The notes below the pieces were generated by a model that was not told the DNA's origin, made no database searches, and saw nothing but the letters and a program-made list of their open reading frames with translations. Below, piece after piece: positions 1 through 64,000 of a stretch of 64,000 nt of DNA (positions within the stretch are counted from its first letter, which is position 1; each line of letters begins with the position of its first letter). Position numbers and translations under genes: made by a program. The stretch lies in NCBI GenBank assembly GCA_021735655.1, contig JAIPGM010000001.1, forward strand, positions 192,001-256,000. The letters are read 5' to 3'. Source of the DNA: Candidatus Omnitrophota bacterium (lineage in GTDB: Bacteria; Omnitrophota; Gorgyraeia; Duberdicusellales; 4484-171).

Positions 1-797
1 ATCCAAAAACTAAACAGCCTTATCTTGCCCCGGATAAATTAAAATGGTTTAGTGATGTAAAGTTTAGAAGAGCGGTTGCACACGCTATTGATAAAGAGTC
101 GATAGTTAATATTGTAATGAATGGCCTAGGCGCTCCTCAATATTCGGCGATGAGCCCATCAAGTGGATTTTTCCATAATCCTAATGTAGAAAAGTACGAT
201 TATAGCTTGGCGAAAGCCAAAGAGTTACTTAAAGAAATCGGCATAGTAGACCGCGACGATGATGGTAAAGTTGAAGATTCAAAAGGTAATAAAATCCAGT
301 TCAACCTCTTTACTAATGCCGAGAATACTCAAAGGATAACAATAGCTAATATTATCAAAAAAGATCTTGAGCAGCTTGGCTTTATAATAAATTTTGTACC
401 GCTTAGTTTCAATCAGCTAGCTAGTAAATTTGATTCTACTTACGACTGGGATGCAATAATTTTAGGGTTTACCGGCGGAATCGAACCGCATTTTGGAAGT
501 AATGTTTGGCAGTCAAGTGGGCATCTCCATGCTTGGTATCCAAAACAGAAAAAACCAGCTACAAAGTGGGAAGCTGAAATTGATGATATTTTTAATCAAG
601 GGGTTCAGGAATTAGATCGGGAGAAACGAAAAGTTTTTTATGATCGCTGGCAGGAAATAGTTGCCGAGGAGTTACCGTTGATCTATACAGTACTACCTTC
701 AAGCATATTTGCCGTAAGAAATAAGTTTGGCAATTTAAATCCTACTCCTTATGGAGGAGCTTTTCATAACTTAGAAGAAATCTATATAAAAAAATAA
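1..797 (+). CDS. ABC transporter substrate-binding protein, family 5 (OppA/DppA-like), 5'-partial
   Basis: The open frame runs from nt 3 with no stop and continues into the listed ORF 117..797. The motif FRRAVAHAIDKESIV is typical of SBP_bac_5. It sits immediately upstream of the permease and ATPase genes of an Opp/Dpp-type operon. Confidence 0.75.
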   Translation, partial: PKTKQPYLAPDKLKWFSDVKFRRAVAHAIDKESIVNIVMNGLGAPQYSAMSPSSGFFHNPNVEKYDYSLAKAKELLKEIGIVDRDDDGKVEDSKGNKIQFNLFTNAENTQRITIANIIKKDLEQLGFIINFVPLSFNQLASKFDSTYDWDAIILGFTGGIEPHFGSNVWQSSGHLHAWYPKQKKPATKWEAEIDDIFNQGVQELDREKRKVFYDRWQEIVAEELPLIYTVLPSSIFAVRNKFGNLNPTPYGGAFHNLEEIYIKK

Positions 798-1763
798 ATG
801 ACTGCTTATATTATCCGTCGCCTGCTTCTATTTATCCCATTACTTTTAATAATTACCTTTATCGGCTTTGCTTGTATTAATCTTGCTCCCGGTAATTACT
901 TTGATAGCTTAAAGCAAAATCCCCAAGTATCCGAAGATACAATTAAGCAGTATGAAGCTAAATATCATTTAGACAAGAATGTTTTTATTCAGTATTATTA
1001 TTGGTTAGCTAATGTAGCTCGGCTTGACTTTGGATACTCTTTTACTTATAAGATACCGGTTTTTAAGCTCTTGAAGCTACGGATGTTTAATACAATCATT
1101 TTGTCGCTCTCGGTGCTTATTTTCAGTTGGTTAATTGCTATACCTTTGGGAATTTATTGTGCGGTTAATCAATATAAGTTTAGCGATAAGTTTTTTTCTT
1201 TTCTTTCATTCATCGGTCTTTCAATTCCTAATTTTTTCTTTGCTCTCTTACTTTTATATCTAGCTTCGGTAACTGGAATATTACCTTCAGGCGGAATGCA
1301 TTCCTTGGGTTATGAAAATCTAAGTCGCCTCGGAAAGATTTTTGATGTACTTAAACATTTAATTATTCCAACCTTAGTTATTGGTACGTCAAGTATTGCC
1401 GGACTGCAGCGTCTTATGCGGGGAAATATGCTCGAAGTCCTTAGAGCTCAGTATATTACAACAGCCAGAGCTAAAGGCTTGCCAGAGCGCAGAGTCATCT
1501 ATGTCCATGCAGTAAGAAATGCTATTAATCCGATGGTTACTATGTTTGGCGGAACTTTAGCCGGGCTTTTAAGCGGTGCAGCCTTAACCGAGATAATCTG
1601 CAGCTGGCCGGGGTTGGGTCAGTTGATGCTTGAAGCAGTAAGGAGCCAGGATTTATTTTTATTCGTTGGGGATCTGTTGATGATTAGTTTTCTTTTGATT
1701 ACTGGATATTTAATTGCCGATATATTATTAGCCTGGGTAGATCCGCGAATTCAGTATCAATAG
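798..1763 (+). CDS. Oligopeptide/dipeptide ABC transporter permease (OppB/DppB-like)
   Basis: The N-terminus YIIRRLLLFIPLLLIITFIGF is the classic OppB/DppB start. It is a polytopic membrane protein with a BPD_transp_1-like core. The ATG directly abuts the upstream stop. Confidence 0.85.
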   Translation: MTAYIIRRLLLFIPLLLIITFIGFACINLAPGNYFDSLKQNPQVSEDTIKQYEAKYHLDKNVFIQYYYWLANVARLDFGYSFTYKIPVFKLLKLRMFNTIILSLSVLIFSWLIAIPLGIYCAVNQYKFSDKFFSFLSFIGLSIPNFFFALLLLYLASVTGILPSGGMHSLGYENLSRLGKIFDVLKHLIIPTLVIGTSSIAGLQRLMRGNMLEVLRAQYITTARAKGLPERRVIYVHAVRNAINPMVTMFGGTLAGLLSGAALTEIICSWPGLGQLMLEAVRSQDLFLFVGDLLMISFLLITGYLIADILLAWVDPRIQYQ

Positions 1764-1791
1764 AACGATAAGTTAAGATTGAACAATAAAG

Positions 1792-2886
1792 ATGAAAAAA
1801 GAAAATTCCAGCAATTTAACTAAAGGAATTCGCAAATTAAAAAGACACGGCTTGGCCATGGTTGCCTTTTGGACCATAGTGGCTTTATATCTATCGGCTG
1901 TCTTTGCCGGGTTTATTGCTCCTTATCATTATGATAATGAGGAAAGAACTTTAAGCTATGCTCCGCCGGTAAAAATTCACATTATTGATCAAAGCGGTCG
2001 CTTGCAGAGACCGTTTGTCTATAAAAGAACTTTTGAGTTTGACGAGTTTTATAATCGTGTATATAAGGAAGATAGAGCTAAAATGTATCCGATTAAATTT
2101 TTTACCAAAGGAGATAAATATAGCATTCTTTGGTTAGTTAAGAGCAACCGGCATCTTTTTGGCGTTGAAAATGAGGCGAGAATTTATCTTTGGGGTGCTG
2201 ATTCACGCGGTCGGGATATTTTTTCACGCATATTCTACGGTGGACAAATCTCTCTTTCGATTGGTTTTGTCGGAGTGATCATCGCTTTATTATTGGGTTT
2301 GTTTTTTGGCGGAATTTCCGGTTACTTTAGGGGAAAGACCGATACGATTATCATGCGGGTCTGTGAAGTTATTATGATGATTCCGGGATTTTATTTGATG
2401 CTGTCTTTGCGGAGTATATTTTCCTATTCTTTGACTTCTCTACAGATTTACTTTGCTTTGGTTTGCATAATGTCCTTTATCGGCTGGCCGGGCTTAGCCC
2501 GGGTTATCCGGGGGATGAGTCTTTCTCTGCGTGAGCGGGAGTTTGTTTTGGCGGCTAGGGCTTTGGGAGTTTCTGACTTGAAAATTATTTGGCGCCATAT
2601 TATCCCGCATACCTTTTCTTATTTAGTAGTTGCAGTATCACTCTCAATACCAGGATATATTTTAGGTGAATCAGCGATAAGTTTATTAGGTTTGGGTATT
2701 CAAGATCCTTACGCCAGCTGGGGAAATATGTTAAGTGAGTCAATGGCTATTGCTCAGATTAAATTTCACCCTTGGATATTAATACCGGGTGTATTTATTT
2801 TTATTACCGTAATGGCCTTTAATCTTTTGGGTGATGGTTTGCGTGATGTTTTTGATCCGAAGATGACTATTGGTCGGAAATTTTAG
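1792..2886 (+). CDS. Oligopeptide/dipeptide ABC transporter permease (OppC/DppC-like)
   Basis: It has the OppC-like N-terminal extension and an EAA-like loop region (LAARALGVSDLKIIWRHIIPH). It lies in the operon with OppB/D/F-like genes. Confidence 0.85.
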   Translation: MKKENSSNLTKGIRKLKRHGLAMVAFWTIVALYLSAVFAGFIAPYHYDNEERTLSYAPPVKIHIIDQSGRLQRPFVYKRTFEFDEFYNRVYKEDRAKMYPIKFFTKGDKYSILWLVKSNRHLFGVENEARIYLWGADSRGRDIFSRIFYGGQISLSIGFVGVIIALLLGLFFGGISGYFRGKTDTIIMRVCEVIMMIPGFYLMLSLRSIFSYSLTSLQIYFALVCIMSFIGWPGLARVIRGMSLSLREREFVLAARALGVSDLKIIWRHIIPHTFSYLVVAVSLSIPGYILGESAISLLGLGIQDPYASWGNMLSESMAIAQIKFHPWILIPGVFIFITVMAFNLLGDGLRDVFDPKMTIGRKF

Positions 2887-2901
2887 CTTTTTAATTTTAA
2901 T

Positions 2902-3867
2902 ATGGAAAATATATTAGAGATCAAGAATCTGCACACTTATTTTTACACTGAAGACTCAGTCGTTAAGGCGGTAGAGGGGTTGAACCTTTCGGTGAAGAGG
3001 AACGAGGCTTTGGGCTTGGTCGGTGAATCAGCCTGCGGAAAAAGTGTTACCGCTAGTTCAGTGATGCGCTTGATTCAGCCACCGGGTAAGAGTGTTAACG
3101 GCGAAATTATTTTTGAAGGGAACGATATTCTAAAGCTATTTCAAAATCAGATGCAAAAAATTAGAGGTAAGGATATCGCGATTATCTTTCAAGAGCCGTT
3201 TATGGCATTGAATCCGGTATATCGAATTGGTTTTCAAATTGGCGAGGCTATTGGCTTTCATCAAAAAGGGGTATCAAAGGAGACCAAAGAGAAAAAAGTT
3301 ATTGATCTTTTGAACAAAGTTGGAATTCCTGATCCAAAGTCAAGGCTAAATGATTACCCGCATAATTTAAGTGGCGGCCAAGCTCAAAGAGTAGTAATCG
3401 CAATGAGCCTATCTTGTGAGCCTAAGTTAATTATTGCCGATGAACCAACTACCAGCCTAGATGTAACCATCCAGGCTCAAATAATGGAGCTTTTGCTTAA
3501 GTTAAAAAAAGAGAGTAATTTTACTTTTATTTTAATAACCCACAATCTAGCTCTTTGTTCAGAGGTAGTTGACCGGATAGCAATAATGTATGCTGGCCGG
3601 ATAGTTGAATTGGCTAAAACAGAAGAAATATTTAAAAATCCCTTACATCCTTACACTCAGGCTTTGTTTTCATCTATCCCCAGGGGTGATTGTATTAAAA
3701 AGAAACTAAAAGTTATTGAAGGTTCAGTGGCAGATCCGGCTAGTAAACCTTTAGGCTGTCATTTCAATCCGCGTTGTCCAAAGAAAAAAGATAATTGTCT
3801 AAGCCAGTATCCGGAATATAAAGAGATTAGTCCAGGGCATTGGGTGAGTTGTCACTATGTGAAGTAG
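2902..3867 (+). CDS. ABC transporter ATP-binding protein (OppD/DppD-like)
   Basis: Walker A is GESACGKSVTA, the ABC signature is LSGGQAQRV and Walker B is LIIADEPTTSLD. The Cys-rich OppD-type C-terminal tail (CHFNPRCP) is present. Confidence 0.85.
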   Translation: MENILEIKNLHTYFYTEDSVVKAVEGLNLSVKRNEALGLVGESACGKSVTASSVMRLIQPPGKSVNGEIIFEGNDILKLFQNQMQKIRGKDIAIIFQEPFMALNPVYRIGFQIGEAIGFHQKGVSKETKEKKVIDLLNKVGIPDPKSRLNDYPHNLSGGQAQRVVIAMSLSCEPKLIIADEPTTSLDVTIQAQIMELLLKLKKESNFTFILITHNLALCSEVVDRIAIMYAGRIVELAKTEEIFKNPLHPYTQALFSSIPRGDCIKKKLKVIEGSVADPASKPLGCHFNPRCPKKKDNCLSQYPEYKEISPGHWVSCHYVK

Positions 3868-3873
3868 TAGACT

Positions 3874-4842
3874 ATGAGTGCAATATTAGAAGTTAAAAAT
3901 TTAAAGAAATATTATCCGATCAAAAGAGGTTTGTTTTATAAGACGGTTGGTTGGCTGAAAGCAGTTGATCGGGTGAGTTTTTCTCTTGAGCGGGGGAAAA
4001 CTTTAGCTTTAGTCGGTGAGTCTGGTTGTGGAAAAACCACTCTGGCTAGATCAATAGCTAAGCTAATTGAGCTGGACTCAGGCGAGATTAACTTTCTCGG
4101 TCATCAAATAACTAATATGACCGCAAGCCAGATGAGGCCGTTGCGTCGAGATTTGCAGATTATTTTTCAAGATCCGTTTAACTCTTTAGATCCCCGTTTT
4201 ACGGTAGCTAAAATTATTCAGGAAGGGCTAGCTGCTTTACATAGCGTAAAATCAAAACAGGAGATACTTGATTTATCAAAGAAGATGCTTGATCGGGTGG
4301 GTTTACCAGAGAATTGTTTAACTCTTTATCCGCATGAGTTTAGTGGCGGACAGCGCCAAAGAATTAGTATTGCCCGTTCATTAATTCTTAATCCGCAACT
4401 ACTTATTCTTGATGAACCAGTTTCAAGTTTGGATGTTTCTATCCAGGCCCAGATCATTAATTTATTGCTAGAGTTACAGGAAAGGTTTAAACTTACTTAT
4501 TTATTTATTGCCCATGATTTAAATGTAGTTAGGTGCGTCAGCGATGAGGTATGTGTGATGTATTTAGGAAAAATAGTTGAGCGAGCTCAGTCAAAAGAGT
4601 TGTTTGGGAATCCACTACATCCCTACACTGAGACTTTGCTTGCGGCATCACCGCAGCTAGAGGTTAAGAAAATAAAAAGAGTTCATATTGCTAGTGACAC
4701 TAAGGATCAGCCAAGGTCAAAAGGGTGCTCATTTTATTCTCGTTGCAGTTTTCGTTCTGATGGCTGTCGCAAAAAGCCACCGGAGTTAAGAGAGGTAAGT
4801 AGCGGCCATTGGCTTAGTTGTTTTAGGTCAAGCTTGCCATAA
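3874..4842 (+). CDS. ABC transporter ATP-binding protein (OppF/DppF-like)
   Basis: Walker A is GESGCGKTT, the signature is FSGGQRQRISIAR and Walker B is LLILDEPVSSLD. The C-terminal oligopeptide-ABC tail is CSFYSRC. Confidence 0.85.
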   Translation: MSAILEVKNLKKYYPIKRGLFYKTVGWLKAVDRVSFSLERGKTLALVGESGCGKTTLARSIAKLIELDSGEINFLGHQITNMTASQMRPLRRDLQIIFQDPFNSLDPRFTVAKIIQEGLAALHSVKSKQEILDLSKKMLDRVGLPENCLTLYPHEFSGGQRQRISIARSLILNPQLLILDEPVSSLDVSIQAQIINLLLELQERFKLTYLFIAHDLNVVRCVSDEVCVMYLGKIVERAQSKELFGNPLHPYTETLLAASPQLEVKKIKRVHIASDTKDQPRSKGCSFYSRCSFRSDGCRKKPPELREVSSGHWLSCFRSSLP

Positions 4843-4914
4843 AACCGCGCCTTTTTCAGGACTTTTCTTTTTATTCTATTGATTTTTTTCCTTCGCTATT
4901 GATTTGTAATTTGG

Positions 4915-4942
4915 TTGGAATTCATTGAATTTAATGTATAAT
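4915..4942 (+). promoter_or_regulatory. Candidate sigma70-type promoter (TTGGAA - 16 nt - TATAAT) in the 143-nt gap upstream of the glycan locus
   Basis: TTGGAA at 4915-4920 and a perfect TATAAT at 4937-4942 with 16-nt spacing. This is the only sizeable AT-rich intergenic gap before a >22-kb co-directional gene run. A T-rich run at 4862-4890 may act as a weak terminator for the opp operon. Confidence 0.3.
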
Positions 4943-4985
4943 AATTAAGATAATATCAATAAGGCTTTCTAAAGGGGCCTTTGTC

Positions 4986-6293
4986 TTGAAATTACCAATG
5001 AAAAGAAAGAGAATCCTGATTGTCGGAGGCGGGTTAGCCGGCTTAAGTGCTGCCTATTTTTTGGGTAAGCAGGGCCAAGCGGTATCTGTCTTTGAAAGAG
5101 AGAAAGAATGTGGAGGATTGTGCCGTTCAATAAAAAAGAATGGCTTTACCTTTGATTTTGGAGGTCATCTTCTGCACTTCCGAAGAAAGGATATTTTTCT
5201 GCTGGTCAAGAGACTTCTTAAGGGCAATTTGCTAAAACATAAAAGAAGTGCCTGGGTTGATACTCATCAACGTTTATTGCCTTATCCGTTTCAGGCTAAT
5301 CTTTTCGGTCTGCCTAAAAATATAGCTGCAGAATGCCTTCAAAACTTTATTGAGGTTAATACTAATGGACAAAAAACTGCTAAAACCAATAATTTTCGGG
5401 ATTGGATAGATAGCAATTTTGGTAAAGGGATTGCCAGGCATTTTATGGTTCCTTATAACCTTAAATTTTGGAAAATGCCCTTAGAAAACCTTTCTTATGA
5501 ATGGGCAGAGCGATTCGTAGTTCTTCCTTCGCGTAAAGATGTTGTTGAGGGGGCCATTGGAAGCCGAAGTAATAATTTAGGGTATAATTCCTTTTTTTGG
5601 TACCCTAAGCAAGGCGGAATAGAAGAGTTGATAAAGTCTTTTTCCGGTAGGGTGGATGATATTTTTTTAAATTCCGAAGCAGCAGAAATCGACCTAAAGA
5701 ATAAAGCAGTAAGGTTTAAGAATGGTTCCAAAGAGAAATTTGACATTTTAGTTTCTACCATACCTTTACCCGAGCTTGGCAAAATTATTAAAGGATTGCC
5801 AAAAGATATTTTATCTGAATTTAGAAGATTAAACTGGCTATCTATTTATAATATAAATCTAGGGGTAAAAGGAAATATTAGGCCAGGACAACACTGGATT
5901 TACTTTCCGAGAAAAGATAGTTCCTTTTTTAGAGTCGGATTTTTTAATAACTTTTCATCGCAGCTTGCGCCACGAGGCATGAGCTCTTTATATGCCGAAG
6001 CTTCATATCTCGGTGGTTCTGCGATAAGTAAGTCAAGGCTTGCCACGGCGATAAAAAAAGATTTAGCCAGAGCCGGAATTCTCGGAAAGGATAATTCTAC
6101 TTGTTGCGAATACACGAATGATATAGATTACGCTTATCCGATTTATGATAAGAATTATAGGACAGCCAGGCATAGAATTTTTAAGTTTTTGTCGAAAAAC
6201 AAGGTTGTTTCGGTCGGCCGTTATGGCGGTTGGCAATACCTATCTATGGAGGATGTTATTTTGGAGGCCCAAGCTACGGCTAGGAGTATATAA
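4986..6293 (+). CDS. FAD-dependent oxidoreductase, UDP-galactopyranose mutase (Glf)-like / amine-oxidase fold
   Basis: It has an N-terminal Rossmann dinucleotide motif ILIVGGGLAGLSAAYFL...ERE..GG. FGGHLLHF is comparable to the Glf GxHIFH block. The C-terminus YPIYDKNY...VGRYGGWQYLSMEDVI is comparable to the Glf YP...GRL..YKYYDM block. Confidence 0.5.
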   Translation: MKLPMKRKRILIVGGGLAGLSAAYFLGKQGQAVSVFEREKECGGLCRSIKKNGFTFDFGGHLLHFRRKDIFLLVKRLLKGNLLKHKRSAWVDTHQRLLPYPFQANLFGLPKNIAAECLQNFIEVNTNGQKTAKTNNFRDWIDSNFGKGIARHFMVPYNLKFWKMPLENLSYEWAERFVVLPSRKDVVEGAIGSRSNNLGYNSFFWYPKQGGIEELIKSFSGRVDDIFLNSEAAEIDLKNKAVRFKNGSKEKFDILVSTIPLPELGKIIKGLPKDILSEFRRLNWLSIYNINLGVKGNIRPGQHWIYFPRKDSSFFRVGFFNNFSSQLAPRGMSSLYAEASYLGGSAISKSRLATAIKKDLARAGILGKDNSTCCEYTNDIDYAYPIYDKNYRTARHRIFKFLSKNKVVSVGRYGGWQYLSMEDVILEAQATARSI

Positions 6294-7076
6294 ATGAAGT
6301 TTAGAAAAAGAATAAAAAATGTATTTTTCCATAAATCCATTTTGTGGGAGATGTCGATTAAGCAGCTTAAGGCAAAGTATTCTGGTTCTATGTTGGGTAT
6401 TTGGTGGGCAGTGGCGACCCCTCTTATTCTGGCTGTAAGTATTAATTTTATTTTTACTAATGTATTTAAGGTGGGTATTGAAAATTTTACCTTTTTTGTT
6501 TTATCAGGGATAGTCCCTTGGCTATTGTTCTCTAATGCTATAAACGAAGCCGCCGGGTCTTTTATTGCCAATTTTTCGGTATTAAGGCAGGCCATTTTTC
6601 CTCGAGAGTTTGTTCCAATGACTTCGATTATCTCTAATTTTTTAATTTTTCTGATCGGTTTATTGATTCTGCTTCCTTTTTTTATTGTTTCTAATCCGAG
6701 GGTAATTACGGTTTTGCCGTTTCTGTTGGTAGTTTTATTTTTTTATTTATTTTTTCTTGTCGGGCTTGCTATGATTTTTTCATCTTTAAATGTTTTCTTT
6801 CGTGATGTATCCCATCTTTTAGCTATCGGGTTAATGGTTTGGTTTTGGGTTACGCCTATTTTTTACTCTTTGGATATGTTACCGGCTTCATTTCGCTGGA
6901 TCTGCTTAAGTAATCCAGTTACTTACTATGTAGTTTCTTATAGATTAATTTTGTTTGAAGCGAAGCCGTTATCCCTTCCAATTTTGTTAACTTTATTTTT
7001 TATTTCCTTTACGTCATTCATCGTTGGTTATGCCTTTTTCCTTAAAAATGAAAATAGTTTATTAAAACGAGTATGA
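6294..7076 (+). CDS. ABC-2 type polysaccharide exporter permease (Wzm/TagG-like)
   Basis: ILWEMSIKQLKAKYSGSMLGIWWAVATPLI is the canonical ABC-2 (Wzm) N-terminal motif. It has six predicted TM segments. Its ATGA overlap with the downstream ATPase indicates translational coupling. Confidence 0.8.
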   Translation: MKFRKRIKNVFFHKSILWEMSIKQLKAKYSGSMLGIWWAVATPLILAVSINFIFTNVFKVGIENFTFFVLSGIVPWLLFSNAINEAAGSFIANFSVLRQAIFPREFVPMTSIISNFLIFLIGLLILLPFFIVSNPRVITVLPFLLVVLFFYLFFLVGLAMIFSSLNVFFRDVSHLLAIGLMVWFWVTPIFYSLDMLPASFRWICLSNPVTYYVVSYRLILFEAKPLSLPILLTLFFISFTSFIVGYAFFLKNENSLLKRV

Positions 7077-10000
7077 GGATAATAGAATTTAATAATGTTT
7101 GGGAGAAGTACCGGATTAAATTTGTAAGGGACAGGAAAGTTTCTTGGGAAGAAATTTGGGCTTTAAGCAATATAGACTTTACAGTTAATAAGGGTGAAGT
7201 TATAGGAATAATTGGTGAAAATGGTGCCGGAAAAACTACTTTATTAAAATTAATCGCTGGCATGTTTGCTCCGGATAGAGGAGATATATCTGTTCGAGGA
7301 AAGGTATCGGTATTGATGGAGCTAGGGGCTGGTTTTAATCCTGAGTTTACCGGGAGGGAAAATGTTATTCTTAATGCCCGTATCTACGGGTTAGATACAG
7401 ACATAGTTGAACAGCAAATGGAGAAAATCGTCGAATTTGCTGATATTGGTAAATTTATCGATGCCCCGGTTAAATATTATTCACAGGGCATGTATACCCG
7501 TTTAGCATTTGCTTTGGCTATATTTGTAGAGCCGGATATTCTTTTAATTGATGATATTCTATCGGTAGGCGATGCTGACGCACAAAAGAAATGTATTGAT
7601 AAAGTATTCAAGTTAAAGGAATCGGGAAAGACTATTATTTTAGTAAGTCATGACATGCATATGATAAGTAGGCTGTGCGATCGAGTTATCCTTTTGGATA
7701 AAGGTAAACTTATCGACAGAGGTAATCCCGCTGAGATTATCTATCATTACCTAGAGACTGTTGGGGATAAAAGTGGTATTGCAGTTTTAGAAAAGGATAA
7801 ATTAAGATTAGTATTTAATAATGGGAGAATTACTTTTAGCTACGCAGGAGTGCCCCTTACTAAAGAATTTGGTGGTTATGTGGCTTATTTTGTTTCTTCC
7901 CTTGGTAGTTGGCTTTCTTCTTTTGATTTATTCTGGAAGATAAGCCATTTTTCAGCTAATAAAATTGTTGCTGAGGGAGAATATAAAGGTAGAGGGCCTT
8001 CTCAGGTTTGGGTTTTGGAATTTTCTGAAAGCAGATTATGTTGGCAGGTGAAGATAAAAGACAAAGATGTAAGAGATCCGCATATAGATTTATTGCTTAA
8101 CCCTCAATATAAAAAATGGTTAAATTTAGACCAAGGCGGGGGTTTTCCTTCCTTTATTTCTAAATCTACTTGGCAGAATTTGGGTTTAGCTAATTTTCCC
8201 CAAGCTATGGTCGGTTTAACCGCAGACTTGGAAGTTAAGAGTTGTCCTTCTTTTGTTTTGACCGCAGAGGATAAGGATACTCAGATTAGACTTTTCAATA
8301 CAGGTTATGACCAGGAAGGACGCATTATTCAGTTGGATTTAAAGTTAGCCGGAGACAATCTATTTTTTCTTAAAATATTTCCTGAGAAAAATATATTTGA
8401 AGAGTATATTAAAAAAGAGAAAGATATATTTGAAGAGAGCATTAAAAAAGTAAACCAGCAACTAGCTTTAGAGAAAGAAGCGCAACAGGTCAGATTGCGG
8501 GATTTATCAACTTTTGCTTGGGGCAATTTTAGTCTTTTTGCTGATAAGGAGGAAAAGTCTTTAAAGCTATACTTTAAGAATAAAGAAGTCACCAAAAAAG
8601 AAGGATTCCATATATCTTTTTTGATCAATAATATCTGGTACGATACTACTTCTGCGGATTGGCAGATAACTAAAGAAAAGGAAGTTTTCATAATTAAACT
8701 ATTTTGGAAAGTGTTTGATTTTAAACAAACTTGGAAATTTTCAGTTAAGAATGGGGGGCTTCTTTGGAATTTAAATTCCATCGTAAAGAAAACCTTCAAT
8801 CCAGAGATTATGAAAATCGGTTTACTATTAATAAGTGAGTACAAAACTTTCTTTTGCGGTTATCAGCAGGAAGATTTTCCAGATAAATTCAGCTCTTGGC
8901 AGGATATGTCTCTCAAAGACCCGAAAGCAAGATGTTTTGGTTTAAGAAAACAAACATCGTTACCGGCGATTGCTTTAGATAACAATGAAAGTTTTGATTG
9001 TATTGTACAGAACAGCGATGAAGAAAATTCCTGTCGGGTACTACAGCTAAGCCTTCCCAGGCAAAGTTTTATTCAAAAAAATACATCTTTTGGTGTTCAA
9101 CTTAGCCTGCTTGAAGAGGAAAGTCCCATTGATCATTACCTTAAACAAGAAAGACAGGACCATTTACTTAGGCAACAAGAAGCAAAAAGATTGCTTAGCG
9201 CTAAAAGTACTATATCAAAAGATAATTTTCGTTTTTTTGTTGATAAGGAAGAAAAATCTTTAAGGATATACTTTAAGGACAAAGAGATTACTAAAGGGGC
9301 CGGTCTACATAGTTCATTATGCGTTTTCGGGAAGTGGTTTCATAGGGAGGAAACTAGGTGGCAGACAAAAAAGATTTCCGATGAAGAAGTAGTTTTAATT
9401 TTAAGTTATGACTCACTACCGCTTTTACAAATTTTTTCTCTTAGTTTCAAAAGAAAGGGTATTCTAAGAGTTAAAGTCGAAATGGAAATAAGCGAGCAGA
9501 TTCATTTGTCTGATCATCATCTGAAGCTTGAGCTTCAAGATGACTATAATAATTGGGATACTGGCTATGAGCAAGGCAATTTTTTTATTGATCGATATGT
9601 GGATGAGATCGGTCCGATTAGACTAAAAGATAATAGAATTTCGAATATACTATTGAGATCAAACAATGAAAGTAAAATTCCAAAAATGCTTTTGAAAATT
9701 ATTTCCCAAATTGATAGACGAATTATAAACCTTTATAAGCGAAGAAGTGAAGATGGAGAATGCGTTGGCCTTTGCTCTCCTTTGATTGTATCTAAAAAAG
9801 AAGAACTGGTTAAACCTGGAAAGTATACTTATTTCGAAGGAGAAATCATATTTGGAAAAGAAGCTAAATTAGAAAGAGAAGCTTCTAGGGTAGATATTGT
9901 CGAGCTTAAAAAAGATGATATAAGATTTGTTTTTGATCGTGGCAGAGTTAAAATTTTCTGGAAGGAAGAAGAGTTAACTTCGGAATTAGGAATTTATACC

Positions 10001-10540
10001 TCATTGCGTTCAAAAGGAATCTGGCAGGATTCTTACCAGGCAGCTTGGGAAATAGAGCATAAAGCTAAGGAAAAAATTGTGGCAACTGGAGGTTGGCCTT
10101 ACCTTCCCATTTCTCAAACATGGAAATTAGAGTTGCTCGGCAAGAATTCAATATCTTGGCAAGTTGACATGGAGATTTACGGTGAAGTTAATTTAGAGAT
10201 AGAACAGGCTAGTGTAATGATTTCTTCTAAATACAGGAATTGGGAAATTCCCAGTTTTAACAGCGGTAAATTTCTTGATGTCTATGTTAAGAATCACGAT
10301 ATTCTACCTTTTAGATTTTGGTCTGGGGATGCAAACAAGATAGCTGCTGTTTCAGAATGTTTTCCCTCGATAATTTTTAAAAGCGAAAGACAAGATAAAG
10401 AAATGCAGGCGGTTATAGAAAATACAGGTATTTTATATAGGGCAAGGTTGTTGCAGTATCAAAGTACAAGTAATAATGCAATTTTGCCAGGTAAATATCC
10501 ATACTTTAGGGGGATGATAGAAATTGAGACTAGGAAGTAA
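7073..10540 (+). CDS. ABC-2 exporter ATP-binding protein (Wzt/TagH-like) with ~900-aa C-terminal extension containing four repeats of a ~100-aa module
   Basis: The N-terminal 230 aa form an ABC ATPase (Walker A GENGAGKTT, LSVGD, Walker B ILLIDDILSVGD, H-loop SHD). The remaining sequence contains four related modules beginning near nt 7800, 8540, 9220 and 9900 (for example FADKEEKSLKLYFKNKEV...W...W and FVDKEEKSLRIYFKDKEI...). Confidence 0.8.
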   Translation: MRIIEFNNVWEKYRIKFVRDRKVSWEEIWALSNIDFTVNKGEVIGIIGENGAGKTTLLKLIAGMFAPDRGDISVRGKVSVLMELGAGFNPEFTGRENVILNARIYGLDTDIVEQQMEKIVEFADIGKFIDAPVKYYSQGMYTRLAFALAIFVEPDILLIDDILSVGDADAQKKCIDKVFKLKESGKTIILVSHDMHMISRLCDRVILLDKGKLIDRGNPAEIIYHYLETVGDKSGIAVLEKDKLRLVFNNGRITFSYAGVPLTKEFGGYVAYFVSSLGSWLSSFDLFWKISHFSANKIVAEGEYKGRGPSQVWVLEFSESRLCWQVKIKDKDVRDPHIDLLLNPQYKKWLNLDQGGGFPSFISKSTWQNLGLANFPQAMVGLTADLEVKSCPSFVLTAEDKDTQIRLFNTGYDQEGRIIQLDLKLAGDNLFFLKIFPEKNIFEEYIKKEKDIFEESIKKVNQQLALEKEAQQVRLRDLSTFAWGNFSLFADKEEKSLKLYFKNKEVTKKEGFHISFLINNIWYDTTSADWQITKEKEVFIIKLFWKVFDFKQTWKFSVKNGGLLWNLNSIVKKTFNPEIMKIGLLLISEYKTFFCGYQQEDFPDKFSSWQDMSLKDPKARCFGLRKQTSLPAIALDNNESFDCIVQNSDEENSCRVLQLSLPRQSFIQKNTSFGVQLSLLEEESPIDHYLKQERQDHLLRQQEAKRLLSAKSTISKDNFRFFVDKEEKSLRIYFKDKEITKGAGLHSSLCVFGKWFHREETRWQTKKISDEEVVLILSYDSLPLLQIFSLSFKRKGILRVKVEMEISEQIHLSDHHLKLELQDDYNNWDTGYEQGNFFIDRYVDEIGPIRLKDNRISNILLRSNNESKIPKMLLKIISQIDRRIINLYKRRSEDGECVGLCSPLIVSKKEELVKPGKYTYFEGEIIFGKEAKLEREASRVDIVELKKDDIRFVFDRGRVKIFWKEEELTSELGIYTSLRSKGIWQDSYQAAWEIEHKAKEKIVATGGWPYLPISQTWKLELLGKNSISWQVDMEIYGEVNLEIEQASVMISSKYRNWEIPSFNSGKFLDVYVKNHDILPFRFWSGDANKIAAVSECFPSIIFKSERQDKEMQAVIENTGILYRARLLQYQSTSNNAILPGKYPYFRGMIEIETRK
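7790..10250 (+). repeat. Four tandem in-frame copies of a ~100-120 aa protein module inside the Wzt C-terminal extension
   Basis: Read directly in the translation. Each unit has the shape hxhxF(x)...G-h-x-F/W...W...W-x-h-x-h with conserved Trp spacing. The same module recurs in the B12-rSAM genes at 10524 and 18468. Confidence 0.5.
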
Positions 10541-12890
10541 TTATCAAAAGTTTCGAAATCATCTAAGCGCGGGGGGTTTGATTTATGCTGTCTATAGAGG
10601 TATAAAATATTTTATTTATTTGCCGCAGAGGAGAAATTGTAAGCGTAAACAAAAACAAATAATGCTTATTAACGGCAAGCTAAGAATAGATTATTTGGAT
10701 AAAGGGATTGGCATGTCTTGGAATAATTCCCCAATTACCGAAAATGTACACTTTAATGTCGGGCTTAATACTTTAGGATTATGGACAGATTCTTCAAAGG
10801 CTCATTGGCAAATTATGGATCAAGGAGAAGATTATCTCAAGGTCAAGGTAATTTTCCAGGAGTTACCTTTGAGCCAGAATTGGCTAATAAAGTTAGAGGG
10901 CGACCACCAAATATACTGGAAGATAGATTTAGAAATAGAAGAGCATCTTCATATTGATGAATTCCGGATGGTTTGCGGAGTTAACCGTAAGTATAAAACT
11001 TGGATTAATAGCTTTCAGGAGAAAGTTTTTCCCCGGCTTAATCAATATTGGCAAGATTTATGTCTAGATAATGTTTTTACTTCTTTTGTGGGAGTAAGGT
11101 TTCCTACTGGAAACACTCTCTTGCCTTCATTGGTATTTGAATCTTGCGATGATAGCAGAGTTTTTTCCCCCCTTGTTCAAAATACCCCTTTAGATATTAA
11201 TACCCATATTATAGGATTTAGAAAGATTAATCACGAAGATGAAAGGGATTATCCGCCGGGTTGTTATCAGCTTTTTGCTGGCAGAATAAAATTATACGAA
11301 GACAATTATCTGTTAGATAAGAAAATAGAAGATGTGCGTCAAGATTACTTTAAGTCTACAATGAAACGAGTAAGTGCTATTTCCGAAGCCAAAGAATTAA
11401 AAGTTATGCTAGTAAATCTACCTTGGCAGAATAACGGGGTAGGGGGAGTAAGGGCTGGCTCTCGTTGGCCGCACATGAAAGATTTAAGCGAAGGAAATTA
11501 CTTACCATTTCCTTTTTTTCTTGCTTACGCCACCTCTCTTTTAGAAAAAAACGGTATCAAGGCTGACTTAGTTGATGCTATCGCAGAATGTTTATCCGAA
11601 GATAAGTTTATCGAGCGGCTTTTAGGAGCTAATTGTAATGTTTTAGTTGTTGAGACCTCTGTGCCTTCATTTTACCATGATCTGCAGCTATTAAGGAAGT
11701 TATCAAATTTTGGTTTTACAATAATTTTATGCGGTCCAAATTCTGAAATTTATAAATTTGAATTTTTAAAAGAAAATAGATTCATTAATTATGTTTTATT
11801 CGGAGAATATGAATTTACGCTTTTGGAATTGACGAAGATTATTTCTAAGGGCAAAAAAGATCTTACTTTTGTAAAAGGCCTTATTTGGAGAGATGAAAAA
11901 GGTAATATTATTAAGAATCATCCTCGGGAGCCTTTTGATATAAATTGTTTACCTTGGCCTCACAGGGATAAGCTTCCGATGGAAAAATATTGGGATTTAC
12001 CTGGTGATATTCCTCATCCTTCGGTTCAAATAGTTGCCTCGCGGGGTTGTCCTTTTGGTTGCAGTTTTTGCCTTTGGCCTCAGATTCTTTTTGGCGGAAA
12101 GACCTATAGAGTGAGGGACGTAACTGATTGCATTGATGAAATGGAGTACTTAGTAAGAGAAAAAGGCTTTAAATCAGTCTATTTCGATGATGATACTTTT
12201 AATGTCGGAAAAGCTAGGATGCTTGATTTTTGCAATGAGATTATAAAGAGAAAGCTAGATAATGTCCCCTGGGCAATTATGGCTAAAGCCGACCTTATGG
12301 ATGAGGAGATTTTAGATAAGATGAAGGAGGCTGGGTTACATGCGGTAAAGTATGGAGTAGAGAGTGCTTCGCAAGAGTTAGTGGATAGGTGTGGAAAATG
12401 TCTAGACCTTAAAAAAGCAGAGCAGATGATTAAATATAGCCAACATTTAGGCATAAAGGTTCATTTGACTTTTTCCTTTGGTCTTCCTGGAGAAACTAAG
12501 GAGACAATTAAAAAAACAGTTGATTATGCTTTAAAATTAGATCCACAGTCAGTTCAATTTTCAATTATTACACCTTTTCCAGGCACAACTCTTTTTGAAG
12601 AGCTAGATAAAAAGGAAAAAATTCTTACTAAGAATTGGTCTTTGTATGATGGTCATTATAGTTGTGTTTTCCAGCCGGATAACCTTTCTTTGGGAGATTT
12701 AGAAGAATCAAAACAACATGCTTACAGGTTGTGGCTAGATTATCAAAGGAAAAAAAGAGGATTGCTGGGTGATCTAAAAAGGTTCTATAATTATGCACAA
12801 AAAGATGGTTTAGGCAATGCAGTTAAGAAGACTAAAGATTACTTGAATTATTCTATTTTTCATAGAAAGAAGTTTATCGGTAAGATATGA
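10524..12890 (+). CDS. B12-binding radical SAM (class B) enzyme with N-terminal copy of the Wzt repeat module
   Basis: TTG start at 10524 with AGGGGGA 9 nt upstream. The repeat module spans nt ~10660-10950. The B12-binding-like region is KVMLVNLPWQ...LAYATSLLEKNGIKADLVD. The rSAM CxxxCxxC is ASRGCPFGCSFC at ~12046-12075. Confidence 0.75.
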   Translation: MRLGSNYQKFRNHLSAGGLIYAVYRGIKYFIYLPQRRNCKRKQKQIMLINGKLRIDYLDKGIGMSWNNSPITENVHFNVGLNTLGLWTDSSKAHWQIMDQGEDYLKVKVIFQELPLSQNWLIKLEGDHQIYWKIDLEIEEHLHIDEFRMVCGVNRKYKTWINSFQEKVFPRLNQYWQDLCLDNVFTSFVGVRFPTGNTLLPSLVFESCDDSRVFSPLVQNTPLDINTHIIGFRKINHEDERDYPPGCYQLFAGRIKLYEDNYLLDKKIEDVRQDYFKSTMKRVSAISEAKELKVMLVNLPWQNNGVGGVRAGSRWPHMKDLSEGNYLPFPFFLAYATSLLEKNGIKADLVDAIAECLSEDKFIERLLGANCNVLVVETSVPSFYHDLQLLRKLSNFGFTIILCGPNSEIYKFEFLKENRFINYVLFGEYEFTLLELTKIISKGKKDLTFVKGLIWRDEKGNIIKNHPREPFDINCLPWPHRDKLPMEKYWDLPGDIPHPSVQIVASRGCPFGCSFCLWPQILFGGKTYRVRDVTDCIDEMEYLVREKGFKSVYFDDDTFNVGKARMLDFCNEIIKRKLDNVPWAIMAKADLMDEEILDKMKEAGLHAVKYGVESASQELVDRCGKCLDLKKAEQMIKYSQHLGIKVHLTFSFGLPGETKETIKKTVDYALKLDPQSVQFSIITPFPGTTLFEELDKKEKILTKNWSLYDGHYSCVFQPDNLSLGDLEESKQHAYRLWLDYQRKKRGLLGDLKRFYNYAQKDGLGNAVKKTKDYLNYSIFHRKKFIGKI

Positions 12891-15800
12891 AGAATTATCT
12901 AGTCACCTGGGATAAAATATGTAAGGGTATAACTAAGCAAAAGAAGATATTTTGTGGCCCACACACTGTCCAAATAGATTTAACCGACAAATGCAATAGT
13001 AGCTGCGTTGCTTGTTGGATTCACTCACCTTTAGTTGAGGAAAAAAAATCATTTCCAGAAGGCAAAAAACAACTTTCTTTCGAATTAGTTAAAAGTTTGA
13101 TTAATGATTTGTCTGATTTAGGAACTCAGGAGGTAATTTTATCCGGATCAGGGGAGCCATTTTTATATCCAGAAATAAAAGAGGTTATAAAAAATATAAA
13201 GTCAAAAAATATGTATCTAAATATAATTACCAATGCTTCTCTTATCGATGAGGAAATGGCAGAGCTGTTAGTAAAATGCAAAGTCGATTTAATTACTGCC
13301 AGCATATGGGCCGGTGATGCTGAAACTTACAGCTTAACTCATCCAGGAAAAAGCGAAGCTGATTTCGAAAAAATAAAGAGTAACTTAAAGAAATTGGCTT
13401 TTTATAAGAAGCGGTATGGTTCATTGGAGCCGCATTTAAAATTATATAATGTAATTTGCAGTAAAAATTATAGAAATATTGAGGAAATGGTTGATTTTGC
13501 TAAATCAATGGATGCCGATTCTTTAGAGTTTCAGGTTGTTGATATAATTTCTGGGAAAACAGATCATTTGGCCCTGAAAGATGCCTATAAGAGCGAGATA
13601 GTAAATCAATTGGACAATATAAGAAAGCGAAAAGATTTAATATCTTTTAATACGCCTAAAGAAATGCCGATAGATAGTTTTATTGATGAGGAATTTTTTG
13701 ATTTTGGAAAGATTTGGAAAAATTACAAAAACGGCTTTTGCGTTTCTCAGTGTAGCAGTTCTTTGGTTTGCAAAAAAGATCACGAGATAAAAGATAAGAG
13801 AATTATTGTTTCAGAGTCGACATCAACCAGAGGGACTCGTCCGGTTGCATTTTGGTATAAATTTGAAAATAATATATGTAAAACTTGCGAGGAAAATATT
13901 GAGTGCGTTGACGATGAAAATGCAGTGAGCATAAAATTGTTGAATATGTTGGGTATTGGTTCATTTTTGAGGAGATTATTGCGCTCTGATTTAGAGAGAG
14001 GGATATATGAAAAGCAAATAAATAGCATCCCATGTTATATAGGGTGGTATTATTCTCGTATTTTAGCTAATGGTGATGTTATCCCTTGTTGCAAGGCAGG
14101 TAAGTTATCTTTAGGTAATATTAAGAAAAGAACTTTTTCTAAAATTTGGCATTCCTATCGATATAAAAAGTTTCGGCTTAACGCTAAGAATTTAACTAAG
14201 CATCATAAGTATTTTTCTAACATCAATTGCATCAAGAGTTGCGATAATTGGGGAGTAAATTTAGAAATCGACGGGAGATTGAAGGAATTTGAAAATAAAG
14301 AGAAAAAAAAGGAGCCTTACCTTTTAACTATCAAGAATAGCATTATAAAGGGTAGGGTTGAGGATACGCTTGCAAAAATTACTCGTAATATTAAACCGAA
14401 TAATTTAAAAAAGAGATATTCAGAAATTTTAGGTGTATTTGATGGTGAACATGGTTATAAAGGTCCATTCCACGTTCAGATAGACTTGACTAATGATTGC
14501 AATAACACTTGCATTGCTTGTTGGTGCAATTCACCTCTTTTGAAAGAGAAACGATTATCGGCTGATAAAAAAAATCAATATTTACCTTTAGGAATGGTAA
14601 AGGAATTATTGGATGAGATTACTAATATGGGTGCTACTGAGGTCTATTATTCAGGAAGTGGTGAACCATTTATGCATCCAGCGATTATGGAGATTCTCGA
14701 TTATTCAAAAAAGAAAGGTTTAATCTGTCACGTAAATACTAATTTTACTCTTCTTAATCAAGAAAAGATAGATTGCTTAATCGATATGGAGGTTGACCAT
14801 CTTACGGTGAGTGTTTGGGCGGCTACGGCCGAAACTTATGCAAAAACTCATCCTAATAAAACCGAGGCTGACTTTCAACGGATAAAAGAGAATTTACTAT
14901 ATCTGAACTTACGAAAGAAAAGTAAGCCCTGTATAAAAATTTATAACGTTATTTTTAACATGAATTACCTTGAAGTTGAGAAGATGCTTGATTTTGCCGT
15001 TGAGACTAAATCTGAATCTTTAGAATTTACCCTTGTAGATACTATGCCTGGGGCTACTGATATGCTTGCTTTAAATCAAGGACAGTTGGATGAGCTTAAT
15101 GATTTATGCAGGAAAATAAAATTAAAATTAGATAAAAATTACATAATTAGGAGTAAAAAGGTATTGCTTTTTCAGTTTGAGCAGTTTTTGAGAAGGATTT
15201 CTGTTTCTCAAGATGTCCAGGAGGCAAAATACGATAGAGGTGTTATTGATAGTATGCCTTGTTATATTGGTTGGCTTTTTGCACGAATAATTCCTAACGG
15301 GGAAGTTCATTCTTGTCTTAAGGCGCATAGAATTCCGACCGGTTCTTTGTATAAAGATAGATTTTTCGAAATTTGGAATAGTGCTAAACAGGCACATTTT
15401 CGTAAAAAGACTTTAGTTTGCAGAAAAGATGATCCTTTCTTTAGGTTGATTGGCAACGATCCCAATACAAAGGAGGCCGGTTGTTACAAGAGTTGCGATG
15501 ATATCGGGAGGAACACTTGGATGCATAACAAGATGAATATGTTGACGCCACTGGGAAGGCTGACACTTAAGTACGTAGCTAAAGCCATGAAGCCTCTAAG
15601 GAGGCTTAGGTCCAAAAACGATAATTTTAAGAATTACCACAGTGACCCTTTAATTGCCGGGGTCATCCATGGCCGGAAGGCTTTTTTGGGACCCGAACAA
15701 GTAGTAATTGATCCGACCAATAAGTGTAATTTGCAATGCATTTCTTGTTGGATGTATTCGCCATTATTGAAAAAAAATAAACCAGCTTTGGATTTATTGA

Positions 15801-16741
15801 AACAAGAATTATCTAAAGAGGTACTTATTAAATTAATCGATGATTTAGCTGATTTAGGAACAAAGCGTATTAGGTTCACTGGTGGCGGAGAGCCTTTTAT
15901 GCATAAAGATTTGATGACAGTAATAGAGCATGCCCGAAAAAAGAATATTTTAGTTGCGGTAACTACGAACTTTGGTTTGGTCTCTAGACAGGATATTCTT
16001 AGATTGTGTGATTTGGGATTGGAGGAGTTATGCATAAGCATTTGGGGTTCTTCATCGAGAGTCTACAATTTGGTTCATCCTGGTACCGGTGAGGATTATT
16101 TTAAGAAATTAAAAGAAAATCTTTCTTATTTGAAAGGGCTAAATAAGTATAAACCGCGGACTACCTTTGCTAATGTAATCATGAATAATAATTTCACTGA
16201 TTTTGAAGCAATGTATGATTTTGCTTTAGATCATGGAGCTGATGCAGCCTATTTTACCTTGGTTGATATTATTTCCGGTCAAACCGATAAGTTCTTGTTG
16301 AATAAAGATGAACGAAGCGAATTGCTAAAGAGAGCTCTTATGGTTCAGCAACGAAATAAAGATAACAAGCTGCAGCTTGAATTTTTTGAGAATTTTCTAA
16401 AAAGAGTATCTAGTTTCCAAGGAGACTTTGAAAAAGGAGAATATGATAAATCGAGCATTGATCAATTGCCTTGTTATGCCGGCTGGATTTTTTCAAGAGT
16501 TTTGGCAGACGGAAGCGTTGCGCCCTGCTGCCGGGGGGTTAAAAAAATAATCGGCAACATCAAGACTAAATCTTTTAAAGATATTTGGTTTTCGCCCGAA
16601 TACAATGAGTTTAGAGTTAAAGCAAAGTATTTATCGAAAAGCAACGCTTACTTTAAGGATATAGGCTGTATAAAAGAATGTGATAATTTGATGCATAATC
16701 AGGAGTTTCATAAAAGAATAAATCTAAAAGAAGGAGGTTGA
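12887..16741 (+). CDS. Triple tandem radical SAM/SPASM(twitch)-type fusion protein (three complete rSAM domains in one 1284-aa polypeptide)
   Basis: Three CxxxCxxC motifs are present: DKCNSSCVAC (~12992), NDCNNTCIAC (~14509) and NKCNLQCISC (~15730). Each is followed about 330 aa later by a Cys-rich auxiliary-cluster region of the form PCYIGW...NGDVIPCC...GNI...IW...C..C. The ATGA overlap with the upstream gene indicates coupling. Confidence 0.8.
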   Translation: MKNYLVTWDKICKGITKQKKIFCGPHTVQIDLTDKCNSSCVACWIHSPLVEEKKSFPEGKKQLSFELVKSLINDLSDLGTQEVILSGSGEPFLYPEIKEVIKNIKSKNMYLNIITNASLIDEEMAELLVKCKVDLITASIWAGDAETYSLTHPGKSEADFEKIKSNLKKLAFYKKRYGSLEPHLKLYNVICSKNYRNIEEMVDFAKSMDADSLEFQVVDIISGKTDHLALKDAYKSEIVNQLDNIRKRKDLISFNTPKEMPIDSFIDEEFFDFGKIWKNYKNGFCVSQCSSSLVCKKDHEIKDKRIIVSESTSTRGTRPVAFWYKFENNICKTCEENIECVDDENAVSIKLLNMLGIGSFLRRLLRSDLERGIYEKQINSIPCYIGWYYSRILANGDVIPCCKAGKLSLGNIKKRTFSKIWHSYRYKKFRLNAKNLTKHHKYFSNINCIKSCDNWGVNLEIDGRLKEFENKEKKKEPYLLTIKNSIIKGRVEDTLAKITRNIKPNNLKKRYSEILGVFDGEHGYKGPFHVQIDLTNDCNNTCIACWCNSPLLKEKRLSADKKNQYLPLGMVKELLDEITNMGATEVYYSGSGEPFMHPAIMEILDYSKKKGLICHVNTNFTLLNQEKIDCLIDMEVDHLTVSVWAATAETYAKTHPNKTEADFQRIKENLLYLNLRKKSKPCIKIYNVIFNMNYLEVEKMLDFAVETKSESLEFTLVDTMPGATDMLALNQGQLDELNDLCRKIKLKLDKNYIIRSKKVLLFQFEQFLRRISVSQDVQEAKYDRGVIDSMPCYIGWLFARIIPNGEVHSCLKAHRIPTGSLYKDRFFEIWNSAKQAHFRKKTLVCRKDDPFFRLIGNDPNTKEAGCYKSCDDIGRNTWMHNKMNMLTPLGRLTLKYVAKAMKPLRRLRSKNDNFKNYHSDPLIAGVIHGRKAFLGPEQVVIDPTNKCNLQCISCWMYSPLLKKNKPALDLLKQELSKEVLIKLIDDLADLGTKRIRFTGGGEPFMHKDLMTVIEHARKKNILVAVTTNFGLVSRQDILRLCDLGLEELCISIWGSSSRVYNLVHPGTGEDYFKKLKENLSYLKGLNKYKPRTTFANVIMNNNFTDFEAMYDFALDHGADAAYFTLVDIISGQTDKFLLNKDERSELLKRALMVQQRNKDNKLQLEFFENFLKRVSSFQGDFEKGEYDKSSIDQLPCYAGWIFSRVLADGSVAPCCRGVKKIIGNIKTKSFKDIWFSPEYNEFRVKAKYLSKSNAYFKDIGCIKECDNLMHNQEFHKRINLKEGG

Positions 16742-16747
16742 AGTTAA

Positions 16748-17566
16748 TTGAATATGGCGGGTAAAGTGGGTGCTATCGATTTTCAATTATTTTTAAGAAA
16801 AATCAGCCTTGAGCGTTTTTTTCAAAGTTTTTATTATTTTAAATGGTTGGAATACCCTTTAGTCTACAATAACCTTGAACTAAAAGCAGGTGAACAGTAT
16901 CTCGATATCGGTAGTGGAAAGTCCATTTTTCCTCTATTTGTCGTAGCGAAAAATAACTGTAACGTGCACGTATTTGATGATCAGTCCATTATAAAAGACA
17001 GTATTACTTATTATCAGAGCAATATTAGAAAGATGGGGTTATGCAATATTTCTGGAAAAAATTTCTTGATTCACGAAGCTACAGAGAAAGGACAGCTCGA
17101 TTTTCCTGATAATTACTTTGATAGAGTTTCTTGTATTTCGGTATTAGAGCATATTAAGGGCAATGGTGATAGTGTAATGATGCAGGAAATATCAAGAATT
17201 TTAAAAAAAGGCGGGAGGGCTGTGATAACTTTTCCGTTTAATGGCAAGGATTATATAGAAGAAGATAACCCAGAAGGGGTAGGATATTTCCAGCGGAAGT
17301 ATAGTGTAGCGGCGATTAAAGAGCGGATAATTGATCCAGCCAATTTAAAGGTTAAGAAGGTTATATATTTTGGAGAACGTTATATAAGTTTTGGGGAACA
17401 ATACTTGCAGAATAAATTTAGAAAAATAAATTGGCTCATACCTTTATTCGCGCCTATTTTATGGAGGGTGTGCCATTATTATGAAGGTGAATATCGCAAT
17501 TTTTATGAGCGAGCAATAGATAAAAAAGGTACTGGCGTAGCGTGTATTGTTTTTGATAAGATTTGA
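16748..17566 (+). CDS. Class I SAM-dependent methyltransferase
   Basis: Motif I is YLDIGSGKSIFPL. The post-I acidic residue is VFDDQ and the motif II-like block is RVSCISVLEHI. RBS GAAGGAGG lies at 16732-16739. Confidence 0.7.
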   Translation: MNMAGKVGAIDFQLFLRKISLERFFQSFYYFKWLEYPLVYNNLELKAGEQYLDIGSGKSIFPLFVVAKNNCNVHVFDDQSIIKDSITYYQSNIRKMGLCNISGKNFLIHEATEKGQLDFPDNYFDRVSCISVLEHIKGNGDSVMMQEISRILKKGGRAVITFPFNGKDYIEEDNPEGVGYFQRKYSVAAIKERIIDPANLKVKKVIYFGERYISFGEQYLQNKFRKINWLIPLFAPILWRVCHYYEGEYRNFYERAIDKKGTGVACIVFDKI

Positions 17567-17591
17567 ATAAGCAAAATTGTGAAAATTTAAG

Positions 17592-18464
17592 ATGCTGACT
17601 TTTCCTAAATATCTTTCAATCCAAACTACTTCTCTATGCAATGCTTCTTGTGTATTTTGTCCCTATAAAGATATAAAAGATGTAAGGTTCAAGACAATAA
17701 TGGATAGAGGCCTTTATGAAAAAGTTATTAATGAATGCAGTAACCATAAAGATATTGAATGCATTATAGTTTACATGAATAACGAGCCCTTAACTGATCC
17801 TTGCATAGTTGAGAGAATAAATTATGCCAAAGATAAAGTTCCTTGGGCTAGTGTGCATATCTTGACCAATGGAGCCTTACTTAGCGATGACCTGGCTGAT
17901 AAACTTATTGATTCTCGTCTAGACTGGATCGGGGTAAGCTTTCATGGGATCAGAAAAGAAACTATAGAGCGGGCAATGGGCATTCCTTATGAGATCAGCT
18001 TGAAGAGAATAACCAATTTTATCGAAAAAGCAAAAGCGAAGAAAAATATAAAGAACTATTTTATGCTAACTTTTTTGCGCCATGTATATTTGACTCCTCA
18101 AGAGCGGGAAGAGGCTATTAGTTTTTGGAGAAAACTGGGGATAGAAAGAATAAGCTATTTTGACGGGCCCATATCTCGGGCCAGCAATGTAACTAATTTA
18201 CCAAAAGTCTACCATCAAGGCAAGATCAGTGGATGTAATTCTATCTGGGCTGATGAGATGCTTCATGTGGTAGAGGATGGTAAGGTTATTTTGTGCTGCA
18301 TGGATTGGCGAAGAGAAGTAATTTTAGGCGACCTAAACAAACAAAGCATCCATGAAATATGGAATGGCAAAAGAAGAAAGATTTGGGATATGATTCGTGG
18401 AACAGGAGAGGTTCCTGAAGGATTTTTGTGCCGCAGGTGCGAAGAGGCTAAGCAAGAGATTTAA
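17592..18464 (+). CDS. Radical SAM enzyme with C-terminal SPASM/twitch-like Cys cluster (same family as the triple fusion)
   Basis: The motif is SLCNASCVFC (~17634-17663). The C-terminus SGCNSIWADEM...DGKVILCC...LGDLNKQSIHEIW...CRRCEEA matches the auxiliary-cluster pattern of the 12887 and 39797 proteins. Confidence 0.75.
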   Translation: MLTFPKYLSIQTTSLCNASCVFCPYKDIKDVRFKTIMDRGLYEKVINECSNHKDIECIIVYMNNEPLTDPCIVERINYAKDKVPWASVHILTNGALLSDDLADKLIDSRLDWIGVSFHGIRKETIERAMGIPYEISLKRITNFIEKAKAKKNIKNYFMLTFLRHVYLTPQEREEAISFWRKLGIERISYFDGPISRASNVTNLPKVYHQGKISGCNSIWADEMLHVVEDGKVILCCMDWRREVILGDLNKQSIHEIWNGKRRKIWDMIRGTGEVPEGFLCRRCEEAKQEI

Positions 18465-18467
18465 AGG

Positions 18468-20636
18468 ATGCTCATGAAAAATGAAAATTGCGAATTAATT
18501 TTTGTAATGACTCCGCCTTGGCAGACAAAGATGCCGCCTTTAGGCTTGGCCTATTTAGCCAGTTTTTTGAAGTCAAACAATATTAACGTAGATGTCATAG
18601 ATTTGAATGTGGATCTTTTTAATAATGCTCAAGAATGCCATAAATATTTTTGGGATATAGAAACAATAAGTAATTTTGGTTCGCTTCGGATTGCCCAAGA
18701 TTTTATTAAGGCATTCAATAAAGAACTTGAAAATTTTGTTGATCGAATCTGTAGTCATCCTGCAAAGTTGGTCGGTTTTTCTACTACGGTAGCTAGTATA
18801 AATATCGCCACCTACCTTACTCATCGGATAAAATCAAAAGATCCTTCGAAAATAATTATTTTAGGCGGGCCAGGATGTTTTTTGGATACTTGCAATATAG
18901 ATCCTGAAAGGGTGGTAGATATTTTTGTCATTGGCGACGGAGAGCTGCCTTTATTGGATATAGTTAAAAGATTTAAAGATAAACAGTCTTTGTCTGATTT
19001 GTTGGAGGTTCCTGGGACAATAATTTGTCTAGATAAGAAATATCATGACTTTTCACCGGCGAATCCTGTTAAGCAGATAAACGATATTCCTTTTCCTACT
19101 TTTTCGGAGTTCGAGCTGGATGAATACCATAAAGAACATGTTTACAAACCAATTCCAATTATTACCAGCAGAGGCTGTATAAATAAATGCAGTTTTTGCG
19201 TAGACCATAAGCTCAGTAATCCTTTTAGATTTCGAAATCCGCACAAAATATTTGAAGAGATAAAATACCATGTAGAAAATAATTGTAAAAAAGAGTTTGA
19301 GTATAACGATCTACTATGTAATGGAAATTTAAAGCAATTGGAGCAGCTTTGCGACCTGATCATTGAAAGCGGCCTGTCTATAAAATGGACAAGCTATGCG
19401 GCCATAAGGAAAGGTATGAGTTTAGAGTTATTTCAGAAGATGCAGAAGGCGGGATGCAGATTTTTATGTTATGGTATGGAGTCAGCTTCAGATTTAGTTT
19501 TAGATAAGATGAATAAAAGATATAATTCTCATACGGCAGAGGATGTTATTAGAAAAACCCATTCCTCAGGTATCGAGACAGGAATCAACATTATAGTTGG
19601 CCACCCCGGTGAGTCGAATAAAGAATTTAACCAAACTTATAGATTTATCAAAAGAAACAAAGACTACATTGATCAAATCACAAACCTGTCTACTTGTTTT
19701 TTAATACCGACTTCGGATTTAGCTGAGAATATGAGCAATTTCGGTATTTATTTTTATTCTCCTTTGAAAAGGATGCCAAAATTCTTATTTCGAAATAAAG
19801 AGCTTGAGCCTAATTATGAAAATTTCTGCGCCTATCCTCATAATACTCCTGCGATTAGAGCAAAACGAGCCAGAAAAATTATAACTCTTGCTTCAAAGAT
19901 AGCTATACCGATTACTATTTTGAACTATCAAAAGCAGCACGATATGGGTATGGGGGATTTTCTAGTCCAAACTCAAGAAGCGGAAAAAGTTTTTCGTTGT
20001 AAGAAGTTAAAGATAGACTTTAGTCAAAAAGGAAGCGGTAGGTTATATTATGACAATAAGGCCTTAACTAAAGACGTAGGCCTAAATGCTTCCTTTCATG
20101 CCAATGGGCGATGGTTTGATTCTTCTTCGGCAAAGTGTCGGGTAGCCAGATCCAACAGAGGCTTGGAAATAAGAATGAGTTGGCCGGAGATTTCTTTGTT
20201 TCAATGCTGGACGATAAAAACAGAAGGTGATTCTTCTGTCGAATGGCGGGTAAAAACAGAGTTTAAAAGGTCTTTGGAGCTATCTCAATATAAGATCGGC
20301 ATTATCTTGTCACAGGAATACGATAGTTGCCAAGTTAATGGTGAAGAACACCGATTCTCCGATAATTTTACCGAGAACTGGGAGGAAGCATTGTTTTTGA
20401 AGCTTGATTCGATAAGCATCGGCTCTAAGGGATTTTTACCGATGATGACCCTGAAGGAAGAATCCAAGGGTGGTGTGTTCGTGCAGGTCCATAATACCCC
20501 GCTTCACTTGCATACTCGAATGATTAATTTTTGCCGTTTTGGCGAGAACCTTAAAGATGACCACAGCACTGAATCTTTATTGATCAAAAAAGGTGATGTT
20601 TGGAAAAATAAGCTAAAAATAAAATTAAAGGTTTAA
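18468..20636 (+). CDS. B12-binding radical SAM (class B) enzyme with C-terminal copy of the Wzt repeat module
   Basis: The N-terminal B12-binding-like region is LIFVMTPPWQTKMPPLGLAYLASFLKSNNINVDVIDLN. The rSAM motif is ITSRGCINKCSFC (~19172-19200). The C-terminal segment ~19990-20290 (KKLKIDFSQKGSGRLYY...W...W) matches the Wzt module. Confidence 0.75.
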   Translation: MLMKNENCELIFVMTPPWQTKMPPLGLAYLASFLKSNNINVDVIDLNVDLFNNAQECHKYFWDIETISNFGSLRIAQDFIKAFNKELENFVDRICSHPAKLVGFSTTVASINIATYLTHRIKSKDPSKIIILGGPGCFLDTCNIDPERVVDIFVIGDGELPLLDIVKRFKDKQSLSDLLEVPGTIICLDKKYHDFSPANPVKQINDIPFPTFSEFELDEYHKEHVYKPIPIITSRGCINKCSFCVDHKLSNPFRFRNPHKIFEEIKYHVENNCKKEFEYNDLLCNGNLKQLEQLCDLIIESGLSIKWTSYAAIRKGMSLELFQKMQKAGCRFLCYGMESASDLVLDKMNKRYNSHTAEDVIRKTHSSGIETGINIIVGHPGESNKEFNQTYRFIKRNKDYIDQITNLSTCFLIPTSDLAENMSNFGIYFYSPLKRMPKFLFRNKELEPNYENFCAYPHNTPAIRAKRARKIITLASKIAIPITILNYQKQHDMGMGDFLVQTQEAEKVFRCKKLKIDFSQKGSGRLYYDNKALTKDVGLNASFHANGRWFDSSSAKCRVARSNRGLEIRMSWPEISLFQCWTIKTEGDSSVEWRVKTEFKRSLELSQYKIGIILSQEYDSCQVNGEEHRFSDNFTENWEEALFLKLDSISIGSKGFLPMMTLKEESKGGVFVQVHNTPLHLHTRMINFCRFGENLKDDHSTESLLIKKGDVWKNKLKIKLKV

Positions 20637-20646
20637 AAATTTACAT

Positions 20647-23600
20647 ATGAATCTAACAGATAAAATTTTATTAGTGGGTCTTGCTCCTTGGGGAGTAGAT
20701 ACGCCACCCCTAGCCTTAGCTTGTTTAAGTACCTCTTTGAGGAATGCAAATATTAGCACTGAAGTATTTGATATGAATATTGAGCTTTACAATGCCGTTA
20801 ATGAGCAAAGTAAATATTTGTGGAGTATGAATTATTCTCATTGGTGGCGAGAGCCAGAAAGATATTCTGATATTAGAAAGGAATTAGATGTTTACATAGA
20901 ACCTTTAATAAAGAAAATTTTAAGTTTTAAGCATAAGATAGTTGGCTTTTCACTTTCTACTAATTGCTCTGACCTTTTGTTGGAGGAGATAGTAAAAAGA
21001 ATAAAAACTAGCGATCCCGATAAGGTAATAATTCTAGGTGGTGTTTCAATTTCAATAAATGAGCAGAGAAATGATTTAATTAGGAAGTTAAGGACGCAGA
21101 TAGATTACTGTGTGATTGGAGAAGGAGAAGAGGTACTTGTCGAATTGGTAAAGAAAATAGCTAGCAATAAGCTAGAAGATATAGGTCGATTGCCAGGCAT
21201 AATTAAGAAGGGTGAGTTTGAAGGAGTTAAACAGAGGGCAGAGATCAAAGATTTTAATTCGCTGCCATTTCCTACATTTGAAGAATTCAATTTAAAAAAA
21301 TATAAAGCACCCGTGAGCTTACCTATGGAATTTTCTCGTGGCTGCGTAGGTAGTTGTCCTTTCTGCGATTTTAAAAGCGTTTCTTCTGCCTTTAAGTCAA
21401 AAGCACCTTATTATATTATAAGCCAGATAAAATTCTATAAAGAAAAATACAATATTATTCATATGAGCCTATCTGACCCAGCAGTAAATGGAGATATTAG
21501 GGTTCTTGAGCAAATATGTGATTTATTAATCGAAGCTAACCTTTCTGTAAATATAAATTCTCTGGCAATTCCCCGCAAGGAAATGACCTTAGAACTATTA
21601 GAGAGAATGAAGAAAGCAGGTTTTTATCGTTTGGAGTATGGTCTAGAGAGCGGTTCGAATAAGATTCTCAAAGCAATGAGGAAAATATTTACTGTCGAAA
21701 TTGCCGAGAAAGTTATCCGAGATACTTATCAAGCAGGGATAAAAACATATCTCTATTTAATTGTGGGTTATCCACAGGAGACAGAGGATGATCTCAATCA
21801 GACCAAAGATTTTTTGAATAGAAACCGTCAGTATATTTCCATGATAAAGTCTATCAACCCTCTTTATGTAATGGCCGGTTCAGAGATATTTTGCAATCCC
21901 GATAAATATCAAGTCACATTACCGGCTAAAGATAGTGACAAGAGATGGTTTATTGGTGATAAGAATACATATTCTTTGCGAAAAGCCCGGATATTTGAAC
22001 TTAAAAAAGTAGTTGCTAGTTTAAATATTCCCTTTACCGAAGAGGCGGAATCTTTAGAGTTTACTGGAAACTCTTTAAATAAACAACAAGGAATCGTTGT
22101 AGGTGGAGGCAATCCATACGATAAAGATGAGTCAACTACAGAAAATAAAATTATGTCTAGAGGATATGCAGAACAAAAAACAGATAAATATAGAGATAGT
22201 TTTTTATTAATTAATTTGCCCCCTTGGGGTCAAGAAAATCCTCATATCGGAGTAGGCTATGTGTGTAGCTATCTTCGTCATAAAGGCTTTAAGCCATCGG
22301 TCTTAGACTTGAATAAGAAATTTTATTTGAGTCAGCCAAATTTTCAAATGCTCTGGCATGTAGAAAATAAAAACTTTTGGTCAAATCAAGATTCTTTTCC
22401 TTTGATTTTAAAATTATTTAAGAAGGAAATAGATAAGGCAATAAATGATATTTTGTCTTCAGGTTGCAGCCTATTAGGTTTCTCGGTAGTTGACCCTAAA
22501 GAAAAAATAACTATAGAGTTCATTAGGAGAATAAAACGTAGGGATAAAAGTAAAAAGATAATTTTAGGTGGTCCGGCAACTTCTACTTATGAGCAGAGAA
22601 AGATATTTTTGGATAATGTTGAGGAAGAGATAGATACTTTTGTGATCGGCGAAGGCGAGCAAACTTTGTTTAAGGTAGTAGACCGAATTTTAAAGAAAAA
22701 AGAGCTTAAAGGTATCGAGGGTTGTTGCAGCCGGGATAATGGTAAGTGGGTTTGTCGAGAAAGCGGTGAGATTGTTTCTTTAGATAAGATTCCTTTCCCG
22801 ACCTATGAGGAATTTGATTTGAGTCTATACGGTAAATCTTTCCTTGTTGAATGGTCAAGAGGCTGTAGGAGTAAATGCGCTTTTTGCAAAAATTATCGGC
22901 TTTTTTCTTCTTATCGGTCAAAGTCAGCTGAATCGGTTATGAAGGAATTGAGATATCATAAGCAAAAGTATAATGTAGATGAATTCACTGTAGTCGATAA
23001 TATTTTGAATGGTGATCTAAATACCTTGAATGATATTTGCGACAGGATAATAAAGGAAAATCTTCAAATTAGATGGACTGGGCAAATTGCCCCCCGCAAA
23101 GATATGAATTTTGAATATTTCCAAAAAATGAAGCAGGCCGGATGTTTTAAACTTCAAATTGGCCTTGAGTCTGGTTCGAACAAGGTGTTAAAGTTAATGC
23201 ATAAGAGCTTTACGGCAGAGATTTCTGAAAAAAATATAATTTTTGCTAAGAAAGCAGGCATTGAGACAGAAATTTTTACAATGATTGGTTTTCCCGGGGA
23301 GGCTGAGAAAGATTTTCAAGAAACTTACGATTTTATAAAAAGAAATGCAAAATATCTGGATACCATAAAATCGATAAACACCTTACATCTAATAGCCGGA
23401 ACTGAAATCTATGAGCAGAGAGAGCGTTTTAAAATAAAGCCTTTACCTCAAGAAAACTGGCATTATTTATGGGAAACTTATGAGGGAAATACATACAAGG
23501 TACGGGAAGAAAGAGCTAAGCGTATTCTAGGGTTAGCTTGCGATCTTAAGATTAAAGTTATGGAGACTAATATTATAGAGGGAAAAGAGCAAAAAGTTTT

Positions 23601-23805
23601 GCTTGAAAATCTCGGCTTATTGGAAAAATCCCTGAATTCTTTGCAAGAGTTACCAGAAAAAGAAGAATTTAAGCTAAAAAGAAGAAATATTAATAAATGG
23701 TTAATCCTGATTTTTGTTTCTTTTTACACATTTTTTTATATTATTTATTTTTGGGTATTTATGATTTTTAGAAATAAAGTTCTCTTGGGGGGAAGAAAAA
23801 AGTGA
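20647..23805 (+). CDS. Double B12-binding radical SAM fusion (two complete class-B rSAM units) with C-terminal transmembrane helix
   Basis: Unit 1 has LLVGLAPWGVDTPPLALACL... followed by EFSRGCVGSCPFC (~21331-21369). Unit 2 has LLINLPPWGQENPHIGVGYV... followed by EWSRGCRSKCAFC (~22861-22890). The C-terminus WLILIFVSFYTFFYIIYFWVFMIF is a predicted TM anchor. Confidence 0.75.
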   Translation: MNLTDKILLVGLAPWGVDTPPLALACLSTSLRNANISTEVFDMNIELYNAVNEQSKYLWSMNYSHWWREPERYSDIRKELDVYIEPLIKKILSFKHKIVGFSLSTNCSDLLLEEIVKRIKTSDPDKVIILGGVSISINEQRNDLIRKLRTQIDYCVIGEGEEVLVELVKKIASNKLEDIGRLPGIIKKGEFEGVKQRAEIKDFNSLPFPTFEEFNLKKYKAPVSLPMEFSRGCVGSCPFCDFKSVSSAFKSKAPYYIISQIKFYKEKYNIIHMSLSDPAVNGDIRVLEQICDLLIEANLSVNINSLAIPRKEMTLELLERMKKAGFYRLEYGLESGSNKILKAMRKIFTVEIAEKVIRDTYQAGIKTYLYLIVGYPQETEDDLNQTKDFLNRNRQYISMIKSINPLYVMAGSEIFCNPDKYQVTLPAKDSDKRWFIGDKNTYSLRKARIFELKKVVASLNIPFTEEAESLEFTGNSLNKQQGIVVGGGNPYDKDESTTENKIMSRGYAEQKTDKYRDSFLLINLPPWGQENPHIGVGYVCSYLRHKGFKPSVLDLNKKFYLSQPNFQMLWHVENKNFWSNQDSFPLILKLFKKEIDKAINDILSSGCSLLGFSVVDPKEKITIEFIRRIKRRDKSKKIILGGPATSTYEQRKIFLDNVEEEIDTFVIGEGEQTLFKVVDRILKKKELKGIEGCCSRDNGKWVCRESGEIVSLDKIPFPTYEEFDLSLYGKSFLVEWSRGCRSKCAFCKNYRLFSSYRSKSAESVMKELRYHKQKYNVDEFTVVDNILNGDLNTLNDICDRIIKENLQIRWTGQIAPRKDMNFEYFQKMKQAGCFKLQIGLESGSNKVLKLMHKSFTAEISEKNIIFAKKAGIETEIFTMIGFPGEAEKDFQETYDFIKRNAKYLDTIKSINTLHLIAGTEIYEQRERFKIKPLPQENWHYLWETYEGNTYKVREERAKRILGLACDLKIKVMETNIIEGKEQKVLLENLGLLEKSLNSLQELPEKEEFKLKRRNINKWLILIFVSFYTFFYIIYFWVFMIFRNKVLLGGRKK

Positions 23806-24962
23806 AAATACTAATGGTGCACCCCCATGATTTATTTGATCGGTCTGAACCTTGGACGATAAGAATTAAGAGTATAGCCAGAGAATTTGAGAAAAAGGAT
23901 CACAAGGTTAAATTGTGTTATTTCCCTTTAACTATAAATGAAAAACATTATCCTAAAAATATGGGATCTATAGAACTGATCCCCTTAGATCGAACACCTT
24001 CTCCGAAAGCTTTTATTATAAATATAATTAAACTTATAAAATTGTGTAAATGGGCGAATATCGTCCACTTGCAGAAATGTCATCATTACTCTTCAATCCC
24101 TACGGTAATTGCTGCCTATATTGCCGCTAAGCCTCTTCATTATGACTGGGATGATTGGGAGGAGAAAATTTGGTATGAATCCTGCGGTAGAGGTTTACAT
24201 TCCCGTTTCATCGGTTTTTCATTTAAAGTATTAGAGAGATGGCTTCCGGTTTTAGCTGATTCAACTTCTTGTGCTAGCAAGTGTTTGAGAAACTTAACTT
24301 ATAAGTTTGGAGTAAAAAAAGAATACATATTTGATACTCCGGTAGGAGCTGATCTAGATAAATTTAAGCCTAGCCTAAATGGTCAATGGGTTAAGAAAAA
24401 ATTCAATATTAGTTCAGATTTAGTTTTATATATTGGTCAGTTACACGGAGCCCAATACGTAGATATATTTATAAAAGCGGCCAATATCCTTTCTTCTGAG
24501 CGGCCGGATGTCAAATTTATGATTGTTGGTGAAGGTTTTTCGGAACATTCATTGAAACAGCTTACTTATGATTTAGGCTTAAAAGATAAAGTTATTTTTA
24601 CCGGGAGCATACCTTATGGTGATATTCCCGATTATGTTAATGCTGCATCAGTATGCGTGGCACCCTTTAAAGATACTGAGGTAACTCGTTGCAAGAGTCC
24701 TTTAAAAATTGCAGAGTATTTAGCCAGCGGTAAACCAATAGTGGCAAGTTTAGTAGGTGAAGTAAGAAATATGATCGGCGGCTGTGGAGTTTTAGTCAAG
24801 CCGGGGGATCATCATTCTTTAGCTGAAGGAATTCTGCGCCTAGTTGAAGATAAAGAATTAAGAGGTAAATTATCTAAGCATGCACGTAAGCGGGCTGAGA
24901 GAAAGTATAACTGGACCAACACGGCAGATTCCTTAATTTGCGCCTACAAAAAGATACTGTAA
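23802..24962 (+). CDS. Glycosyltransferase family 4 (GT-B, retaining)
   Basis: The GT4 C-terminal domain has the EX7E-type region EGFSEH...KIAEYLASGKPIVAS. The ATGA overlap with the upstream gene indicates coupling. Confidence 0.8.
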   Translation: MKILMVHPHDLFDRSEPWTIRIKSIAREFEKKDHKVKLCYFPLTINEKHYPKNMGSIELIPLDRTPSPKAFIINIIKLIKLCKWANIVHLQKCHHYSSIPTVIAAYIAAKPLHYDWDDWEEKIWYESCGRGLHSRFIGFSFKVLERWLPVLADSTSCASKCLRNLTYKFGVKKEYIFDTPVGADLDKFKPSLNGQWVKKKFNISSDLVLYIGQLHGAQYVDIFIKAANILSSERPDVKFMIVGEGFSEHSLKQLTYDLGLKDKVIFTGSIPYGDIPDYVNAASVCVAPFKDTEVTRCKSPLKIAEYLASGKPIVASLVGEVRNMIGGCGVLVKPGDHHSLAEGILRLVEDKELRGKLSKHARKRAERKYNWTNTADSLICAYKKIL

Positions 24963-26062
24963 TGAAGTTTGTATTTATAACTCGAGAAGGCCTTGAGAAT
25001 CCGGGAGCCAGAACCCGTTGTTATAGTTTATCGGCTAAACTAAGGCAAAAAGGACTAAGGGCTGATGTTTTTTCTTTTTCCGATAGGTTGGGTGCTAAAT
25101 CAGGAAAAGATGAAATTGATTTTACTTTTTTTGAGAAGTTTAAGCATATTTATAAGGGATTTAAGTTACTCTCAAAAGAAAAAGATAAGCCGATCTTTAT
25201 CGTAAATCGCTTTAATTATCATACAATTCCGGCATGGCTAGTTTCTAAGCTTAAAAAGATACCTTTGGTGTTTGATATGGATGATTGGGAGGCAAGAGAA
25301 GATATAGGGTATTATTTTGGACTATTCCCTAAGTCAAAAGCCGAATACCTTGCTGGTTTATTTGCAAAGAACAGCATGTTTTGTATTGCGGCTAGTAATT
25401 ATTTAAGAGATTATCTTTTGCAGTTTAACAAGAAGGTTTATTATCTGCCCACCGGAGTAGATACTGATAAATTTAAGTCCCTTGGTCGTAAAGACAAGAA
25501 AGATTTTATTTTTTCATGGCATGGTTCGGTGAATAGGATAGAGGTTTTAAAATATATAAAATTTATCATTGATTGCTTTTTGGCTATTCGTAAAAAATAT
25601 CCTTTTATTAAGCTGGTTATTGCCGGAGACGGTATTTTCGGAAATGAATTGCGAAAATTAGTCAAAGCTTCGAGTTCTAACAGTATAATATATGCTGGGT
25701 GGATTAATTATCGGAGTATTCCCAGTCATCTAGATAGTATTGATGTTGGATTGGTACCGCTTTTGGATAAGACCCGGTTTAATTTATCAAAAAGCCCGGT
25801 TAAATTATTTGAATATATGGCTATGGCCAAGCCAACCATCTCTAGTAATATCGGAGAAGCAGCCAGTATTATTGATAATGGCGAGAATGGATTTTTAGCT
25901 GGAACCGAGGAAGAATTTTTAGAAAGGATGGAAGCTCTGATTAAAGATAAAGATTTGGGTAAAAAGATAGGGGATAATGCTCGTAAAACAGTAGAGAAGC
26001 AATACTCTTTAGATGTCGTTAGTGAATCAGCCTATGAAATATTGGCTGGTATCAATGCTTAG
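24962..26062 (+). CDS. Glycosyltransferase family 4
   Basis: TAATG overlap start. The motifs are GDGIFGNELRKL...KLFEYMAMAKPTISS (EX7E-like) and GFLAG. The ORF-track start 24938 would overlap the upstream gene by 25 nt, so the ATG at 24962 is preferred. Confidence 0.8.
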   Translation: MKFVFITREGLENPGARTRCYSLSAKLRQKGLRADVFSFSDRLGAKSGKDEIDFTFFEKFKHIYKGFKLLSKEKDKPIFIVNRFNYHTIPAWLVSKLKKIPLVFDMDDWEAREDIGYYFGLFPKSKAEYLAGLFAKNSMFCIAASNYLRDYLLQFNKKVYYLPTGVDTDKFKSLGRKDKKDFIFSWHGSVNRIEVLKYIKFIIDCFLAIRKKYPFIKLVIAGDGIFGNELRKLVKASSSNSIIYAGWINYRSIPSHLDSIDVGLVPLLDKTRFNLSKSPVKLFEYMAMAKPTISSNIGEAASIIDNGENGFLAGTEEEFLERMEALIKDKDLGKKIGDNARKTVEKQYSLDVVSESAYEILAGINA

Positions 26063-26107
26063 AATTTTCACAGTTGCTATAACTTAAGGAATAAAGGAGA
26101 ATTTGAT

Positions 26108-26785
26108 TTGGGTTATCTTGTTGAGACGCATCAACTAACTAAAATATTTAAGCCACACAAAGGCATTGGTGAGAAGCTTAGAGGCTCAGCAGCTCGAACC
26201 GAGGTAAAGGCTGTAGATAGAGTTAGTTTTTCTTTAGAAGCAGGTTCCACCATGGCTATTATGGGTCCTAATGCTGCCGGAAAAACAACTCTTTTAAAAC
26301 TAATCGCTTCTTTAATTATTCCAACCAGTGGTCGGATTTCGGTTAAAGGTACAATTGGTTTGGTTACCGGGGAAGAGAGGAGTTTTTACTGGCGCTTGAG
26401 CGGTCAGCAGAATTTAGAGTTTTTTGCTGCTTTGTACGGTTTGGGAAAATCCGAAGCCAAGAGGCGAATCCAGCAGTTGGTTGAATTGCTGGGCATCGAG
26501 GATATGAGTGATGTTCTGGTTCAAGAGTATTCCTCGGGATACAAACAGAGGCTGGCTATTGCTAGAGGATTATTGCATGATCCGGATATCTTGCTTTTAG
26601 ATGAACCCACTAAAAATTTGGATTCTTCTCACGCTGAACATTTAAGAATTTTTATAAGAGAAAACTTAGGTAAAGAAAGCAAAAAGACAGTTATTTTTAC
26701 TAGTCATAACTTAGAGGAAGCTTCGTTTTTAGCGAATAAATTAGCAGTAATGGATAAGGGTTGCCTAAGGCAACAGGATAGTTGA
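26108..26785 (+). CDS. ABC transporter ATP-binding protein (ABC-2 exporter type)
   Basis: TTG start with AAGGAG 9 nt upstream. Walker A is GPNAAGKTT, the signature is SSGYKQRLAIARG, Walker B is LLLDEP and the H-loop is TSHN. Confidence 0.8.
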   Translation: MGYLVETHQLTKIFKPHKGIGEKLRGSAARTEVKAVDRVSFSLEAGSTMAIMGPNAAGKTTLLKLIASLIIPTSGRISVKGTIGLVTGEERSFYWRLSGQQNLEFFAALYGLGKSEAKRRIQQLVELLGIEDMSDVLVQEYSSGYKQRLAIARGLLHDPDILLLDEPTKNLDSSHAEHLRIFIRENLGKESKKTVIFTSHNLEEASFLANKLAVMDKGCLRQQDS

Positions 26786-26786
26786 T

Positions 26787-27590
26787 ATGGGAAAAATTAT
26801 AGCATTTATTAAGAAAGATTTTCAAATTTTTTTAAGTTATAAGCTATTTTTCATGTTGCGTTGGGCGGGTATTGTTATACCGGTTGTTACTTTTTATTTT
26901 ATATCTAAGTTTATCGACCAGCAGGGGAATATTGCCTTCAGCGAATATCGAGGAGGGTACTTCCCTTTTGTGGTTATAGGCTTGTCAGTATACGGCTATC
27001 TTCTTGTCTTGTTGCGTTCAGCTTCTGAAGGTATGCGGCAGGAGCAGATGTACGGAACTTTAGAGGTTATTTTTGCTACCCCGGTAAAAAGTAGTATCGT
27101 AGCAATTTCGGCAGGTTTGTGGAATAGTCTTATTGCTTTAGTTGCTATGGTGGTATGTTTGGTAACCGGAATTTTATTGTTTAAGGAGGGCATTGTTGCT
27201 TTGGATTGGTTTGCCTTATTTTTAACTTTAATTATGATTGTCGTTAATTTTTTAAGCATAGGTATATTGGCTGCTGCAGTAATAGTGGTTTGTAAAAGAG
27301 GTGATCCGATTGCTTGGTTTGCTAGTACATTCTTTGCTTTTTTTGGCGGAGTTTATTATCCAGTGAGTGTTTTGCCTAAAGGGTTTCAGAAAATATCTCA
27401 GTTTTTACCGATCACTTATGCTGTCAGGGCTTTGCGTAAAGTTATACTTGCCGGGGCAACATCTGTCGAGATAACTAACGAGTTAGTTGTGTTGTTTATT
27501 TGTGCAGTATGTTTGTTGCCTTTATCTTTAATTATTTTTAGTTATGCTGTGCGGCGAGCTAAGATGAGCGGTAGCTTATCTTATTATTAG
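26787..27590 (+). CDS. ABC-2 family exporter permease
   Basis: It has six predicted TM helices and sits immediately after its ATPase with a 1-nt gap. It has no similarity to importer permeases. Confidence 0.7.
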   Translation: MGKIIAFIKKDFQIFLSYKLFFMLRWAGIVIPVVTFYFISKFIDQQGNIAFSEYRGGYFPFVVIGLSVYGYLLVLLRSASEGMRQEQMYGTLEVIFATPVKSSIVAISAGLWNSLIALVAMVVCLVTGILLFKEGIVALDWFALFLTLIMIVVNFLSIGILAAAVIVVCKRGDPIAWFASTFFAFFGGVYYPVSVLPKGFQKISQFLPITYAVRALRKVILAGATSVEITNELVVLFICAVCLLPLSLIIFSYAVRRAKMSGSLSYY

Positions 27591-27597
27591 GTAATGA

Positions 27598-28944
27598 TTA
27601 TTCACTTAAATTGTTGGTAATATTTTGCTGGGCATAAACTTCATTAACATAAATTCCTAGCCCTTCTGGGGAGAATCGCTTTTTTGGAACAATGCGTATA
27701 CACCCTTTATATTTTTCAATTACATCTTTTCGAATCATTTTTTTAAATGTTTTTAAACTTTTGTTGTAGTCGTGGCTCGGCCAGAAATTGTATTTTTTAT
27801 TTAGGCGGGAGTAATTTAAAAAACGATCCGGGTTAGATATTATTTTTTCCAGATCGCAGTTAAACCGGTCATTGAAATAATCTATATTTATTCCCTCGGG
27901 TAATAGAAGCTGTAGGTAGATAGCACGTAGAAGGCTCCAGTAAAATGGTTTGTCGTTAGAGAGAAGCGCTTTGGTTTGGCTGAGAGGATTTTTGATGTAC
28001 TCTTTGATATTTATTGAATTCATGCCGTCCCAGCCTATGGCTCCGGCGCCAAGGCCCATAAAGGGAACGCAGAAAACAAAGATTAGTTCTGATAGAAACT
28101 CTTTTCCTTTTTTGGCAAAATAAGTATGAAAATAATTAGGATATCCATTGTTAGATAAATAGTCGTAGGCATGGAGGATTAAATCTAAATTGCCCGCTAT
28201 CAAGTTCATTCGGTATGGGTTGAATATTTTTTTTTCGATTATGTTCGTTGATTTATCAAATAAGGGGCCAGGCACCGGGAGTAAGGTGGCATAAGACATG
28301 TGGTCTGGTTCCATGCTAACAGCAATTTTTAAGTCATCTTTGCATTCGGAAAACGTCTGGCCTGGAAAGTTGCATAGCAAGTCAAGGTTTACGTTTTTAA
28401 AACCAACCTTACGTATGCGATCGTAACTAGAATAAATATCCTTTGCTCGGTGGTCGCGGTTTAAGCCTGAGAGGATTTTGTTATTAAAAGTTTGCACCCC
28501 GATACTTATTCGGTTAAACCCTATAGATTTTAAGCCGCGGACTTTTTGGTCAGTTAAAGAATCAGGAGTTGCTTCTATGCTTATTTCTACGATGTCGCTT
28601 CTATTTTGTCCGGAGCAGGAAAGTATTGAAGAAATTATCTTATCCAGTTCTTTTACCGAGAGTAAAGACGGAGTTCCTCCGCCAAAATAAATTGCTTTTA
28701 GCTTTGTTTTTCGGTTTTTTTCGGAACAAAAGCTTTTTACCGCGAGCTCTTTTAAGAGAGCTTTGATGTAAGGGGTTTTTAGTTCTTTTAAGGCTAGAAA
28801 ATCATTATTATACCTGCGGCAGAAACAACAGAAGTGACATTTGTATTTACAAAAAGGGATGTGGACATATACTAGTGATAAGTCATTGGATTGTCGTAAC
28901 TGCGGTATGGTAAGAGTTGCTTTGGATTTTTGTAGATTGCCCAT
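27598..28944 (-). CDS. HemN/HemW-like radical SAM enzyme (class-C rSAM fold; coproporphyrinogen-III-oxidase family)
   Basis: The N-terminus is VYVHIPFCKYKCHFCCF (CxxxCxxC, ~28810-28860 on the - strand). The family-specific YFGGGTPSLL motif is present. Confidence 0.7.
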   Translation of the reverse strand: MGNLQKSKATLTIPQLRQSNDLSLVYVHIPFCKYKCHFCCFCRRYNNDFLALKELKTPYIKALLKELAVKSFCSEKNRKTKLKAIYFGGGTPSLLSVKELDKIISSILSCSGQNRSDIVEISIEATPDSLTDQKVRGLKSIGFNRISIGVQTFNNKILSGLNRDHRAKDIYSSYDRIRKVGFKNVNLDLLCNFPGQTFSECKDDLKIAVSMEPDHMSYATLLPVPGPLFDKSTNIIEKKIFNPYRMNLIAGNLDLILHAYDYLSNNGYPNYFHTYFAKKGKEFLSELIFVFCVPFMGLGAGAIGWDGMNSINIKEYIKNPLSQTKALLSNDKPFYWSLLRAIYLQLLLPEGINIDYFNDRFNCDLEKIISNPDRFLNYSRLNKKYNFWPSHDYNKSLKTFKKMIRKDVIEKYKGCIRIVPKKRFSPEGLGIYVNEVYAQQNITNNLSE

Positions 28945-29064
28945 GATTGGAAGTTATTATATCTCTTGTAACTAAACCGGGCAATGCTTTTCTTGGTGGT
29001 GTTTTACTGATTGGAAGCAAATTCGTGCGATAATTCATGATTTTAGATAATAAACAGCGTATAT

Positions 29065-30204
29065 ATGAGTTGGAAAAAGCTAAATCATAAGACGGTTCCC
29101 GGCAACAAAGACTTAAACCTGACAACATGGAAATTTAGTCCGGTTTCGGGAGACAAACATGGGGTTATTTCTTTGGAGCGAATCAGAGATAAAGCAAGCA
29201 CAAAGGCAAAATCTACTCTTCTTTATTTACCGGGAACCTGGGGAAATTCTACTTTAATTGATTATCGGGAGAACTACGAGTTTCGTATTTATCTTGCTCG
29301 GAACCAGGTAGACATTTTTAGCTTAGATTATCGGACCCACAGTGCTGATATCCAAGACCAAGATAATTTATCGTTTATGGCCGATTGGACTTATGGGGTA
29401 TTTTTGGAAGATATTAAAAAAAGCGTCGATTTTATCAAGAAAATTACCAAAACAGATAAAATATTTATTGCTGGGATGAGCAGAGGTGGGACTCTGGCTT
29501 ATTATTATGCTTGTCGTAATTGGTTTAGCGATCTTGCCGGTTTGATTATCCTCGACGGCTCTCTTTGGTGGGATTATTTTTCCTTTGATCACAAAATTAC
29601 CTTAAAAGAGGCCTTAGATTCTTTTCGTATTCAGGCAGCTTTTCAAGAAGAGACAGCTTCCCGAGAACAATTAATGAATGTTGGACGGTACTCTATTAAT
29701 CTTAATTTTACTAAGCAGCTAATACAGCAAGCGATTGATAACCCCAATGCTCCTAGTCCAGTTGAGGGGCCTAAGAATTTAGCGGAATATATGGCCGAAA
29801 GGATACATAACAGTCGAGGGCCTTGCTGGGGGTCTAAAGGTATAGCTAATCTATTTGAAGGGTATAATAATATTGAAATTTTGCTAGCTTGGCTGCTGTC
29901 TAAGGATCCTTACTGGCCTATTGTTCAGATTGCTGAATCAATATCTTTGCACAGCCAAGGTATAGGGTCTTCTGAGATAACTTATGCAAATCAAATAAAT
30001 GAGGTAGATGTGCCAGTAATTGCTTTTTTCTCTCAATGGTACTATTCTTTAGATGAAAAACTAAAGGCAACAAAATATATAGGCAGTCGCGATGTTACAA
30101 CGCAGATATTAAATAACTGGGGGCATGCTGATATTCTTTTTGGTGAATATGCACATAAAAAAGTCTTTAAGCCAATGTGTAGATGGTTAAAAGAAAAGGT
30201 ATAG
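29065..30204 (+). CDS. Alpha/beta-hydrolase fold protein
   Basis: The nucleophile elbow is IFIAGMSRGGTLA (GxSxG). The C-terminus NWGHADILFG provides an acid/His region. Its function cannot be assigned. Confidence 0.6.
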   Translation: MSWKKLNHKTVPGNKDLNLTTWKFSPVSGDKHGVISLERIRDKASTKAKSTLLYLPGTWGNSTLIDYRENYEFRIYLARNQVDIFSLDYRTHSADIQDQDNLSFMADWTYGVFLEDIKKSVDFIKKITKTDKIFIAGMSRGGTLAYYYACRNWFSDLAGLIILDGSLWWDYFSFDHKITLKEALDSFRIQAAFQEETASREQLMNVGRYSINLNFTKQLIQQAIDNPNAPSPVEGPKNLAEYMAERIHNSRGPCWGSKGIANLFEGYNNIEILLAWLLSKDPYWPIVQIAESISLHSQGIGSSEITYANQINEVDVPVIAFFSQWYYSLDEKLKATKYIGSRDVTTQILNNWGHADILFGEYAHKKVFKPMCRWLKEKV

Positions 30205-30271
30205 ATGTTAAACTGTATTCATGATAAAATAGTTTTCATTTTACTGGAAAGGAAGGGATTAAGGGCAAACA

Positions 30272-31510
30272 ATGAATATATGTATATTAGGTAAATATCC
30301 TCCGATACAAGGAGGGGTTTCAACTTGCAATTATTGGTTGAGCAAGGCTTTAGGGCAACGTGGACATAAGGTTTTTGTTGTAACCAATGCTGAAGAAGCT
30401 GGTTTTGAATATAGAGAGCAGATTTATCCTTCTGATGCCCGTCAGCTTGAGCCAAAAAATGTAAGAGTATTCAGTACGCAGCCTTTGAGTAGGCGTTTTA
30501 TCCCTCAGTATCAGCCGTTTATTGCTAAGCTTGCCAGCATGGCAATAGAAATTGTGAAAAAGAATAAAATAGATGTGCTTTACTCAAATTATCTGCTTCC
30601 TTATGGGGTTGCTGGTCTTTTGGTTAAGCAAGCTACGGGTGTGCCTTGGTTTTTAGATCATGCTGGCAGTGACATTACTAATTTATTTGATGAGCCAGAG
30701 CTTAGGCCTATTTTTCTTGAGCTGTTTAAAAATGCAGATTTGGTAGTTAATTCGCCCCAGGTCAAAAGCCGGTTGGTAGATTCAGGGGTTATCCCTGAAG
30801 ATAAACTATCACCTTCTATTGGAAAGATGTCTTACACTAGGGCTCTAGACGATAGTTTTCACCCTCAAGCAAAACCTTTTGATTTAAGTGATTATTTTGA
30901 TCGGTTTAACAGACGCTTACCAGTTTTTACTTTTCTAGGAAAGATTTCTCCCCTCAAAAAAACTTTTGCCTTTGTTGAAGCTGCAGCTAAATTGCCTAAA
31001 GGTAAGTTTTATCTTTTGTTTGTTACCGAAAAAGGGCGGATGCGGATTCATTTGAGGAATTTAATAAGAGAAAAGGGTTTGTTGCCTTACACTTGCCTGT
31101 TGGATTTTAAGCCGCCTTGGCTGGTACCTTCTATCATTACCGCTTCTACGGCAGTGGTTGCCCCAGAAAGCGAAGAGACTCCTTATTTGCCTGAAGGCAC
31201 TCACGGATCCAAAATAGGTTTAGAGGCAATGCTTTGTGGGCGTTGTGCGGTAATCGGAAAAGGAATGAGTAAGAAAGCTTTTTATTATGGTTGTAAAGAT
31301 AAAGAACACTTTTTGGTGGTTGATCCTCATAATATTAATACTTTTGCTAAAAAACTTAAGCTTATTGTAGATGATCCTGGTTTAGCTTATAAAATTGGAA
31401 AAAAAGCCAGGGCTGTTTGGACTGCCAGACGGAATTTTTTTGAGGCTTCCCTAGACTTGTTTGTTAAAAATTTCAAAATAGCTATCCTAAAGAATTCATG
31501 CCTAAGGTAA
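30272..31510 (+). CDS. Glycosyltransferase, GT4-like (GT-B fold)
   Basis: The N-terminus ICILGKYPPIQGGVSTCNYWLSKALGQRGHKVFVVT resembles the Glyco_transf_4 N-domain. The C-terminal domain is divergent. Confidence 0.55.
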   Translation: MNICILGKYPPIQGGVSTCNYWLSKALGQRGHKVFVVTNAEEAGFEYREQIYPSDARQLEPKNVRVFSTQPLSRRFIPQYQPFIAKLASMAIEIVKKNKIDVLYSNYLLPYGVAGLLVKQATGVPWFLDHAGSDITNLFDEPELRPIFLELFKNADLVVNSPQVKSRLVDSGVIPEDKLSPSIGKMSYTRALDDSFHPQAKPFDLSDYFDRFNRRLPVFTFLGKISPLKKTFAFVEAAAKLPKGKFYLLFVTEKGRMRIHLRNLIREKGLLPYTCLLDFKPPWLVPSIITASTAVVAPESEETPYLPEGTHGSKIGLEAMLCGRCAVIGKGMSKKAFYYGCKDKEHFLVVDPHNINTFAKKLKLIVDDPGLAYKIGKKARAVWTARRNFFEASLDLFVKNFKIAILKNSCLR

Positions 31511-32991
31511 TACTTATAAGTATTGATGGGGCTTGTTGGCCGGCAATGAATCACTTGTTTAAGAAAGGTGATTTACCGGTTTTAAGCCGCTTAGTAGACC
31601 AAGGGGTCAGCGGGACTCTTAATAATATTAATATGCTTGAGGCTGATCTTTGGGAGATTTTTGATATATACCGAGAGTATATCAAGAAGATCCCTCGTTT
31701 AGGGAGCCATTCGGATTTATCGGATTGGTTGACTTCAATGACTGGTTTTTTACCTAAGGTTCATGGAGTTATTTCCTCAACCGAAAAAGATTCACGTGGC
31801 AGAGAAATACCAGCTTCTCGAAGGACCAGGAAACGTCCGGTAGCATGGGAGATCTTGGCAAATAAAGGCAAAACAATAGGGGTAATTGGCTGTATGGGTG
31901 ATTGGCCCCCGATAGCTTTGCCTCATTATAATGTATCTAGATTTTACAATGTTGATGATATTTATTTTCGCAAAGCTAATAAGGATGCTGACAGTGGCTG
32001 GAAGCTAAACTTAGATAATCTGCATTCCCGGTTAACTTACCCGGCTAACTTAGCAAAAGAGCTGCTTAAGTTTAAGCCGGATAGTCAAATAGAGTCATTC
32101 ATTCAGAGAGGTAAGCCTTATATTAGAGGGGCTTTGTCTTATAAATTACGCTACGATAGTTTGTATTGCCAATGGGCTAAATATCTTCTTAAACGTTTTC
32201 CTCAGCCTGATTTTTTTGCCCTTTCTTTGCATGAAATACATTCCTTGTCACATCTTTTCTGGGATTGCCTGCCTCTGGCCAAGAAAAGATTTAAGGGCGC
32301 GGTTCATCGGCGTCGACAAAAAAAGTATGGCGGGATAATTGAGGATTATTATCGTTACATTGATAAAAATATTGGCGAAGTATTGAAACTGAGCGATAGT
32401 GATTCTACGGTTATGATTCTTTCTCACTACGGCATGGTCGATTCACGAATATTTAAGAAGTACATATTTATGGATAAAATTTATCATAAATTAAATTTTT
32501 TCTTTTATGATGACGGTATTGATTGGGATCGAACCAGCGTGTATGATAATGTTAATCCTTGGGGTATATACGCTGTACGAAAGGGTTTTATCCGCGGACG
32601 CAACCCCCAAAAAATATTTTTATCTTTAAGCAGGAAAATGAAAAAGATAATCACCAATAAAGGTGAGCCTTTGTTTTTGGATATATCATTTGAAAAACAA
32701 GATAATTCATTTAAAGTAGTGCCGAATTACAAGGCCATAAACTATTCGACAAAGATATTAATCAAGGGCGAGGAGATACCAGTAAAGGAGTTAGTAGATT
32801 TTAAACCGCATTATTCTATACATAATCCTGAAGGGGTTTTCATTGTCTCAAGTCGCAAGAGACAATCTTTAAAGGTTATCAAGGATAAAGTTGATTTTTT
32901 GGACATTTTGCCTACGATTTTTTCCTTTTATGGGATAAAAAAAGATCCTAAAATGTCCGGTGAGGTATTTGTAGACAGAAAAAGGAGGTAA
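31498..32991 (+). CDS. Alkaline-phosphatase superfamily protein (type I phosphodiesterase/nucleotide pyrophosphatase-like)
   Basis: The N-terminus KVILISIDGACWPAMNHL matches the Phosphodiest (PF01663) start (metal-binding Asp in ISIDG). It has a long C-terminal extension. Confidence 0.6.
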   Translation: MPKVILISIDGACWPAMNHLFKKGDLPVLSRLVDQGVSGTLNNINMLEADLWEIFDIYREYIKKIPRLGSHSDLSDWLTSMTGFLPKVHGVISSTEKDSRGREIPASRRTRKRPVAWEILANKGKTIGVIGCMGDWPPIALPHYNVSRFYNVDDIYFRKANKDADSGWKLNLDNLHSRLTYPANLAKELLKFKPDSQIESFIQRGKPYIRGALSYKLRYDSLYCQWAKYLLKRFPQPDFFALSLHEIHSLSHLFWDCLPLAKKRFKGAVHRRRQKKYGGIIEDYYRYIDKNIGEVLKLSDSDSTVMILSHYGMVDSRIFKKYIFMDKIYHKLNFFFYDDGIDWDRTSVYDNVNPWGIYAVRKGFIRGRNPQKIFLSLSRKMKKIITNKGEPLFLDISFEKQDNSFKVVPNYKAINYSTKILIKGEEIPVKELVDFKPHYSIHNPEGVFIVSSRKRQSLKVIKDKVDFLDILPTIFSFYGIKKDPKMSGEVFVDRKRR

Positions 32992-32994
32992 GTT

Positions 32995-33288
32995 ATGAAA
33001 GCCGACCAGTTAAAGGGCAAGTGCATGACTATTAACGAAGAAATTATTTCTTGGCGAGAGATCGACAAAGAGGTAGTATTTCTTAATAAACAGGAAAAAA
33101 GTTTTTACGAATTAAACAAAACAGCTGAGATCATTTGGCGCCAGTTAGCCAAAGGCGGTAAACTGACTCAGGTAATTTCTCAGGTTCAAAAGAAATATAA
33201 GAAAGTAGGTAAGCAAGACATAGAAAGAGATGTAATTGCTTTTATTGCAGATGGAATTAAGAAAAAAATATTTATTGTTAATAAATAA
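32995..33288 (+). CDS. PqqD-family peptide chaperone / RiPP recognition element (RRE)
   Basis: It is 97 aa. VVFLNKQEKSFYELNKTAEIIWRQLAKGGKLTQVISQV...DVIAFIADGI fits the PqqD/RRE winged-helix consensus (hhLN..t...h.LN.tA..IW..L.G..t...I). RBS AAGGAGG lies at 32982-32988. Its stop overlaps the start of the rSAM/SPASM gene by 1 nt. Confidence 0.7.
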   Translation: MKADQLKGKCMTINEEIISWREIDKEVVFLNKQEKSFYELNKTAEIIWRQLAKGGKLTQVISQVQKKYKKVGKQDIERDVIAFIADGIKKKIFIVNK

Positions 33289-34442
33289 TGGCTAAGAAAA
33301 AACATTTTCTTCAAAATCCATTTTTTATTATCCAATGGCATATAACTGAACGCTGTAATTGGCAGTGTAAGCATTGCTATCAGGACAAGGCGCCGGTGCC
33401 TGAACTGCCTTTTGGCAAGCTAGAAGGGGTTCTTGGCCAATGTATGGAACTGTTTAAGACTCTAAACGTTCCCGCTAAGCAAGCTTACATGCATATAGGG
33501 GGAGGAGAGCCTTTCTTGCGGAAGGATTTTTTTAAATTCTTAAAGTTGCTGAGCGTGCATAATGATTATTTAAGAATTCAGATAATGACTAACGGCTCAT
33601 TACTTACGCAGTCGGTAGTTAAAGAATTAAAAAGAATGAAGGTGAACGCAGTGCAGGTTAGCTTAGAAGGATTTGAGCAAACTAATGATCAAATAAGAGG
33701 TCCGGGAAGTTTTAATAAGGCTTTGCGGGCTATAGAGTTGCTGATAAAGAACAAAATTTCCACCAGAGTTTCGCTTACCTTGACCAGGATGAATTTAAAC
33801 GAAATAGATGATTTAGCTGTGTATCTTAAAAGCCTCGGGGTCAGGTCTTTTGGAATCCGCAGATACTTTCCTGAAGGAGAAGGTGGGCAGCTGAAGGAGT
33901 TCATGCTTTCGCCTTTAGAAATGAAAGAGTATTATCTTAGGCGTGAGGCTTTGAAGAAAAAATTAGATGTACCGGGAAAATTTTGGGTTTCTAAAGTTTG
34001 TGAAGATGCATGCTATCTAAGCAGTCAGGATCAGTCTTGTCCAAGCTGCGGTATTACTAGAGGATGTCATCTAAATATTTTTACCAACGGCGACATTCTC
34101 GCCTGTAGGCGTTGTCCGATAGTAGTTGGTAATGTATTAAAGGATAGGTTGCTTGATGTTTACTTTTCTTCCGATACCTTGTGGGCTTTGCGGAATTTAG
34201 ATAATGTCAATCCAGAATGTAGGAAATGCACCTATTTCGATAGATGCCTCGGTGGTGCTAAGTGCGAGTCTTATTCTTATTTTAATAATCCATTTGCTCC
34301 TGATCCCCAATGTTTTAGGTTATTTACCGATCTCCCGGATCCACAGAGATATAATAGGCAGGCAGAGAAAATGGAAGTACAAAAGGTTAGTGCTTTTAAG
34401 GGAGAAAAAAAGTTTACGGATGAGATTGAAGATGTGATATAA
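33288..34442 (+). CDS. Radical SAM/SPASM-domain enzyme (peptide-modifying maturase type)
   Basis: The motif is ERCNWQCKHC at ~33354-33377. The C-terminal SPASM region has seven or more Cys (CPSCGITRGCHLNIF...CRRCP...CRKCTYFDRCLGGAKC). It is flanked by a PqqD protein and a small Cys-rich ORF. Confidence 0.85.
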   Translation: MAKKKHFLQNPFFIIQWHITERCNWQCKHCYQDKAPVPELPFGKLEGVLGQCMELFKTLNVPAKQAYMHIGGGEPFLRKDFFKFLKLLSVHNDYLRIQIMTNGSLLTQSVVKELKRMKVNAVQVSLEGFEQTNDQIRGPGSFNKALRAIELLIKNKISTRVSLTLTRMNLNEIDDLAVYLKSLGVRSFGIRRYFPEGEGGQLKEFMLSPLEMKEYYLRREALKKKLDVPGKFWVSKVCEDACYLSSQDQSCPSCGITRGCHLNIFTNGDILACRRCPIVVGNVLKDRLLDVYFSSDTLWALRNLDNVNPECRKCTYFDRCLGGAKCESYSYFNNPFAPDPQCFRLFTDLPDPQRYNRQAEKMEVQKVSAFKGEKKFTDEIEDVI

Positions 34443-34479
34443 TTATAGTGATAATATTATAGTAGACAGGAGATTAGCT

Positions 34480-34653
34480 ATGGTTAGCCATTCGAAAAAG
34501 AAAAAAGAGAAAAACCAAGACAAAATTGCCTCTTCAGTTGCTGCGTACGAAAAACCTAAGTTTAAAAAAATTAAACTGCTCGATCCCAAAGAGGCAGGCA
34601 TTGCCGGAACTACGGCTGGCTGCGGCTGCTGCGGTTGTTGCTGTTGTTGGTAA
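34480..34653 (+). CDS. Unannotated 57-aa small ORF, candidate RiPP/cofactor precursor peptide: Lys-rich leader + Cys-rich core GCGCCGCCCCW
   Basis: Absent from the ORF track because it is under 60 aa. ATG at 34480 has AGGAG 6-10 nt upstream (34469-34473). The translation is MVSHSKKKKEKNQDKIASSVAAYEKPKFKKIKLLDPKEAGIAGTTAGCGCCGCCCCW, ending in TAA at 34651-34653. It lies 38 nt after the rSAM/SPASM gene and 16 nt before the kinase gene, on the same strand. Confidence 0.6.
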   Translation: MVSHSKKKKEKNQDKIASSVAAYEKPKFKKIKLLDPKEAGIAGTTAGCGCCGCCCCW

Positions 34654-34668
34654 TTTTCTAACTTTTGT

Positions 34669-35559
34669 ATGAGTAAATACTACAATGTAGGTTACCCTCT
34701 TGCAGGAGATTGTCGTGGAGTTATCCAAATACGTACTAAAAGTAAATACCTGTGGGACCTCTTGTGTGGTAAATATGCTATGCTTTTTGGCCGTAAGGCC
34801 TTAAGTGGAAACAATGCTATCCGACGAGATTTTTTCATAGATTTTAATTTTATCTCTGATTATCAAGGTTTAGCCAAAAAAAACAAATCTAAATCTTTAG
34901 ATTTTTCTTGCCAGTTTGATAAAAAGTCAATAATTTATAACTTGGTTACCCCTAGGGGGTCCTCATTGGAAATAAACTATTTTAAGCGTTACGCCCAAGT
35001 GGGCTTGATTGAAAAAGATCCGATGATAACTTACTTTGTTGACAGGATGATTCTTTTTACCTATTCGTTAGCTAGAATGTTTATGGTCCATGGTGCTTGG
35101 GTAAAAAGAGGTAAATCTTCATTTTTTCTCATTGGTCGCAGTGGGGTAGGTAAAACAACCATAAGTTCTTTGTTAACCAATCAAAGTAAAGATTACAAAC
35201 TTATGGATGATGACAGTCCGTTTATTTTTCAGGCTGATGACACTTTGTTTGCTGCCTCCAGAGATCAGCGGCTAGTTGAATATTCACCAAATTATTTGTT
35301 TTTTATATCGAAGAAACCGCGCTTAAAGAGTGAAGCCTGCCCTTTAAGTTCTAAAGAGTCATTTAAGAGGTTAATTGAACACTCAGACGTAATTTTTAGA
35401 AAAAATGACCCGATGACCGATTATCGTTTGGATGTCTTAAGGAAATTGGCAATGCGTTGTAAATCATATCTATTGATTAACGGCAAAGATTTGATTGGTA
35501 GCAAAGTTTTGGCTTCTACTTTATTTAATGGTATTATCAAAAGGAGAAAAAATGCGTAG
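34669..35559 (+). CDS. HprK-related serine kinase (HPr kinase C-terminal-domain-like P-loop kinase)
   Basis: SSFFLIGRSGVGKTTISSLLTNQSKDYKLMDDDSPFI is comparable to the HprK/P block vLitGdSGvGKSE..LeLi.rGhrLvaDD (P-loop plus the downstream DD). It has no N-terminal HprK domain, so it resembles the stand-alone HprK-related kinases seen in RiPP clusters. Confidence 0.7.
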   Translation: MSKYYNVGYPLAGDCRGVIQIRTKSKYLWDLLCGKYAMLFGRKALSGNNAIRRDFFIDFNFISDYQGLAKKNKSKSLDFSCQFDKKSIIYNLVTPRGSSLEINYFKRYAQVGLIEKDPMITYFVDRMILFTYSLARMFMVHGAWVKRGKSSFFLIGRSGVGKTTISSLLTNQSKDYKLMDDDSPFIFQADDTLFAASRDQRLVEYSPNYLFFISKKPRLKSEACPLSSKESFKRLIEHSDVIFRKNDPMTDYRLDVLRKLAMRCKSYLLINGKDLIGSKVLASTLFNGIIKRRKNA

Positions 35560-36277
35560 TAAAATTATGTTTTATTTAGGGTTAGCGGTATTTAGTATGC
35601 TTGTTAATATAACAGTGTTCGGTGCAGATATTTCATATCAGGATTTGGTTCAGAGTGCTAAAGATAATTTTGCTTACCAGGTTTCAAATATAAAAAGTAT
35701 TGAGTATAAAGTAGTGGTTTCTGATATTGATGCTGAAACTATTTTATATATAGATGTTTGGGCGAAGTCCCCGGGGAGAGTTAAGGTGAAGCGTTTGGAT
35801 GTTCGTCCTGAGGCAAGCGATGATGGTGAATTCATTTTTGATAAAGGCAAAAGTTGGTCTAATTCTTCGATGGTTCCGGTAGAGATGTATATGGGGATGG
35901 TCGAGCAAGCTTTGTCTGGTGACCTAAGAGGTGGGGCGGTTCTAGAAGAGGAGAGCGGCCTAAGAGAAGTTTCTGGTACAACATATGCAGTAGCTACTTT
36001 ATTGTTTTTCGGAAAGTGTAAGGTAAAGGCATATTATAAGATACCTGATTCCCGCCGACCGGATAAATACGAAGTATTTTTGCTTCAGGGAGATAATTGG
36101 AACAAGTTAATGGATCTAAAACCACAGGATTACCAGGAGGTTGAAGGATCAGTATTTCCCCGCAGGACTGTCCAAACTCTTTATGAGCCCGAAGGCCAAG
36201 AGGAAAGGGTTATGGAGTTTTACAAAATAAAGGTTAATCAGGAAATAGATGACAGTATTTTTCAGATTCCTCAATAA
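35552..36277 (+). CDS. Secreted protein of unknown function (Sec signal peptide)
   Basis: The ATG at 35552 has AAGGAG at 35541-35546. The ORF-track start 35495 lies inside the kinase gene. MRSKIMFYLGLAVFSMLVNITVFGADIS has an n-region, h-region and AxA-like cleavage site. Confidence 0.5.
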   Translation: MRSKIMFYLGLAVFSMLVNITVFGADISYQDLVQSAKDNFAYQVSNIKSIEYKVVVSDIDAETILYIDVWAKSPGRVKVKRLDVRPEASDDGEFIFDKGKSWSNSSMVPVEMYMGMVEQALSGDLRGGAVLEEESGLREVSGTTYAVATLLFFGKCKVKAYYKIPDSRRPDKYEVFLLQGDNWNKLMDLKPQDYQEVEGSVFPRRTVQTLYEPEGQEERVMEFYKIKVNQEIDDSIFQIPQ

Positions 36278-36345
36278 ATTTTCTTAACTGCATAGATAGG
36301 ATTTTGTTTATAGCATTATCCTTTTTTTACGTCTTGCCTTTTAAA

Positions 36346-37149
36346 ATGAAGAAAAACTATACAGTATCATTTATCGAAAGCGACAGTATGTGGCCGGTCT
36401 TGAGGCCTTCAGATAAGGTATTGATTAAGGCAGTATCTTCTGCTTCGTTAAGAGTAGGAGATATTATTGTTTATCGGAAAAAAGAATTTTCGGTTGCCCA
36501 CCGGATTGTCCGAGTAGTTAATAATAAGGGGTTTTCCACTTATTGGACCAGAGGTGACTTTAATTATAAGCTCGATCAGGTTTCTACTGAAAATATAATT
36601 GGTAAAATAGCTGGAGTTTATCGTGATGGCCACCTAAAGCCAGTAAGAGGTCCTGGGTGCTGCTGGCTGTTTTTTATTGTGTTTTTAGGGAAAGAGGCTT
36701 CAACCAGGGTTTTGGAAGGAATATATTCTCTTGGGTTTTTTCGTAGTTGGATTAAAAGATTGTTTCCTTTAAAGGTTTCTTATGTCGTGGTGGGGGACAT
36801 AAAAAGCAATGATGATTTTAAAAGCTTTTATCATCGGTCATTTGATTCTTTATGTGAAGGTGGAACTCAGACAGGAATTATGGCTTTGTTTAAGGGTAAG
36901 CCCATAGGTAAACTTTGGATTTTAATTGACAAAGAAGGCAGCTTTTTTTTCTATGGTCCTTATGTAAGGTTGCTTTACCGTGTGAGGGGAGTTGCTGGAG
37001 GATTGATTAAGCAAGCTGTGTGCTATCTTGAAGGCTCTGGTTTAAAAAGGTCTAAAGTGTATGCTTTTACAGGAGGTAGCCGAATCCTGCTCAACTGCTT
37101 TAGCCGAGAGGAAATAGAAGCTAGAGGAGATTTTCCAGATAAACTTTAG
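36346..37149 (+). CDS. ER/SipW-type signal-peptidase-like (S26B) domain fused to a ~150-aa C-terminal domain of unknown function
   Basis: ESDSMWPVLRPSDKVLIK contains the catalytic-Ser box SMxP. GDIIVYRKK...VAHRIVRV is a box-D equivalent with His in place of the bacterial Lys, as in archaeal/ER-type and SipW enzymes. The start is uncertain; a TTG at 36304 is also possible. Confidence 0.5.
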   Translation: MKKNYTVSFIESDSMWPVLRPSDKVLIKAVSSASLRVGDIIVYRKKEFSVAHRIVRVVNNKGFSTYWTRGDFNYKLDQVSTENIIGKIAGVYRDGHLKPVRGPGCCWLFFIVFLGKEASTRVLEGIYSLGFFRSWIKRLFPLKVSYVVVGDIKSNDDFKSFYHRSFDSLCEGGTQTGIMALFKGKPIGKLWILIDKEGSFFFYGPYVRLLYRVRGVAGGLIKQAVCYLEGSGLKRSKVYAFTGGSRILLNCFSREEIEARGDFPDKL

Positions 37150-37160
37150 AAGAATTAAAA

Positions 37161-38594
37161 ATGGAACAATTTGACTGTGTTTTAATCCATCATTCCGGGC
37201 CGGGCCCTAATGCTAAGCATATTGCTCCTAATGTCTCGATGGGTGTATTTGCTTTGGCAGATATTTTGCAGAGAAACGGCTACAGGACTGAAATAATTCA
37301 TTTAGGCATAGAAGAATATCTTGATAATAGTTTTTCTTTGGCCAGATATTTAAGAGTTAAAAAGCCATTATTGGTTGGAGTTACTTTGCATTGGCATTTA
37401 CAATGCTCTAAAACCGTAGGCTTAGTTAGAAGTATAAAAAAAATAGTTCCTGGCGTTAAAGTTATTTTAGGAGGTTATACGGCAAGCTTTTTTGCCGATC
37501 AAATAATGCCTGAAGTTAAGGAAGTTGATTTTATTATTAGAGGTGATGCTGAGAAACCTCTGCTGGAGTTGATGCGACAGTTAAAAGACGGCCATTTTGA
37601 CTTAAGTTCTGTGCCGAATCTTACTTGGCGTAGAGCCAAAAAGGTAATACATAACAAGCAGAGTTATGTAGCAAAAAAGGAGGATCTTGATCAGTTAAAT
37701 TTCTCTAATTTTAAACTTATGAAAAATAGTCAGTTTTATTTAGGTTCATTAGCTAAAATTTACCAGTCAGTGCAGGATACAGAAACATACAATCTTCTTA
37801 AACTGAATCCTTTTTATCTTTCTGTTGGTCGAGGCTGTCGGTTTAATTGTCTGTTTTGCGGTGGATCGGCAATGGCGCAGAAATTAATTAACAACCGAAA
37901 TAATTTAGTTTTTCGTTCTTCCAAAAAAGTCATCTCTACCATTAAAGACGCTTTTCGAGAAGGAGTAGATACTTTTTGTATTTGTTTTGATCCTAATCTT
38001 GACAAATCTTATTATTTTGATTTATTTCAGTCTATCCGCAAAAATAGAATAAAAATTTCAATGATGTTTGATTGTTGGTCTTTGCCATCATTTGAGTTCA
38101 TTGATGCATTTGCTAAGACTTTTCAAGATGGAAAACATAGTAGCTTAGCCTTATCTCCAGAAACCGGTTCTGAGCGCTTACGAAAAAAGTATAAAGGTTC
38201 ATTCCATACTAACCAGGAATACTTTGAGGTATTTCGTTATTTACGGGCAAAAGGCATAAAATGTGTTGTGCAGTTTGGCTATATATTTCCGGGTGAAAGC
38301 ATGGTAGATTTTAAGAAGACTAGTGACTTCATTGAAACCACCAATGAAATTTTTAAAGGACGAGTGCTTGTAATTATAAATAAATGCGTGATTGACCCGG
38401 CTTCTTTGTTTTATATGTTTCCGAAAAAGTATAAAATAACCAGAAAAGCGGTTAGCTTCTCTGATTATTGTAGATTAGATCCCTGGAAGAGCTATTCTTT
38501 TTTTCCCGCCCAGCAAAAGAAAATGAAAGCTGTTTTAAAGATGTGGCAAAAGGTTGAGGCTCTTCAGTTATTGGATATTGCTGATCCGATCTGA
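37161..38594 (+). CDS. B12-binding radical SAM (class B) enzyme
   Basis: The N-terminal B12-binding-like region is CVLIHHSGPGPNAKHIAPNVSMGVFALADILQRNGYRTEIIHLG. The rSAM motif is SVGRGCRFNCLFCGG (~37830-37860). Confidence 0.75.
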   Translation: MEQFDCVLIHHSGPGPNAKHIAPNVSMGVFALADILQRNGYRTEIIHLGIEEYLDNSFSLARYLRVKKPLLVGVTLHWHLQCSKTVGLVRSIKKIVPGVKVILGGYTASFFADQIMPEVKEVDFIIRGDAEKPLLELMRQLKDGHFDLSSVPNLTWRRAKKVIHNKQSYVAKKEDLDQLNFSNFKLMKNSQFYLGSLAKIYQSVQDTETYNLLKLNPFYLSVGRGCRFNCLFCGGSAMAQKLINNRNNLVFRSSKKVISTIKDAFREGVDTFCICFDPNLDKSYYFDLFQSIRKNRIKISMMFDCWSLPSFEFIDAFAKTFQDGKHSSLALSPETGSERLRKKYKGSFHTNQEYFEVFRYLRAKGIKCVVQFGYIFPGESMVDFKKTSDFIETTNEIFKGRVLVIINKCVIDPASLFYMFPKKYKITRKAVSFSDYCRLDPWKSYSFFPAQQKKMKAVLKMWQKVEALQLLDIADPI

Positions 38595-38613
38595 CCGCGT
38601 TTTAAAGGCGCTT

Positions 38614-39774
38614 TTAAAAAATCATCTTGAAAATGTGTTTTATAAGTCTATAGGGTATATAGAAAATTCTTAGGTGGTATTTTCTAGCTGTTGTTACACA
38701 ACGTTGGGGCAGAGAATAATACTTAGCAAATTGTTCCTGTGGTACGGTTAAAATGTATTTTAAGGGGTAGCTTATGGTGTCGTAATAGATAAATTGACAG
38801 AGGGTGTAGATATAAGGTAGATTTTCCATTCTTACTGGGGTGTAGGTAAAGCGCTGCACGATAGAAGATATTAAATATTTTTGCCAACCAGGCACTTTAA
38901 GTTTTTTCAGGAAAAATTTAAGGTCGACATCCAAAACGAATTGCATTTGATATAATAGAAGGTAGAGGCTTGCTTTGGCTTTTTCTTGTTCAGCTGCCTT
39001 TAAGATATATTCCCAGTTAAGATTTTCCTCTTTTAGGATAATCCCCAAGTCACAAATGTATTTTAAATTAAGTATTTTTCCGAACCGTCGCTGATGTAAG
39101 GCAAGGCTTAGAATAGTGTCTTCGGCGCTTAAAGCTCTAAAGGAGTATCCTGGGCCTTGGATTAGGCGCAGGCGATTCCATGCATCAGGCAATACTTTTT
39201 GCTTAAAGCGATTGCAATCTAAAGCCCAGTGCAGTTCGACTAGTGTAGCTTGGCCATTAGTTTCTTTAGTGAAAGAGAGGTGACATTGGTGCTTTCGCCA
39301 GTAAGCTTCGTCAGATCCGAGAAATTCCTTTTTATAGCCCATGGCCAGAAGAAGAAAAGTTGCTTTTTCAAAGTTTTTTTCAGTGGTGAACAGGTCTATG
39401 TCTGATGAAGGACGTATCCCAAAATGCTTGTAGTATTTATCAGGCAAAGAAAAGCCCTTAATCGGAATAATTAGGGTATCGGATTTTTCCGCTTCTTTGA
39501 GTATATTTGATAATTCAATACATAGATTTTCATGGTTAAAAATTTTTAAGCAATAAAACTTTTTATAAAGTTGTTCAAAGCCTTTCGGTATCGGGTATGA
39601 ATTTTCTTTAAGTATAACCTGAAGAAAGTGAGGTAGCTCATGGTAAAAAATAGCATAACCTAGGTTTTTTCCGTGTATGTTTTCTGCTTTGAGGCTTTTT
39701 AGGAGTAGATCACGTTGGTTTCCATAGACTATTTCCTTCGCTAGGTATTTGATTATTTTTTCTTCAGTTTTCAT
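38614..39774 (-). CDS. Nucleotidyltransferase-fold protein (minimal NTase / NTP_transf_5-like)
   Basis: GIRPSSDIDLFTTEKNFEKATFLLLAMGY matches the G[SG]x9-13DhD NTase signature (SDIDL). The ORF track extends to 39882 but would overlap the upstream rSAM gene by 86 nt. The internal start MKTEEK at 39774 is preferred, though it lacks a clear RBS. Confidence 0.5.
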   Translation of the reverse strand: MKTEEKIIKYLAKEIVYGNQRDLLLKSLKAENIHGKNLGYAIFYHELPHFLQVILKENSYPIPKGFEQLYKKFYCLKIFNHENLCIELSNILKEAEKSDTLIIPIKGFSLPDKYYKHFGIRPSSDIDLFTTEKNFEKATFLLLAMGYKKEFLGSDEAYWRKHQCHLSFTKETNGQATLVELHWALDCNRFKQKVLPDAWNRLRLIQGPGYSFRALSAEDTILSLALHQRRFGKILNLKYICDLGIILKEENLNWEYILKAAEQEKAKASLYLLLYQMQFVLDVDLKFFLKKLKVPGWQKYLISSIVQRFTYTPVRMENLPYIYTLCQFIYYDTISYPLKYILTVPQEQFAKYYSLPQRCVTTARKYHLRIFYIPYRLIKHIFKMIF

Positions 39775-39796
39775 CTTGTAGTAATTAAACTTAGTA

Positions 39797-40843
39797 TTAT
39801 AAAAATAAAGGATAAATGGTTTTGCCCGGGCATTCTTCCGGACAGGATTTTCCTTTACGAAAGGTCCGGTATTTTTCTCCATACCATATATCCTTAAAAG
39901 ATAACTTATTTATATTTCCGAGTGATTTTTTTTCGGCATAAACACAACCTAAGACTTCACCTTCTAAAGTTATAACTGATTGAACCCAAGACAGATAGCA
40001 GGGTTTTTGTTTAGTCTGGCTTTGAATTTTCTGAGGTATTTTGTTACCACTGGCAAAATTTAAGAAACTTTTAATATTGTTGGGAATTTTTATCTTACTG
40101 GAAATGCTTGAGATTTTTTCCACGAATTCTTCCTGCTCAGACTCCGGAGGAATAAGTCTTTTATTTAGTTCCGGAGTCATAAGTAGAGGTTTAAACAGCA
40201 GCTTATCTGCCGATAATTTCTGGCTAAGAGCGATCATCTCGGCAGCATTGTGGTAATTAAGATTAGATATTACGTTTACCAGAAACAAGAGAGGGTATCG
40301 TTTTTTGCCTTTTAGGGACTTTATCAGGAAGAGATTGTTTAATAAAGTATTGAAATCTTTTTTGTTTCTGGAGGGCCTGATCCTTTGGAAAGTTTCAGCA
40401 TCCGCGCAATGAAGACTTACCAGAATTTTTTTTACACCCTTTTCTATTAGCTTGGCTATATTAGTTTTATCAAGATAAAAGGCATTGGTCATTAGCTCAA
40501 CATTGATTTTTTGCTCACCGGCTATGCTTATAAGTTTAAACAGATCGGGATGCATTAGTGGTTCACCTTCTCCGGTAAATAAAATAGTGTTTACCTGAAG
40601 GGTTTTTAATTGCTTAACCAGGGCAGAAAATGTATCACAGGAGATATGCTGATCCGGTTTTTTTTTGGATATCGCCCCTGAATGATACCAACACATTTCG
40701 CAAGCCATGTCGCATTTATTGGTTATATCAAGAGTTATCTTAAGCGGTCCGGTAAAAGCTCTGCTTCGGGAAAGTATTCCTAGGAGGCGGAGCATATTGT
40801 GAGAATTTGAAAGATAGTGTAGATTGTTTTTTAACGAAAACAT
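39797..40843 (-). CDS. Radical SAM enzyme with SPASM/twitch-like C-terminal Cys cluster (same family as 12887/17592/62098)
   Basis: The motif is NKCDMACEMC (~40690-40730 on the - strand). The C-terminus is KPCYLSWVQSVITLEGEVLGCVYAEKKSLGNINKLSFKDIW...KSCPEECPG. Confidence 0.8.
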   Translation of the reverse strand: MFSLKNNLHYLSNSHNMLRLLGILSRSRAFTGPLKITLDITNKCDMACEMCWYHSGAISKKKPDQHISCDTFSALVKQLKTLQVNTILFTGEGEPLMHPDLFKLISIAGEQKINVELMTNAFYLDKTNIAKLIEKGVKKILVSLHCADAETFQRIRPSRNKKDFNTLLNNLFLIKSLKGKKRYPLLFLVNVISNLNYHNAAEMIALSQKLSADKLLFKPLLMTPELNKRLIPPESEQEEFVEKISSISSKIKIPNNIKSFLNFASGNKIPQKIQSQTKQKPCYLSWVQSVITLEGEVLGCVYAEKKSLGNINKLSFKDIWYGEKYRTFRKGKSCPEECPGKTIYPLFL

Positions 40844-41059
40844 AAGGTGATGTAATATGAGTACAATTAAAAATTATTATATCATTTTTAGCCCCGTAAA
40901 GACAGGGTTTTGAAGGGGATTTCTAGGCTTAAGACAGGCTATTGTGTTATGGTCATTAAGTATATATAATATATATTCCCAGGTAGATACACTAGTATTT
41001 TTCATAATAGTGCTAATTTTAAAGTTTTTAGTAGAATCTAACAAAGAGCTTGAGTATTT

Positions 41060-41911
41060 ATGAGCAAACCTTTATTATCGGTGATTATCCCAGCTTTTAA
41101 CGCCGAAATTTACATTGAAAAATGTTTGCAACCATTGATTAAGAATCTGTCTGATGGTTTAGAAGTAATTGTTGTCGATAATGGGTCAGTTGATAAAACA
41201 GCAGCTATTGTAACTGAGGGATACCCTCAGGTAACTTTGTTGAAAAATCAGGAAAATCTCGGTGCTTGTAGGGCTAGGAATCAAGCTATCGAAGTCTCAT
41301 CTGGAGAATGGGTTTTGACTCTTGATTGTGATGTGGTTTTGGAAGATGACTTTATTTTAAAAGTATCTCAGTTGATAGATGATCTGCCGTCTGATCGTAT
41401 TGGAATAATCCAGCCAAAAATATTGCAAGCTGACAAAAAAACTATTGATTCCTGTGGAATCCATCTTTCCTGGTTGAGGAGATTCTATGATCTTGGGAAG
41501 GGGAAAACTGACTCCGGCCAATTCAATGAATCTATCTATGTTTTCGGCGCCTGCTCAGCCTGCGCTCTTTATCGGCGGACGATGCTTGAGGATTTAAAAG
41601 AAAGTGGAGAATACTTTGATCAAAAGTTCTTTTTTTTAGTGGAAGATGTGGACTTGGCCTGGCGAGCAAATAATAGGCAGTGGCAATCATTCTTTTTTCC
41701 TTTTATTTCTTGTTGTCATATCGGAAAAAGTTCAGGTTTTCCTAAGAAATTCCGGCAGTATCTTTGTTTTCGCAATCGCTACTACACAATAGCTAAAAAC
41801 GAGGGGTTGGGTAGGTATGCCGGAAAAATTTTACCTGTGATTATATATGATTTTCCTAGGTTGGTTTATTTGGCTTTAACTAATAAATATTTCTGGACTA
41901 GAAAATTGTGA
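41060..41911 (+). CDS. Glycosyltransferase family 2 (GT-A, inverting)
   Basis: The N-terminus LLSVIIPAFNAEIYIEKCL and VVDNGSVDKT are typical of GT2. TLDCDVVL provides a DxD-like motif. Confidence 0.8.
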   Translation: MSKPLLSVIIPAFNAEIYIEKCLQPLIKNLSDGLEVIVVDNGSVDKTAAIVTEGYPQVTLLKNQENLGACRARNQAIEVSSGEWVLTLDCDVVLEDDFILKVSQLIDDLPSDRIGIIQPKILQADKKTIDSCGIHLSWLRRFYDLGKGKTDSGQFNESIYVFGACSACALYRRTMLEDLKESGEYFDQKFFFLVEDVDLAWRANNRQWQSFFFPFISCCHIGKSSGFPKKFRQYLCFRNRYYTIAKNEGLGRYAGKILPVIIYDFPRLVYLALTNKYFWTRKL

Positions 41912-43407
41912 AAACCGAAAACGGAATTACAAACCGGCGTGATTTTTGGATAAAGATTTCTCTGTTCTTTTTTGCTCTTTTTCTGCTTAGGGTATATGGT
42001 CTTAGCCGGCATGAGTTTTGGTATGATGAAATATACTCGGTTGATTTTGCCCGTTCTCCCTTGCTCAGTTGGAACGCCCCTCTTTATTGGATTATTATTC
42101 ATTTTTGGTCAAAGTTATTTGGTTTGTCTGAATTCAGCCTGCGTTTTCCTTCTGCTATTTTTAGTCTGGCTACTTGCGTAGGGACCTATGTTTTGGGAAA
42201 GATGATATTTAGCCGGAGGATCGGGCTTTTGTCAGCTTTGATCATTGGCTTGTCACCTTTCCACCTCTGGTATGCTCAGGAAGCCAGGAATTACAGCCTG
42301 GTAACTTTTTTGGGAATATTTTCTTCTTATTTATTTTTTCGGGCTCTTAATGAGAGAAAAACAATATTTTGGGTTTACTTTGTAGTAATTTCTTTGCTTG
42401 GCGTGTACACAAACTACTTTTATTTGTTTTTGTTGTTTTTTCAAGGGGTCTATTTTGTTTGCTTCCGGGGGGTCAGATTCAAGCTTAAAGAAATATGGCC
42501 TTTTTTAATAGTTCTTGCCGGATTTATGTTTTATTTTCCGGGATTTATCAGTAAGTTTGCTTTTGTAAAATTAGGTTTTTGGGTGCCTAAGCCAGAGCTT
42601 GGGGCACTACTTATTAGTTTTGAGAATTTTCTTTTGGGTTATAGCGGAAACAGATTTTTTTATCTAGTGGCTAGTTTAATAACTTTAGTTTGTATTGGTG
42701 CGTTATTATATAAAGTAATAAAGGATAAGGCTATTTGCCAGGGGGTATTTTTTTGTTTTTGTTTATCGTTTGCTCCGATATTATTGATATTTTTGTTTTC
42801 CAGTATTTTTTTCTCAATTTATTTAGATCGGGGCCTGATGTTGTTCAGTCCTTATTTTTATATTCTTCTTTCTTTGGGATTGTTTTATTTGGTTCGACGC
42901 TGGAGAATCATTGTTTTTATTTCTCTTGTTTTTTTACAGATAGTTGCTATTTTCGGATTTTATCAGGATCGGATGTATCCGCCGCTTAAGCATCATATCG
43001 GAACTTATCTTAAAAAACCGGTTAAACCGGCCATAACTTTTCTTGAGGACAATGTCCGAGAGGGTGATATTGTTGCTTATACTAATCCTTCGGCCATACG
43101 TTCTATGGAATATTATAGCCAGCGGAGATTAGCTGATTTTTATATGTTTTTTGATCCGAGCTTGTCGGAATCATCTTGGCAAAGGCCTATCCAGGAAACA
43201 GCCACTATAGTTCCATATAATAAAATAAGAGGCTTACCTGCTGAACGTATTTGGGTTATTTTTAATGATTGGGGTAGAACCGGTGGCTTGGATGAACATT
43301 CAAAAATAGTAAAGGATTGGATGGATGAAAATCTTACCTTGAAAACTTCCCGGGAATTTGATGGCTTGTGGGTATTGGAGTATACAAAGAAAGTCATTAG
43401 CCCATAG
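41908..43407 (+). CDS. GT-C fold membrane glycosyltransferase, PMT/ArnT-like (GT39/GT83 family)
   Basis: It has more than ten predicted TM helices. The first periplasmic loop carries the family hallmark RHEFWYDEIYSVDFA (DE motif). The ATGA overlap with the upstream gene indicates coupling. Confidence 0.7.
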   Translation: MKTENGITNRRDFWIKISLFFFALFLLRVYGLSRHEFWYDEIYSVDFARSPLLSWNAPLYWIIIHFWSKLFGLSEFSLRFPSAIFSLATCVGTYVLGKMIFSRRIGLLSALIIGLSPFHLWYAQEARNYSLVTFLGIFSSYLFFRALNERKTIFWVYFVVISLLGVYTNYFYLFLLFFQGVYFVCFRGVRFKLKEIWPFLIVLAGFMFYFPGFISKFAFVKLGFWVPKPELGALLISFENFLLGYSGNRFFYLVASLITLVCIGALLYKVIKDKAICQGVFFCFCLSFAPILLIFLFSSIFFSIYLDRGLMLFSPYFYILLSLGLFYLVRRWRIIVFISLVFLQIVAIFGFYQDRMYPPLKHHIGTYLKKPVKPAITFLEDNVREGDIVAYTNPSAIRSMEYYSQRRLADFYMFFDPSLSESSWQRPIQETATIVPYNKIRGLPAERIWVIFNDWGRTGGLDEHSKIVKDWMDENLTLKTSREFDGLWVLEYTKKVISP

Positions 43408-43518
43408 TAGGCCTGTGTTTTGTTGATGATTTAGCTGGGGTTATGATAAAATATGTAGACTAATGAGAATTACTGTATTAAACGAGACTCATTTACAGCA
43501 AAAGCTTAACCGAAAACA

Positions 43519-45081
43519 ATGAAAGCCTTATCTAGCAAGAAGCATTTTATAGTAATTTCATTGATAATGATTTTGTCTTTTCATTTTATAAATAACTTTA
43601 TATGGCTGGCAATTGACGATACTCCGGACGGGGTTGACACTGCTTGGCATTTGATAGAGGCCGCAAAATTCCAGATATTGTTTAGGGGGATATCAGAATC
43701 CAAACAATCGTTATTTAGTAAGATAAAACAAATGTTTTATACGTTTAGAGAAGGGAGCGGCCATATAGCTTGGCCGCCACTTATCTATCTTATTTCTTGG
43801 TTATTGGTCCCTTCTCACTTTTCGCTTTTTTCAATCAGGCTGTATGTAGATTTTTTATTTTTTTCCTTGTTGATAATTTCTGTATATTTTTTAGGGAAGA
43901 AGATTTTTAACAAAAAGACTGGTTTGCTGGCTGCTTTTTTGATAAGTTTTTATCCTTCTGTTTATTTTTCTTCTCGGCAATTTGGACTAGACCTACCGTT
44001 GACAACTTTCACGGCTTTGTGTACTTGTTTTATTTTGTATTCTGAGAGTTTTTCCCGGAGAGGCTACTCTTTGTTGTTTGGCTTAAGTCTGGGCCTCGCG
44101 ACTTGGGCTAAGCTGCAGATAGCTTTTTTCCTGCTGGTGCCATTATGCTGGGAAACTTTTAAAATATTTTCTAAAGCTGTGGAAAAAAAATCCAAATCAT
44201 TGTTTAACTTGATTCTTAGCTTGGCGGTAACATTTATTTTATTTTGGGTATATTGGGGTTCTAAGCTTCAATCAGCCTGGGTAAGCTTTTGTGAGTACGC
44301 TACGTTTCTTTATCCTTCTTTTAAGAACAATTTGTTTATTTTAAGCGAACCGGAAATACCGATATTTAGTATAAGTAATATGTTTTTTTACCCGTCTCAG
44401 ATGCTAAACTACACATCTTGGGTTCTTTTTGCCTTATTCGTAATTGCCTTGATATTATCCTGGCGATACAAAATGAAACGAAGAGGCTTCTTCTTAGCAA
44501 GTTTGATTGTGCCTTATCTTATTTATACTTTTATATCTATGAAATGGGCACGTTACACATTGCCGTTTCTTGTATTCATTGCTTTAATTTCTGCTTGGTC
44601 AATTGATAGTCTTAGGCGTAAATACTTAAAGAAATTTATGTTGAGGGGAATAATTATTTATTGCCTAGGAGTTTTTTTCATAATATCTTGGGTAATTCCT
44701 TACAATAAAACACCTTTTTTCTGCGGAGATTTTTTCGGGTATCATCTTCCTTATTTTCGTCCGCCGGCTTTTGATGCTTACGCTGAAACAGTTAGCGAGA
44801 AAGGAATCATTAACGACATTAAGGGTAAAATCAGCGGTAGCGAGGAAGTAACCATAAGCTATAATAATCACGGAGCCCGCACAGTGCTCGTTTTTTACGA
44901 CATTTTTAGTGACTATATTTTGTCTGGTAAAATAAACTTACGAAGGGACGATGAGCTAAGTTTTTCTGATGCCGACTATATAGTTTTAGGAAATCAGGAT
45001 TGGTTTGAAAAAAAAGATATTCTAAAAAAATATAAGGTTTTGTCTAAGTTGAAAGAAGAAACAGTTTTGTTTAAGGAGTAA
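43519..45081 (+). CDS. GT-C fold membrane glycosyltransferase, PMT/ArnT-like
   Basis: It is a polytopic membrane protein. The first-loop acidic motif is AIDDTPDGVDTAWHL. Its architecture (TM core plus ~130-aa soluble C-terminal domain) matches the neighbouring GT-C paralogs. Confidence 0.6.
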   Translation: MKALSSKKHFIVISLIMILSFHFINNFIWLAIDDTPDGVDTAWHLIEAAKFQILFRGISESKQSLFSKIKQMFYTFREGSGHIAWPPLIYLISWLLVPSHFSLFSIRLYVDFLFFSLLIISVYFLGKKIFNKKTGLLAAFLISFYPSVYFSSRQFGLDLPLTTFTALCTCFILYSESFSRRGYSLLFGLSLGLATWAKLQIAFFLLVPLCWETFKIFSKAVEKKSKSLFNLILSLAVTFILFWVYWGSKLQSAWVSFCEYATFLYPSFKNNLFILSEPEIPIFSISNMFFYPSQMLNYTSWVLFALFVIALILSWRYKMKRRGFFLASLIVPYLIYTFISMKWARYTLPFLVFIALISAWSIDSLRRKYLKKFMLRGIIIYCLGVFFIISWVIPYNKTPFFCGDFFGYHLPYFRPPAFDAYAETVSEKGIINDIKGKISGSEEVTISYNNHGARTVLVFYDIFSDYILSGKINLRRDDELSFSDADYIVLGNQDWFEKKDILKKYKVLSKLKEETVLFKE

Positions 45082-45091
45082 GCAGTAGATT

Positions 45092-46288
45092 ATGTTTTTG
45101 TTTCTTTCGTTGTTGCCTTTAATGGTTGTGTTTTATTGGTTCGGCCTGCCCCGAAAGTGGCGAAGCTTATTTTTATTTGCAATGAGCCTTGTGTTTGCCG
45201 CGTCCATTAGCTTAAGGTATACGTTCTATTTTCTTTTCAATATAGTGATAGTTTATGTCGGCGGAGCCTCAATGCGTAAAACCGACAAAAGAAAAAAAAT
45301 TATTCTTAAATTGTTATTAGTTTGGCTGGTTGGTAATATCTGCTTTTTCAAATACATTGGTCTACTAGCTGTTAGCATGTCGAGGATATCTTGGTTTGCA
45401 TCAATGCCAAAAATACCAATGCCGGGGATAGTTTTACCTTTAGGAATTTCTTATATAATATTCAGGCTCATACATTACATTGTTGAGGTTTATAGAAGGA
45501 ATATGCCCGAGAGTTCCTTTAGTGATTTCGGACTATATATTTTATTCTTTCCGACATTTTTAGCTGGTCCGGTTGAAAGATTTCATAATTTTCATTCCCA
45601 AACTAGAGCCCAGAAAAGTATTTCCGCGGGCACCAGCCTTGGCGATATCAATTACGGATTATTTCGCATTATTTGCGGTATGGTTAAGAAATTCATTATC
45701 GGCGATAGTTTAGCAAGATTGATAATGCCGTTGCTTAATTCACCGCAGAATTATTCGCGTTTGCTGGTGTTGGTGTCTATATACGGTTTAGCTGTACGAA
45801 TCTATATGGATTTCTCAGGTTATACTGACATGGCTATTGGAATAGCTAGATTGTTTGGATACCGGATTGTTGAGAATTTTAAAAAGCCCTTTTTTCAAAA
45901 AAATATAGCTTTATTTTGGAGAAATTGGCATATATCAGTGTATACCTGGATAAGAGATTATTTCTTTTTTCCATTTTTCGGCCATCGGGCTTCCAGTGTA
46001 AAAGTTTATGCTGGCGTGTTTTTTTCTATGCTTGTATTTATGTTATGGCACGGAGGAAACTTTAATTTTTTTATTTTAGGAATTTATCATGGCTTGGGTC
46101 TTTTAACCTGGTATGGGTTTCAGGAGATAAAAAGAAAACATCCTGCGATTCGTCGCTTGACCGTCAAGCCTTATCTGGACCCGTTGGCTATTTTTTTTAC
46201 ATTTAGTTTTGTAAGTTTCGGTTTTATTGTTTTCGCTTTGGACATTAATTGTGCAAAGGCTATTTTACAAAGAGTATTTTTTGTTTAG
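45092..46288 (+). CDS. MBOAT-family membrane O-acyltransferase (DltB/AlgI-like)
   Basis: FWRNWHISVYTWIRDYFFFPF contains the invariant MBOAT His and is comparable to the DltB/AlgI block FWRRWHISLSSWLRDY. A second conserved His lies in LWHGGNFNF. Confidence 0.8.
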   Translation: MFLFLSLLPLMVVFYWFGLPRKWRSLFLFAMSLVFAASISLRYTFYFLFNIVIVYVGGASMRKTDKRKKIILKLLLVWLVGNICFFKYIGLLAVSMSRISWFASMPKIPMPGIVLPLGISYIIFRLIHYIVEVYRRNMPESSFSDFGLYILFFPTFLAGPVERFHNFHSQTRAQKSISAGTSLGDINYGLFRIICGMVKKFIIGDSLARLIMPLLNSPQNYSRLLVLVSIYGLAVRIYMDFSGYTDMAIGIARLFGYRIVENFKKPFFQKNIALFWRNWHISVYTWIRDYFFFPFFGHRASSVKVYAGVFFSMLVFMLWHGGNFNFFILGIYHGLGLLTWYGFQEIKRKHPAIRRLTVKPYLDPLAIFFTFSFVSFGFIVFALDINCAKAILQRVFFV

Positions 46289-46307
46289 CTAAAAAAAGGA
46301 GTCACAA

Positions 46308-46544
46308 TTGAAGGACAAAATAAGAAACTTTATCATTAGCAATTTTATGTTTGATGAGGGTAGTTTAGGAGATGATGATTTACTATTTGAGACAGGGATC
46401 ATAGATTCTATGGGATTTATCAAACTGCTCGCTTTCATTGATAAGACATTTAATCTATCTATGGATATGAGTGAAATAAGCATCGATAATTTTAATACTT
46501 TAAACAATATTGTTAAGAGCTTAGAGCGTAAGATTAATAGGTAA
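46308..46544 (+). CDS. DltC-like acyl/peptidyl carrier protein (78 aa)
   Basis: It is 78 aa. FETGIIDSMGFIKLLAFI is comparable to DltC FEEGIIDSFQTVGLLLEI, which carries the phosphopantetheine-attachment Ser. It lies between the MBOAT and adenylation genes. Confidence 0.7.
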   Translation: MKDKIRNFIISNFMFDEGSLGDDDLLFETGIIDSMGFIKLLAFIDKTFNLSMDMSEISIDNFNTLNNIVKSLERKINR

Positions 46545-46571
46545 TTATTTTATAAAAAGGAGATTCGGAAT

Positions 46572-47717
46572 ATGAATTTTTCCTGGAGTAAAAATCAAGA
46601 AGAACTCAAAAGGGCGGCAACAAAATTTGCGGCGGCCAAACTCAATGATGATATTATTCAAAGGGACAAGAACGGTAAATTTTCCTTAGACGGCTGGAAG
46701 GCCTGCGCTGACTTTGGTCTCCAGGGCATGTTAATGCCCAAAAAGTATGGTGGATTGGGATTTGGGTTACTTGATATAGTAGCTATCTTGGAAGGTATAG
46801 GCTACGGATGTAAAGATAATGGACTTATATTTTCAATCAATGCCCATATTTGGGGGGCAGAGGCGCCGATTTATCATTTTGGTACAGAAACCCAGAAGAA
46901 AAAATTACTTCCCGGTTTTTGTAACGGTAGCTTAATTGGGGCAAATGCAATGACTGAACCCGGTTCAGGTTCGGATGTCTATTCCCTTAGAACTACCGCT
47001 GTTAAAAAGAATAATTATTACACTTTGAACGGAACCAAGATCTTTGTCACCAATGCCCCTTTGGCTGATATATTTATTGTTTACGCTCGTACCGCTAAGT
47101 CTCGAGGATTCTCCGGTTTATCTTGCTTTTTAGTCGAGAAAGGTACCAAGGGATTAGTTATAGGTGAAAATTTCGAAAAAATGGGGCTTAGGACCAGTCC
47201 GATGTCGGAAGTGATTTTTAATAATTGTAAGATACCGAAAAACAATTTAGTCGGTCAAAAAGGTTCAGGAGCCTTGGTTTTTAATGATAGCATGGAATGG
47301 GAAAGGGTTTTTATTTTAGCTAATTGTGTAGGTATTATGGATCGCCAGCTGAAATATTGCATAGAATACGCAAATTCCAGAAAGTTGGATACCAAGCCAA
47401 TCGGTAAATACCAATCCGTAGCCAATAAGATTGTAGATATCCAGTCGAACCTTGAAGTAAGCCGCTTGCTTCTTCATAAGGCCGCTTGGCTTAAGAGCTG
47501 CAAAGAATCGGCATCAATGGCTTCAGCAATGACAAAATTGTATCTTAGCGAAGCTTATATTAAAAGTATTCGCTGTGTCATGGATATCTTTGGTGGATAT
47601 GGATATATGACTGAGTATGAATTGGAGCGCGAATTGAGAGATGCTCTAGCGAGCACTGCCTATTCGGGAACATCGCAGATACAAAAAAATATCATTGCCG
47701 GTCTTAGCGGATTATAA
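46572..47717 (+). CDS. Acyl-CoA dehydrogenase-family flavoenzyme
   Basis: It has the ACAD N-, middle- and C-domain signatures GANAMTEPGSGSDV, GTKIFVTNA and the catalytic-base region DIFGGYGYMTEYELERELRDA. Confidence 0.8.
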   Translation: MNFSWSKNQEELKRAATKFAAAKLNDDIIQRDKNGKFSLDGWKACADFGLQGMLMPKKYGGLGFGLLDIVAILEGIGYGCKDNGLIFSINAHIWGAEAPIYHFGTETQKKKLLPGFCNGSLIGANAMTEPGSGSDVYSLRTTAVKKNNYYTLNGTKIFVTNAPLADIFIVYARTAKSRGFSGLSCFLVEKGTKGLVIGENFEKMGLRTSPMSEVIFNNCKIPKNNLVGQKGSGALVFNDSMEWERVFILANCVGIMDRQLKYCIEYANSRKLDTKPIGKYQSVANKIVDIQSNLEVSRLLLHKAAWLKSCKESASMASAMTKLYLSEAYIKSIRCVMDIFGGYGYMTEYELERELRDALASTAYSGTSQIQKNIIAGLSGL

Positions 47718-47718
47718 T

Positions 47719-49302
47719 ATGGAATACCGATTACCGACATTATTGCGGCAAAGCGCAAAGAGTCAACCTTTTAAAGTTGCCATTAGACAGGGCGAAGAAG
47801 AACTTTCATATGAAGATTTGAATTTGTTGAGTGATAAGTTGGCCTCTTGCTTAGTCGATAAAGGCCTAAAGGTTGGCGACAGAGTAGGAATATATATAGA
47901 TAAATCGATTGATGCTGTTATTGCTATATTTGGTATTTTAAAATCGGGCGGTTGTTATGTTTCTTTGGATCCTTTGGATAATTCCCGGAGGCAGACCTTA
48001 ATTGTTAAGGATTGTTCATTGAAATATTTGATTTCTTCTTCAAAAAAGTTACCATCTCTGGTTAAAATAATACGCGGTATAGATAGTCTAGAGTATATAT
48101 TTGTAGTTGACGCCAACAAAAAAGAAAGTAGCAGGGATTGGTGCGACATTAAGATGGTTTTTAAAAAGGAGATATTTAATTCAGATGTTAGCATTTCCCC
48201 AAGGTCGAGAAGATTAAAAGACAACAACTCGGCATATATACTTTATACTTCTGGTTCAACCGGAAAACCCAGAGGAGTAGAGATTAGTCATCGGGCTTCA
48301 CTTGCTTTCATAAATTGGGCCAATAAGTATTTTAATATTACTAAAGCCGACATTGTGGCGGCTCAGTCTCCGTTTCATTTCGACCTTTCCATTTTTGATA
48401 TTTTCGTCAGCATAAAGGCCGGCGCGACCATTTGTATTGTTCCTCAGTCTTTATCAATTTTTCCTAAATCTTTGGCAGATTTTATCGAGAGCCAGAAAAT
48501 TAGCACTTGGTATTCTACACCTTCGGTTTTAATCAAGCTTCTTTACTACGGTAATCTTCAGAAAAGGAATTTATCAGCCCTAAAAAGAATTATTTTCGCC
48601 GGTGAGGTATTTCCCCCAAAGCATCTGCATAAGCTAATGAAGATATTGCCGGGAGCTAAATACTATAATTTATACGGACCTACCGAAACGAATGTCTGTA
48701 CTTGTTATTTTTTAAAGCGTATTCCTAAGGTAGATAAACCGATCCCGATAGGGTGTCCTTGTCGCGGCCAATATATTTTCATAGTTGATAAGGCTGGCAA
48801 TCTTGTTAAAAACGGTCAATCGGGCGAATTATGTGTTAGCGGACCCACACTTATGCAGGGATACTGGAATAATTCTCAGGCAACCGAGAAAGCTATGATT
48901 AAGCTCAATTTTTTAAATAAAGCCAGTAAGGTATATAGAACTGGTGATTTGGCCAAAATTAGAAAAAACGGAGATATTCTTTATTGTGGCCGTAATGATG
49001 AAATGTTAAAGGTAAGGGGATATCGGGTTGAGCCGGCTGAAATTGAAGCAGTTTTGCATTCATGTCCGGGAATAAAAGAAGCAGCTGTGGTAGGAGTCTC
49101 AGCTGATGCAGCTGGGGACAGAATCAAAGCCGTGATTAGCCTAAAAACTAACTATTCTGTTTCTGAGAGTAAGGTAAAGCTTTTTTGTTCCAGGCAGTTG
49201 CCTTCCTATATGGTTCCTGCGGAAATATTTTTTAAAAAGTCGTTACCTCGGCTTTCTACCGGAAAAATTGATAGGAAGAAATTGAAAACAATTCGAAGAT
49301 GA
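47719..49302 (+). CDS. AMP-dependent adenylation enzyme (DltA-like carrier-protein ligase)
   Basis: Adenylation core motifs are present: YTSGSTGKPRGV (A3), YGPTETN (A5), YRTGDLAKI, GRNDEMLKVRGYRVEPAEIE (A8) and LPRLSTGKIDRKKL (A10). The ATG at 47719 is preferred over the overlapping ORF-track start 47695. Confidence 0.8.
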   Translation: MEYRLPTLLRQSAKSQPFKVAIRQGEEELSYEDLNLLSDKLASCLVDKGLKVGDRVGIYIDKSIDAVIAIFGILKSGGCYVSLDPLDNSRRQTLIVKDCSLKYLISSSKKLPSLVKIIRGIDSLEYIFVVDANKKESSRDWCDIKMVFKKEIFNSDVSISPRSRRLKDNNSAYILYTSGSTGKPRGVEISHRASLAFINWANKYFNITKADIVAAQSPFHFDLSIFDIFVSIKAGATICIVPQSLSIFPKSLADFIESQKISTWYSTPSVLIKLLYYGNLQKRNLSALKRIIFAGEVFPPKHLHKLMKILPGAKYYNLYGPTETNVCTCYFLKRIPKVDKPIPIGCPCRGQYIFIVDKAGNLVKNGQSGELCVSGPTLMQGYWNNSQATEKAMIKLNFLNKASKVYRTGDLAKIRKNGDILYCGRNDEMLKVRGYRVEPAEIEAVLHSCPGIKEAAVVGVSADAAGDRIKAVISLKTNYSVSESKVKLFCSRQLPSYMVPAEIFFKKSLPRLSTGKIDRKKLKTIRR

Positions 49303-49452
49303 AAAAAAACCATAAAACACTCATGGTAACAATTGTTCTCTGTGGTATTATATTTATAATCAGCTATATTTTATATTTTTTTATAAAGCCTCCGCTTGAA
49401 TTTATATATCAACAATTCTAGGATGGCGAATCTTTTTTAAAGGCATGCTATT

Positions 49453-50748
49453 ATGAAGGATTACAATAAGGAGTCTCTTTTTACTGCAGCTGGAAAGTTT
49501 ATTTTTGGCACAGGTATCATCTTTTTACTGCTTTTTTTATTTTATCAGAAGTCATTAATTCTGTCTTTAGATCCTAATCCAAATTTGTCTGAAATTACAG
49601 TTGAGAAAATAAAACTTACCAGGCTTTATTTATTATCGATATCTTTGGTGTTGATTTTCATATCAGGGGCAGCAAAGATGTTGCCGGTTTTTAACCGTTA
49701 TATAAATCGAATAATGGCAATTAAACCAGTGCGGTATTTTTTGTTGATAATGCTGCCGATAGTTATTTTCGAACTATACTTTCAACCTTTAGCTTTGCAA
49801 AAACCGACAATTTTAATGCGGGATGATGATTTAATCTGGAAATTACGGCCAAATAGCGAATCTATATGGGCTGAAGCGATAGTAAAGATAAATTCCAAAG
49901 GCTTAAGGGGTCCCGAGTTAGATTACGCTAAACCGGCTGATACAAAAAGAATCCTTTATTTGGGCGATTCTATAACTTTTGGTTTTAGCTTGAAAAGCTA
50001 CGATCAAACATTTCCCTGTCAGGTTGAGGAAATTTTAGAGGAAGATAATAATAGAAAAGTTGAAACAATAAATGCCGGTGTGGGCGGTTATTCTCCCTGG
50101 CAGGAATATATCTATTTATCAAAAGAAGGTATTAACTATGATCCGGATTTAGTTGTAGTCGCTTTTACCTTAACCGATGTTAGTGAGAAGCTTGGCTTGA
50201 GACGATTCGGCGGCGACAGCGAAGGGGCTCAGCTGGCAGCTTCGGCTATTACGATATTTGATTGGTTAAGTAACAAAAGCCGCATTTTATATTTCATAAA
50301 GGAGGCGGTTACTAACCTAAGATTCAACGGCGATATTGAAAAAATGGTACCGGTTGAAGAAGGGCTTAAAATTACCCAGCTAATAGATGAAGCAAACGAT
50401 CCGGACATTAAAAATGCATGGGAGATTACCTTAAATAATCTTGGTAAAATATTCGATTTTTGTAAAAGTGGAAATGTCCCGGTAATATTAGTTATTTTTC
50501 CGGTAGCGTCTCAATTTGATGATGTTGAGAACATGTCAGGGCCACAACTTTTTGTGAGCAGGTTTGCTAGTAAAAAAAATGTTCTGTCATTGGACTTGCT
50601 GCCTTTGTTATCTCAGAGAGTCAAAAATAAAAAAGTAGACCTAGAAGATTATTTTTTGGGTCCACTTCACTTATCAGCTGAGGGAAATAAGGTAGTTGCT
50701 GAATTAATAGCTGACTTTATTAAGGAAAGTAATATTTTATATTTTTGA
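49453..50748 (+). CDS. SGNH/GDSL-fold hydrolase/acyltransferase with N-terminal membrane anchor (DltD-like role)
   Basis: Two N-terminal TM helices are followed by SGNH block I ILYLGDSITFG, then a GxxG block AGVGG and the C-terminal LGPLHLSAEGN (DxxH-like). Confidence 0.55.
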   Translation: MKDYNKESLFTAAGKFIFGTGIIFLLLFLFYQKSLILSLDPNPNLSEITVEKIKLTRLYLLSISLVLIFISGAAKMLPVFNRYINRIMAIKPVRYFLLIMLPIVIFELYFQPLALQKPTILMRDDDLIWKLRPNSESIWAEAIVKINSKGLRGPELDYAKPADTKRILYLGDSITFGFSLKSYDQTFPCQVEEILEEDNNRKVETINAGVGGYSPWQEYIYLSKEGINYDPDLVVVAFTLTDVSEKLGLRRFGGDSEGAQLAASAITIFDWLSNKSRILYFIKEAVTNLRFNGDIEKMVPVEEGLKITQLIDEANDPDIKNAWEITLNNLGKIFDFCKSGNVPVILVIFPVASQFDDVENMSGPQLFVSRFASKKNVLSLDLLPLLSQRVKNKKVDLEDYFLGPLHLSAEGNKVVAELIADFIKESNILYF

Positions 50749-51620
50749 CTTTTATCAAAATGAGTAAAACCTTAAATATTGAAGATTTGGATAGGGCTGT
50801 ACTTAGGAAATTGGAAACTCTGCAGAGTATTTTTTCTGATATGGGAAGTGCTTTAATAGCCTATTCCGGAGGTGTAGATAGCACGCTTTTAACCAAGGTG
50901 GCCAAGGATGTTCTAAAAAGTAAGGCGGTTGCTGTGACTTCAGAGTCAGAAACTTATCCTTTACGGGAATCAAGGCAGGCTAAGGAATTGGCAAGGCAGC
51001 TGGGAATAAGGCATATTATTATTAATACCCGTGAACTAGATAATGAAGAGTTTTCTAAAAATTCACCTCAAAGATGTTATTTTTGCAAAAAAGAATTGTT
51101 TTCCAGACTTTTGGATTTAGCAAAACAGCATAGTTTAGATTATGTTGTTGAGGGCTCAAATCACGACGATCGGTCTGATTATCGGCCGGGCCTAAAGGCA
51201 ATAGAGGAACTAGGCATAAGAAGTCCTTTAAAAGAAGCCGAGCTAACCAAGAAAGAAATCAGAATACTTTCGAAGATGTTCGGTTTAAGCTCTTGGAATA
51301 AACCGTCTTTTGCCTGCCTATCTTCAAGATTCCCTTACGGAACTAAAATAACCAAAGATGGATTAATAAAGGTTGATCGGGCTGAGGGGGTGTTGCTTAA
51401 ATTTGGCTTTAGCCAGTTAAGAGTAAGAATACATGGGCCAATAGCAAGGATAGAGGTTCCCAAGGAAGATATTTCTTTATTTTTTAAGGCTGGTTTGTCA
51501 GACAGAGTTGTTGAAGAATTTAAAAAAATCGGTTTTTTCTATGTAACTTTAGATTTGGCAGGTTATGAAACTGGCAGTATGAATAAGCTGCTTAAGAGCG
51601 AGGATAAATTTGGATACTAA
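50745..51620 (+). CDS. larE: ATP-dependent sacrificial sulfur transferase LarE (nickel-pincer nucleotide cofactor biosynthesis)
   Basis: The PP-loop is IAYSGGVDSTLL. The C-terminus ...DYRPGLKAIEELGIRSPLKEAELTKKEIRILSKMFGLSSWNKPSFACLSSRFPYG...RVRIHGPIARIEV matches the LarE family consensus, including the sacrificial Cys. Confidence 0.8.
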   Translation: MTFIKMSKTLNIEDLDRAVLRKLETLQSIFSDMGSALIAYSGGVDSTLLTKVAKDVLKSKAVAVTSESETYPLRESRQAKELARQLGIRHIIINTRELDNEEFSKNSPQRCYFCKKELFSRLLDLAKQHSLDYVVEGSNHDDRSDYRPGLKAIEELGIRSPLKEAELTKKEIRILSKMFGLSSWNKPSFACLSSRFPYGTKITKDGLIKVDRAEGVLLKFGFSQLRVRIHGPIARIEVPKEDISLFFKAGLSDRVVEEFKKIGFFYVTLDLAGYETGSMNKLLKSEDKFGY

Positions 51621-52356
51621 AAGACTAAAAAAATTACTTCAGGATATAAAATCGGGCAAAAAAAATGTAGCCTCAGCTATGCGGGCATTAAAGTCTCTAC
51701 CTTTTGAGGATTTAGGTTTTGCTAAGGTGGATACTCATAGAGATTTACGTTGTGGATTCTCAGAAGTCGTATTCTGTCAGGGGAAAACTTTAAACCAAGT
51801 AACAACTATCGTTAAAAAACTTTCCTTGGTTAACTCTTGTGTTTTGGCAACTAAAGCCGATAAAAAGGTTTATAGGGCTATAAAACGAATCAGAAAGAAT
51901 GCTGTTTATTATGAACAGGCAAAAATAGTAGTTATTGGAAAAAATAAAAAGTTAAAGTCAGAAAAAACTATTTTGGTTGTCAGTGCCGGTACTTCGGATA
52001 TTCCAGTAGCCGAAGAAGCCGCGGTTACAGCCATGGTTTTAGGCAATAAAGTTCAAAAGGTATATGATGTGGGGGTCGCCGGTGTACACCGGTTGCTTAA
52101 ACATAAACAAAAACTGTTTAAAGCCAGTGTGATTATAGTTGTTGCCGGAATGGAGGGGGCCTTGGCAAGTATAGTCGGAGGGTTGGTGGATAAGCCGGTT
52201 ATAGCTGTTCCTACCAGTGTGGGTTATGGAGCAAGCTTTAAGGGACTTTCGGCATTACTTACTATGCTTAATTGCTGTGCTCCGGGAATTACAGTGGTAA
52301 ATATAGATAATGGATTTGGGGCAGGGTACGCTGCTAGTATAATAAATCGACAATGA
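51610..52356 (+). CDS. larB: Nickel-pincer cofactor biosynthesis protein LarB (PurE-like carboxylase/hydrolase)
   Basis: It is 248 aa. The N-terminal LarB-specific region contains HRDLRCGFSEVVFCQGKT. The PurE-like core is ILVVSAGTSDIPVAEEA...VAGVHRLL. Confidence 0.75.
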   Translation: MDTKRLKKLLQDIKSGKKNVASAMRALKSLPFEDLGFAKVDTHRDLRCGFSEVVFCQGKTLNQVTTIVKKLSLVNSCVLATKADKKVYRAIKRIRKNAVYYEQAKIVVIGKNKKLKSEKTILVVSAGTSDIPVAEEAAVTAMVLGNKVQKVYDVGVAGVHRLLKHKQKLFKASVIIVVAGMEGALASIVGGLVDKPVIAVPTSVGYGASFKGLSALLTMLNCCAPGITVVNIDNGFGAGYAASIINRQ

Positions 52357-53534
52357 AGATAGCTTATTTTGATTGTTTTTGTGGGATAAGTGGGGATATG
52401 ATTTTGGGGGCATTTTTGGACTGTGGGTTAGATATTGAAGATTTGCGAAAAGAATTGAATAAGTTAAAGTTATCCGATTATCAAATAAAAATTGAGAAAG
52501 TAAAAAAAGGTGTTATCTCAGGTACTAAATTCAGCGTTGACATAAAAAAACAAAAAATCGAGCGTAGCTTAAAAGATATCCTTAAGATTATAGGAGAAAG
52601 TAATTTGGATGCTGATATAAAAAAATCATCCAGAGAGACATTTGAGTTGTTAGCAAAGGTAGAAGCCGAAATACATAATCAAGATATAGAAAAAATACAT
52701 TTTCATGAAGTAGGGGCAGTTGATTCTATAGTAGATATAGTGGGAGCTTTTATAGGAATAAAACTTTTAGGTATTGAATGTATTTATTCGTCAAAGATTC
52801 ATGTCGGGGATGGCTTTGTTAGGTGTCAGCATGGTACTTTGCCTGTTCCTTCGCCGGCCACGATAGCTTTGCTAAAAGGCATTCCGATTTATTCAAAAGG
52901 GATAGACTCTGAATTGGTTACGCCTACTGGAGCTTGCATTATAAGGAAAGTTTCTAAAGGGTTCGGTCTCTTACCAGACATGGAGATAAAAAAAATAGGC
53001 TATGGCGGAGGAAGAAAAGATTTGTCAATTCCTAATCTTTTAAGAATTTTTATAGGGGAAACCGAGGAGGATAATATATACGATAATGATGAAGTAATAC
53101 TTATTGAGACAAACATAGATGATATGAGCCCCGAGGCAGTAGGCTATATTTCAGAAAGATTGCTTAGCCGAGATGCTTTGGATGTTTTCACTACTCCAAT
53201 TTTTATGAAAAAAAACCGGCCGGCAGTAACTTTAAGTATTTTGACCGAACCTAGCAAGCTCGACGACATGCTTTCTTGTTTATTCTCGGAAACAACTACC
53301 TTTGGTATAAGGATGCGTGGTTTTAAGCGGAGAAAACTTTTACGCAAGATTGCTATGATTGATACAAAGTTTGGTCCGATTGCGGTTAAAGTTGGCCGGA
53401 CTAGTGAAGGGATAAAGACTATCGCTCCTGAATATGAATCTTGTAAACAAGTTGCTCAAAAGGAAAATATTCCTTTTAAAAATATATACAGCGAAGTAAA
53501 GAAAATAGCTGATCAAGTTTTAAAAGAAACCTAA
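52353..53534 (+). CDS. larC: Nickel insertion protein LarC (DUF111 family)
   Basis: The N-terminus MKIAYFDCFCGISGDMILGAFLDCG is the LarC/DUF111 signature. At 393 aa it is the right size to contain both the LarC1 and LarC2 parts. Confidence 0.8.
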   Translation: MKIAYFDCFCGISGDMILGAFLDCGLDIEDLRKELNKLKLSDYQIKIEKVKKGVISGTKFSVDIKKQKIERSLKDILKIIGESNLDADIKKSSRETFELLAKVEAEIHNQDIEKIHFHEVGAVDSIVDIVGAFIGIKLLGIECIYSSKIHVGDGFVRCQHGTLPVPSPATIALLKGIPIYSKGIDSELVTPTGACIIRKVSKGFGLLPDMEIKKIGYGGGRKDLSIPNLLRIFIGETEEDNIYDNDEVILIETNIDDMSPEAVGYISERLLSRDALDVFTTPIFMKKNRPAVTLSILTEPSKLDDMLSCLFSETTTFGIRMRGFKRRKLLRKIAMIDTKFGPIAVKVGRTSEGIKTIAPEYESCKQVAQKENIPFKNIYSEVKKIADQVLKET

Positions 53535-53545
53535 AGGCTTAGCTG

Positions 53546-54760
53546 ATGTCGGTGAAACTTAAGCGTCTATTTGGATCATTTGTGAGATTGTGTTCATTTA
53601 TTGTGCTTATCTTTAGGCCTTACGCCGATAACGAGATTCAGGCATCTAGTGAGCCTTTGCCCGGTGAGCATAAAAATATACCGGCACCTTTCTATCCGCC
53701 GAAAAATTCCAAAATTATATCTTTACCACAACAGAAACAAGTGGTTACGACTGAAGTTTCGATAATAAAAGGTTATAATTTATATTCTATTACCAGAGAA
53801 GCTATCGATGCAATCGGTGGTATGAAAAGTATAGTAAAAAAGGGTAATAAAGTATTTATAAAGCCTAACTATGTAAGTGGCGGCCTTAATGGGCATGATC
53901 CAGTTACAACCGGAGAAATTGCTCATCCGGAAGTAGTTGCTTCGGTAGCGGAAGAATGCTTGAAGGCCGGAGCTAAAGAAGTAATAATTGGTGAGTGGGT
54001 CGAGCGTCCTTATAAAATAAACTTTGGTGGCGAGGAAGGAAAAGATGGTGCTCAAGTTAAGCATTTAATCGATTTATTAAATAAAAAATATGGACATAAG
54101 ATTTATTTGATAAATTTAATGGACCATACTACTAATTTTAAATACTTTCCTTCAAGGACTAAATTAGGCTTTTTGGCAATTCCTGACATAGTAGCTGAAG
54201 CAGATGTAATTATCTCGATCCCTTCTCTGAAAACTCATCATAAACCATGCCCGGTAAGTTTAGGTATGAAGAATTTTATGGGTATTATGCCTTCTATTTT
54301 TTATGGCGAGCCGCGGTATAAATTGCATGAAGCTGGAGTTCATCAGGTAATAGTGGACATTAACCAAGCTTTAAAGCCATCTTTAGTTGTTATCGATGGA
54401 AGCTTTGGGATGGAAAAGGGTGGTGCCTCAGTGTTTTTAGGAGGCAAACCAGTAGATGTTAGCAAGCGTATAGGAGGGTTTTTGGTGATTGCCGGGAGAG
54501 ATCCGGTGGCGACAGACGCAACTGCTACTCGGTTGATTACTAAAGATTGGGGGCCGAGACCTGAAGATTCCAATTTGGGTACTCCTTGGTATGTACATCA
54601 TCTTCGGATGGCTAGCGAACAAGGATTGGGGGTTTTGGATGCTTCGCGAATAATTATTAAGGGTGAGAGCTTAAAAAGCGTTGAAATGAATTGGCAGGCT
54701 TCGGATGATGGAGTATATCCTGAAATTAAGAAAGATGAAAATCCTAAAGACAACAATTAA
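53546..54760 (+). CDS. DUF362-family protein, LarA-related (candidate nickel-pincer-nucleotide-dependent enzyme), with N-terminal hydrophobic segment
   Basis: The DUF362 blocks are VFIKPNYVSGG...EVIIGEW and VVIDGSFGMEKGG. IVAEADVIISIPSLKTHHKPCPVSLGMKNFMGIMPS aligns with the LarA catalytic-core segment KVAAEADLLISEGFIESHFFAGFSGGRKSVLPGIAS, with His and Lys preserved. Which LarA catalytic residues these positions correspond to is from memory. Confidence 0.5.
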   Translation: MSVKLKRLFGSFVRLCSFIVLIFRPYADNEIQASSEPLPGEHKNIPAPFYPPKNSKIISLPQQKQVVTTEVSIIKGYNLYSITREAIDAIGGMKSIVKKGNKVFIKPNYVSGGLNGHDPVTTGEIAHPEVVASVAEECLKAGAKEVIIGEWVERPYKINFGGEEGKDGAQVKHLIDLLNKKYGHKIYLINLMDHTTNFKYFPSRTKLGFLAIPDIVAEADVIISIPSLKTHHKPCPVSLGMKNFMGIMPSIFYGEPRYKLHEAGVHQVIVDINQALKPSLVVIDGSFGMEKGGASVFLGGKPVDVSKRIGGFLVIAGRDPVATDATATRLITKDWGPRPEDSNLGTPWYVHHLRMASEQGLGVLDASRIIIKGESLKSVEMNWQASDDGVYPEIKKDENPKDNN

Positions 54761-55676
54761 GTGCATATTTTATTGTTTTCTTTTGATTTATTCTACTGGA
54801 GGAGATGTCCGGTCAGAAACCTCTTTGGTAATCGAAACTAATGATTTACAAGGATATTGGAAACAGGGGGTGGTTGGATCAAGAAAAGTAGTTTTTACCG
54901 ATAAGGCAGATAATTTTTCAGAGATTAGAGCATCTGTGCCTAAAGATGGAAAATATAATTTATTGGTATATCTTCATCATGATTGGAGAAATAGAGAAGC
55001 TTTCCCTGGTATTTATGTTGAAGCGGTTGATTCAAAAGGAATCCAGCATAAAGGGTATCACCTAGTTGAAAATATTTGGTATTTAGATGAAGAAGCCCAA
55101 GGTCGTTGGTTTTTTGTTTCCTTATCAAAAAATCCTTATTGGGTTCTCCCTCAAGGAGAGTTGTATTTAAAATTCTGGGCTGTGGGAAAAACCTTTCCCT
55201 GGGAAGGTCAATCCATTCCTTTAGAAGGTAAGGTTTCGATTAATAGTTTTTTTCTTATGCCGGTATTTAACTCCGATTCTGGTATGTTTTCTTTAGGCAT
55301 AATTAATCCTGAAAGCGGCAAGGGGGATTGGGAGGTTCATAATTATCATCCGTTGCATGCCACCAACTTTATTAAGACCGATAAAAAAAATGCACAATTT
55401 TTGTGTGAAACCGATATTGTGAAGGCAGGGTATTATCAAGCATTCCTTTCAGTTTTTTCGCCTTCAGGTGGTAATTTGGAGTTAAACTTGAAAGGCCAGT
55501 CAGACAATAGGGCAACCGTCATCAGATTAGATTCTAGTAAGGAGTGGTTGTTGATTCCAACCGAAACTATGTATTTAGATAAAGGCTATTATTCGTTGAT
55601 GTTTAAAAATTTAACCTCAAAAGAAGTAATGATTGATTTTGTTTTCTTAGCGCCATCGGAAAAATCTTTTAAATGA
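54735..55676 (+). CDS. Secreted protein of unknown function
   Basis: The ATG at 54735 gives MKILKTTIKCIFYCFLLIYSTGG, a signal peptide. The ORF-track start 54705 would overlap the upstream gene further. The rest of the protein is Trp/Tyr-rich and beta-rich. Confidence 0.4.
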   Translation: MKILKTTIKCIFYCFLLIYSTGGDVRSETSLVIETNDLQGYWKQGVVGSRKVVFTDKADNFSEIRASVPKDGKYNLLVYLHHDWRNREAFPGIYVEAVDSKGIQHKGYHLVENIWYLDEEAQGRWFFVSLSKNPYWVLPQGELYLKFWAVGKTFPWEGQSIPLEGKVSINSFFLMPVFNSDSGMFSLGIINPESGKGDWEVHNYHPLHATNFIKTDKKNAQFLCETDIVKAGYYQAFLSVFSPSGGNLELNLKGQSDNRATVIRLDSSKEWLLIPTETMYLDKGYYSLMFKNLTSKEVMIDFVFLAPSEKSFK

Positions 55677-57244
55677 ATTTAAAAGCAATACCACAAAATA
55701 AAGTTTTAATAATTTTTGCTATTTTAATCGTTGGTTTATTACTGCGTGTATATAAGTTAGATAGTAAGAGTCTTTGGTATGATGAAGCCTGCGCTTTAAG
55801 CTTTACTGAGTATAATTTGAGTGATGTGCCGTCTCACCGTTATATAGCTAAACCGGTATATTTTTTAATTTTAAAACCATGGGTTAGTTTATTTGGATCC
55901 AGTGAATCTGCTGGTCGGTCTTTATCAGTTATTTTTGGGTTAGTTTCAATTTTTTTAATCTATAAACTAGCTAAAATACTTTTTGGCCGGTCAGTAGGAG
56001 CGTGGAGTGCTTTTATCTTGGCTATCTCGCCTTATCATATTTATCATTCCCAGCAGCTAAGAAATTACAGCTTATTTGTTTTGCTGGGTATTTTGTCGAT
56101 GTTTTTATTTGTAAAAAGCCTGGAAAAAACCAAAAATAGTTTATATCTTGTTTTTCATACCTTGATCAATGGCCTTCTTATTTATACGCATCCTTACGGA
56201 ATATTTATAATAATTGCTCAGAGTATAGTTTTATTTGCTCAAAGAAAGAGAGTAAAATTTAAAAGAAGATGGGTTATTTCCCAGATAATAGTTTTATTAT
56301 GCTTTATTTCTTTGGTTTCGGTGATAGTCACAAACCCTAAGACTAATGAAATCGATTATATTCAGAAACCCGATCTTGCTTTGGTGCTTGAAACCTTTGA
56401 GGCTTTCAGCTACGGGGGGCCCAGGCAGGCGCATGGTGGTTTGGGGTTTTGGATTGATTCCCAGCGTTTAGTTGTGCCCAGAATTACTGTTTTTATATTT
56501 TTGATTTTCTGTTTAATGGGATTAATCCCTAAAAAGAAATTCAGGAAAGATTCTGACCTTTCTTCTGATCCCTTAGGCGGAATTATTTTGATTTTGCTCT
56601 GGCTGGTAGTGCCGATTATTTGTGCCTATAGTTTTTCAAAGATTTTTTTTCCGATTTATATAACTAGGTATCTCGTTGCTTCCGCCCCGGCTTTTTATAT
56701 CATTGTTGCTAGGGGAATAAGTCAGATGCCAAGATTAACTCGTCAAACAGTTATTCCAGTAGTTATTATTTTTCTGTCAGTATTTTCTTTAAACATTCTA
56801 TATAATCCGCAGGTAAAAGGCGACTGGCGAGATGGGGCTATTTTCTTAAAAGAACGGATAAAAAAAGAAGATGCTATTGTGTTTGTCCCTTTACAGCAAA
56901 TTGTTCCTTTTTGGTATTACTATAAATACGGCCAAAAGCATGCCTTAAAGAACATAGATAGATTTGGCAGGCTGGTAAACGGAAAGCAGTATCGGGAGTT
57001 TTACGATAAGGCTAATTTTATTACGGGTATAGAATTAGATGCCCGGCAAGAGGATATAGAAAATAACTTTAATAATCTAGCTAAGAACGATGAAGATATC
57101 TGGCTTATTGTTTCTCCGGGGTGGATGTCGCAGAAATCCCTTGAGTTTACGCAGAAGTATCTTGATGAATTTTATGTTTTAAAGAGTAAAAGTTCTTATT
57201 CTTATAATGGTGTGGAAATTTTACAATATAGCGTTAAAAATTAA
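55673..57244 (+). CDS. GT-C fold membrane glycosyltransferase, PMT/ArnT-like (third paralog)
   Basis: The first-loop motif is KSLWYDEACALSFTE. The DE hallmark and TM topology are the same as in the 41908 protein, including the downstream block QQLRNYSL, which is comparable to QEARNYSL. Confidence 0.7.
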   Translation: MNLKAIPQNKVLIIFAILIVGLLLRVYKLDSKSLWYDEACALSFTEYNLSDVPSHRYIAKPVYFLILKPWVSLFGSSESAGRSLSVIFGLVSIFLIYKLAKILFGRSVGAWSAFILAISPYHIYHSQQLRNYSLFVLLGILSMFLFVKSLEKTKNSLYLVFHTLINGLLIYTHPYGIFIIIAQSIVLFAQRKRVKFKRRWVISQIIVLLCFISLVSVIVTNPKTNEIDYIQKPDLALVLETFEAFSYGGPRQAHGGLGFWIDSQRLVVPRITVFIFLIFCLMGLIPKKKFRKDSDLSSDPLGGIILILLWLVVPIICAYSFSKIFFPIYITRYLVASAPAFYIIVARGISQMPRLTRQTVIPVVIIFLSVFSLNILYNPQVKGDWRDGAIFLKERIKKEDAIVFVPLQQIVPFWYYYKYGQKHALKNIDRFGRLVNGKQYREFYDKANFITGIELDARQEDIENNFNNLAKNDEDIWLIVSPGWMSQKSLEFTQKYLDEFYVLKSKSSYSYNGVEILQYSVKN

Positions 57245-57259
57245 AGGTATATATTTAAA

Positions 57260-59194
57260 ATGATTAAGTTTTTATATCAGGAAATGTACCAGCGCAGAAA
57301 TATTATCGCAATTTTAGTCATTATGCTTATTGTCGGAATGTTCTATTTTCCGACGATAAAGGATATCGATTCTACAATTATAAGCGAGGATGACTGGTTT
57401 GGTTTTTATTACTATGCGGGCATATCAAGATTAACAGCCTTGAAATATCATCAGTTGCCGTTGCGTACTCCTTATCTAGGCGGAGGGTACCCTTCGATTG
57501 CTCACCCTTTCGATTATACCCTAAGCCCTTTTTTCTTTTTTATTTTATTGTTTGGGGAAGTAGCAGGATTAAGGTTGATGGTGTACTTTATTTTTATGTT
57601 TGGTTCTTTGGGGATGTTTTACTTTACTAGATATGTTTTGAAATACAATCTCATGGGAGCTATTTTCTCTTGCTTGACTTTTTCTCTCTGCAGTTGGGGG
57701 GCTTTTGAGGTAGTTGACGGAAATATCCCTAAGATATTTTGTTATCTTTTGCCTTGGCTATTTGCTTTTTTGCTGCAATCTAAAAAAGATAAGCGATTCT
57801 TAATCCTTGCTTGTTTAGTTTTGAGTCCGATTCTGACCCTATCTGGTTTATCTTTTATCCCGGTAGTGCTGGCTTTGTTTTTATTAGCCTGCTTTTATGC
57901 CGTCAGTATAAATAAGGGGTTTAAGTTTAAAATCAGAGGATCGTATATAGCTTTTTTTCTGGCCATAATAATCGGAACCTGTCTTTTATTTGCTATTAAA
58001 GTCATTCCGATGTTTGAACTTTATAAAATGCGCACAGAGTATATTCATTTGCCATACGAGAATTCTTATTCTGCGATTTCCCGAGCCACTAAGGCCTTTG
58101 GCGCTTGTTTGGATATGGAATTACTTAAAAAGTCCTTGTTGGATAAGAGCTTTCGTGGATATTCAACAATGTATTTAGGGTATCTTCCACTCGTTTTTAT
58201 GTTTTTATCGATTTTAATCTATGCAAAAAAAAATATGCGCTACATATTGCTTCTGATCGTATTTGCCCTCATTCAGTTTGGATCGAGAAGTCCCCTGGAT
58301 TTATTTAAGATATTTTGGCAGATTCATCCGTCAGTTCATGGGATATGGAGGCTTAATAAATATTTTGGTTTTTTTATTCCCTTTTTTATTTCTATAATTG
58401 CCGGGAGGTTTTTCTTAATTTTTAGACATAAAAAGATAATTAAACCGCTGGTATTTATAATCATCGGGATTAGTGCATATCATATGTATTCGAATAATAG
58501 ATTGATTTTTAGTCCTATGGTTTACGAAAGAAAGCCGTCTTTGGAGGTGTATGATTCGTTTTTTCCGGTTGAGATAGAAAACACTACCATAGAAAGAGCT
58601 TGGCCGGGATTTCATGAGGTTAAAGACATACGGTCCTATCAGCCTTTTTGGTTGCTGTTACGTCAAAATATAGGAGTGGTGAATTTTAATTGGTCGGGGA
58701 ATTTAAACCTTTCTCAATACGCTCAGCCTAAATATATACTTCCTACTGGTAAACAGGTAGGAGAAATTGTCTATGTCCGTGGTTACGAACAGTTATCCCA
58801 AGATATAAATGTACCAATTGATTTAATGACTGTAGCAAGGGACAACCCTCATTATCAAGGAGAAGTATTTTTTTTGAAAAAAAACAACAAGGTGGACTCG
58901 ACATATCTTAGTCCTAATATAGTAAAAGCTGATGTTAGTCTTAGAAGTCCTGATCGGCTTATTATAAATCAGAATTACCACAAGAGTTGGACAGTGGACA
59001 AGGGCAAGCTGATAAATCACAAAGGCTTGCTGGCAGTTGAGCTTGTAGATCAAGGTGTTCATCAGGTGACATTTAGATATGTTCCTCTAGATTTTTATTT
59101 AGGCGCGATTGTAAGTTTTTTTACACTTATAGGTATGTTGGCTTACTTTTGGTTCGTGCCTGGGAAAAAAATTAGTTTCAATAAAGCTAAATAA
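57260..59194 (+). CDS. Polytopic membrane protein with C-terminal soluble domain, GT-C-like architecture (paralog A of a tandem pair)
   Basis: It is 644 aa, with about 12 TM segments over the first ~430 aa. It is clearly paralogous to the next gene over its full length (DWFGFYYYAGISRL...LPLRTPYLGGGYPSIAHPFDY, compared with DWSFYTFYASAYRT...LPIRTHLLAGGYPLIAHPRDW). Confidence 0.45.
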   Translation: MIKFLYQEMYQRRNIIAILVIMLIVGMFYFPTIKDIDSTIISEDDWFGFYYYAGISRLTALKYHQLPLRTPYLGGGYPSIAHPFDYTLSPFFFFILLFGEVAGLRLMVYFIFMFGSLGMFYFTRYVLKYNLMGAIFSCLTFSLCSWGAFEVVDGNIPKIFCYLLPWLFAFLLQSKKDKRFLILACLVLSPILTLSGLSFIPVVLALFLLACFYAVSINKGFKFKIRGSYIAFFLAIIIGTCLLFAIKVIPMFELYKMRTEYIHLPYENSYSAISRATKAFGACLDMELLKKSLLDKSFRGYSTMYLGYLPLVFMFLSILIYAKKNMRYILLLIVFALIQFGSRSPLDLFKIFWQIHPSVHGIWRLNKYFGFFIPFFISIIAGRFFLIFRHKKIIKPLVFIIIGISAYHMYSNNRLIFSPMVYERKPSLEVYDSFFPVEIENTTIERAWPGFHEVKDIRSYQPFWLLLRQNIGVVNFNWSGNLNLSQYAQPKYILPTGKQVGEIVYVRGYEQLSQDINVPIDLMTVARDNPHYQGEVFFLKKNNKVDSTYLSPNIVKADVSLRSPDRLIINQNYHKSWTVDKGKLINHKGLLAVELVDQGVHQVTFRYVPLDFYLGAIVSFFTLIGMLAYFWFVPGKKISFNKAK

Positions 59195-61128
59195 TGAGAG
59201 TAGATAAAAAGTATCTTCTAAGTGTATTACTGATAGTTATTATGGTAGCGATGGCTTATTTTCCTTTATTAAAAAATATAAATTCTATGATCACCAGCGA
59301 CAACGATTGGTCTTTTTATACTTTTTATGCTTCTGCCTATCGCACTAGTGTGCTTGAATATAAACAACTTCCGATACGAACTCATCTCTTAGCCGGAGGT
59401 TATCCTTTGATAGCTCATCCTCGTGATTGGAGCTTGAACCCTTTGGCTTTTTTAATCCTTATATTTGGTGAAATCGCCGGACTAAAGCTAAGCATGTTTA
59501 TTTTATTTCTTTTGGGTGGCCTAGGGATGTTTTATTTGGCTAAGAATGTTTTGGGCTATAACTACCTAGGTGCCTTATTTTCTTCATTTTTATATATATT
59601 TTCTAGTTGGGGAGCTTACCATACTGTTCAGGCAAATTTTAGCGTTCTTTTAAGCTATATGCTCCCTTGGGTGATTGCTTTTTATCTTAAATCTATACAT
59701 AAAAGAAAATTTATTATATACGCTTCATTGGCTTTGGCTATGGTAATTACGCTTGGTTCCCTTCTTGTCATACCGACAATTATTTTCTTTTTCATTTTTT
59801 CCCTTATGAAATCTTTAAGCATTCAGAAGCGGTTGAGGTTGAGGTTTAATTCAGGGTATTTAAAGAATTTTACGATGATAGTTTTATGTGCTGTTTTGTT
59901 GTGTTCGGTTAAAATATTGCCTATGGTTGGATTGTTGAATTCACGAACCGATGTCTATTTTCATGGCGCCGGTGAAGAAACCACTTATGATACGATAGAT
60001 CGAAACCATTTTTTTACTTCCGAAAAACTCATTAAGTCAATTTTTGATAAAGGGTACCAACATCGTTTAAAAATTTACTTTGGCTATATTCCTATAGTTT
60101 TTTTTCTGCTAGCTTTATGTTTTTATGGCAAGAAGATGTTTTCGTTTTTCTTTCCGTTCATATTTTTTACCATAGTTATGTTCGGGCCCTATAGCCATCT
60201 AGATTTATATCGATTATTATGGAATTTACACCCTTTCATTCGAGCGATTGTTGAACAAGATAGGTACTTTTTGCCATTTGTTATTTTTCCGGTTGCCCTT
60301 ATATCGGGTAGCGTTTTTCTTTTACTGAAAAGACTAACGAGATTTCGGCCGTTTTGGGCTATCGCAGTAGGAATACTTATAATCTATAGCTTTTTTGATA
60401 CATTTTTTGTTCAGCAAAATATTATGAAGCGGATAGTATATAAGCCAGTTCCGAATACAGCTTCTTTCATTCGGTCACCAGAATCATTTTTCCAGATTGC
60501 CTTTGATGATCCGATTCAAGATATCGAAGAAGAAAAAGGAGAGTTGTCAGTTTGCAGCTCTTCTAATTCCCCTAAGCCTTGTCGGCCGCAGGACTATGTA
60601 TTAATTAAAGATTATACTAAAATATTTCCCCTGATTCGTCAGAATATCGGCGTGGTAACTTTTTGTGGATATGCTGAAAGCTTAGACATAGCCGAATCAG
60701 CAATTCCTAAATATATCATTAATAAGAATAACTACTATGAGCCATTTAGCAATATACATCAATTTAGGTCTATAGCTGATAAACTTGCCGTTAATCCTAA
60801 TTACCGGGGTGAGGCCTTTGCTTTAGGTAAGGACAATAAAATAGAGATTGTGTCACTGGGGCCGACGCGAATAGAAATAAACGCTAATTTTTTAACGCCT
60901 GATACTCTGATTATAAATCAAAATTACCATAGAAGCTGGAAGTCAAACACAGGATTGATTGCTAATCATCAGGGGCTTTTAGCGGTAGATTTACCCGAAG
61001 GAAGGCATGATATTGTATTGCGATATGTTCCTTTAGATTTTTATTTAGGCGCGGCAATTAGCCTGTTGGCTTTGCTGGGTATTGGTGGTTATATTATTTT
61101 TTTAAAGAATGAGCAGGATGGAGAATAA
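59194..61128 (+). CDS. Polytopic membrane protein, GT-C-like architecture (paralog B of tandem pair)
   Basis: The two paralogs have the same length (644 aa) and collinear similarity, including the C-terminal LIINQNYH[KR]SW...GLLAV[ED]L...RYVPLDFYLGA. TAATG start-stop overlap with paralog A. Confidence 0.45.
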   Translation: MRVDKKYLLSVLLIVIMVAMAYFPLLKNINSMITSDNDWSFYTFYASAYRTSVLEYKQLPIRTHLLAGGYPLIAHPRDWSLNPLAFLILIFGEIAGLKLSMFILFLLGGLGMFYLAKNVLGYNYLGALFSSFLYIFSSWGAYHTVQANFSVLLSYMLPWVIAFYLKSIHKRKFIIYASLALAMVITLGSLLVIPTIIFFFIFSLMKSLSIQKRLRLRFNSGYLKNFTMIVLCAVLLCSVKILPMVGLLNSRTDVYFHGAGEETTYDTIDRNHFFTSEKLIKSIFDKGYQHRLKIYFGYIPIVFFLLALCFYGKKMFSFFFPFIFFTIVMFGPYSHLDLYRLLWNLHPFIRAIVEQDRYFLPFVIFPVALISGSVFLLLKRLTRFRPFWAIAVGILIIYSFFDTFFVQQNIMKRIVYKPVPNTASFIRSPESFFQIAFDDPIQDIEEEKGELSVCSSSNSPKPCRPQDYVLIKDYTKIFPLIRQNIGVVTFCGYAESLDIAESAIPKYIINKNNYYEPFSNIHQFRSIADKLAVNPNYRGEAFALGKDNKIEIVSLGPTRIEINANFLTPDTLIINQNYHRSWKSNTGLIANHQGLLAVDLPEGRHDIVLRYVPLDFYLGAAISLLALLGIGGYIIFLKNEQDGE

Positions 61129-62101
61129 TAAAGGAATTTCGGTGATAGTGCCTTGTTATAACGATCAGGCGACGTTGAAGCTTTGCCTTGATGCAATCGT
61201 TGCTAACCAATATCCCGATTGTGAAATCATTGTGGTAGATGATAACTCTAAAGATTCATCATTAGCAATCGCACGCTCATATGATGCTCAGGTGATCTCA
61301 TCGGGTGAGAATCTTGGCGCAGGCTGGGCAAGGACTCACGGTGCAAGTTTTGCCAGTAAGGACATATTGCTTTTTATCGATGCAGACATAATAATTCCCG
61401 GTGATTTTCTTAGGCGGATAAGCCAAAAGTTTAGCGGGGGAACCTCGGATGTAATTATGGGGGTTATGGATAAGGAACCTTGTAACCGAGGCTTTATGGC
61501 GTCTCTTTTAGCTTTAGAGGCAAATTTTTACCACTCCTGTAAAGATACTGCCATAGATGAGGTGCATACTTTTAGTTTTGCAATAAGAAGGAGCGTGTTC
61601 TCGGCCAGTGGCGGATTTAGTTCTACCTTTAGGGGTGCCGGCGGCGAGGAATACGAATTCGGATATAAACTGACTAATAAAGGTTGCGTTTTAAAAGTAG
61701 ATCCAAAACTTAAGGTCGGGCATTATTTTGATAGTTTTTTTAAAAGAACTGTTAAATTATTCAGAAGGTCTGTTAATTGGTTTTATGTGTTTGCAAAACA
61801 AAGAAGGTTTGGTGTTAAGGGAACAAGTTTAAGGGTAGGGTTAGGTAAAGTATTCGGGTCACTTTTCTTAATAACCCTAGCAATGTCAGCATTAAAGCCG
61901 CAACCGTTTATATATATAAGTTTGATCGTTTTTATAATCGAGCTGTTGTTACTATCGAACTTTTTTTATTTTATTTATAAAGAGAAGGGTACTTGGTTTT
62001 TATTGAGAGCAGTGTTTATTTTACAGTTTTGGTCTTTAGTCGTAGTGGTTGGTGTAATTGTAGGATTTTTACAGATTTTATTTAAGAGTAGGAAATTATG
62101 A
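61109..62101 (+). CDS. Glycosyltransferase family 2 with C-terminal membrane segment
   Basis: GISVIVPCYNDQATLKLCLDAIVANQYPDCEIIVVDDNS is the GT2 N-terminus. The DxD is FIDADI. Three or four C-terminal TM helices are predicted. The ATG at 61118 is an alternative start. Confidence 0.75.
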   Translation: MSRMENNKGISVIVPCYNDQATLKLCLDAIVANQYPDCEIIVVDDNSKDSSLAIARSYDAQVISSGENLGAGWARTHGASFASKDILLFIDADIIIPGDFLRRISQKFSGGTSDVIMGVMDKEPCNRGFMASLLALEANFYHSCKDTAIDEVHTFSFAIRRSVFSASGGFSSTFRGAGGEEYEFGYKLTNKGCVLKVDPKLKVGHYFDSFFKRTVKLFRRSVNWFYVFAKQRRFGVKGTSLRVGLGKVFGSLFLITLAMSALKPQPFIYISLIVFIIELLLLSNFFYFIYKEKGTWFLLRAVFILQFWSLVVVVGVIVGFLQILFKSRKL

Positions 62102-63213
62102 TTGGAAAGTATTTTAAAGCCTTAAAATTTTTATTTTACAATTACCCTACCTATTTAATACTTTTTACTACTGCAAGATGCAATGCTAGATGTCGACACT
62201 GTTTTTACCTTGATTCTATAGATAAGTCTAATGTTGATAGCGAACTTACTTTGGATGAGTATGAAAAAATATCTAAATCTTTGAAACATGTAAAAGCACT
62301 GATTATAACCGGAGGAGAACCTACTCTTAGGGATGATATACCTGAGATTTGCCGTATTTTTTATAAAAATAATGGAGTTCAGTACATAGCAGTACATACT
62401 AACGGTTTTTTTACCGATAAGATAGGGGACATTTCTAAAACGATATTGAATAGCTTACAAGATGCCTATCTGGATGTTAAAATATCCATAGATAATATAG
62501 GCGAAAAACATGATTATATACGTAGCGTAGACGGTATATTTAGTAAAGCGAAAAAGACGATTGGGCTGATAGATAGGATGAGAGAAGATTATCCAAATCT
62601 GGGGTTAGGCGTAGCTACTGTTTTTTCTAGTTATAATTCAAAAGATATACCTGAAGTATTGAATTTTGTAAATGAATTTGAAGTTGATTCTTTTGATTTA
62701 AATTATATGCGCGGCAATGTGGGAATCGAAGCATGCGAAGATATATCGTTAGAGATGTTTGAAAAAGCAATAAATTATGTAAATTTAAATAAAAGGCCTT
62801 CATTGAGGAGCAGCTTGCCGTTGTCGTCTTTTGTCTGGCCAGTGAAAAGCTTGGTATCAAAATATCTCATAGGGGCTTTGCGGAATCGAAAGATGCCTAT
62901 ATCTTGCAGTGTTGCTAAAAAGAAGATGGTTGTTATTTCTGAAGATGGTGAACTGCGGCCTTGTGAGATTTTATCCCAGAGCTACGGTAATTTAAGGAAC
63001 GTTAAGTATGATATATTTAAACTTATCAATTCATCAAAAGCCAAAGAAATTCAGAGGCAGATAGCCAAGGGCGATTGTTATTGTTCTTGGGAGTGCGCTA
63101 TAGTTAACAGCATAGTACACAATTTTAGTACTTACCCTTCAATTTTGAAAGAATGGCTGGCTCAAAGAAAAACTTTTATCAACTTTGTAAAAGAAGAGAC
63201 GAAATTTAAATAA
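62098..63213 (+). CDS. Radical SAM enzyme with SPASM/twitch-like C-terminal Cys cluster
   Basis: The motif is TARCNARCRHC (~62173-62204). The C-terminus is SCSVAKKKMVVISEDGELRPCEI...GNLRNV...GDCYCSWECA. It is in the same family as the 12887, 17592 and 39797 proteins. Confidence 0.8.
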   Translation: MIGKYFKALKFLFYNYPTYLILFTTARCNARCRHCFYLDSIDKSNVDSELTLDEYEKISKSLKHVKALIITGGEPTLRDDIPEICRIFYKNNGVQYIAVHTNGFFTDKIGDISKTILNSLQDAYLDVKISIDNIGEKHDYIRSVDGIFSKAKKTIGLIDRMREDYPNLGLGVATVFSSYNSKDIPEVLNFVNEFEVDSFDLNYMRGNVGIEACEDISLEMFEKAINYVNLNKRPSLRSSLPLSSFVWPVKSLVSKYLIGALRNRKMPISCSVAKKKMVVISEDGELRPCEILSQSYGNLRNVKYDIFKLINSSKAKEIQRQIAKGDCYCSWECAIVNSIVHNFSTYPSILKEWLAQRKTFINFVKEETKFK

Positions 63214-64000
63214 TGAAAATAGCCTTAATACATCCATTGTATCGACATAAAATATTTTCCGAGAATTTACGGGTTGTTGATGAAGAGTTTTGTCAGGCAC
63301 CGCCGATAATTTTGGCTTATGTTGCGTCTATTTTACGCCAAGCTGGTCACAAAGTAATTTTAATAGATGCTTACACCCTTAGGCTTTCAAAAAAGAAGGT
63401 TTTGGGTATTTTGCGTAATTTCAAGCCAGATTTTCTTGGGTTTCGGTTGGAATCTTACCATTTTCATAACACTCTTGACTGGATAAAAACTTTAAAGTCG
63501 GAGTTGGGTATTCCAATCATAGTTGGCGGAATCAATCTAAAATTATATCTTAAAGAGTCACTTTTTTATCAGGAGATAGATTACGGCATCTTGGATGATG
63601 CCCTGGAGAGTTTGCCTAAGCTTCTTCGGGCTTTGGCCGAAAGCAGAGACCTTAGAACTATAGAAGGTCTTGCCTATCGGCATAAGGGAAAACTGATGAT
63701 TAACCCGCCTTCCGATAAAGCCATCGGCTTTGACAATTTTCCTTTTCCGGCCCGGGATTTACTTCCTAACGATAAATATGTTTCTTTTCTTTCAAAGAGA
63801 AAGAATTTTACGATTATGGTTACTAGCCGGGGTTGTCCGTATAATTGTTATTTTTGCGCGATTTCTAACAGCCAGGTTTATGAGGAAAGGTCAGCCCAAA
63901 ACGTCGTTGACGAAATCGAAGAGTGCTACCATAAATATAATATTCGTGAGATAGACTTTTTTGACGCCACATTCTTTTTTAATAAGAAAAGATTTTTCGA
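63213..64000 (+). CDS. B12-binding radical SAM (class B) enzyme, 3'-partial
   Basis: TAATG overlap start at 63213; no stop occurs before the window end. The B12-binding-like N-terminus is IALIHPLYRHK...APPIILAYVASILRQAGHKVILIDAY. The rSAM motif is TSRGCPYNCYFC (~63823-63860). Confidence 0.75.
   Translation, partial: MKIALIHPLYRHKIFSENLRVVDEEFCQAPPIILAYVASILRQAGHKVILIDAYTLRLSKKKVLGILRNFKPDFLGFRLESYHFHNTLDWIKTLKSELGIPIIVGGINLKLYLKESLFYQEIDYGILDDALESLPKLLRALAESRDLRTIEGLAYRHKGKLMINPPSDKAIGFDNFPFPARDLLPNDKYVSFLSKRKNFTIMVTSRGCPYNCYFCAISNSQVYEERSAQNVVDEIEECYHKYNIREIDFFDATFFFNKKRFF

Follow-up and report, generated by a model that had tools for sequence, protein, structure and literature searches.

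A cassette widespread in Omnitrophota pairs a Wzm/Wzt-type exporter with eight radical SAM domains and a shared mutarotase-like domain

The stretch analysed here (the window: 64,000 nt, positions 192,001 to 256,000 of contig JAIPGM010000001.1 from a Candidatus Omnitrophota bacterium) carries at 4986–26062, as judged by gene content and synteny, one copy of a cassette that is widespread in Omnitrophota. On the forward strand, the cassette opens with a UDP-galactopyranose mutase (UGM)-like FAD enzyme (4986–6293; Pfam Amino_oxidase and NAD_binding_8), which probably starts at the ATG at 4998. This is followed by a Wzm-like ABC-2 permease (6294–7076; PF01061, 46 bits; at least five hydrophobic segments) and a 1155-aa ABC ATPase (7073–10540), consisting of a Wzt/TagH-like nucleotide-binding domain (aa 1–235, 7073–7780; PF00005) and four tandem copies of a domain that we term domain X (7784–10537; internal BLAST repeats, alignment A1). 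Eight radical SAM (rSAM) domains are encoded by the five co-directional rSAM genes of 10524–23805, flanked by the exporter and two GT4 glycosyltransferases: a 788-aa protein in which domain X precedes a B12-type rSAM core similar to those of HpnJ and AprD4 (10524–12890; Pfam rSAM), a single 1284-aa polypeptide with three rSAM/SPASM units (12887–16741; Pfam, three Radical_SAM and three SPASM), a 290-aa, approximately BtrN-sized rSAM/SPASM protein (17592–18464; PF04055, PF13186), a B12-binding rSAM protein with a C-terminal domain X (18468–20636; PF02310, PF04055) and a double B12-binding rSAM polypeptide (20647–23805; two B12-binding and two Radical_SAM matches). A class I SAM-dependent methyltransferase (16748–17566; Methyltransf_11, _31 and _23) separates the triple from the small rSAM gene, and the GT4 genes (23802–24962 and 24938–26062; Glycos_transf_1 and Glyco_trans_1_4 for the pair) complete the set. 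Beyond them lie a DrrA-like ABC ATPase with an ABC-2 permease (26108–27590, forward strand; PF00005, PF01061) and a convergent rSAM gene (27598–28944, reverse strand).

Over 4986–28944, Pfam matched the gene order and domain content proposed in the first-pass annotation, and its count of nine rSAM domains in 24 kb was reproduced, with the CX3CX2C motif intact in 9/9 (Pfam and motif check). Across the window, rSAM proteins account for 11 of approximately 47 genes, with 14 domains in total. The same annotation had described all nine domains as co-directional and coupled to the export genes; tight same-strand packing does extend over 4986–27590, where neighbouring genes overlap by up to 25 bp or stand up to 45 bp apart, three of the overlaps being of 4 bp, but the ninth rSAM gene is on the opposite strand. 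If the NCBI start of the 10524 gene (nt 10662) is adopted, its upstream junction becomes a 121-bp gap. From gene spacing alone we infer that the cassette is transcribed as one operon; promoter and terminator scans gave results at chance level.

Two neighbours that had been counted into the locus were rejected. The convergent 'HemN-like' gene is HemW, a housekeeping heme chaperone that lies outside the rSAM-glycan system: it scores 205.5 bits against TIGR00539 (hemN_rel; cut-off 205.4), is encoded on the opposite strand and has no homologue in the three relatives' loci whose gene tables were read. The second ABC pair (drrA, 177 bits) is co-directional but not conserved, with zero ORFs in the 80 loci scoring better against this pair than against Wzm/Wzt. 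The five rSAM genes reported further downstream (33288, 37161, 39797, 62098 and 63213) were confirmed. Of these, at least 33288 serves a separate peptide unit: 6 kb downstream of the cassette, a RiPP-like unit (32995–34653) comprises a PqqD-like gene (32995), the rSAM/SPASM gene 33288 and a Cys-rich 57-aa peptide ending GCGCCGCCCCW (34480).

The 4986–6293 protein matches Trypanosoma cruzi UDP-galactopyranose mutase over its full length (4DSG, E value 4.5e-46) and scores 65 bits against the bacterial UGM equivalog model (threshold 304); the earlier label 'Glf-like' is corrected accordingly to a UGM homologue of the eukaryote type. The sole NCBIfam match of the permease is the galactan exporter permease Wzm/RfbD (54 bits, below cut-off), and the ATPase domain scores 205 bits against TagH and 156 bits against the galactan Wzt, both under the equivalog cut-offs. 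The GT4 pair shows weak matches to MshA and BshA, which are small-molecule glycosyltransferases.

The C-terminal extension of the Wzt-like ATPase, approximately 900 aa and overlooked in the first-pass annotation, connects the exporter to the rSAM enzymes. Domain X is a galactose-mutarotase-like beta-sandwich (supersandwich) of approximately 210 aa, and the cassette encodes six copies in three proteins, all on the forward strand: four in Wzt (aa 238–475, 485–700, 718–945 and 950–1155; BLAST repeats, E values 1e-6 to 1e-15), one in the 10524 rSAM protein (aa 47–300, nt 10662–11423; alignment A1) and one in the 18468 rSAM protein (aa 495–722, nt 19950–20633; alignment A1). The last of these aligns with the N-terminus of the 10524 protein at a BLAST E value of 4e-19. 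No Pfam match was found for domain X of Wzt, nor a PF14524 (Wzt_C) match for the extension. As the protein has no transmembrane segment, the Wzt copies are placed in the cytoplasm. In alignment A1, invariance is confined to T, W, Q, Y, F and P residues; the lack of invariant acidic or histidine positions counts against the glycan reading, and the pattern is compatible with ligand binding but no proof of it.

Domain X was detected in 631 clusters (50 % identity) by an exhaustive profile search. In the 150 best of these 631, it accompanies a Wzt-like ATPase in 87, an rSAM domain without ATPase in 13, both in two, a PMT_2 (GT-C) protein in eight and, in one, a sulfatase whose N-terminus bears a hydrophobic signal or anchor. 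Because domain X is fused to Wzt, rSAM, GT-C and sulfatase proteins, its ligand is probably present on either face of the membrane, in keeping with an exported glycan.

The rSAM enzymes themselves score far under the cut-offs of all characterised families, and the reaction types suggested below are therefore guesses. BtrN, AprD4 and HpnJ, to which several of them are most similar, have sugar or cyclitol rings as substrates. In NCBIfam, the 10524 protein is matched best by HpnJ (236 bits over aa 296–737; cut-off 577.6), and the nearest solved relative of its core is AprD4 (E value 1.9e-26). Its previous description as a B12-rSAM is partly borne out: Pfam finds no B12-binding match in the protein itself, but its orthologues do carry one and the HpnJ and BchE alignments cover the region. 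In the triple rSAM protein, the CX3CX2C motifs (aa 36, 538 and 947) are invariant across 16 orthologues, and the units are mutually paralogous (34–43 % identity). The family profile has BtrN as its nearest solved chain in the PDB (E value 7e-10), and in the PDB profile search BtrN, MoaA and BlsE outrank the peptide maturases SkfB and PqqE. BtrN is also the only PDB match of the 17592 protein (E value 2.8e-8). The two units of the double B12-rSAM protein (CX3CX2C at aa 233 and 740) and the 18468 protein are paralogous to one another (32–34 % identity), and all three resemble class B methyltransferases while falling under every NCBIfam cut-off; for the double protein the top NCBIfam match is TIGR03975, and the RiPP C-methyltransferase subfamily model gives 280 bits (two units summed), near its best score. 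Matches were also obtained to the tetraether synthase Tes or GDGT-MAS and, at 179 bits, to a B12-rSAM model for ladderane-type lipid biosynthesis; 'ladderane' clusters have been reported in Omnitrophota by biosynthetic gene cluster miners (PMC9902471).

A comparative-genomics survey, as the first-pass annotation had proposed, recovered the arrangement in 80 species-level loci, nearly all from Omnitrophota, indicating that the clustering of rSAM genes is not due to chance. The recurrent one-strand order is UGM-like flavoenzyme, Wzm, Wzt-X, X-rSAM, multi-rSAM/SPASM and GT4, and 510/512 labelled ORFs share a strand. Upstream sequence of at least 8 kb was available for 26 loci, of which 11 have a UGM-like gene, 21 have Wzm and 20 have an X-fused ATPase; GT4 genes lie downstream of the rSAM block in 28/50 loci with at least 8 kb downstream, and a glycan marker is present in 48/52 loci of at least 15 kb. 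The rSAM genes did not separate from the glycan genes in relatives, synteny being held across loci. Fusions of domain X occur with a B12-rSAM in 56/80 loci and with a SPASM rSAM in 29/80. The number of tandem mutarotase-like domains in the Wzt extension varies from one to five, the window having four. A methyltransferase occupies the position of the 16748 gene in L011, L013, L014 and L085. Among loci anchored on Wzt-X, several rSAM genes follow in succession downstream in L085 and L087, and a WecA-like gene (PF00953) lies upstream in L085 and L086. A WecA-like gene was detected in 8/80 loci overall and a WaaL-like gene in three distinct loci; neither an initiating phosphoglycosyltransferase nor WaaL was found in the window. 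Other loci encode GT4-rSAM/SPASM and carbamoyltransferase-rSAM fusions, and the triple rSAM protein of relatives contains a CBM35-fold insert, absent from that of the window. No PqqD homologue was found (0/80 loci).

The proposal that the rSAM genes belong to a glycan export and assembly operon and tailor a glycan is supported by synteny, the shared domain X, the GT4-rSAM fusions, the CBM35 insert and kinship to BtrN and AprD4. Working from gene content, catalytic motifs, domain sharing, fold, synteny and relatives' fusions, all computed directly, we favour, with a probability of roughly 60 %, a model in which a lipid-linked glycan is tailored by radical chemistry in the cytoplasm and is then recognised and exported by Wzt. 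In the pathway that we infer, including its carrier, its reactions and the binding of a ligand by domain X, the UGM-like flavoenzyme would supply a furanose nucleotide sugar and the two GT4 enzymes would extend the glycan on a lipid carrier; the WecA-type gene directly upstream in several relatives, although not in the window, points to polyprenyl-phosphate. The eight rSAM domains and the class I methyltransferase would then alter the sugar rings. By distant homology, the four BtrN-like rSAM/SPASM units may oxidise or epimerise secondary alcohols, the AprD4/HpnJ-like unit may catalyse deoxygenation or ring rearrangement and the three class B B12 units may methylate unactivated carbon. Domain X would direct two of the rSAM enzymes to the substrate, and the four copies on Wzt, by analogy with Wzt_C, may recognise the completed glycan and link this binding to its export. 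Counting against this reading are the absence of an initiating phosphoglycosyltransferase and of WaaL from the window, the lack of the CBM35 insert in its own triple rSAM protein and the RiPP-type score of the double B12-rSAM protein.

An alternative that we consider unlikely, yet deserving of some weight, has the rSAM enzymes working on nucleotide-sugar monomers and yielding unusual (branched, deoxy or epimerised) sugars that the GT4 enzymes polymerise afterwards, with domain X binding a monosaccharide. The characterised sugar-acting rSAM enzymes all use small soluble substrates, BtrN and AprD4 being the nearest solved relatives here, and the first cassette gene encodes a UGM-like enzyme, which works on a nucleotide sugar. 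Against this reading stand the four tandem X domains on Wzt and the CBM35-fold insert, whose family typically binds polymer chains; domain X also occurs on GT-C tails and an anchored or signal-bearing sulfatase, whereas nucleotide sugars are absent outside the cytoplasm, and the fusion of several rSAM units suggests repeated action on a single large substrate. These counter-points are not decisive, and both models may coexist.

It is rather improbable that the product is a small secreted glycoside or glycolipid, such as an aminoglycoside-like pseudo-oligosaccharide, leaving through a drug-type ABC-2 exporter. BtrN- and AprD4-like rSAMs, GT4s and an ABC exporter are indeed the ingredients of an aminoglycoside cluster, and the MshA and BshA matches fit; nevertheless, Pfam found neither a 2-deoxy-scyllo-inosose synthase nor an aminotransferase among the cassette genes, the ATPase is of the TagH/Wzt type with the permease gene first, WecA-type (PF00953) and WaaL-type genes adjoin relatives' cassettes and the carbohydrate-binding-type modules are in tandem.

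That the rSAM enzymes are maturases of the 34480 peptide or of another peptide, with the glycan genes as mere neighbours, is very improbable, despite the nearby RiPP-like unit, the frequency of SPASM and class B rSAMs in RiPP clusters and the TIGR03975 match. The lack of PqqD in the census argues against a common service to the 34480 peptide, as does the 33288 rSAM, only distantly akin to the cassette SPASM units (40–51 bits); gaps of at most 45 bp (121 bp with the NCBI start) leave no room for a precursor gene between called genes, the Wzm, Wzt-X and GT4 synteny is kept in relatives, the three relatives' loci with inspected gene tables lack the peptide unit, SkfB and PqqE rank below BtrN, MoaA and BlsE and the modules on the rSAMs are of carbohydrate type rather than peptide-recognition elements. 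A membrane-lipid substrate (hopanoid, ladderane-like or tetraether-like) moved by the ABC-2 transporter is equally far-fetched, despite the HpnJ, ladderane-type and tetraether-type matches and the 'ladderane' clusters reported from Omnitrophota: these matches are all far under cut-offs, HpnJ itself has hopanoid sugar head groups as its substrate, no lipid-synthesis genes are present in the cassette and the UGM-like enzyme, GT4s, mutarotase-like and CBM35-fold domains indicate carbohydrate.

Several known systems come close to the cassette. BtrN is a 2-deoxy-scyllo-inosamine dehydrogenase, AprD4 a diol dehydratase, NeoN and HygY are epimerases and GenK is a B12 C-methyltransferase. Such aminoglycoside rSAM enzymes, whose radical reactions take place on sugar or cyclitol rings (PMC10991966), include the nearest solved relatives of the cassette rSAMs by sequence; however, each has a single domain and takes small soluble antibiotic intermediates as substrates, whereas the cassette units are fused in twos and threes, bear carbohydrate-binding-type modules and lie in an export operon with a probable polymer product. 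HpnJ, a hopanoid-associated B12-type rSAM, matches the 10524 protein best in NCBIfam but well under its cut-off; the 10524 protein has an N-terminal domain X, and hopanoid genes are absent nearby. PqqD-guided RiPP clusters likewise combine a small recognition domain, serial rSAM tailoring of one polymeric substrate and an ABC exporter, but the recognition module of the cassette has a carbohydrate-type fold rather than that of an RRE, neither a precursor peptide nor a PqqD homologue turned up in the cassette or its 80 relatives, and the true RiPP-like unit of the window is distinct.

A further parallel is glycan assembly dependent on an ABC transporter, as in Wzm/Wzt O-antigen pathways (E. coli O9a, Klebsiella galactan), in mycobacteria with their galactan exporter and in teichoic acid export by TagGH. 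As in these pathways, the permease precedes a TagH/Wzt-like ATPase with a C-terminal extension, glycosyltransferases lie in the operon, WecA- and WaaL-type genes adjoin relatives' cassettes and the glycan would be finished in the cytoplasm before export. No WbdD-type kinase or methyltransferase chain terminator was identified. The tailoring set of the cassette comprises eight rSAM domains, which our literature search found reported for no such pathway, nor did it find a description of radical chemistry on an exported glycan. The canonical Wzt C-terminal carbohydrate-binding module couples recognition to export for capped O-antigens. Domain X holds the same place, C-terminal to the ATPase, and presumably the same glycan-recognition role as Wzt_C (PF14524), but it differs in fold and size, repeats in tandem and also sits on the tailoring enzymes.

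Pfam scans of every ORF of at least 100 aa in the window bore out the gene order that the first-pass annotation had proposed for 4986–28944. On the plus strand, the gene for an FAD enzyme (first gene, from 4986) is followed by those for an ABC-2 permease (Wzm; PF01061), an 1155-aa ABC ATPase (Wzt; PF00005), a 788-aa radical SAM (rSAM) protein (from 10524), a 1284-aa protein with three rSAM/SPASM units (from 12887), a class I methyltransferase, a 290-aa rSAM/SPASM protein (17592–18464), a 722-aa B12-rSAM (18468–20636; PF02310 plus rSAM core), a 1052-aa double B12-rSAM of two units (from 20647) and two GT4 glycosyltransferases whose junctions overlap (23802–26062). A second, DrrA-like ABC ATPase and permease pair (26108–27590) comes next, and a convergent rSAM gene lies on the minus strand (27598–28944; TIGR00539). 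Co-directionality, claimed for the nine rSAM domains, holds for every gene in 4986–27590, where neighbouring genes overlap by at most 25 bp or lie at most 45 bp apart; the ninth rSAM gene is the convergent one. All nine rSAM domains claimed here carry CX3CX2C in PF04055, and each of the five claimed further downstream in the window is real; rSAM proteins make up 11 of the ~47 window genes, with 14 domains altogether.

An assembly artefact was ruled out, as the same proteins were recovered twice independently, on a 341-kb NCBI MAG contig and in a 130-kb Logan assembly (SRR12088349); NCBI MCF7907307.1 matches the triple rSAM protein at 100 % identity. G+C content is ~36 % across the entire window. 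Scans of 4500–35000 for sigma-70 promoters and intrinsic terminators performed no better than on shuffled sequence, and a promoter-like site at 4915–4942, in the gap 5′ of the first gene, carries no statistical weight. The start of the 10524 rSAM gene (10524–10661) is uncertain: the longest ORF opens with TTG and overlaps the Wzt gene by 17 bp, while the NCBI start, an ATG at 10662 (46 codons later), gives a protein of 742 aa and a gap of 121 bp.

The frame of the cassette (4986–26062) is a standard ABC-transporter-dependent glycan pathway. The permease is encoded together with a TagH/Wzt-type ATPase, and the best NCBIfam matches of this exporter are TagH (205 bits) and galactan Wzt/Wzm, all under the equivalog cut-offs. 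The ~900 residues that follow the Wzt nucleotide-binding domain drew no match from any Pfam model, the Wzt_C module (PF14524) included; the extension consists of four mutarotase-like domains. Wzt_C is found in the subset of Wzm/Wzt systems that recognise a chain cap. Neither a WecA/WbaP-type initiating transferase nor a WaaL-like gene was found in the window. The FAD enzyme, described as Glf-like, failed the equivalog model for bacterial UDP-galactopyranose mutase (UGM) (TIGR00031; 64.7 bits against a cut-off of 303.75) and matched eukaryote-type UGMs over its full length (4DSG, E value 4.5e-46). The convergent gene, described as HemN-like, is better called HemW (TIGR00539, full-length alignment, a borderline 205.5 bits against a cut-off of 205.4). 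HemW was rejected as a member of the system, the gene tables of relatives that were examined holding no homologue, and is taken for an adjacent housekeeping gene. The second ABC pair was likewise rejected as a conserved component, since 0/80 related loci have an ORF closer to this pair than to Wzm/Wzt.

The repeated domain of the Wzt extension, here called domain X, links the exporter to the rSAM enzymes. This ~210-aa unit, found by inspecting the sequence and by BLAST, is present in four copies in the Wzt tail, in one N-terminal copy on the 10524 rSAM and in one C-terminal copy on the 18468 B12-rSAM (copy-to-copy E values 1e-6 to 4e-19); a search for additional copies in the window returned nothing beyond these six. 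Domain X has a galactose-mutarotase-like fold (beta-supersandwich), which is common to aldose 1-epimerases and to accessory domains of glycoside hydrolases, lyases and phosphorylases. The residues invariant across the six aligned copies are T, W, Q, Y, F and P, with no invariant His, Glu or Asp among them. Catalytic mutarotase activity was rejected because no His or Glu is conserved, and its sequence leads us to read domain X as probably serving in binding, not catalysis. Wzt and the rSAM proteins all lack transmembrane segments, which places their copies of domain X in the cytoplasm.

No Pfam model exists for domain X. Queried with the domain X alignment, a word-indexed search yielded 3 fragments only; in its stead, 1.84 billion representative proteins were searched exhaustively by profile, which placed the domain in 631 clusters at 50 % identity. 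Among the best 150 of these clusters, domain X lies beside a Wzt-like ATPase domain in 87, an rSAM domain (B12, SPASM or both types) without the ATPase in 13, both rSAM and ATPase in 2, an N-terminal PMT_2 (GT-C) glycosyltransferase in 8 and, in a single cluster, a sulfatase domain that follows an N-terminal hydrophobic signal/anchor; the remainder are fragments of X copies alone. The fusion partners identified in these 150 are thus confined to glycan exporter ATPases, rSAM enzymes, glycosyltransferases and a sulfatase. Domain X is present on cytoplasmic and probably also on extracytoplasmic proteins, which is consistent with a ligand that, like an exported glycan, passes through the membrane. 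The window itself encodes three PMT_2 (GT-C) membrane glycosyltransferases (41908–45081 and 55673–57244) with no X fusion; elsewhere, members of this family are joined to two to four X copies. In one such locus (L088, ENA ERZ23498622), a PMT_2 protein with three X copies adjoins genes related to cobalamin, namely two CobD/CbiB genes and a FecCD-type ABC importer, with a B12-rSAM on the opposite strand.

The cassette rSAMs have intact motifs and include two paralogous groups. The three CX3CX2C motifs of the triple enzyme are invariant across 16 orthologues. SPASM domains (PF13186) occupy three stretches of the 12887 protein and one of the 17592 protein, and a B12-binding domain (PF02310) precedes the rSAM core in the 18468 protein and in both units of the 20647 protein; the window's 10524 protein gave no Pfam match to a B12-binding domain, which its orthologues possess. 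Identity is 34–43 % among the three SPASM units of the triple enzyme and 32–34 % among the three B12 units (one in the 18468 protein, two in the 20647 protein), pointing to duplication inside the cassette.

No cassette rSAM reached an NCBIfam cut-off, and their relationships to characterised enzymes are distant. The family profile of the triple enzyme matched BtrN best in the PDB (E value 7e-10), then MoaA, BlsE, GDGT-MAS, SkfB, DesII and PqqE, while BtrN was the sole PDB match by sequence for the 290-aa enzyme (E value 2.8e-8). The 10524 core is closest by sequence to AprD4 in the PDB (E value 1.9e-26), although it misses equivalog level in the AprD4 NCBIfam model (107 bits against a cut-off of 500); its top NCBIfam model is HpnJ (236 bits). 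The 18468 and 20647 units score similarly against P-methyltransferase, RiPP C-methyltransferase and BchE models; they look like class-B enzymes, among which sequence cannot separate methylases from relatives that do not methylate, such as BchE, HpnJ and AprD4. The substrates of the three characterised enzymes nearest to the cassette are a cyclitol alcohol, which BtrN oxidises, a sugar diol, which AprD4 dehydrates, and a hopanoid-linked glucosamine, on which HpnJ acts; related twitch enzymes epimerise sugars. Cited examples of such epimerases are NeoN, HygY and the avilamycin epimerase (PMC10991966). As candidate activities, C-methylation, epimerisation/oxidation and deoxygenation, along the lines that the first-pass annotation suggested, thus each have a basis in distant homology.

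The triple rSAM/SPASM protein has 94 homologues at E ≤1e-10, and where source names are given they read Omnitrophota or Omnitrophica. Taking one genome per GTDB species gave a synteny census of 80 loci, with ORFs called locally and labelled with the window's own domains; the record titles are mostly Omnitrophota or uncultured 'Planctomycetia' bins, with a few from Calescamantes, Caldisericota, Desulfatiglandales, Myxococcales and Aminicenantes. Over these 80 loci the rSAM block recurs in order with Wzm/Wzt-X (the ATPase fused to domain X) and GT4: a UGM-like FAD enzyme and Wzm come first, then the ATPase carrying one to five copies of X, an X-bearing B12-type rSAM, a multi-unit rSAM/SPASM protein, more rSAMs and finally one to three GT4s. 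Where at least 8 kb of upstream sequence is available, Wzm is present in 21/26 loci and the X-fused ATPase in 20/26; GT4 lies downstream in 28 of the 50 loci with at least 8 kb on that side, and many of the rest have an rSAM run that continues beyond the flank. Domain X is joined to a B12-rSAM in 56/80 loci and to a SPASM rSAM in 29/80, at least one glycan marker occurs in 48 of the 52 loci of at least 15 kb, and 510 of the 512 labelled ORFs in the census share a strand. WecA-like genes turned up in 8/80 loci, and genes resembling WaaL (Wzy_C) in 3 distinct ones.

Three loci anchored on Wzt-X agree with this rSAM-anchored census. L085 reads GT4, PF00953 WecA-type transferase, FAD enzyme, Wzm, Wzt with three X copies, rSAM, triple rSAM, methyltransferase and rSAM; L086 reads GT4, PF00953, FAD enzyme, TPR protein, Wzm and Wzt with two X copies before the contig ends; and L087 has FAD enzyme, Wzm, Wzt with two X copies and seven rSAM genes with one GDSL gene interspersed. 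In L085 and L086 the PF00953 gene is thus directly upstream of the cassette. Some census loci (L063 and L064) have nine or more rSAM/SPASM genes in succession; downstream of Wzt-X, L063, L064 and L087 show an even denser form of the cassette, in which six to more than nine consecutive genes encode single-domain rSAM or rSAM/SPASM proteins (~330–350 aa). Another cassette type, with GT4 fused to rSAM/SPASM, occurs in five loci (L003, L034, L065, L079 and L080); the record titles of three of them (L065, L079 and L080) name Desulfatiglandales, Kofleriaceae and Myxococcales. L003 (JGI 3300020814, 6138–16965) also encodes a carbamoyltransferase-rSAM/SPASM fusion and a methyltransferase fused to canonical Wzt_C.

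The proposal that the rSAMs tailor an exported glycan is supported in silico, and through the sharing of domain X, the synteny and the fusions it now stands stronger than when it was made. Our model builds on the architecture, the intact motifs, the domain sharing, the fold, the synteny and the fusions observed. The GT4s would build a glycan at the cytoplasmic face, probably on polyprenyl phosphate, a carrier made probable by the WecA-type neighbours in relatives, and the UGM-like enzyme may supply a furanose sugar. The rSAM units and the methyltransferase would alter the glycan before it leaves the cytoplasm, the sole compartment with SAM, reductant and cobalamin; the reactions, and whether polymer or monomer is modified, are suggested rather than observed. 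Domain X may guide two of the enzymes to their substrate, while the four copies on Wzt would bind the glycan and tie its recognition to export; the final location of the product is one that we infer. In its fullest form, to which we assign a probability of about 0.35, our tentative reading is that in Omnitrophota and a few other anaerobic lineages rSAM assembly lines tailor a finished lipid-linked polysaccharide, guided by a new carbohydrate-binding family that also gates Wzt export, and yield surface glycans whose C-methyl, keto, epimerised, deoxy or cross-linked sugars would be new to cell envelopes. Some loci have ten or more consecutive rSAM enzymes.

Modification at the nucleotide-sugar stage is a plausible variant, compatible with this model, though we hold it to be on the unlikely side. 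A small secreted glycoside as the product is doubtful, given what type of transporter this is, the WecA/WaaL genes that adjoin the cassette in relatives and the binding modules in tandem. A lipid substrate and a peptide substrate both seem very improbable to us.

A RiPP-like unit does lie in the window, apart from the cassette (32995–34653). It comprises a PqqD-like chaperone gene (97 aa; 32995–33288), a 384-aa rSAM/SPASM gene starting at 33288, whose closest model is that of the ACGX system (under cut-off), and a peptide of 57 aa, rich in Lys in its N-terminal part and ending in TTAGCGCCGCCCCW (GCGCCGCCCCW), for which no NCBIfam model gave a match. A RiPP reading of the cassette was rejected because the gaps between its called genes are too small for a precursor gene, a PqqD homologue occurs in 0/80 related loci and the 33288 rSAM is distant from the cassette SPASM units (40–51 bits only). 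The first-pass annotation had allowed that all the rSAMs might serve the peptide at 34480; the peptide's own rSAM proved only distantly related to those of the cassette.

Other neighbourhoods of the window also deserve mention. Downstream of the peptide (34669–40843) lie genes for a protein of 296 aa that has a P-loop motif and matches no family, a signal-anchored 260-aa protein, a homologue of archaeal-type signal peptidase I (67.6 bits in TIGR02228, cut-off 51.85), a B12-rSAM (Ta0216-like) and, on the minus strand, a PF14907 nucleotidyltransferase and an rSAM/SPASM protein that is 25–28 % identical to the triple rSAM units. The region 50745–54760 encodes LarE-like, LarB-like and LarC (PF01969, 478 bits) proteins for the nickel-pincer cofactor, with a DUF362 protein next instead of LarA, and is preceded by acyl-CoA dehydrogenase, AMP-ligase, GDSL and MBOAT genes. 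Two adjoining 644-aa paralogues (57260–61128; 35 % identity, 8–10 hydrophobic segments, no Pfam or NCBIfam match) have PMT_2 (GT-C) and GT2 genes on either side. A second coupling of glycosyltransferase and rSAM follows at 61109–64000, where a GT2 gene (61109–62101) overlaps an rSAM gene (62098–63213) by 4 bp, which in turn overlaps by 1 bp a B12-rSAM gene cut off by the window end (from 63213).

To our knowledge, the rSAM reactions so far known to act on carbohydrates belong to small-molecule antibiotics and cofactors. Searches of the open-access literature turned up no paper that places rSAM enzymes in Wzm/Wzt pathways or in the assembly of O-antigens or capsules, matches from Xanthomonas being unrelated; what is new here is a radical tailoring block without precedent in that literature and an unrecognised family of recognition domains. 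Omnitrophota are ultra-small, often host-dependent bacteria. If the tailoring reading is true, a phylum-wide cassette that directs eight or more rSAM domains at an exported glycan would open a new area of rSAM enzymology and envelope glycobiology, their surface polymers would carry sugar structures that are hard to reach by polar chemistry, and cargo recognition by Wzt transporters would have a variant answer. Two recognition modules are defined: domain X and a cytoplasmic CBM35-fold insert in the triple rSAM of some relatives. In a 2026 preprint on Omnitrophota genomes, radical SAM and GT1 domains are noted together in a 'sugar metabolism' module of Pfam domains from giant proteins; the variable polysaccharide cassettes that it also describes do not include the present one. 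A study of the Cariaco Basin reports rSAM-rich RiPP and 'ladderane' clusters in Omnitrophota (PMC9902471), some of which may be cassettes like this one; rule-based genome-mining tools may label such clusters RiPP or 'ladderane' owing to their rSAM content (compare PMC9902471).

Unlike the cassette, aminoglycoside clusters, from which BtrN and AprD4 come, have their own 2-DOI synthase and aminotransferases, and neither is among the Pfam matches of the cassette genes. If the finished-polysaccharide reading holds, this cassette would be the polysaccharide counterpart of RiPP pathways, in which a recognition module, radical tailoring and ABC export are combined.

What the first reader, a model, noticed from the sequence alone, without database searches (positions are those of the whole stretch)
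7073..10540. Wzt-type ABC ATPase whose C-terminal extension is four copies of a ~100-aa Trp-rich module
Seen in sequence: after a canonical 230-aa ABC-2 ATPase, the remaining ~900 aa consist of four related modules starting near nt 7800, 8540, 9220 and 9900. Modules 2 and 3 begin almost identically (F[AV]DKEEKSL[KR][LI]YFK[ND]KE[VI]TK). Established knowledge: in E. coli O9a-type systems the Wzt C-terminal domain is a carbohydrate-binding module that recognises the chain-terminating modification of the polymer before export. Inference: a fourfold array suggests multivalent recognition of a terminally modified polymer, possibly one methylated by the rSAM enzymes. The module is not one I can assign to a known CBM family.
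Basis: partly seen in the sequence, partly recalled or inferred. Interest (0 to 1): 0.7.

Follow-up and report, generated by a model that had tools for sequence, protein, structure and literature searches.

The report
Exporter ATPase carrying four sugar-binding-fold modules
A polysaccharide-exporter ATPase from an uncultured Omnitrophota bacterium carries four copies of an uncatalogued 210-aa domain with a sugar-enzyme fold, and the same domain is fused to the neighbouring tailoring enzymes, so it probably acts as a shared handle for one cell-surface polymer.

Summary
ORF 7073-10540 (1155 aa) is a Wzt/TagH-class ABC ATPase (residues 1-230) followed by four related modules. Each module is about 200-215 aa, not about 100 aa, and Trp enrichment is mild (2.6% vs 1.6%).

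The same module is fused to two B12-radical-SAM enzymes in the operon (six copies in the window). Elsewhere it is fused to radical SAM/SPASM enzymes, GT-C glycosyltransferases and a signal-anchored sulfatase-family enzyme, or it stands alone. The family has 665 representative clusters; all named members are Omnitrophota. The operon order FAD enzyme, Wzm, Wzt with 2-6 modules, then a module-bearing radical SAM gene recurs in 34 species.

Best reading (0.55): a polymer-binding, probably glycan-binding, targeting module shared by the exporter and the tailoring enzymes. Recognition of a terminal cap is untested. I rate it a new variant of a known kind.

The parts
6294..7076 (+). Wzm-like ABC-2 permease (260 aa); its stop overlaps the Wzt start codon
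   Evidence: Pfam ABC2_membrane E 4.9e-12. Best NCBIfam hit is galactan export permease Wzm/RfbD, E 1.6e-14, below cutoff. Present upstream of the Wzt gene in the related loci.
7073..10540 (+). Whole Wzt-type ATPase ORF, 1155 aa: NBD plus four modules
   Evidence: An identical protein is deposited from a Candidatus Omnitrophica MAG on a 341-kb contig.
7073..7762 (+). Nucleotide-binding domain, aa 1-230
   Evidence: Pfam ABC_tran. NCBIfam TagH / Wzt-RfbE best hits. PDB A. aeolicus Wzt E 4e-64, then TarH and TagH. Foldseek TM 0.85 and rmsd 3.0 A to 6m96.
7778..8380 (+). Module 1, aa 236-436, all-beta
   Evidence: Profile E 5.8e-67. Strand pattern in the full-length model. Orthologous to module 1 of homologues at 33-45% identity.
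8387..8497 (+). Linker helix 1, aa 439-475, charged; contains a 33-nt tandem duplication at 8384-8449
   Evidence: DSSP helix 439-475. Repeat D2. 54% charged residues plus Gln, with only a weak heptad pattern.
8510..9112 (+). Module 2, aa 480-680
   Evidence: Profile E 9.3e-68; model; 39-49% identity to module 2 of homologues.
9122..9205 (+). Linker helix 2, aa 684-711
   Evidence: DSSP helix 684-711.
9209..9853 (+). Module 3, aa 713-927
   Evidence: Profile E 2e-68; model. Its first ~30 aa are homogenised with module 2.
9896..10528 (+). Module 4 (terminal), aa 942-1152; the most conserved position across species
10524..12890 (+). Module-bearing class-B radical SAM enzyme (788 aa): module at nt 10671-11306, B12/rSAM core at aa ~296-737
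   Evidence: Module E 1e-34. Pfam Radical_SAM at 504-668. Best NCBIfam hit is HpnJ-like, E 8.5e-70, below cutoff. A module-bearing gene follows Wzt in 31 of 33 related loci.
18468..20636 (+). Second module-bearing B12-radical SAM enzyme (722 aa): module at nt 20001-20552, C-terminal
   Evidence: Module E 2.8e-32. Pfam B12-binding at 84-163 and Radical_SAM at 231-394.
4986..6293 (+). FAD/NAD amine-oxidase-family oxidoreductase (weakly UDP-galactopyranose-mutase-like); conserved first gene of the operon
   Evidence: Pfam Amino_oxidase and NAD_binding_8. NCBIfam PRK07208 and UGM hits far below cutoff. Syntenic in most related loci.
12887..26062 (+). Rest of the co-directional tailoring and assembly genes: triple rSAM-SPASM fusion (12887-16741), SAM methyltransferase (16748-17566), rSAM-SPASM (17592-18464), double B12-rSAM fusion (20647-23805), two GT4/GT1 glycosyltransferases (23802-26062)
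   Evidence: Pfam. The same gene set, fused or split, follows Wzt in the related loci.

Best explanation
The four C-terminal modules are substrate-targeting domains of a previously uncatalogued family with a galactose-mutarotase-like beta-supersandwich fold. They most likely bind the lipid-linked surface polymer, probably a glycan, that this operon builds, tailors and exports.

Shown here: the fold; the four-fold array joined by two long helical spacers; the presence of the same domain on the operon's B12-radical-SAM enzymes; and its presence elsewhere on rSAM-SPASM enzymes, GT-C glycosyltransferases and a signal-anchored sulfatase-family enzyme.

Inferred: in the Wzm-Wzt homodimer, eight modules hang below the channel and capture the polymer multivalently. 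This raises its local concentration at the transporter entrance, the role the single jelly-roll CBD plays in classical Wzt. The enzyme-borne copies bring the tailoring enzymes to the same polymer. The four positions are old, non-identical paralogues conserved position by position across species. Each may therefore read a different feature, possibly different radical-SAM or methyl marks, so that export is coupled to completed tailoring.

For: Transporter class. The NBD is closest to A. aeolicus Wzt, TarH and TagH, and a Wzm-like permease is adjacent.

Promiscuous fusion typical of a targeting module. Six copies lie in the window on three proteins. There are 665 representative clusters. Among the top hits, 102 of 163 are NBD plus 2-8 modules. 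Other fusions are GT-C PMT_2 plus 2-4 modules, rSAM-SPASM plus modules, and NBD plus modules plus rSAM-SPASM in one chain. One GT-C fusion lies in the same cluster type. A sulfatase-family enzyme has an N-terminal hydrophobic anchor followed by at least 2 modules. Free-standing module ORFs occur in L006, L010, L025 and L028.

Conservation. Synteny holds across 34 species-level genomes, and a module-bearing gene follows Wzt in 31 of 33 loci. Positional orthology is 30-56% identity, against 18-30% between paralogues.

Conserved positions are aromatic or polar (T, G, W, W, Y, F, N), with no catalytic His/Glu/Asp set.

Precedent. Wzt CBDs bind the polymer cap, and a separately expressed CBD restores transport to a CBD-truncated WzmWzt in vivo (PMC9445017, read).
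Confidence: 0.55

Rival explanations
1. Cap reader, as in E. coli O9a. The modules specifically recognise a chain-terminating modification, for example a methyl group, at the non-reducing end, and the four copies only add avidity.
For: Classical Wzt C-terminal domains bind methylated or phosphorylated caps, and export depends on them (PMC9445017). The operon holds a SAM methyltransferase (16748-17566) and B12-radical-SAM enzymes that are often methylases.
Against: The fold and family differ from the Wzt CBD. The tailoring enzymes carry the same module and must bind the polymer before it is finished. The four positions are conserved as distinct paralogues at 18-30% identity, which does not fit four readers of one cap. 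In known systems the terminator enzymes do not share the transporter's CBD (own knowledge).
Confidence: 0.15
2. Protein-protein docking scaffold. The modules bind each other or partner proteins and assemble the radical SAM enzymes onto the transporter as a metabolon, with no direct contact with the polymer.
For: The same module is on both the transporter and the enzymes of one operon. Some genomes fuse the NBD, modules and rSAM-SPASM into one chain, as if proximity were the point. Helical spacers separate the modules. Mutarotase-like folds serve non-sugar roles in YidC P1, PnsB2 and a PBCV-1 capsid protein.
Against: The module also sits on a signal-anchored sulfatase-family enzyme and C-terminal to GT-C membrane glycosyltransferases. 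These are expected to lie on the other side of the membrane from Wzt and the radical SAM enzymes. Wzt module number (2-8) does not track the number of module-bearing partners in the loci.
Confidence: 0.15
3. Recognition of a non-glycan substrate, either a peptide (RiPP-like) or a lipid, exported by an ABC-2 transporter. The radical SAM/SPASM and B12-rSAM enzymes would be peptide or lipid maturases.
For: The best NCBIfam neighbours of the radical SAM proteins include RiPP C-methyltransferases (280 bits against a 281.85 cutoff, summed over two domains), sactipeptide and PqqE-type maturases, and HpnJ and ladderane-lipid enzymes.
Against: No small precursor ORF lies in the tightly packed operon between 4986 and 27590. 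The module is an all-beta supersandwich, not a PqqD/RRE fold. The NBD and permease are of the polysaccharide/teichoic-acid exporter class. GT4, GT2 and GT-C genes are conserved parts of the cluster, and the module is fused to GT-C enzymes.
Confidence: 0.1
4. The modules are enzymes (mutarotase, epimerase or lyase-like) that act on the polymer, not binding domains.
Against: No Pfam Aldose_epim or other family hit appears even at E 10. Among 50 modules the only positions at least 90% conserved are T, G, W, W, Y, F and N, with no His/His/Glu catalytic set. In most of the matched GH and PL structures this fold is, to my knowledge, an accessory domain (chains listed).
Confidence: 0.05

Closest known systems
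WzmWzt O-antigen ABC transporters with a C-terminal carbohydrate-binding domain (E. coli O9a, Raoultella terrigena/K. pneumoniae O12, Aquifex aeolicus; Pfam Wzt_C PF14524)
   Same: The NBD is clearly of this class (E 4e-64 to A. aeolicus Wzt). It is paired with an ABC-2 permease. The extension directly follows the NBD. The genes lie in a glycan-assembly context. The likely role is the same: holding the polymer at the transporter.
   Different: The extension is a different domain family and fold: a ~210-aa, 18-strand mutarotase-like supersandwich, against a single jelly-roll domain per subunit that forms a strand-swapped dimer (PMC9445017). There are four copies here, and 2-8 across the family, instead of one, and they are separated by long helices. 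The same domain is also fused to the tailoring enzymes. There is no Pfam Wzt_C hit.
Galactose mutarotase-like / 'glycoside hydrolase-type carbohydrate-binding' beta-supersandwich superfamily (aldose 1-epimerases; accessory domains of GH2, GH38, GH97, GH15, GH174, PL families; OpgG/OpgD)
   Different: Sequence identity is only 6-13% and no sequence-level relationship is detectable. The epimerase catalytic residues are not conserved. The setting as tandem arrays on an ABC ATPase and on radical SAM enzymes was not found in my literature searches.
Carbohydrate-binding modules appended to GT-C glycosyltransferases, e.g. the C-terminal CBM-like domain of mycobacterial EmbC (own knowledge, not tested here)
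   Same: Family members P0043, P0104, P0138, P0143 and P0177 are GT-C (PMT_2) enzymes with 2-4 C-terminal modules. This is the same layout: a membrane GT followed by a soluble polymer-binding domain.
   Different: The domain family is different. The topology of the Omnitrophota fusions was not established.
TagH/TarH teichoic-acid exporter ATPases
   Same: Best NCBIfam hits for the NBD (E 1.5e-60 and 6.3e-52). PDB TarH E 1e-54.
   Different: All scores are far below the equivalog cutoffs. The full-length NCBIfam TagH model (NF010065, 549 positions) matches the query only over residues 7-245.

Membership tests
Wzt/TagH-class ABC-2 polymer-export ATPase | NBD sequence and structure closest to Wzt/TarH/TagH rather than other ABC classes | tested here: met
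   PDB phmmer: A. aeolicus Wzt 4e-64, TarH 1e-54, TagH 1e-49. Foldseek TM 0.85 to 6m96. NCBIfam top hits are TagH and Wzt/RfbE, all below equivalog cutoffs.
Wzt/TagH-class ABC-2 polymer-export ATPase | Adjacent Wzm/TagG-type ABC-2 permease gene | tested here: met
   ORF 6294-7076 has Pfam ABC2_membrane, and its stop overlaps the Wzt start. Conserved in the related loci.
Wzt/TagH-class ABC-2 polymer-export ATPase | Exports a polyprenyl-phosphate-linked glycan or polyol-phosphate polymer | not testable with these tools
   Only context is available: GT4, GT2 and GT-C genes in the cluster.
Wzt C-terminal carbohydrate-binding domain (Pfam PF14524, jelly roll) | Sequence match to Wzt_C | tested here: not met
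   No Pfam hit for any module at E up to 10. PDB profile searches returned no Wzt chain.
Wzt C-terminal carbohydrate-binding domain (Pfam PF14524, jelly roll) | Jelly-roll fold superposable on solved Wzt CBDs | tested here: not met
Wzt C-terminal carbohydrate-binding domain (Pfam PF14524, jelly roll) | Binds the non-reducing terminal cap of the polymer | not testable with these tools
   Needs binding assays.
Galactose mutarotase-like beta-supersandwich superfamily | Fold | tested here: met
Aldose 1-epimerase (Pfam PF01263) | Sequence match and conserved catalytic His/His/Glu (the residues probed by the L. lactis GalM mutants H96N, H170N and E304Q) | tested here: not met
   No Pfam hit. The positions at least 90% conserved in 50 modules are T, G, W, W, Y, F and N only. 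Structure-based residue equivalence was not checked.
CAZy-type carbohydrate-binding module | Demonstrated carbohydrate binding by the isolated, non-catalytic domain | not testable with these tools
   Only indirect support: the fold, and fusion to several enzyme classes of one glycan pathway.
RiPP recognition element (PqqD-like) | Winged-helix/three-strand PqqD fold or Pfam PqqD match | tested here: not met
   The module is all-beta with 18 strands and has no Pfam hit. A genuine PqqD ORF elsewhere in the window is detected readily.

The most novel reading that the evidence does not exclude
The module is a phylum-specific 'address tag' for one surface polymer, used on both sides of the inner membrane. 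Cytoplasmic radical SAM tailoring enzymes, the ABC exporter, and periplasmic GT-C and sulfatase-family enzymes would all find the same polymer through it. The ordered, non-identical array on Wzt would work as a multi-checkpoint reader, each position verifying a different radical-SAM-installed mark, or as a length ruler that licenses export only of fully tailored chains. That would be a new logic for quality control in ABC-dependent glycan export, and the first link between extensive radical SAM chemistry and a Wzm/Wzt pathway.
Probability: 0.2. Interest if true: 0.8.

Novelty: new variant of a known kind. Interest (0 to 1): 0.62.

Why it matters
Known ABC-dependent O-antigen exporters recognise their cargo through one small jelly-roll domain per subunit that reads a terminal cap. 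Here the same job appears to have been taken over by an unrelated, uncatalogued domain family. It is arrayed 2-8 times per subunit and is shared with the enzymes that tailor the polymer.

If binding is confirmed, three things follow. First, it defines a new carbohydrate-binding module family, with 665 representative clusters in metagenomes. Second, it shows convergent solutions to substrate selection in type-V ABC exporters. Third, it points to an unexplored, heavily radical-SAM-modified envelope polymer that is conserved across Omnitrophota, a widespread phylum known almost entirely from metagenome-assembled genomes. The module profile is also a practical probe for finding the whole pathway in metagenomes.

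Tried and rejected
- Sequence assignment of the module failed. Pfam at E up to 10, NCBIfam at E up to 1, and PDB profile searches with 4 and with 50 modules gave nothing meaningful.
I repeated it with terminal-module orthologues only, so that scan sees only close relatives.
- The afdb50 fold library was unavailable, so no AlphaFold-DB neighbours were examined.
- A crude Kyte-Doolittle TM count with positive-inside scoring for the GT-C fusions gave inconsistent helix numbers. I rejected it as evidence for topology.
- Heptad analysis of the two linker helices was weak (a/d hydrophobic fraction 0.5-0.6). A coiled-coil dimerisation claim is therefore not made.
- A self-BLAST of the whole protein reported only the identity hit. 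Segment-against-segment BLAST was needed.
- Literature searches for Wzt with tandem CBMs, mutarotase-like with Wzt, Omnitrophota with radical SAM, and Omnitrophota with polysaccharide and ABC transporter found no prior description. Subscription-only papers are not covered.
- Model coordinates are not exposed to scripts, so conserved residues could not be mapped onto the surface.
- A RiPP reading of the operon was considered and set aside, because no precursor ORF lies within 4986-27590. A separate RiPP-like trio lies further downstream.


Full report
**What is at the coordinates**

A single ORF runs from 7073 to 10540 on the + strand and encodes 1155 aa. Its ATG overlaps the stop codon of a 260-aa ABC-2 permease gene at 6294-7076 (Pfam ABC2_membrane). 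Residues 1-230 are a canonical ABC nucleotide-binding domain. Pfam places ABC_tran at 31-161, and Walker A GENGAGKTT, signature YSQGM and Walker B ILLIDD are visible in the translation.

The closest solved relatives of the NBD are A. aeolicus Wzt (E 4e-64), TarH (1e-54), TagH and mycobacterial RfbE. The best NCBIfam models are TagH and galactan Wzt/RfbE, all below their equivalog cutoffs. The protein is identical to a deposited 'ABC transporter ATP-binding protein' from a Candidatus Omnitrophica MAG on a 341-kb contig, so it is not an assembly artefact.

**The repeat**

Segment-against-segment BLAST of the C-terminal 920 aa shows four mutually related units: E 1e-4 to 1e-19, 22-32% identity, alignments up to 233 aa. 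A profile built from 50 modules scores each copy at about E 1e-67. Boundaries from the structure model are aa 236-436, 480-680, 713-927 and 942-1152.

Trp is only mildly enriched: 2.6% against 1.56% in neighbouring proteins, and module 3 has three Trp. Two Trp columns are nevertheless at least 90% conserved over all 50 modules. The near-identical starts of modules 2 and 3 are real, as a 95-nt direct repeat with 75% identity at 8525/9224.

**Six copies, three proteins**

The same profile hits two other ORFs of the operon:
- the N-terminus (aa ~50-261, E 1e-34) of the B12-type radical SAM protein at 10524-12890;
- the C-terminus (aa ~512-695, E 2.8e-32) of the B12-binding radical SAM protein at 18468-20636.

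Nothing else in the six-frame translation of the window scores better than E 0.8.

**No known family by sequence**

There is no Pfam hit at E up to 10, including Wzt_C. There is no meaningful NCBIfam hit at E up to 1. PDB profile searches with 4 or 50 modules returned no credible hit.

**Fold**

Module 4, modelled with the 50-module alignment, gives pLDDT 93.9 and pTM 0.91. It is an all-beta domain of 18 strands.

No Wzt CBD entry appears in either list, although several are in the PDB. In the full-length model (pLDDT 84.3, pTM 0.46) all four modules have the same strand pattern. Long helices at 439-475 and 684-711 join modules 1-2 and 2-3, and a short loop joins modules 3-4. Full-length A. 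aeolicus Wzt superposes on this model at 3.0 A over the NBD alone, but at 10-13 A when the alignment is stretched over its CBD. That is no better than MalK with its unrelated regulatory domain.

The extension is therefore not a Wzt_C-type domain.

**Family and architectures**

Against 1.84 billion representative proteins the module profile finds 665 proteins at E up to 1e-3, and 319 at E up to 1e-30.

Among the 163 sequences in hand, 102 are NBD plus 2-8 modules: 21 with 2, 44 with 3, 22 with 4, 12 with 5, and single cases with 6 and 8, plus one interrupted by an rSAM-SPASM match. Others are:
- GT-C (PMT_2/GT39-like) membrane glycosyltransferases with 2-4 C-terminal modules;
- rSAM-SPASM enzymes with 3-4 modules;
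- single chains combining NBD, modules and rSAM-SPASM (P0150, P0036);
- a sulfatase-family enzyme with an N-terminal hydrophobic anchor and at least 2 C-terminal modules (P0160, P0212).

Every member that carries a source organism name is Candidatus Omnitrophota.

**Conserved operon**

A scan of one genome per GTDB species with terminal-module orthologues returned 34 loci. By record title they are mostly Omnitrophota MAGs; ten carry NCBI labels of uncultured Planctomycetia or Planctomycetales, and three others are labelled 'uncultured Mariniplasma sp.', 'uncultured bacterium' or 'bacterium'.

Local annotation shows a recurring gene order: FAD oxidoreductase, Wzm, Wzt with 2-6 modules, a module-bearing B12-rSAM gene, one to three rSAM-SPASM units (fused or split), another B12-rSAM, and a GT4. 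In four genomes the module next to the B12-rSAM is a free ~300-aa ORF instead of a fusion. A module-bearing gene follows Wzt immediately in 31 of the 33 loci that have downstream sequence.

A GT-C-module fusion (P0177) lies in the same kind of cluster, after the radical SAM, GT4, sulfatase, GT2 and methyltransferase genes. In the window the surrounding 60 kb also holds GT4, GT2, two PMT_2 GT-C genes, an MBOAT and a phosphodiesterase/sulfatase-family gene.

**Evolution of the array**

Each window module is most similar to the module at the same position in homologues (30-56% identity). Paralogous positions share only 18-30%. The array is therefore old, and its positions are individually maintained.

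Superimposed on this, the first ~32 residues of modules 2 and 3 are 34-91% identical within a protein, against 20-30% for the rest. In three lineages the figure is 88-91% and the shared sequence is lineage-specific, which indicates gene conversion. P0002 has a fifth module that is a recent copy of module 2. The first linker helix also contains a 33-nt tandem duplication. Such exchange explains the variation in copy number.

**Interpretation**

The facts fit a substrate-targeting module best. These facts are a carbohydrate-associated fold, no catalytic signature, aromatic/polar conserved positions, and fusion in variable copy number to five functionally different partners of one envelope-polymer pathway, plus free-standing forms. 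This is how CBMs behave on CAZymes.

The known Wzt CBD provides the functional precedent. It binds the polymer cap, is essential for export, and a separately expressed CBD restores transport to a CBD-truncated transporter in vivo (PMC9445017).

I therefore propose that the eight modules of a Wzt dimer capture the lipid-linked polymer at the cytoplasmic face of Wzm-Wzt, and that the enzyme-borne copies deliver the tailoring enzymes to the same polymer.

Two points favour polymer binding over a purely cytoplasmic docking role. The module occurs on a signal-anchored sulfatase-family enzyme, and it occurs C-terminal to GT-C enzymes. The topology inference rests on family knowledge, however, because my hydropathy test was inconclusive.

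The enzymes share the module and the four positions are distinct paralogues, so a single-cap reader is the less likely version.

The chemistry of the polymer is also open. The radical SAM proteins resemble peptide, cofactor and lipid maturases as much as sugar-modifying ones, and none reaches a family cutoff. No precursor-peptide ORF lies in the operon.

**Comparison and novelty**

The NBD and permease belong to the Wzm/Wzt-TarGH class. The membership features testable here are met. The extension fails both testable features of the Wzt_C family, namely sequence and fold. It belongs by fold only to the galactose-mutarotase-like superfamily, and it lacks the epimerase signature.

I found no description of mutarotase-like arrays on Wzt, or of this Omnitrophota operon, in the searchable literature. 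I rate it a new variant of a known kind: a Wzt exporter with a substrate-recognition extension, built from a new domain family, multiplied, and shared with the tailoring enzymes. Confidence in the binding-module explanation is 0.55.

Noticed in passing
window 32995-34653: A separate RiPP-like trio. It comprises a 97-aa PqqD-family ORF (32995-33288, Pfam PqqD E 4e-11), a radical SAM enzyme with a Cys-rich C-terminal region (33288-34442), and a 57-aa ORF (34480-34653) ending ...GIAGTTAGCGCCGCCCCW, with 7 Cys in the last 10 residues. The short ORF is a candidate precursor peptide.
   Followed up: partly
window 26108-27590: A second ABC-2 exporter pair lies directly after the two GT4 genes: an ATPase of 225 aa with no C-terminal extension, plus a permease of 267 aa. 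The region therefore encodes two ABC-2 systems, one with the module array and one without.
   Followed up: no
window 12887-16741 and 20647-23805; loci L003, L006, L024, L026, L034: Radical SAM enzymes are fused into giant chains here: three rSAM-SPASM units in 1284 aa and two B12-rSAM units in 1052 aa. The same units are separate ~400-490-aa genes in other Omnitrophota genomes. This shows lineage-specific fusion and fission of tailoring enzymes.
   Followed up: partly
window 8525-8619 / 9224-9318, and homologues P0003, P0008, P0014: The first ~32 residues of modules 2 and 3 are homogenised within each protein. They are up to 88-91% identical with lineage-specific sequence, while the rest of the modules are 20-30% identical. 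This indicates intragenic gene conversion, which probably drives copy-number change (P0002 carries a recent extra copy of module 2).
   Followed up: partly
window 8384-8449: A 33-nt tandem duplication (88% identity) sits inside the first inter-module helix and encodes EKNIFEEYIKK/EKDIFEESIKK. The spacer length itself is evolving by duplication.
   Followed up: no
window 9896-10528 (module 4), aa ~1068-1085 of the protein: The terminal module has a long loop, DEYTxxYDILPFRFWYG in the consensus, that is invariant or nearly so across 11 species. It is the lowest-confidence stretch of the model (pLDDT ~67) and has little regular secondary structure. It is a candidate functional loop for ligand or NBD contact, specific to the last position of the array.
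   Followed up: no
window 50745-53534: Three adjacent genes hit PP-loop ATPase families (Asn_synthase/NAD_synthase), AIR carboxylase, and Ni_insertion (E 2.6e-143). The set resembles LarE/LarB/LarC and suggests synthesis of the nickel-pincer cofactor next to the envelope-glycan region.
   Followed up: no
loci L001, L004, L010, L017, L019, L025, L027, L032-L034: Ten genomes that carry the orthologous operon are labelled 'uncultured Planctomycetia/Planctomycetales' in their NCBI titles. Gene content and similarity match the Omnitrophota loci, so these are probably coarse taxonomy labels on MAGs.
   Followed up: no

Follow-up and report, generated by a model that had tools for sequence, protein, structure and literature searches.

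Does the ATPase of a Wzm/Wzt-type exporter share a recognition domain with the radical SAM (rSAM) enzymes encoded beside it and, if so, what does that domain bind? The question is raised by a 64,000-nucleotide stretch of DNA (the window) from an uncultured Omnitrophota bacterium, in which an initial annotation placed a 'Wzt recognition module' on two different B12-binding rSAM enzymes as well as on Wzt, and took these enzymes to act on the exported polymer and not on a peptide.

A module shared by Wzt and two radical SAM enzymes

The genes of the cluster, and the module copies within them, are as follows.

4986..6293, + strand: FAD/NAD-binding, amine-oxidase-like flavoprotein; first in the cluster, conserved (Pfam Amino_oxidase, 76.5 bits, and NAD_binding_8)
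6294..7076, + strand: Wzm-type ABC-2 permease (Pfam ABC2_membrane, 46.3 bits)
7073..10540, + strand: Wzt/TagH-type ABC ATPase (aa 1-235; Pfam ABC_tran, 88.4 bits), then four tandem modules
7778..8437, + strand: Wzt module 1, aa ~236-455 (HMM envelope; BLASTP 43.5 bits to the rs10524 module)
8504..9139, + strand: Wzt module 2, aa ~478-689 (HMM; 56.2 bits to the rs10524 module, 57.4 to the rs18468 module)
9203..9877, + strand: Wzt module 3, aa ~711-935 (HMM; 40.4 and 46.6 bits to the two rSAM modules)
9896..10531, + strand: Wzt module 4, aa ~942-1153 (HMM; 68.9 and 48.1 bits to the two rSAM modules)
10524..12890, + strand: rs10524, B12-binding radical SAM protein with N-terminal module (Pfam Radical_SAM, 75.4 bits)
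10647..11330, + strand: rs10524 module, aa ~42-269 (Wzt-repeat HMM, 79.1 bits)
12887..16741, + strand: triple radical SAM/SPASM fusion without module, conserved neighbour (Pfam Radical_SAM x3, SPASM x3; synteny)
16748..17566, + strand: SAM-dependent methyltransferase (Pfam Methyltransf_11, Methyltransf_31)
17592..18464, + strand: radical SAM/SPASM enzyme (Pfam)
18468..20636, + strand: rs18468, with B12-binding domain, radical SAM core and C-terminal module (Pfam B12-binding, 42.3 bits; Radical_SAM, 65.3 bits)
19977..20621, + strand: rs18468 module, aa ~504-718 (Wzt-repeat HMM, 74.4 bits; 73.6 bits to the rs10524 module)
20647..23805, + strand: two fused B12-radical SAM units, C-terminal hydrophobic helix, no module (Pfam)
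23802..26062, + strand: two GT1/GT4-family glycosyltransferases (Pfam Glycos_transf_1, 100 bits; syntenic in related loci)

The module proposed for the two enzymes was found in both. An HMM made from the four Wzt repeats alone, with the rSAM copies left out, matched rs10524 at aa 55-239 (79.1 bits, E = 3.6e-23) and rs18468 at aa 520-687 (74.4 bits, E = 9.9e-22), and the highest score among 2000 residue shuffles of the two rSAM modules was 9.3 bits. By BLASTP, the N-terminus of rs10524 aligned with the C-terminus of rs18468 over 194 aa (73.6 bits, 24% identity) and with the four Wzt repeats at 68.9, 56.2, 43.5 and 40.4 bits. The window holds exactly six copies, four on Wzt and one each on rs10524 and rs18468; the radical SAM proteins 12887 and 20647 of the same cluster gave no score with the Wzt-repeat HMM, and a six-frame scan of the whole window revealed no seventh copy, the next-best score being 4 bits. 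At ~210 aa, the module is longer than the ~95 residues (47-140 and 510-605) first assigned to it, as the envelopes above show, and the rs18468 copy extends past the end at 20290 given previously, to 20621.

In rs10524, conserved N-terminal helices (aa 1-40) are followed by the module, a helical linker, a B12-binding domain and a radical SAM core with the motif CPFGCSFC. The module was kept in all 120 of its 120 best homologues (46-65% identity). A full-length AlphaFold model (pLDDT 80.7, pTM 0.57) had a low-confidence hinge at aa 281-288; as modelled, the low pTM and the hinged helical linker are as expected of an appended targeting domain. Among 120 homologues of rs18468 (radical SAM motif CINKCSFC), about 35 had one or two modules and 73 had none. 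In most orthologous clusters the rs18468-type protein has an rSAM/SPASM enzyme of the 17592..18464 type fused at its N-terminus, giving polypeptides of 1000-1037 aa in the order SPASM, B12-rSAM, module.

Modules occur on further proteins in other genomes. The triple-SPASM type (12887..16741) carries them in M-M-M-S and R-M-S-M orders, and other partners are SPASM rSAMs, eight PMT_2 GT-C glycosyltransferases and one signal-anchored sulfatase. A single polypeptide of the form ABC-M5-rSAM/SPASM was also found. Tandem arrays contain one to seven copies joined by helical linkers, and the modules can be sorted by position into classes conserved between genomes. In the initial annotation, the targeting of rSAM enzymes to a glycan by a CBM-like fusion was said to be novel if real; a literature search found no paper on fusions of this kind.

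Identity among the modules of one genome was ~19%, not above that between genomes, and modules of the rs10524 type were 19.0% identical to the Wzt modules of their own locus and, by the identical figure, to those of other loci. Thus, there is no sign that the modules of exporter and enzyme track a common ligand. The proposal that both carry the same substrate-recognition domain therefore stands as far as one domain family is concerned, but not for a common specificity; judged from sequence, common recognition would apply to the family only.

Predicted fold and conserved context

The module is predicted to fold as a galactose-mutarotase-like β-supersandwich, a β-sandwich of sugar-binding type, and its best structural neighbours are nearly all carbohydrate-active proteins. 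Such 'glycoside hydrolase-type carbohydrate-binding' supersandwich domains include aldose 1-epimerases, accessory domains of GH2, GH36, GH38, GH97 and glycan phosphorylases, and OpgG/OpgD. They share only 4-13% sequence identity with the module, which has ~210 aa compared to ~340 aa in true mutarotases and is found here on an ABC ATPase and on Fe-S radical enzymes, a context for which we found no paper.

Pfam and PDB sequence searches with the module gave no match. Identity with the canonical Wzt C-terminal domain (Wzt_C, PF14524) was rejected, as there was no Pfam match at E ≤ 10 and the hhalign probability was 0.3%; the whole Wzt protein (7073..10540) likewise had no Pfam match to Wzt_C. The canonical carbohydrate-binding domain (CBD) directly follows the Wzt nucleotide-binding domain (PMC9445017), and the module occupies this same site. 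The label 'Wzt recognition module' is thus apt in position but, since the module is unrelated to the known recognition domain, remains an assumption. Both domains are all-β sandwiches C-terminal to the nucleotide-binding domain of a Wzm/Wzt exporter. They have no detectable homology, and Wzt_C (E. coli O9a, A. aeolicus; PMC9445017) is a single-copy jelly-roll of ~140 aa, whereas the supersandwich module occurs in one to seven tandem copies.

The arrangement of Wzm, module-bearing Wzt and module-bearing rSAM is conserved across Omnitrophota. It was present in 25 of 31 informative loci (those with a module-bearing Wzt, fetched with a biased query), while the other six had plain rSAMs only. The flavoprotein gene, whose product resembles UDP-galactopyranose mutase weakly (64.7 bits; cut-off 304), precedes Wzm at the same position in many related loci.

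In a related cluster, the protein P0342, which is 37% identical to the catalytic part of rs18468, carries two canonical Wzt_C domains (52 bits). It adjoins a Wzm and a Wzt that itself carries Wzt_C, with 68 bits between P0342 and that Wzt. Similarly, a Woesearchaeota locus has a nucleotidyltransferase-Wzt_C fusion adjoining a Wzt with Wzt_C. No locus that mixed the two domain types between Wzt and enzyme was seen in the survey. The domain type co-varies between the exporter Wzt and the rSAM enzyme, a pattern that draws on three Wzt_C-type loci. Since a homologous B12-rSAM and a nucleotidyltransferase bear Wzt_C in these fusions, Wzt_C and the module appear to be interchangeable in role.

Ligand of the module and substrate of the enzymes

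What might the module bind? We favour, with moderate confidence, the explanation that this cluster, conserved in Omnitrophota, makes a lipid-linked glycan that is exported by Wzm/Wzt and heavily tailored by rSAM enzymes, with the module as a glycan-binding domain. The fold and the genomic context both point to a glycan ligand. The homology of the six copies, the site of the module on Wzt, its fusion partners elsewhere, which are glycan enzymes, its retention in the rs10524 homologues, the synteny and the co-variation of domain type all speak for this explanation. Glycosyltransferases (GT1, GT2, GT4 and GT-C) are plentiful in the cluster and its relatives; neither a priming glycosyltransferase nor a nucleotide-sugar gene was found. 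Of the named families, HpnJ (TIGR03471), the B12-rSAM of hopanoid cyclitol-ether biosynthesis, scores best on the catalytic part of rs10524 (235.9 bits, profile positions 5-432 of 472), although this falls far short of the equivalog cut-off of 577.6, and HpnJ has no N-terminal module and is unlinked to Wzm/Wzt. As the substrate of HpnJ is a lipid-linked amino sugar, rs10524 could plausibly act on a sugar too.

Alternatively, the module could be a docking or oligomerisation domain, whose homotypic or heterotypic contacts gather the rSAMs on Wzt as a membrane-associated metabolon that never touches the glycan directly. The tandem arrays with helical linkers would suit this, as would the conserved positional classes, which are expected of fixed partners in a complex, and like-with-like docking would also yield the co-variation of domain types. 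Canonical Wzt CBDs are strand-swapped dimers (PMC9445017), and the same fold makes protein contacts in the YidC P1 domain, in PnsB2 (an NDH subunit) and in a PBCV-1 capsid protein, none of which has an established role with sugars. However, nearly all of the module's best structural neighbours are carbohydrate-active, and several loci (for example L046, L050, L053 and L065) have a module-bearing rSAM with no Wzt within 10 kb. Moreover, some fusion partners are probably extracytoplasmic. By a crude hydropathy script, the GT-C fusions have mostly nine predicted transmembrane segments with the module at the C-terminus, and the sulfatase has an N-terminal signal/anchor, so that these modules would sit across the membrane from Wzt. 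A ligand that crosses the membrane fits this better than docking on Wzt, and we consider docking unlikely.

A second alternative puts a membrane glycolipid or lipid (hopanoid-like, ladderane-like or membrane-spanning) in place of a polysaccharide as the substrate, which the ABC-2 transporter would flip and whose head group the module would bind. The nearest NCBIfam families of the B12-rSAMs include HpnJ, HpnR and TIGR04072 ('lipid biosynthesis B12-binding/radical SAM protein'), and the ATPase matched TIGR01188 drrA at 142 bits, the DrrA family being ABC-2 exporters of lipids. An MBOAT protein, an acyl-CoA ligase, an acyl-CoA dehydrogenase and a GDSL lipase are also encoded in the window, and radical SAM lipid-modifying enzymes have been reported from Omnitrophota genomes (10.1101/2023.10.20.563219). 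Against this, every such family score is far below its curated cut-off, glycosyltransferases abound, and the top matches of the ATPase (TagH, 205 bits; galactan Wzt, 156 bits) and permease (galactan Wzm/RfbD, 54 bits) are teichoic-acid and galactan exporters, these scores also being below their cut-offs. Hopanoid genes are absent here. We regard a lipid substrate as improbable on balance. Were the product a lipid-linked oligosaccharide, this reading and the glycan explanation would overlap.

Among RiPP maturases, B12-rSAM C-methyltransferases and SPASM/twitch rSAMs are typical. The 20647 protein (hydrophobic segment at aa 1015-1033) scored 280.1 bits against TIGR03975 (cut-off 281.85), and 13 kb downstream there is a RiPP-like subcluster that comprises a 57-aa Cys-rich ORF as well as genes for a PqqD-family chaperone and for an rSAM/SPASM enzyme similar to the ACGX-system family. 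The module also recalls the RRE (PqqD-like), a small non-catalytic recognition domain fused to or beside rSAMs and common to several enzymes of a pathway; the RRE has a winged-helix fold and recognises a leader peptide, unlike a β-supersandwich in a glycan-export context, and the likeness is one of analogy, not homology. That the rSAMs mature a RiPP exported by the ABC-2 pair, with the module recognising the peptide, is nevertheless very improbable: between 6294 and 26062 neighbouring genes touch, overlap or lie at most 45 nt apart, leaving no space for a precursor gene, Pfam found no PqqD/RRE domain in the core cluster, we know of no peptide-recognition role for this fold in RiPP systems, Wzm/Wzt, GT1 and GT-C genes are conserved beside module genes in dozens of loci, and the domain in the analogous fusion is Wzt_C, which in its characterised members binds O-antigen caps (PMC9445017). 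The lack of precursor space, the synteny and the Wzt_C analogue favour the initial view that the enzymes act on an exported product and not on a peptide; that this is a polymer does not follow, as a glycolipid is equally compatible with the data.

A possible division of labour between exporter and enzymes

If the glycan explanation holds, the usual jelly-roll CBD of Wzt would have been replaced in this lineage by the tandem supersandwich modules, and paralogous modules joined by flexible linkers to cytoplasmic tailoring enzymes encoded beside the transporter: an HpnJ-like B12-rSAM with the copy at its N-terminus, a PhpK/C-methyltransferase-like B12-rSAM with the copy at its C-terminus and the SPASM rSAMs of other genomes. 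As a non-catalytic, CBM-like domain, the enzyme-borne module would hold the catalytic domain on the nascent undecaprenyl-linked chain, where the rSAM enzymes may carry out C-methylation or a carbocycle-forming rearrangement. The array on Wzt would then pick up the chain, once finished or modified, for export, much as canonical Wzt recognises a cap. The shared module thus suggests, rather than proves, that these rSAM enzymes chemically tailor the exported glycan.

Gene cluster and the shared module

Positions 4986-26062 form a single, tightly packed gene set, all on the plus strand, in the following order:

4986 (start), plus: amine-oxidase-like flavoprotein, first gene
6294-7076, plus: Wzm-type ABC-2 permease (Wzm), second gene
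7073-10540, plus: ABC ATPase (Wzt), 1155 aa, third gene, with ABC_tran at aa 31-161
10524-12890, plus: rs10524, radical SAM enzyme, 788 aa, fourth gene
12887 (start), plus: triple radical SAM/SPASM fusion, 1284 aa, fifth gene
Plus: methyltransferase, sixth gene
17592-18464, plus: radical SAM/SPASM protein, 290 aa, seventh gene
18468-20636, plus: rs18468, B12-radical SAM enzyme, 722 aa, eighth gene
20647 (start), plus: double B12-radical SAM protein, 1052 aa, ninth gene
Plus: two GT1 glycosyltransferases, last in the set

Pfam matches cover the catalytic domains of these proteins, and none was found for Wzt aa 236-1155, rs10524 aa 1-290 or rs18468 aa 480-722. The initial annotation had placed in these stretches a module common to the exporter and both B12-radical SAM enzymes, and it is indeed present, as shown by BLASTP and profile searches. 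The N-terminus of rs10524 aligned with the C-terminus of rs18468 (73.6 bits over 194 residues) and with four separate stretches of Wzt (68.9, 56.2, 43.5 and 40.4 bits). An HMM made from the four Wzt repeats alone, to avoid circularity, matched rs10524 at aa 55-239 with 79.1 bits (E 3.6e-23) and rs18468 at aa 520-687 with 74.4 bits, and gave zero score for the other radical SAM proteins of the cluster. The best of 2000 shuffles of the two radical SAM modules reached 9.3 bits, which rules out composition as the source of the similarity. A six-frame scan found exactly six copies in the 64-kb window. Their limits had to be redrawn: the aligned unit is ~210 residues, about twice the length first assigned, and the rs18468 copy runs to nt ~20621, beyond the end it had been given.

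Both rs10524 and rs18468 are class B (cobalamin-binding) radical SAM enzymes, combining a CxxxCxxC core with a B12-binding Rossmann domain. Radical_SAM (PF04055) scored 75.4 bits on rs10524 and 65.3 bits on rs18468, with the motifs CPFGCSFC and CINKCSFC, respectively, and C509, C513 and C516 of rs10524 are invariant across 16 orthologues. The B12-binding domain (PF02310) was detected in rs18468 (42.3 bits against a cut-off of 32.1). rs10524 itself had no PF02310 match in the Pfam scan; precomputed PF02310 assignments are present on many of its full-length orthologues, alignments with HpnJ and BchE span its aa 296-737, and its aa 293-440 are modelled as an alternating beta/alpha, Rossmann-like region. 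The nearest named family to rs10524 is HpnJ (TIGR03471), at 235.9 bits against a curated cut-off of 577.6, and judged by this score it is not a member of the HpnJ equivalog.

The full-length AlphaFold model of rs10524 (pLDDT 80.7, pTM 0.57) runs from two helices (aa 3-39) through the module (aa 47-258), a long helix (aa 261-284) and a low-confidence hinge (aa 281-288) to the B12 and radical SAM domains. This predicted beads-on-a-string layout is as expected for an appended targeting domain; at this pTM the model gives no confident inter-domain arrangement, including how the module faces the active site. The NCBI model of a 100 %-identical protein begins at Met47 (742 aa). The 45 residues upstream (10524-10658, aa 1-45; NYQKF..HL..GGL.YA..RGIKYFIYL), in which G18 and R25 are invariant, are conserved in full-length orthologues and modelled as two helices, so the TTG start, which overlaps the Wzt stop by 17 nt, is probably real. 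This segment could be an amphipathic membrane anchor.

Wzm lies directly upstream of Wzt, and this layout (adjacent ABC-2 permease and Wzt/TagH/KpsT-type ATPase) is as expected for ABC-dependent glycan export, as is the presence of cytoplasmic glycosyltransferases within the same cluster. The best exporter family scores were 205 bits for TagH, 156 bits for galactan Wzt and 54 bits for galactan Wzm, all under curated cut-offs, and the flavoprotein at 4986 scored only 64.7 bits against UDP-galactopyranose mutase (cut-off 304). No polyprenyl-phosphate priming glycosyltransferase and no gene for nucleotide-sugar supply stood out in the ORF annotation of the window. The window holds these glycosyltransferase genes, of which the GT1 and PMT_2 types recur among related loci:

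23802-26062 and 30272-31510: GT1/GT4 genes
41060-41911: GT2 gene
41908-45081: two PMT_2 (GT-C) genes, without modules

Radical SAM domains are exceptionally dense, with 12 in ~30 kb (10524-40843): one in rs10524, three in the gene at 12887, one each at 17592 and 18468, two at 20647, and one each in a HemW/HemN-like gene at 27598 (minus), a gene at 33288, a B12-radical SAM gene at 37161 and a SPASM gene at 39797 (minus). Straight after the two GT1 genes, 26108-27590 encodes a second ABC-2 exporter pair, a 225-aa ATPase without an accessory domain and a 267-aa permease. Along with the two PMT_2 genes, 41908-49302 contains an MBOAT O-acyltransferase, an acyl-CoA dehydrogenase and an AMP-dependent ligase, and from this set of genes the product may be acylated or lipid-linked. 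LarE/LarB/LarC-like genes at 50745-53534 (a PP-loop ATPase, an AIR-carboxylase-like protein and a Ni_insertion protein, 478 bits) suggest nickel-pincer cofactor synthesis at the edge of the glycan island. The upstream border is an unrelated Opp/Dpp-type peptide ABC importer at 1-4842 (the end of a solute-binding protein gene, two permeases and two ATPases).

Fold and family of the module

Is the module a diverged Wzt_C, the canonical C-terminal carbohydrate-binding domain of Wzt (PF14524)? As Wzt_C would, the first module begins directly C-terminal to the nucleotide-binding domain of Wzt (near aa 236), beside Wzm. PF14524 had no match on Wzt, rs10524 or rs18468 at E <= 0.01, or on the six isolated modules at E <= 10; the same model, with a gathering score of 30.4 bits, gave 52-91 bits on P0342 (a B12-radical SAM enzyme, discussed below) and on proteins of the related loci L077 and L080. 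Comparison by hhalign of a 36-sequence module alignment with a 6-sequence alignment of bona fide Wzt_C returned a probability of 0.27 % and an E of 0.22 over 28 columns. A diverged Wzt_C is thereby ruled out. Canonical Wzt_C is a ~140-aa jelly-roll beta-sandwich forming a strand-swapped dimer, and the module differs from it in this. When both module profiles were run against all PDB sequences, only chance matches came back, none better than E ~0.2; the PDB includes Wzt carbohydrate-binding domain entries such as 6O14 (PMC9445017).

Over most of its length, the modelled module matches solved members of the galactose-mutarotase-like supersandwich. Its structural neighbours include aldose 1-epimerases, OpgG/OpgD and the supersandwich accessory domains of GH2, GH36, GH38 and GH97 enzymes, A-antigen galactosaminidase, fucanases, glycan phosphorylases and lyases; the YidC P1 domain, NDH subunit PnsB2 and PBCV-1 capsid protein are the non-enzymatic exceptions. 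Foldseek concurs, and together with these neighbours it places the module, as modelled, in the galactose-mutarotase-like beta-supersandwich fold. Solved members of the fold are 4-13 % identical to it in sequence, and a search of Pfam at E <= 10, including Aldose_epim and the GH accessory-domain families, gave no match but one chance Ig-like one (E 0.13). T32, W47, Q78, W80, F129 and P161 (rs10524-module numbering) are the positions conserved in 90 % or more of the 36 aligned modules. No His or Glu, the catalytic residues of mutarotases, is among them, which suggests that the domain is non-catalytic.

Distribution and genomic context

The module family is rare. When 1.84 billion cluster representatives were searched exhaustively with HMMER, 631 proteins matched at E <= 1e-3, 298 of these at E <= 1e-30, and a word-indexed homologue search with the six-module alignment yielded one protein only, because the family is too divergent. 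In 87 of the best 150 among the 631, an ABC ATPase precedes 2-7 modules. Other architectures in the same 150 are a B12-radical SAM enzyme with 1-2 modules either after or before it, 2-3 modules followed by radical SAM/SPASM, and B12-radical SAM, module, SPASM and module in one chain; there are also eight PMT_2 (GT-C) glycosyltransferases that end in 2-4 modules, one sulfatase bearing two, and one polypeptide that joins an ABC ATPase, five modules and radical SAM/SPASM. This last protein (P0015, 1856 aa) is the extreme fusion; chains of ~1400 aa with the order B12-radical SAM, module, SPASM-radical SAM, module are found in several loci (P0055, 1403 aa; L006/L059 5745-9977).

The window lies on a 130-kb metagenome contig (Logan SRR12088349), and NCBI has 100 %-identical proteins labelled 'Candidatus Omnitrophica bacterium'. 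The N-terminal module is kept in all of the best 120 rs10524 homologues (120/120; 46-65 % identity, mostly Omnitrophota MAGs). In 120 homologues of rs18468, ~35 had one or two modules and 73 had none, and in most of the module-bearing ones the chain also includes the SPASM enzyme that the window encodes separately (17592-18464). A 1236-aa rs10524 homologue, P0223, has precomputed Pfam assignments including PF14528 and PF14890, which we take to be LAGLIDADG and intein-splicing domains, and so would carry an intein within a module-B12-radical SAM orthologue.

Relatives of the catalytic part of rs10524 (aa ~290-788) that lack the module, at 47-69 % identity, are encoded in MAGs with the labels Aminicenantes, Woesearchaeota, Nanoarchaeia, Methanosarcinales, Patescibacteria, Auribacterota and Magnetomicrobium. 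The module-less rs10524-like genes (loci L021, L042, L044, L047, L054, L067, L073, L074, L077, L080, L085 and L086) mostly adjoin SPASM radical SAM and GT1 genes, and the set is a widely transferred radical SAM cassette common to bacteria and DPANN archaea.

Six-frame scans with the module HMM, the Wzt_C HMM and seeds for other cluster proteins covered 85 related loci, retrieved with an alignment of full-length rs10524 orthologues, a query that biases them towards module-radical SAM genes. The recurrent gene order was flavoprotein, Wzm, Wzt with 1-5 modules, module-B12-radical SAM, three SPASM radical SAM enzymes (fused or separate), further B12-radical SAM enzymes, GT1 and PMT_2.

Accessory domains of Wzt and of radical SAM enzymes, counted over loci with a visible Wzt (retrieval query, module-radical SAM)
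Wzt with modules, at least one module-bearing radical SAM enzyme: 25 loci
Wzt with modules, plain radical SAM enzymes only: 6 loci
Wzt with Wzt_C, radical SAM enzyme with Wzt_C: 1 locus
Wzt with Wzt_C, plain radical SAM enzymes only: 2 loci
Wzt without accessory domain, plain radical SAM enzymes only: 1 locus
Any mixed combination: 0 loci

Co-occurrence of the module on Wzt and on radical SAM enzymes, the profile by which the initial annotation was to be checked, holds in the 25 loci but not in the six where a module-bearing Wzt has only plain partners. Loci of the Wzt_C type number only three. The most telling case is locus L004, where P0342, a 779-aa B12-radical SAM enzyme 37 % identical to the catalytic part of rs18468, has two tandem canonical Wzt_C domains (52.1 bits against the 30.4 cut-off). 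Wzm and a Wzt with Wzt_C follow immediately downstream of it, and the alignment of the radical SAM and Wzt copies scores 68 bits. In L080 (Woesearchaeota), a 602-aa protein (16743-18548, minus) with an N-terminal nucleotidyltransferase (Polbeta/NTP_transf_2) and a C-terminal Wzt_C (90.6 bits) adjoins Wzm and a Wzt with Wzt_C. Thus, for two structurally unrelated domain families, among loci retrieved by this biased query and with only three of the Wzt_C type, cases are seen in which the tailoring enzyme has the same accessory domain type as the adjoining exporter.

Ligand and meaning of the module

Does a shared domain mean a shared ligand? The proposal that exporter and enzymes have the same recognition domain stands at the level of the family but not at that of ligand specificity. 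The modules form positional orthologue classes, with identities across genomes of 23-52 % within a class and 18-25 % between classes, and the rs10524-type module shows the same 19.0 % identity to Wzt modules whether these come from its own locus or from other loci. Together these values argue that the module fusions are old. They rule out the radical SAM modules being recent copies of the adjoining Wzt modules, and show no sign of within-genome homogenisation or co-evolution. Separate module copies could read different chain states.

Both the nucleotide-binding domains of Wzt and the Fe-S radical SAM enzymes reside in the cytoplasm. According to a simple and crude hydropathy script, the sulfatase-module fusion has a predicted N-terminal signal/anchor, and most PMT_2 fusions have nine predicted TM segments with an excess of K+R on the N-terminal-side loops; the C-terminal modules of the PMT_2 fusions would lie on the outer side of the membrane. 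A module on both sides of the membrane, if these crude predictions are confirmed, fits a membrane-crossing ligand such as a glycan better than a docking site for Wzt, and we consider it unlikely that the module is a docking or oligomerisation domain.

We infer both that the module binds glycan and that glycan is the substrate of the radical SAM enzymes. In the mechanism we propose, GT1 and GT2 enzymes would assemble a lipid-linked glycan, the module-bearing radical SAM enzymes would grip the chain via their modules and then modify it, and the Wzt module array would capture the finished chain for export via Wzm. The chemistry, going by the nearest named families, all scoring far under their cut-offs, might be C-methylation or an HpnJ-like sugar rearrangement. 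The proposed capture is modelled on canonical export, where the carbohydrate-binding domain of Wzt reads a terminal cap (PMC9445017). A bolder reading, held tentatively and with somewhat less than even confidence, is that a lipid-linked surface glycan is made by Omnitrophota (and by some DPANN archaea and other uncultured lineages, there with Wzt_C) and undergoes cytoplasmic tailoring by as many as a dozen radical SAM domains. Every enzyme would be tethered to the polymer by a novel glycan-binding module, and the tandem copies of the exporter would proof-read the modified chain. A glycolipid or lipid substrate, which overlaps the proposed mechanism in part, seems to us quite unlikely. That the cluster is a RiPP system is very improbable: genes across 6294-26062 overlap or are separated by gaps of <=45 nt, leaving no room for a maturase-adjacent precursor gene, and the same stretch has no RRE/PqqD domain.

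A separate RiPP-like subcluster lies at 32995-37149:

32995-33288: PqqD-family chaperone (43.5 bits)
33288-34442: radical SAM/SPASM enzyme, nearest to an ACGX-system family (169 bits, under the 400 cut-off)
34480-34653: 57-aa ORF, candidate Cys-rich precursor with the C-terminal end ...AGTTAGCGCCGCCCCW
Within 32995-37149: HprK-like P-loop protein (weak match)
36304-37149: signal-peptidase-I-like protein (67.6 bits)

The logic of a Wzt accessory binding domain is already known; what is new is the family to which the domain belongs, its arrangement in tandem arrays, its presence on radical SAM enzymes as well as on the exporter, and the parallel Wzt_C-radical SAM fusion. In the literature searched, of limited coverage and with few subscription journals, there was no account of Wzt and radical SAM fusions, of non-Wzt PF14524 architectures, of a mutarotase-like domain on Wzt or of a carbohydrate-binding module fused to a radical SAM enzyme; the papers found on Omnitrophota and radical SAM, again of limited coverage, described none of these fusions. 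To our knowledge, the radical SAM enzymes known to act on sugars take small molecules or nucleotide sugars as substrates. The literature searched had no description of radical tailoring of a bacterial surface glycan at the polymer level under the guidance of an appended binding module.

If glycan tailoring is the true reading, the module would act as a 'glycan RRE', doing for carbohydrate what the leader-peptide recognition element does in RiPP pathways, and radical C-methylation, ring contraction or C-C cross-linking on a polysaccharide would be implied. The hypothesis is directly testable through expression of single modules and enzymes. It would give a new domain family standing in for the carbohydrate-binding domain in Wzt exporters, and a genomic rule whereby the accessory domain type of an enzyme is that of the adjoining Wzt. 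By this rule, hundreds of orphan B12 and SPASM radical SAM enzymes, now automatically annotated as BchE-like, YgiQ-like or peptide maturases, would be assigned glycan substrates. For the Omnitrophota, an uncultured phylum reported to be host-dependent or episymbiotic (10.64898/2026.06.07.730766), it would open an entry to the chemistry of the cell envelope.
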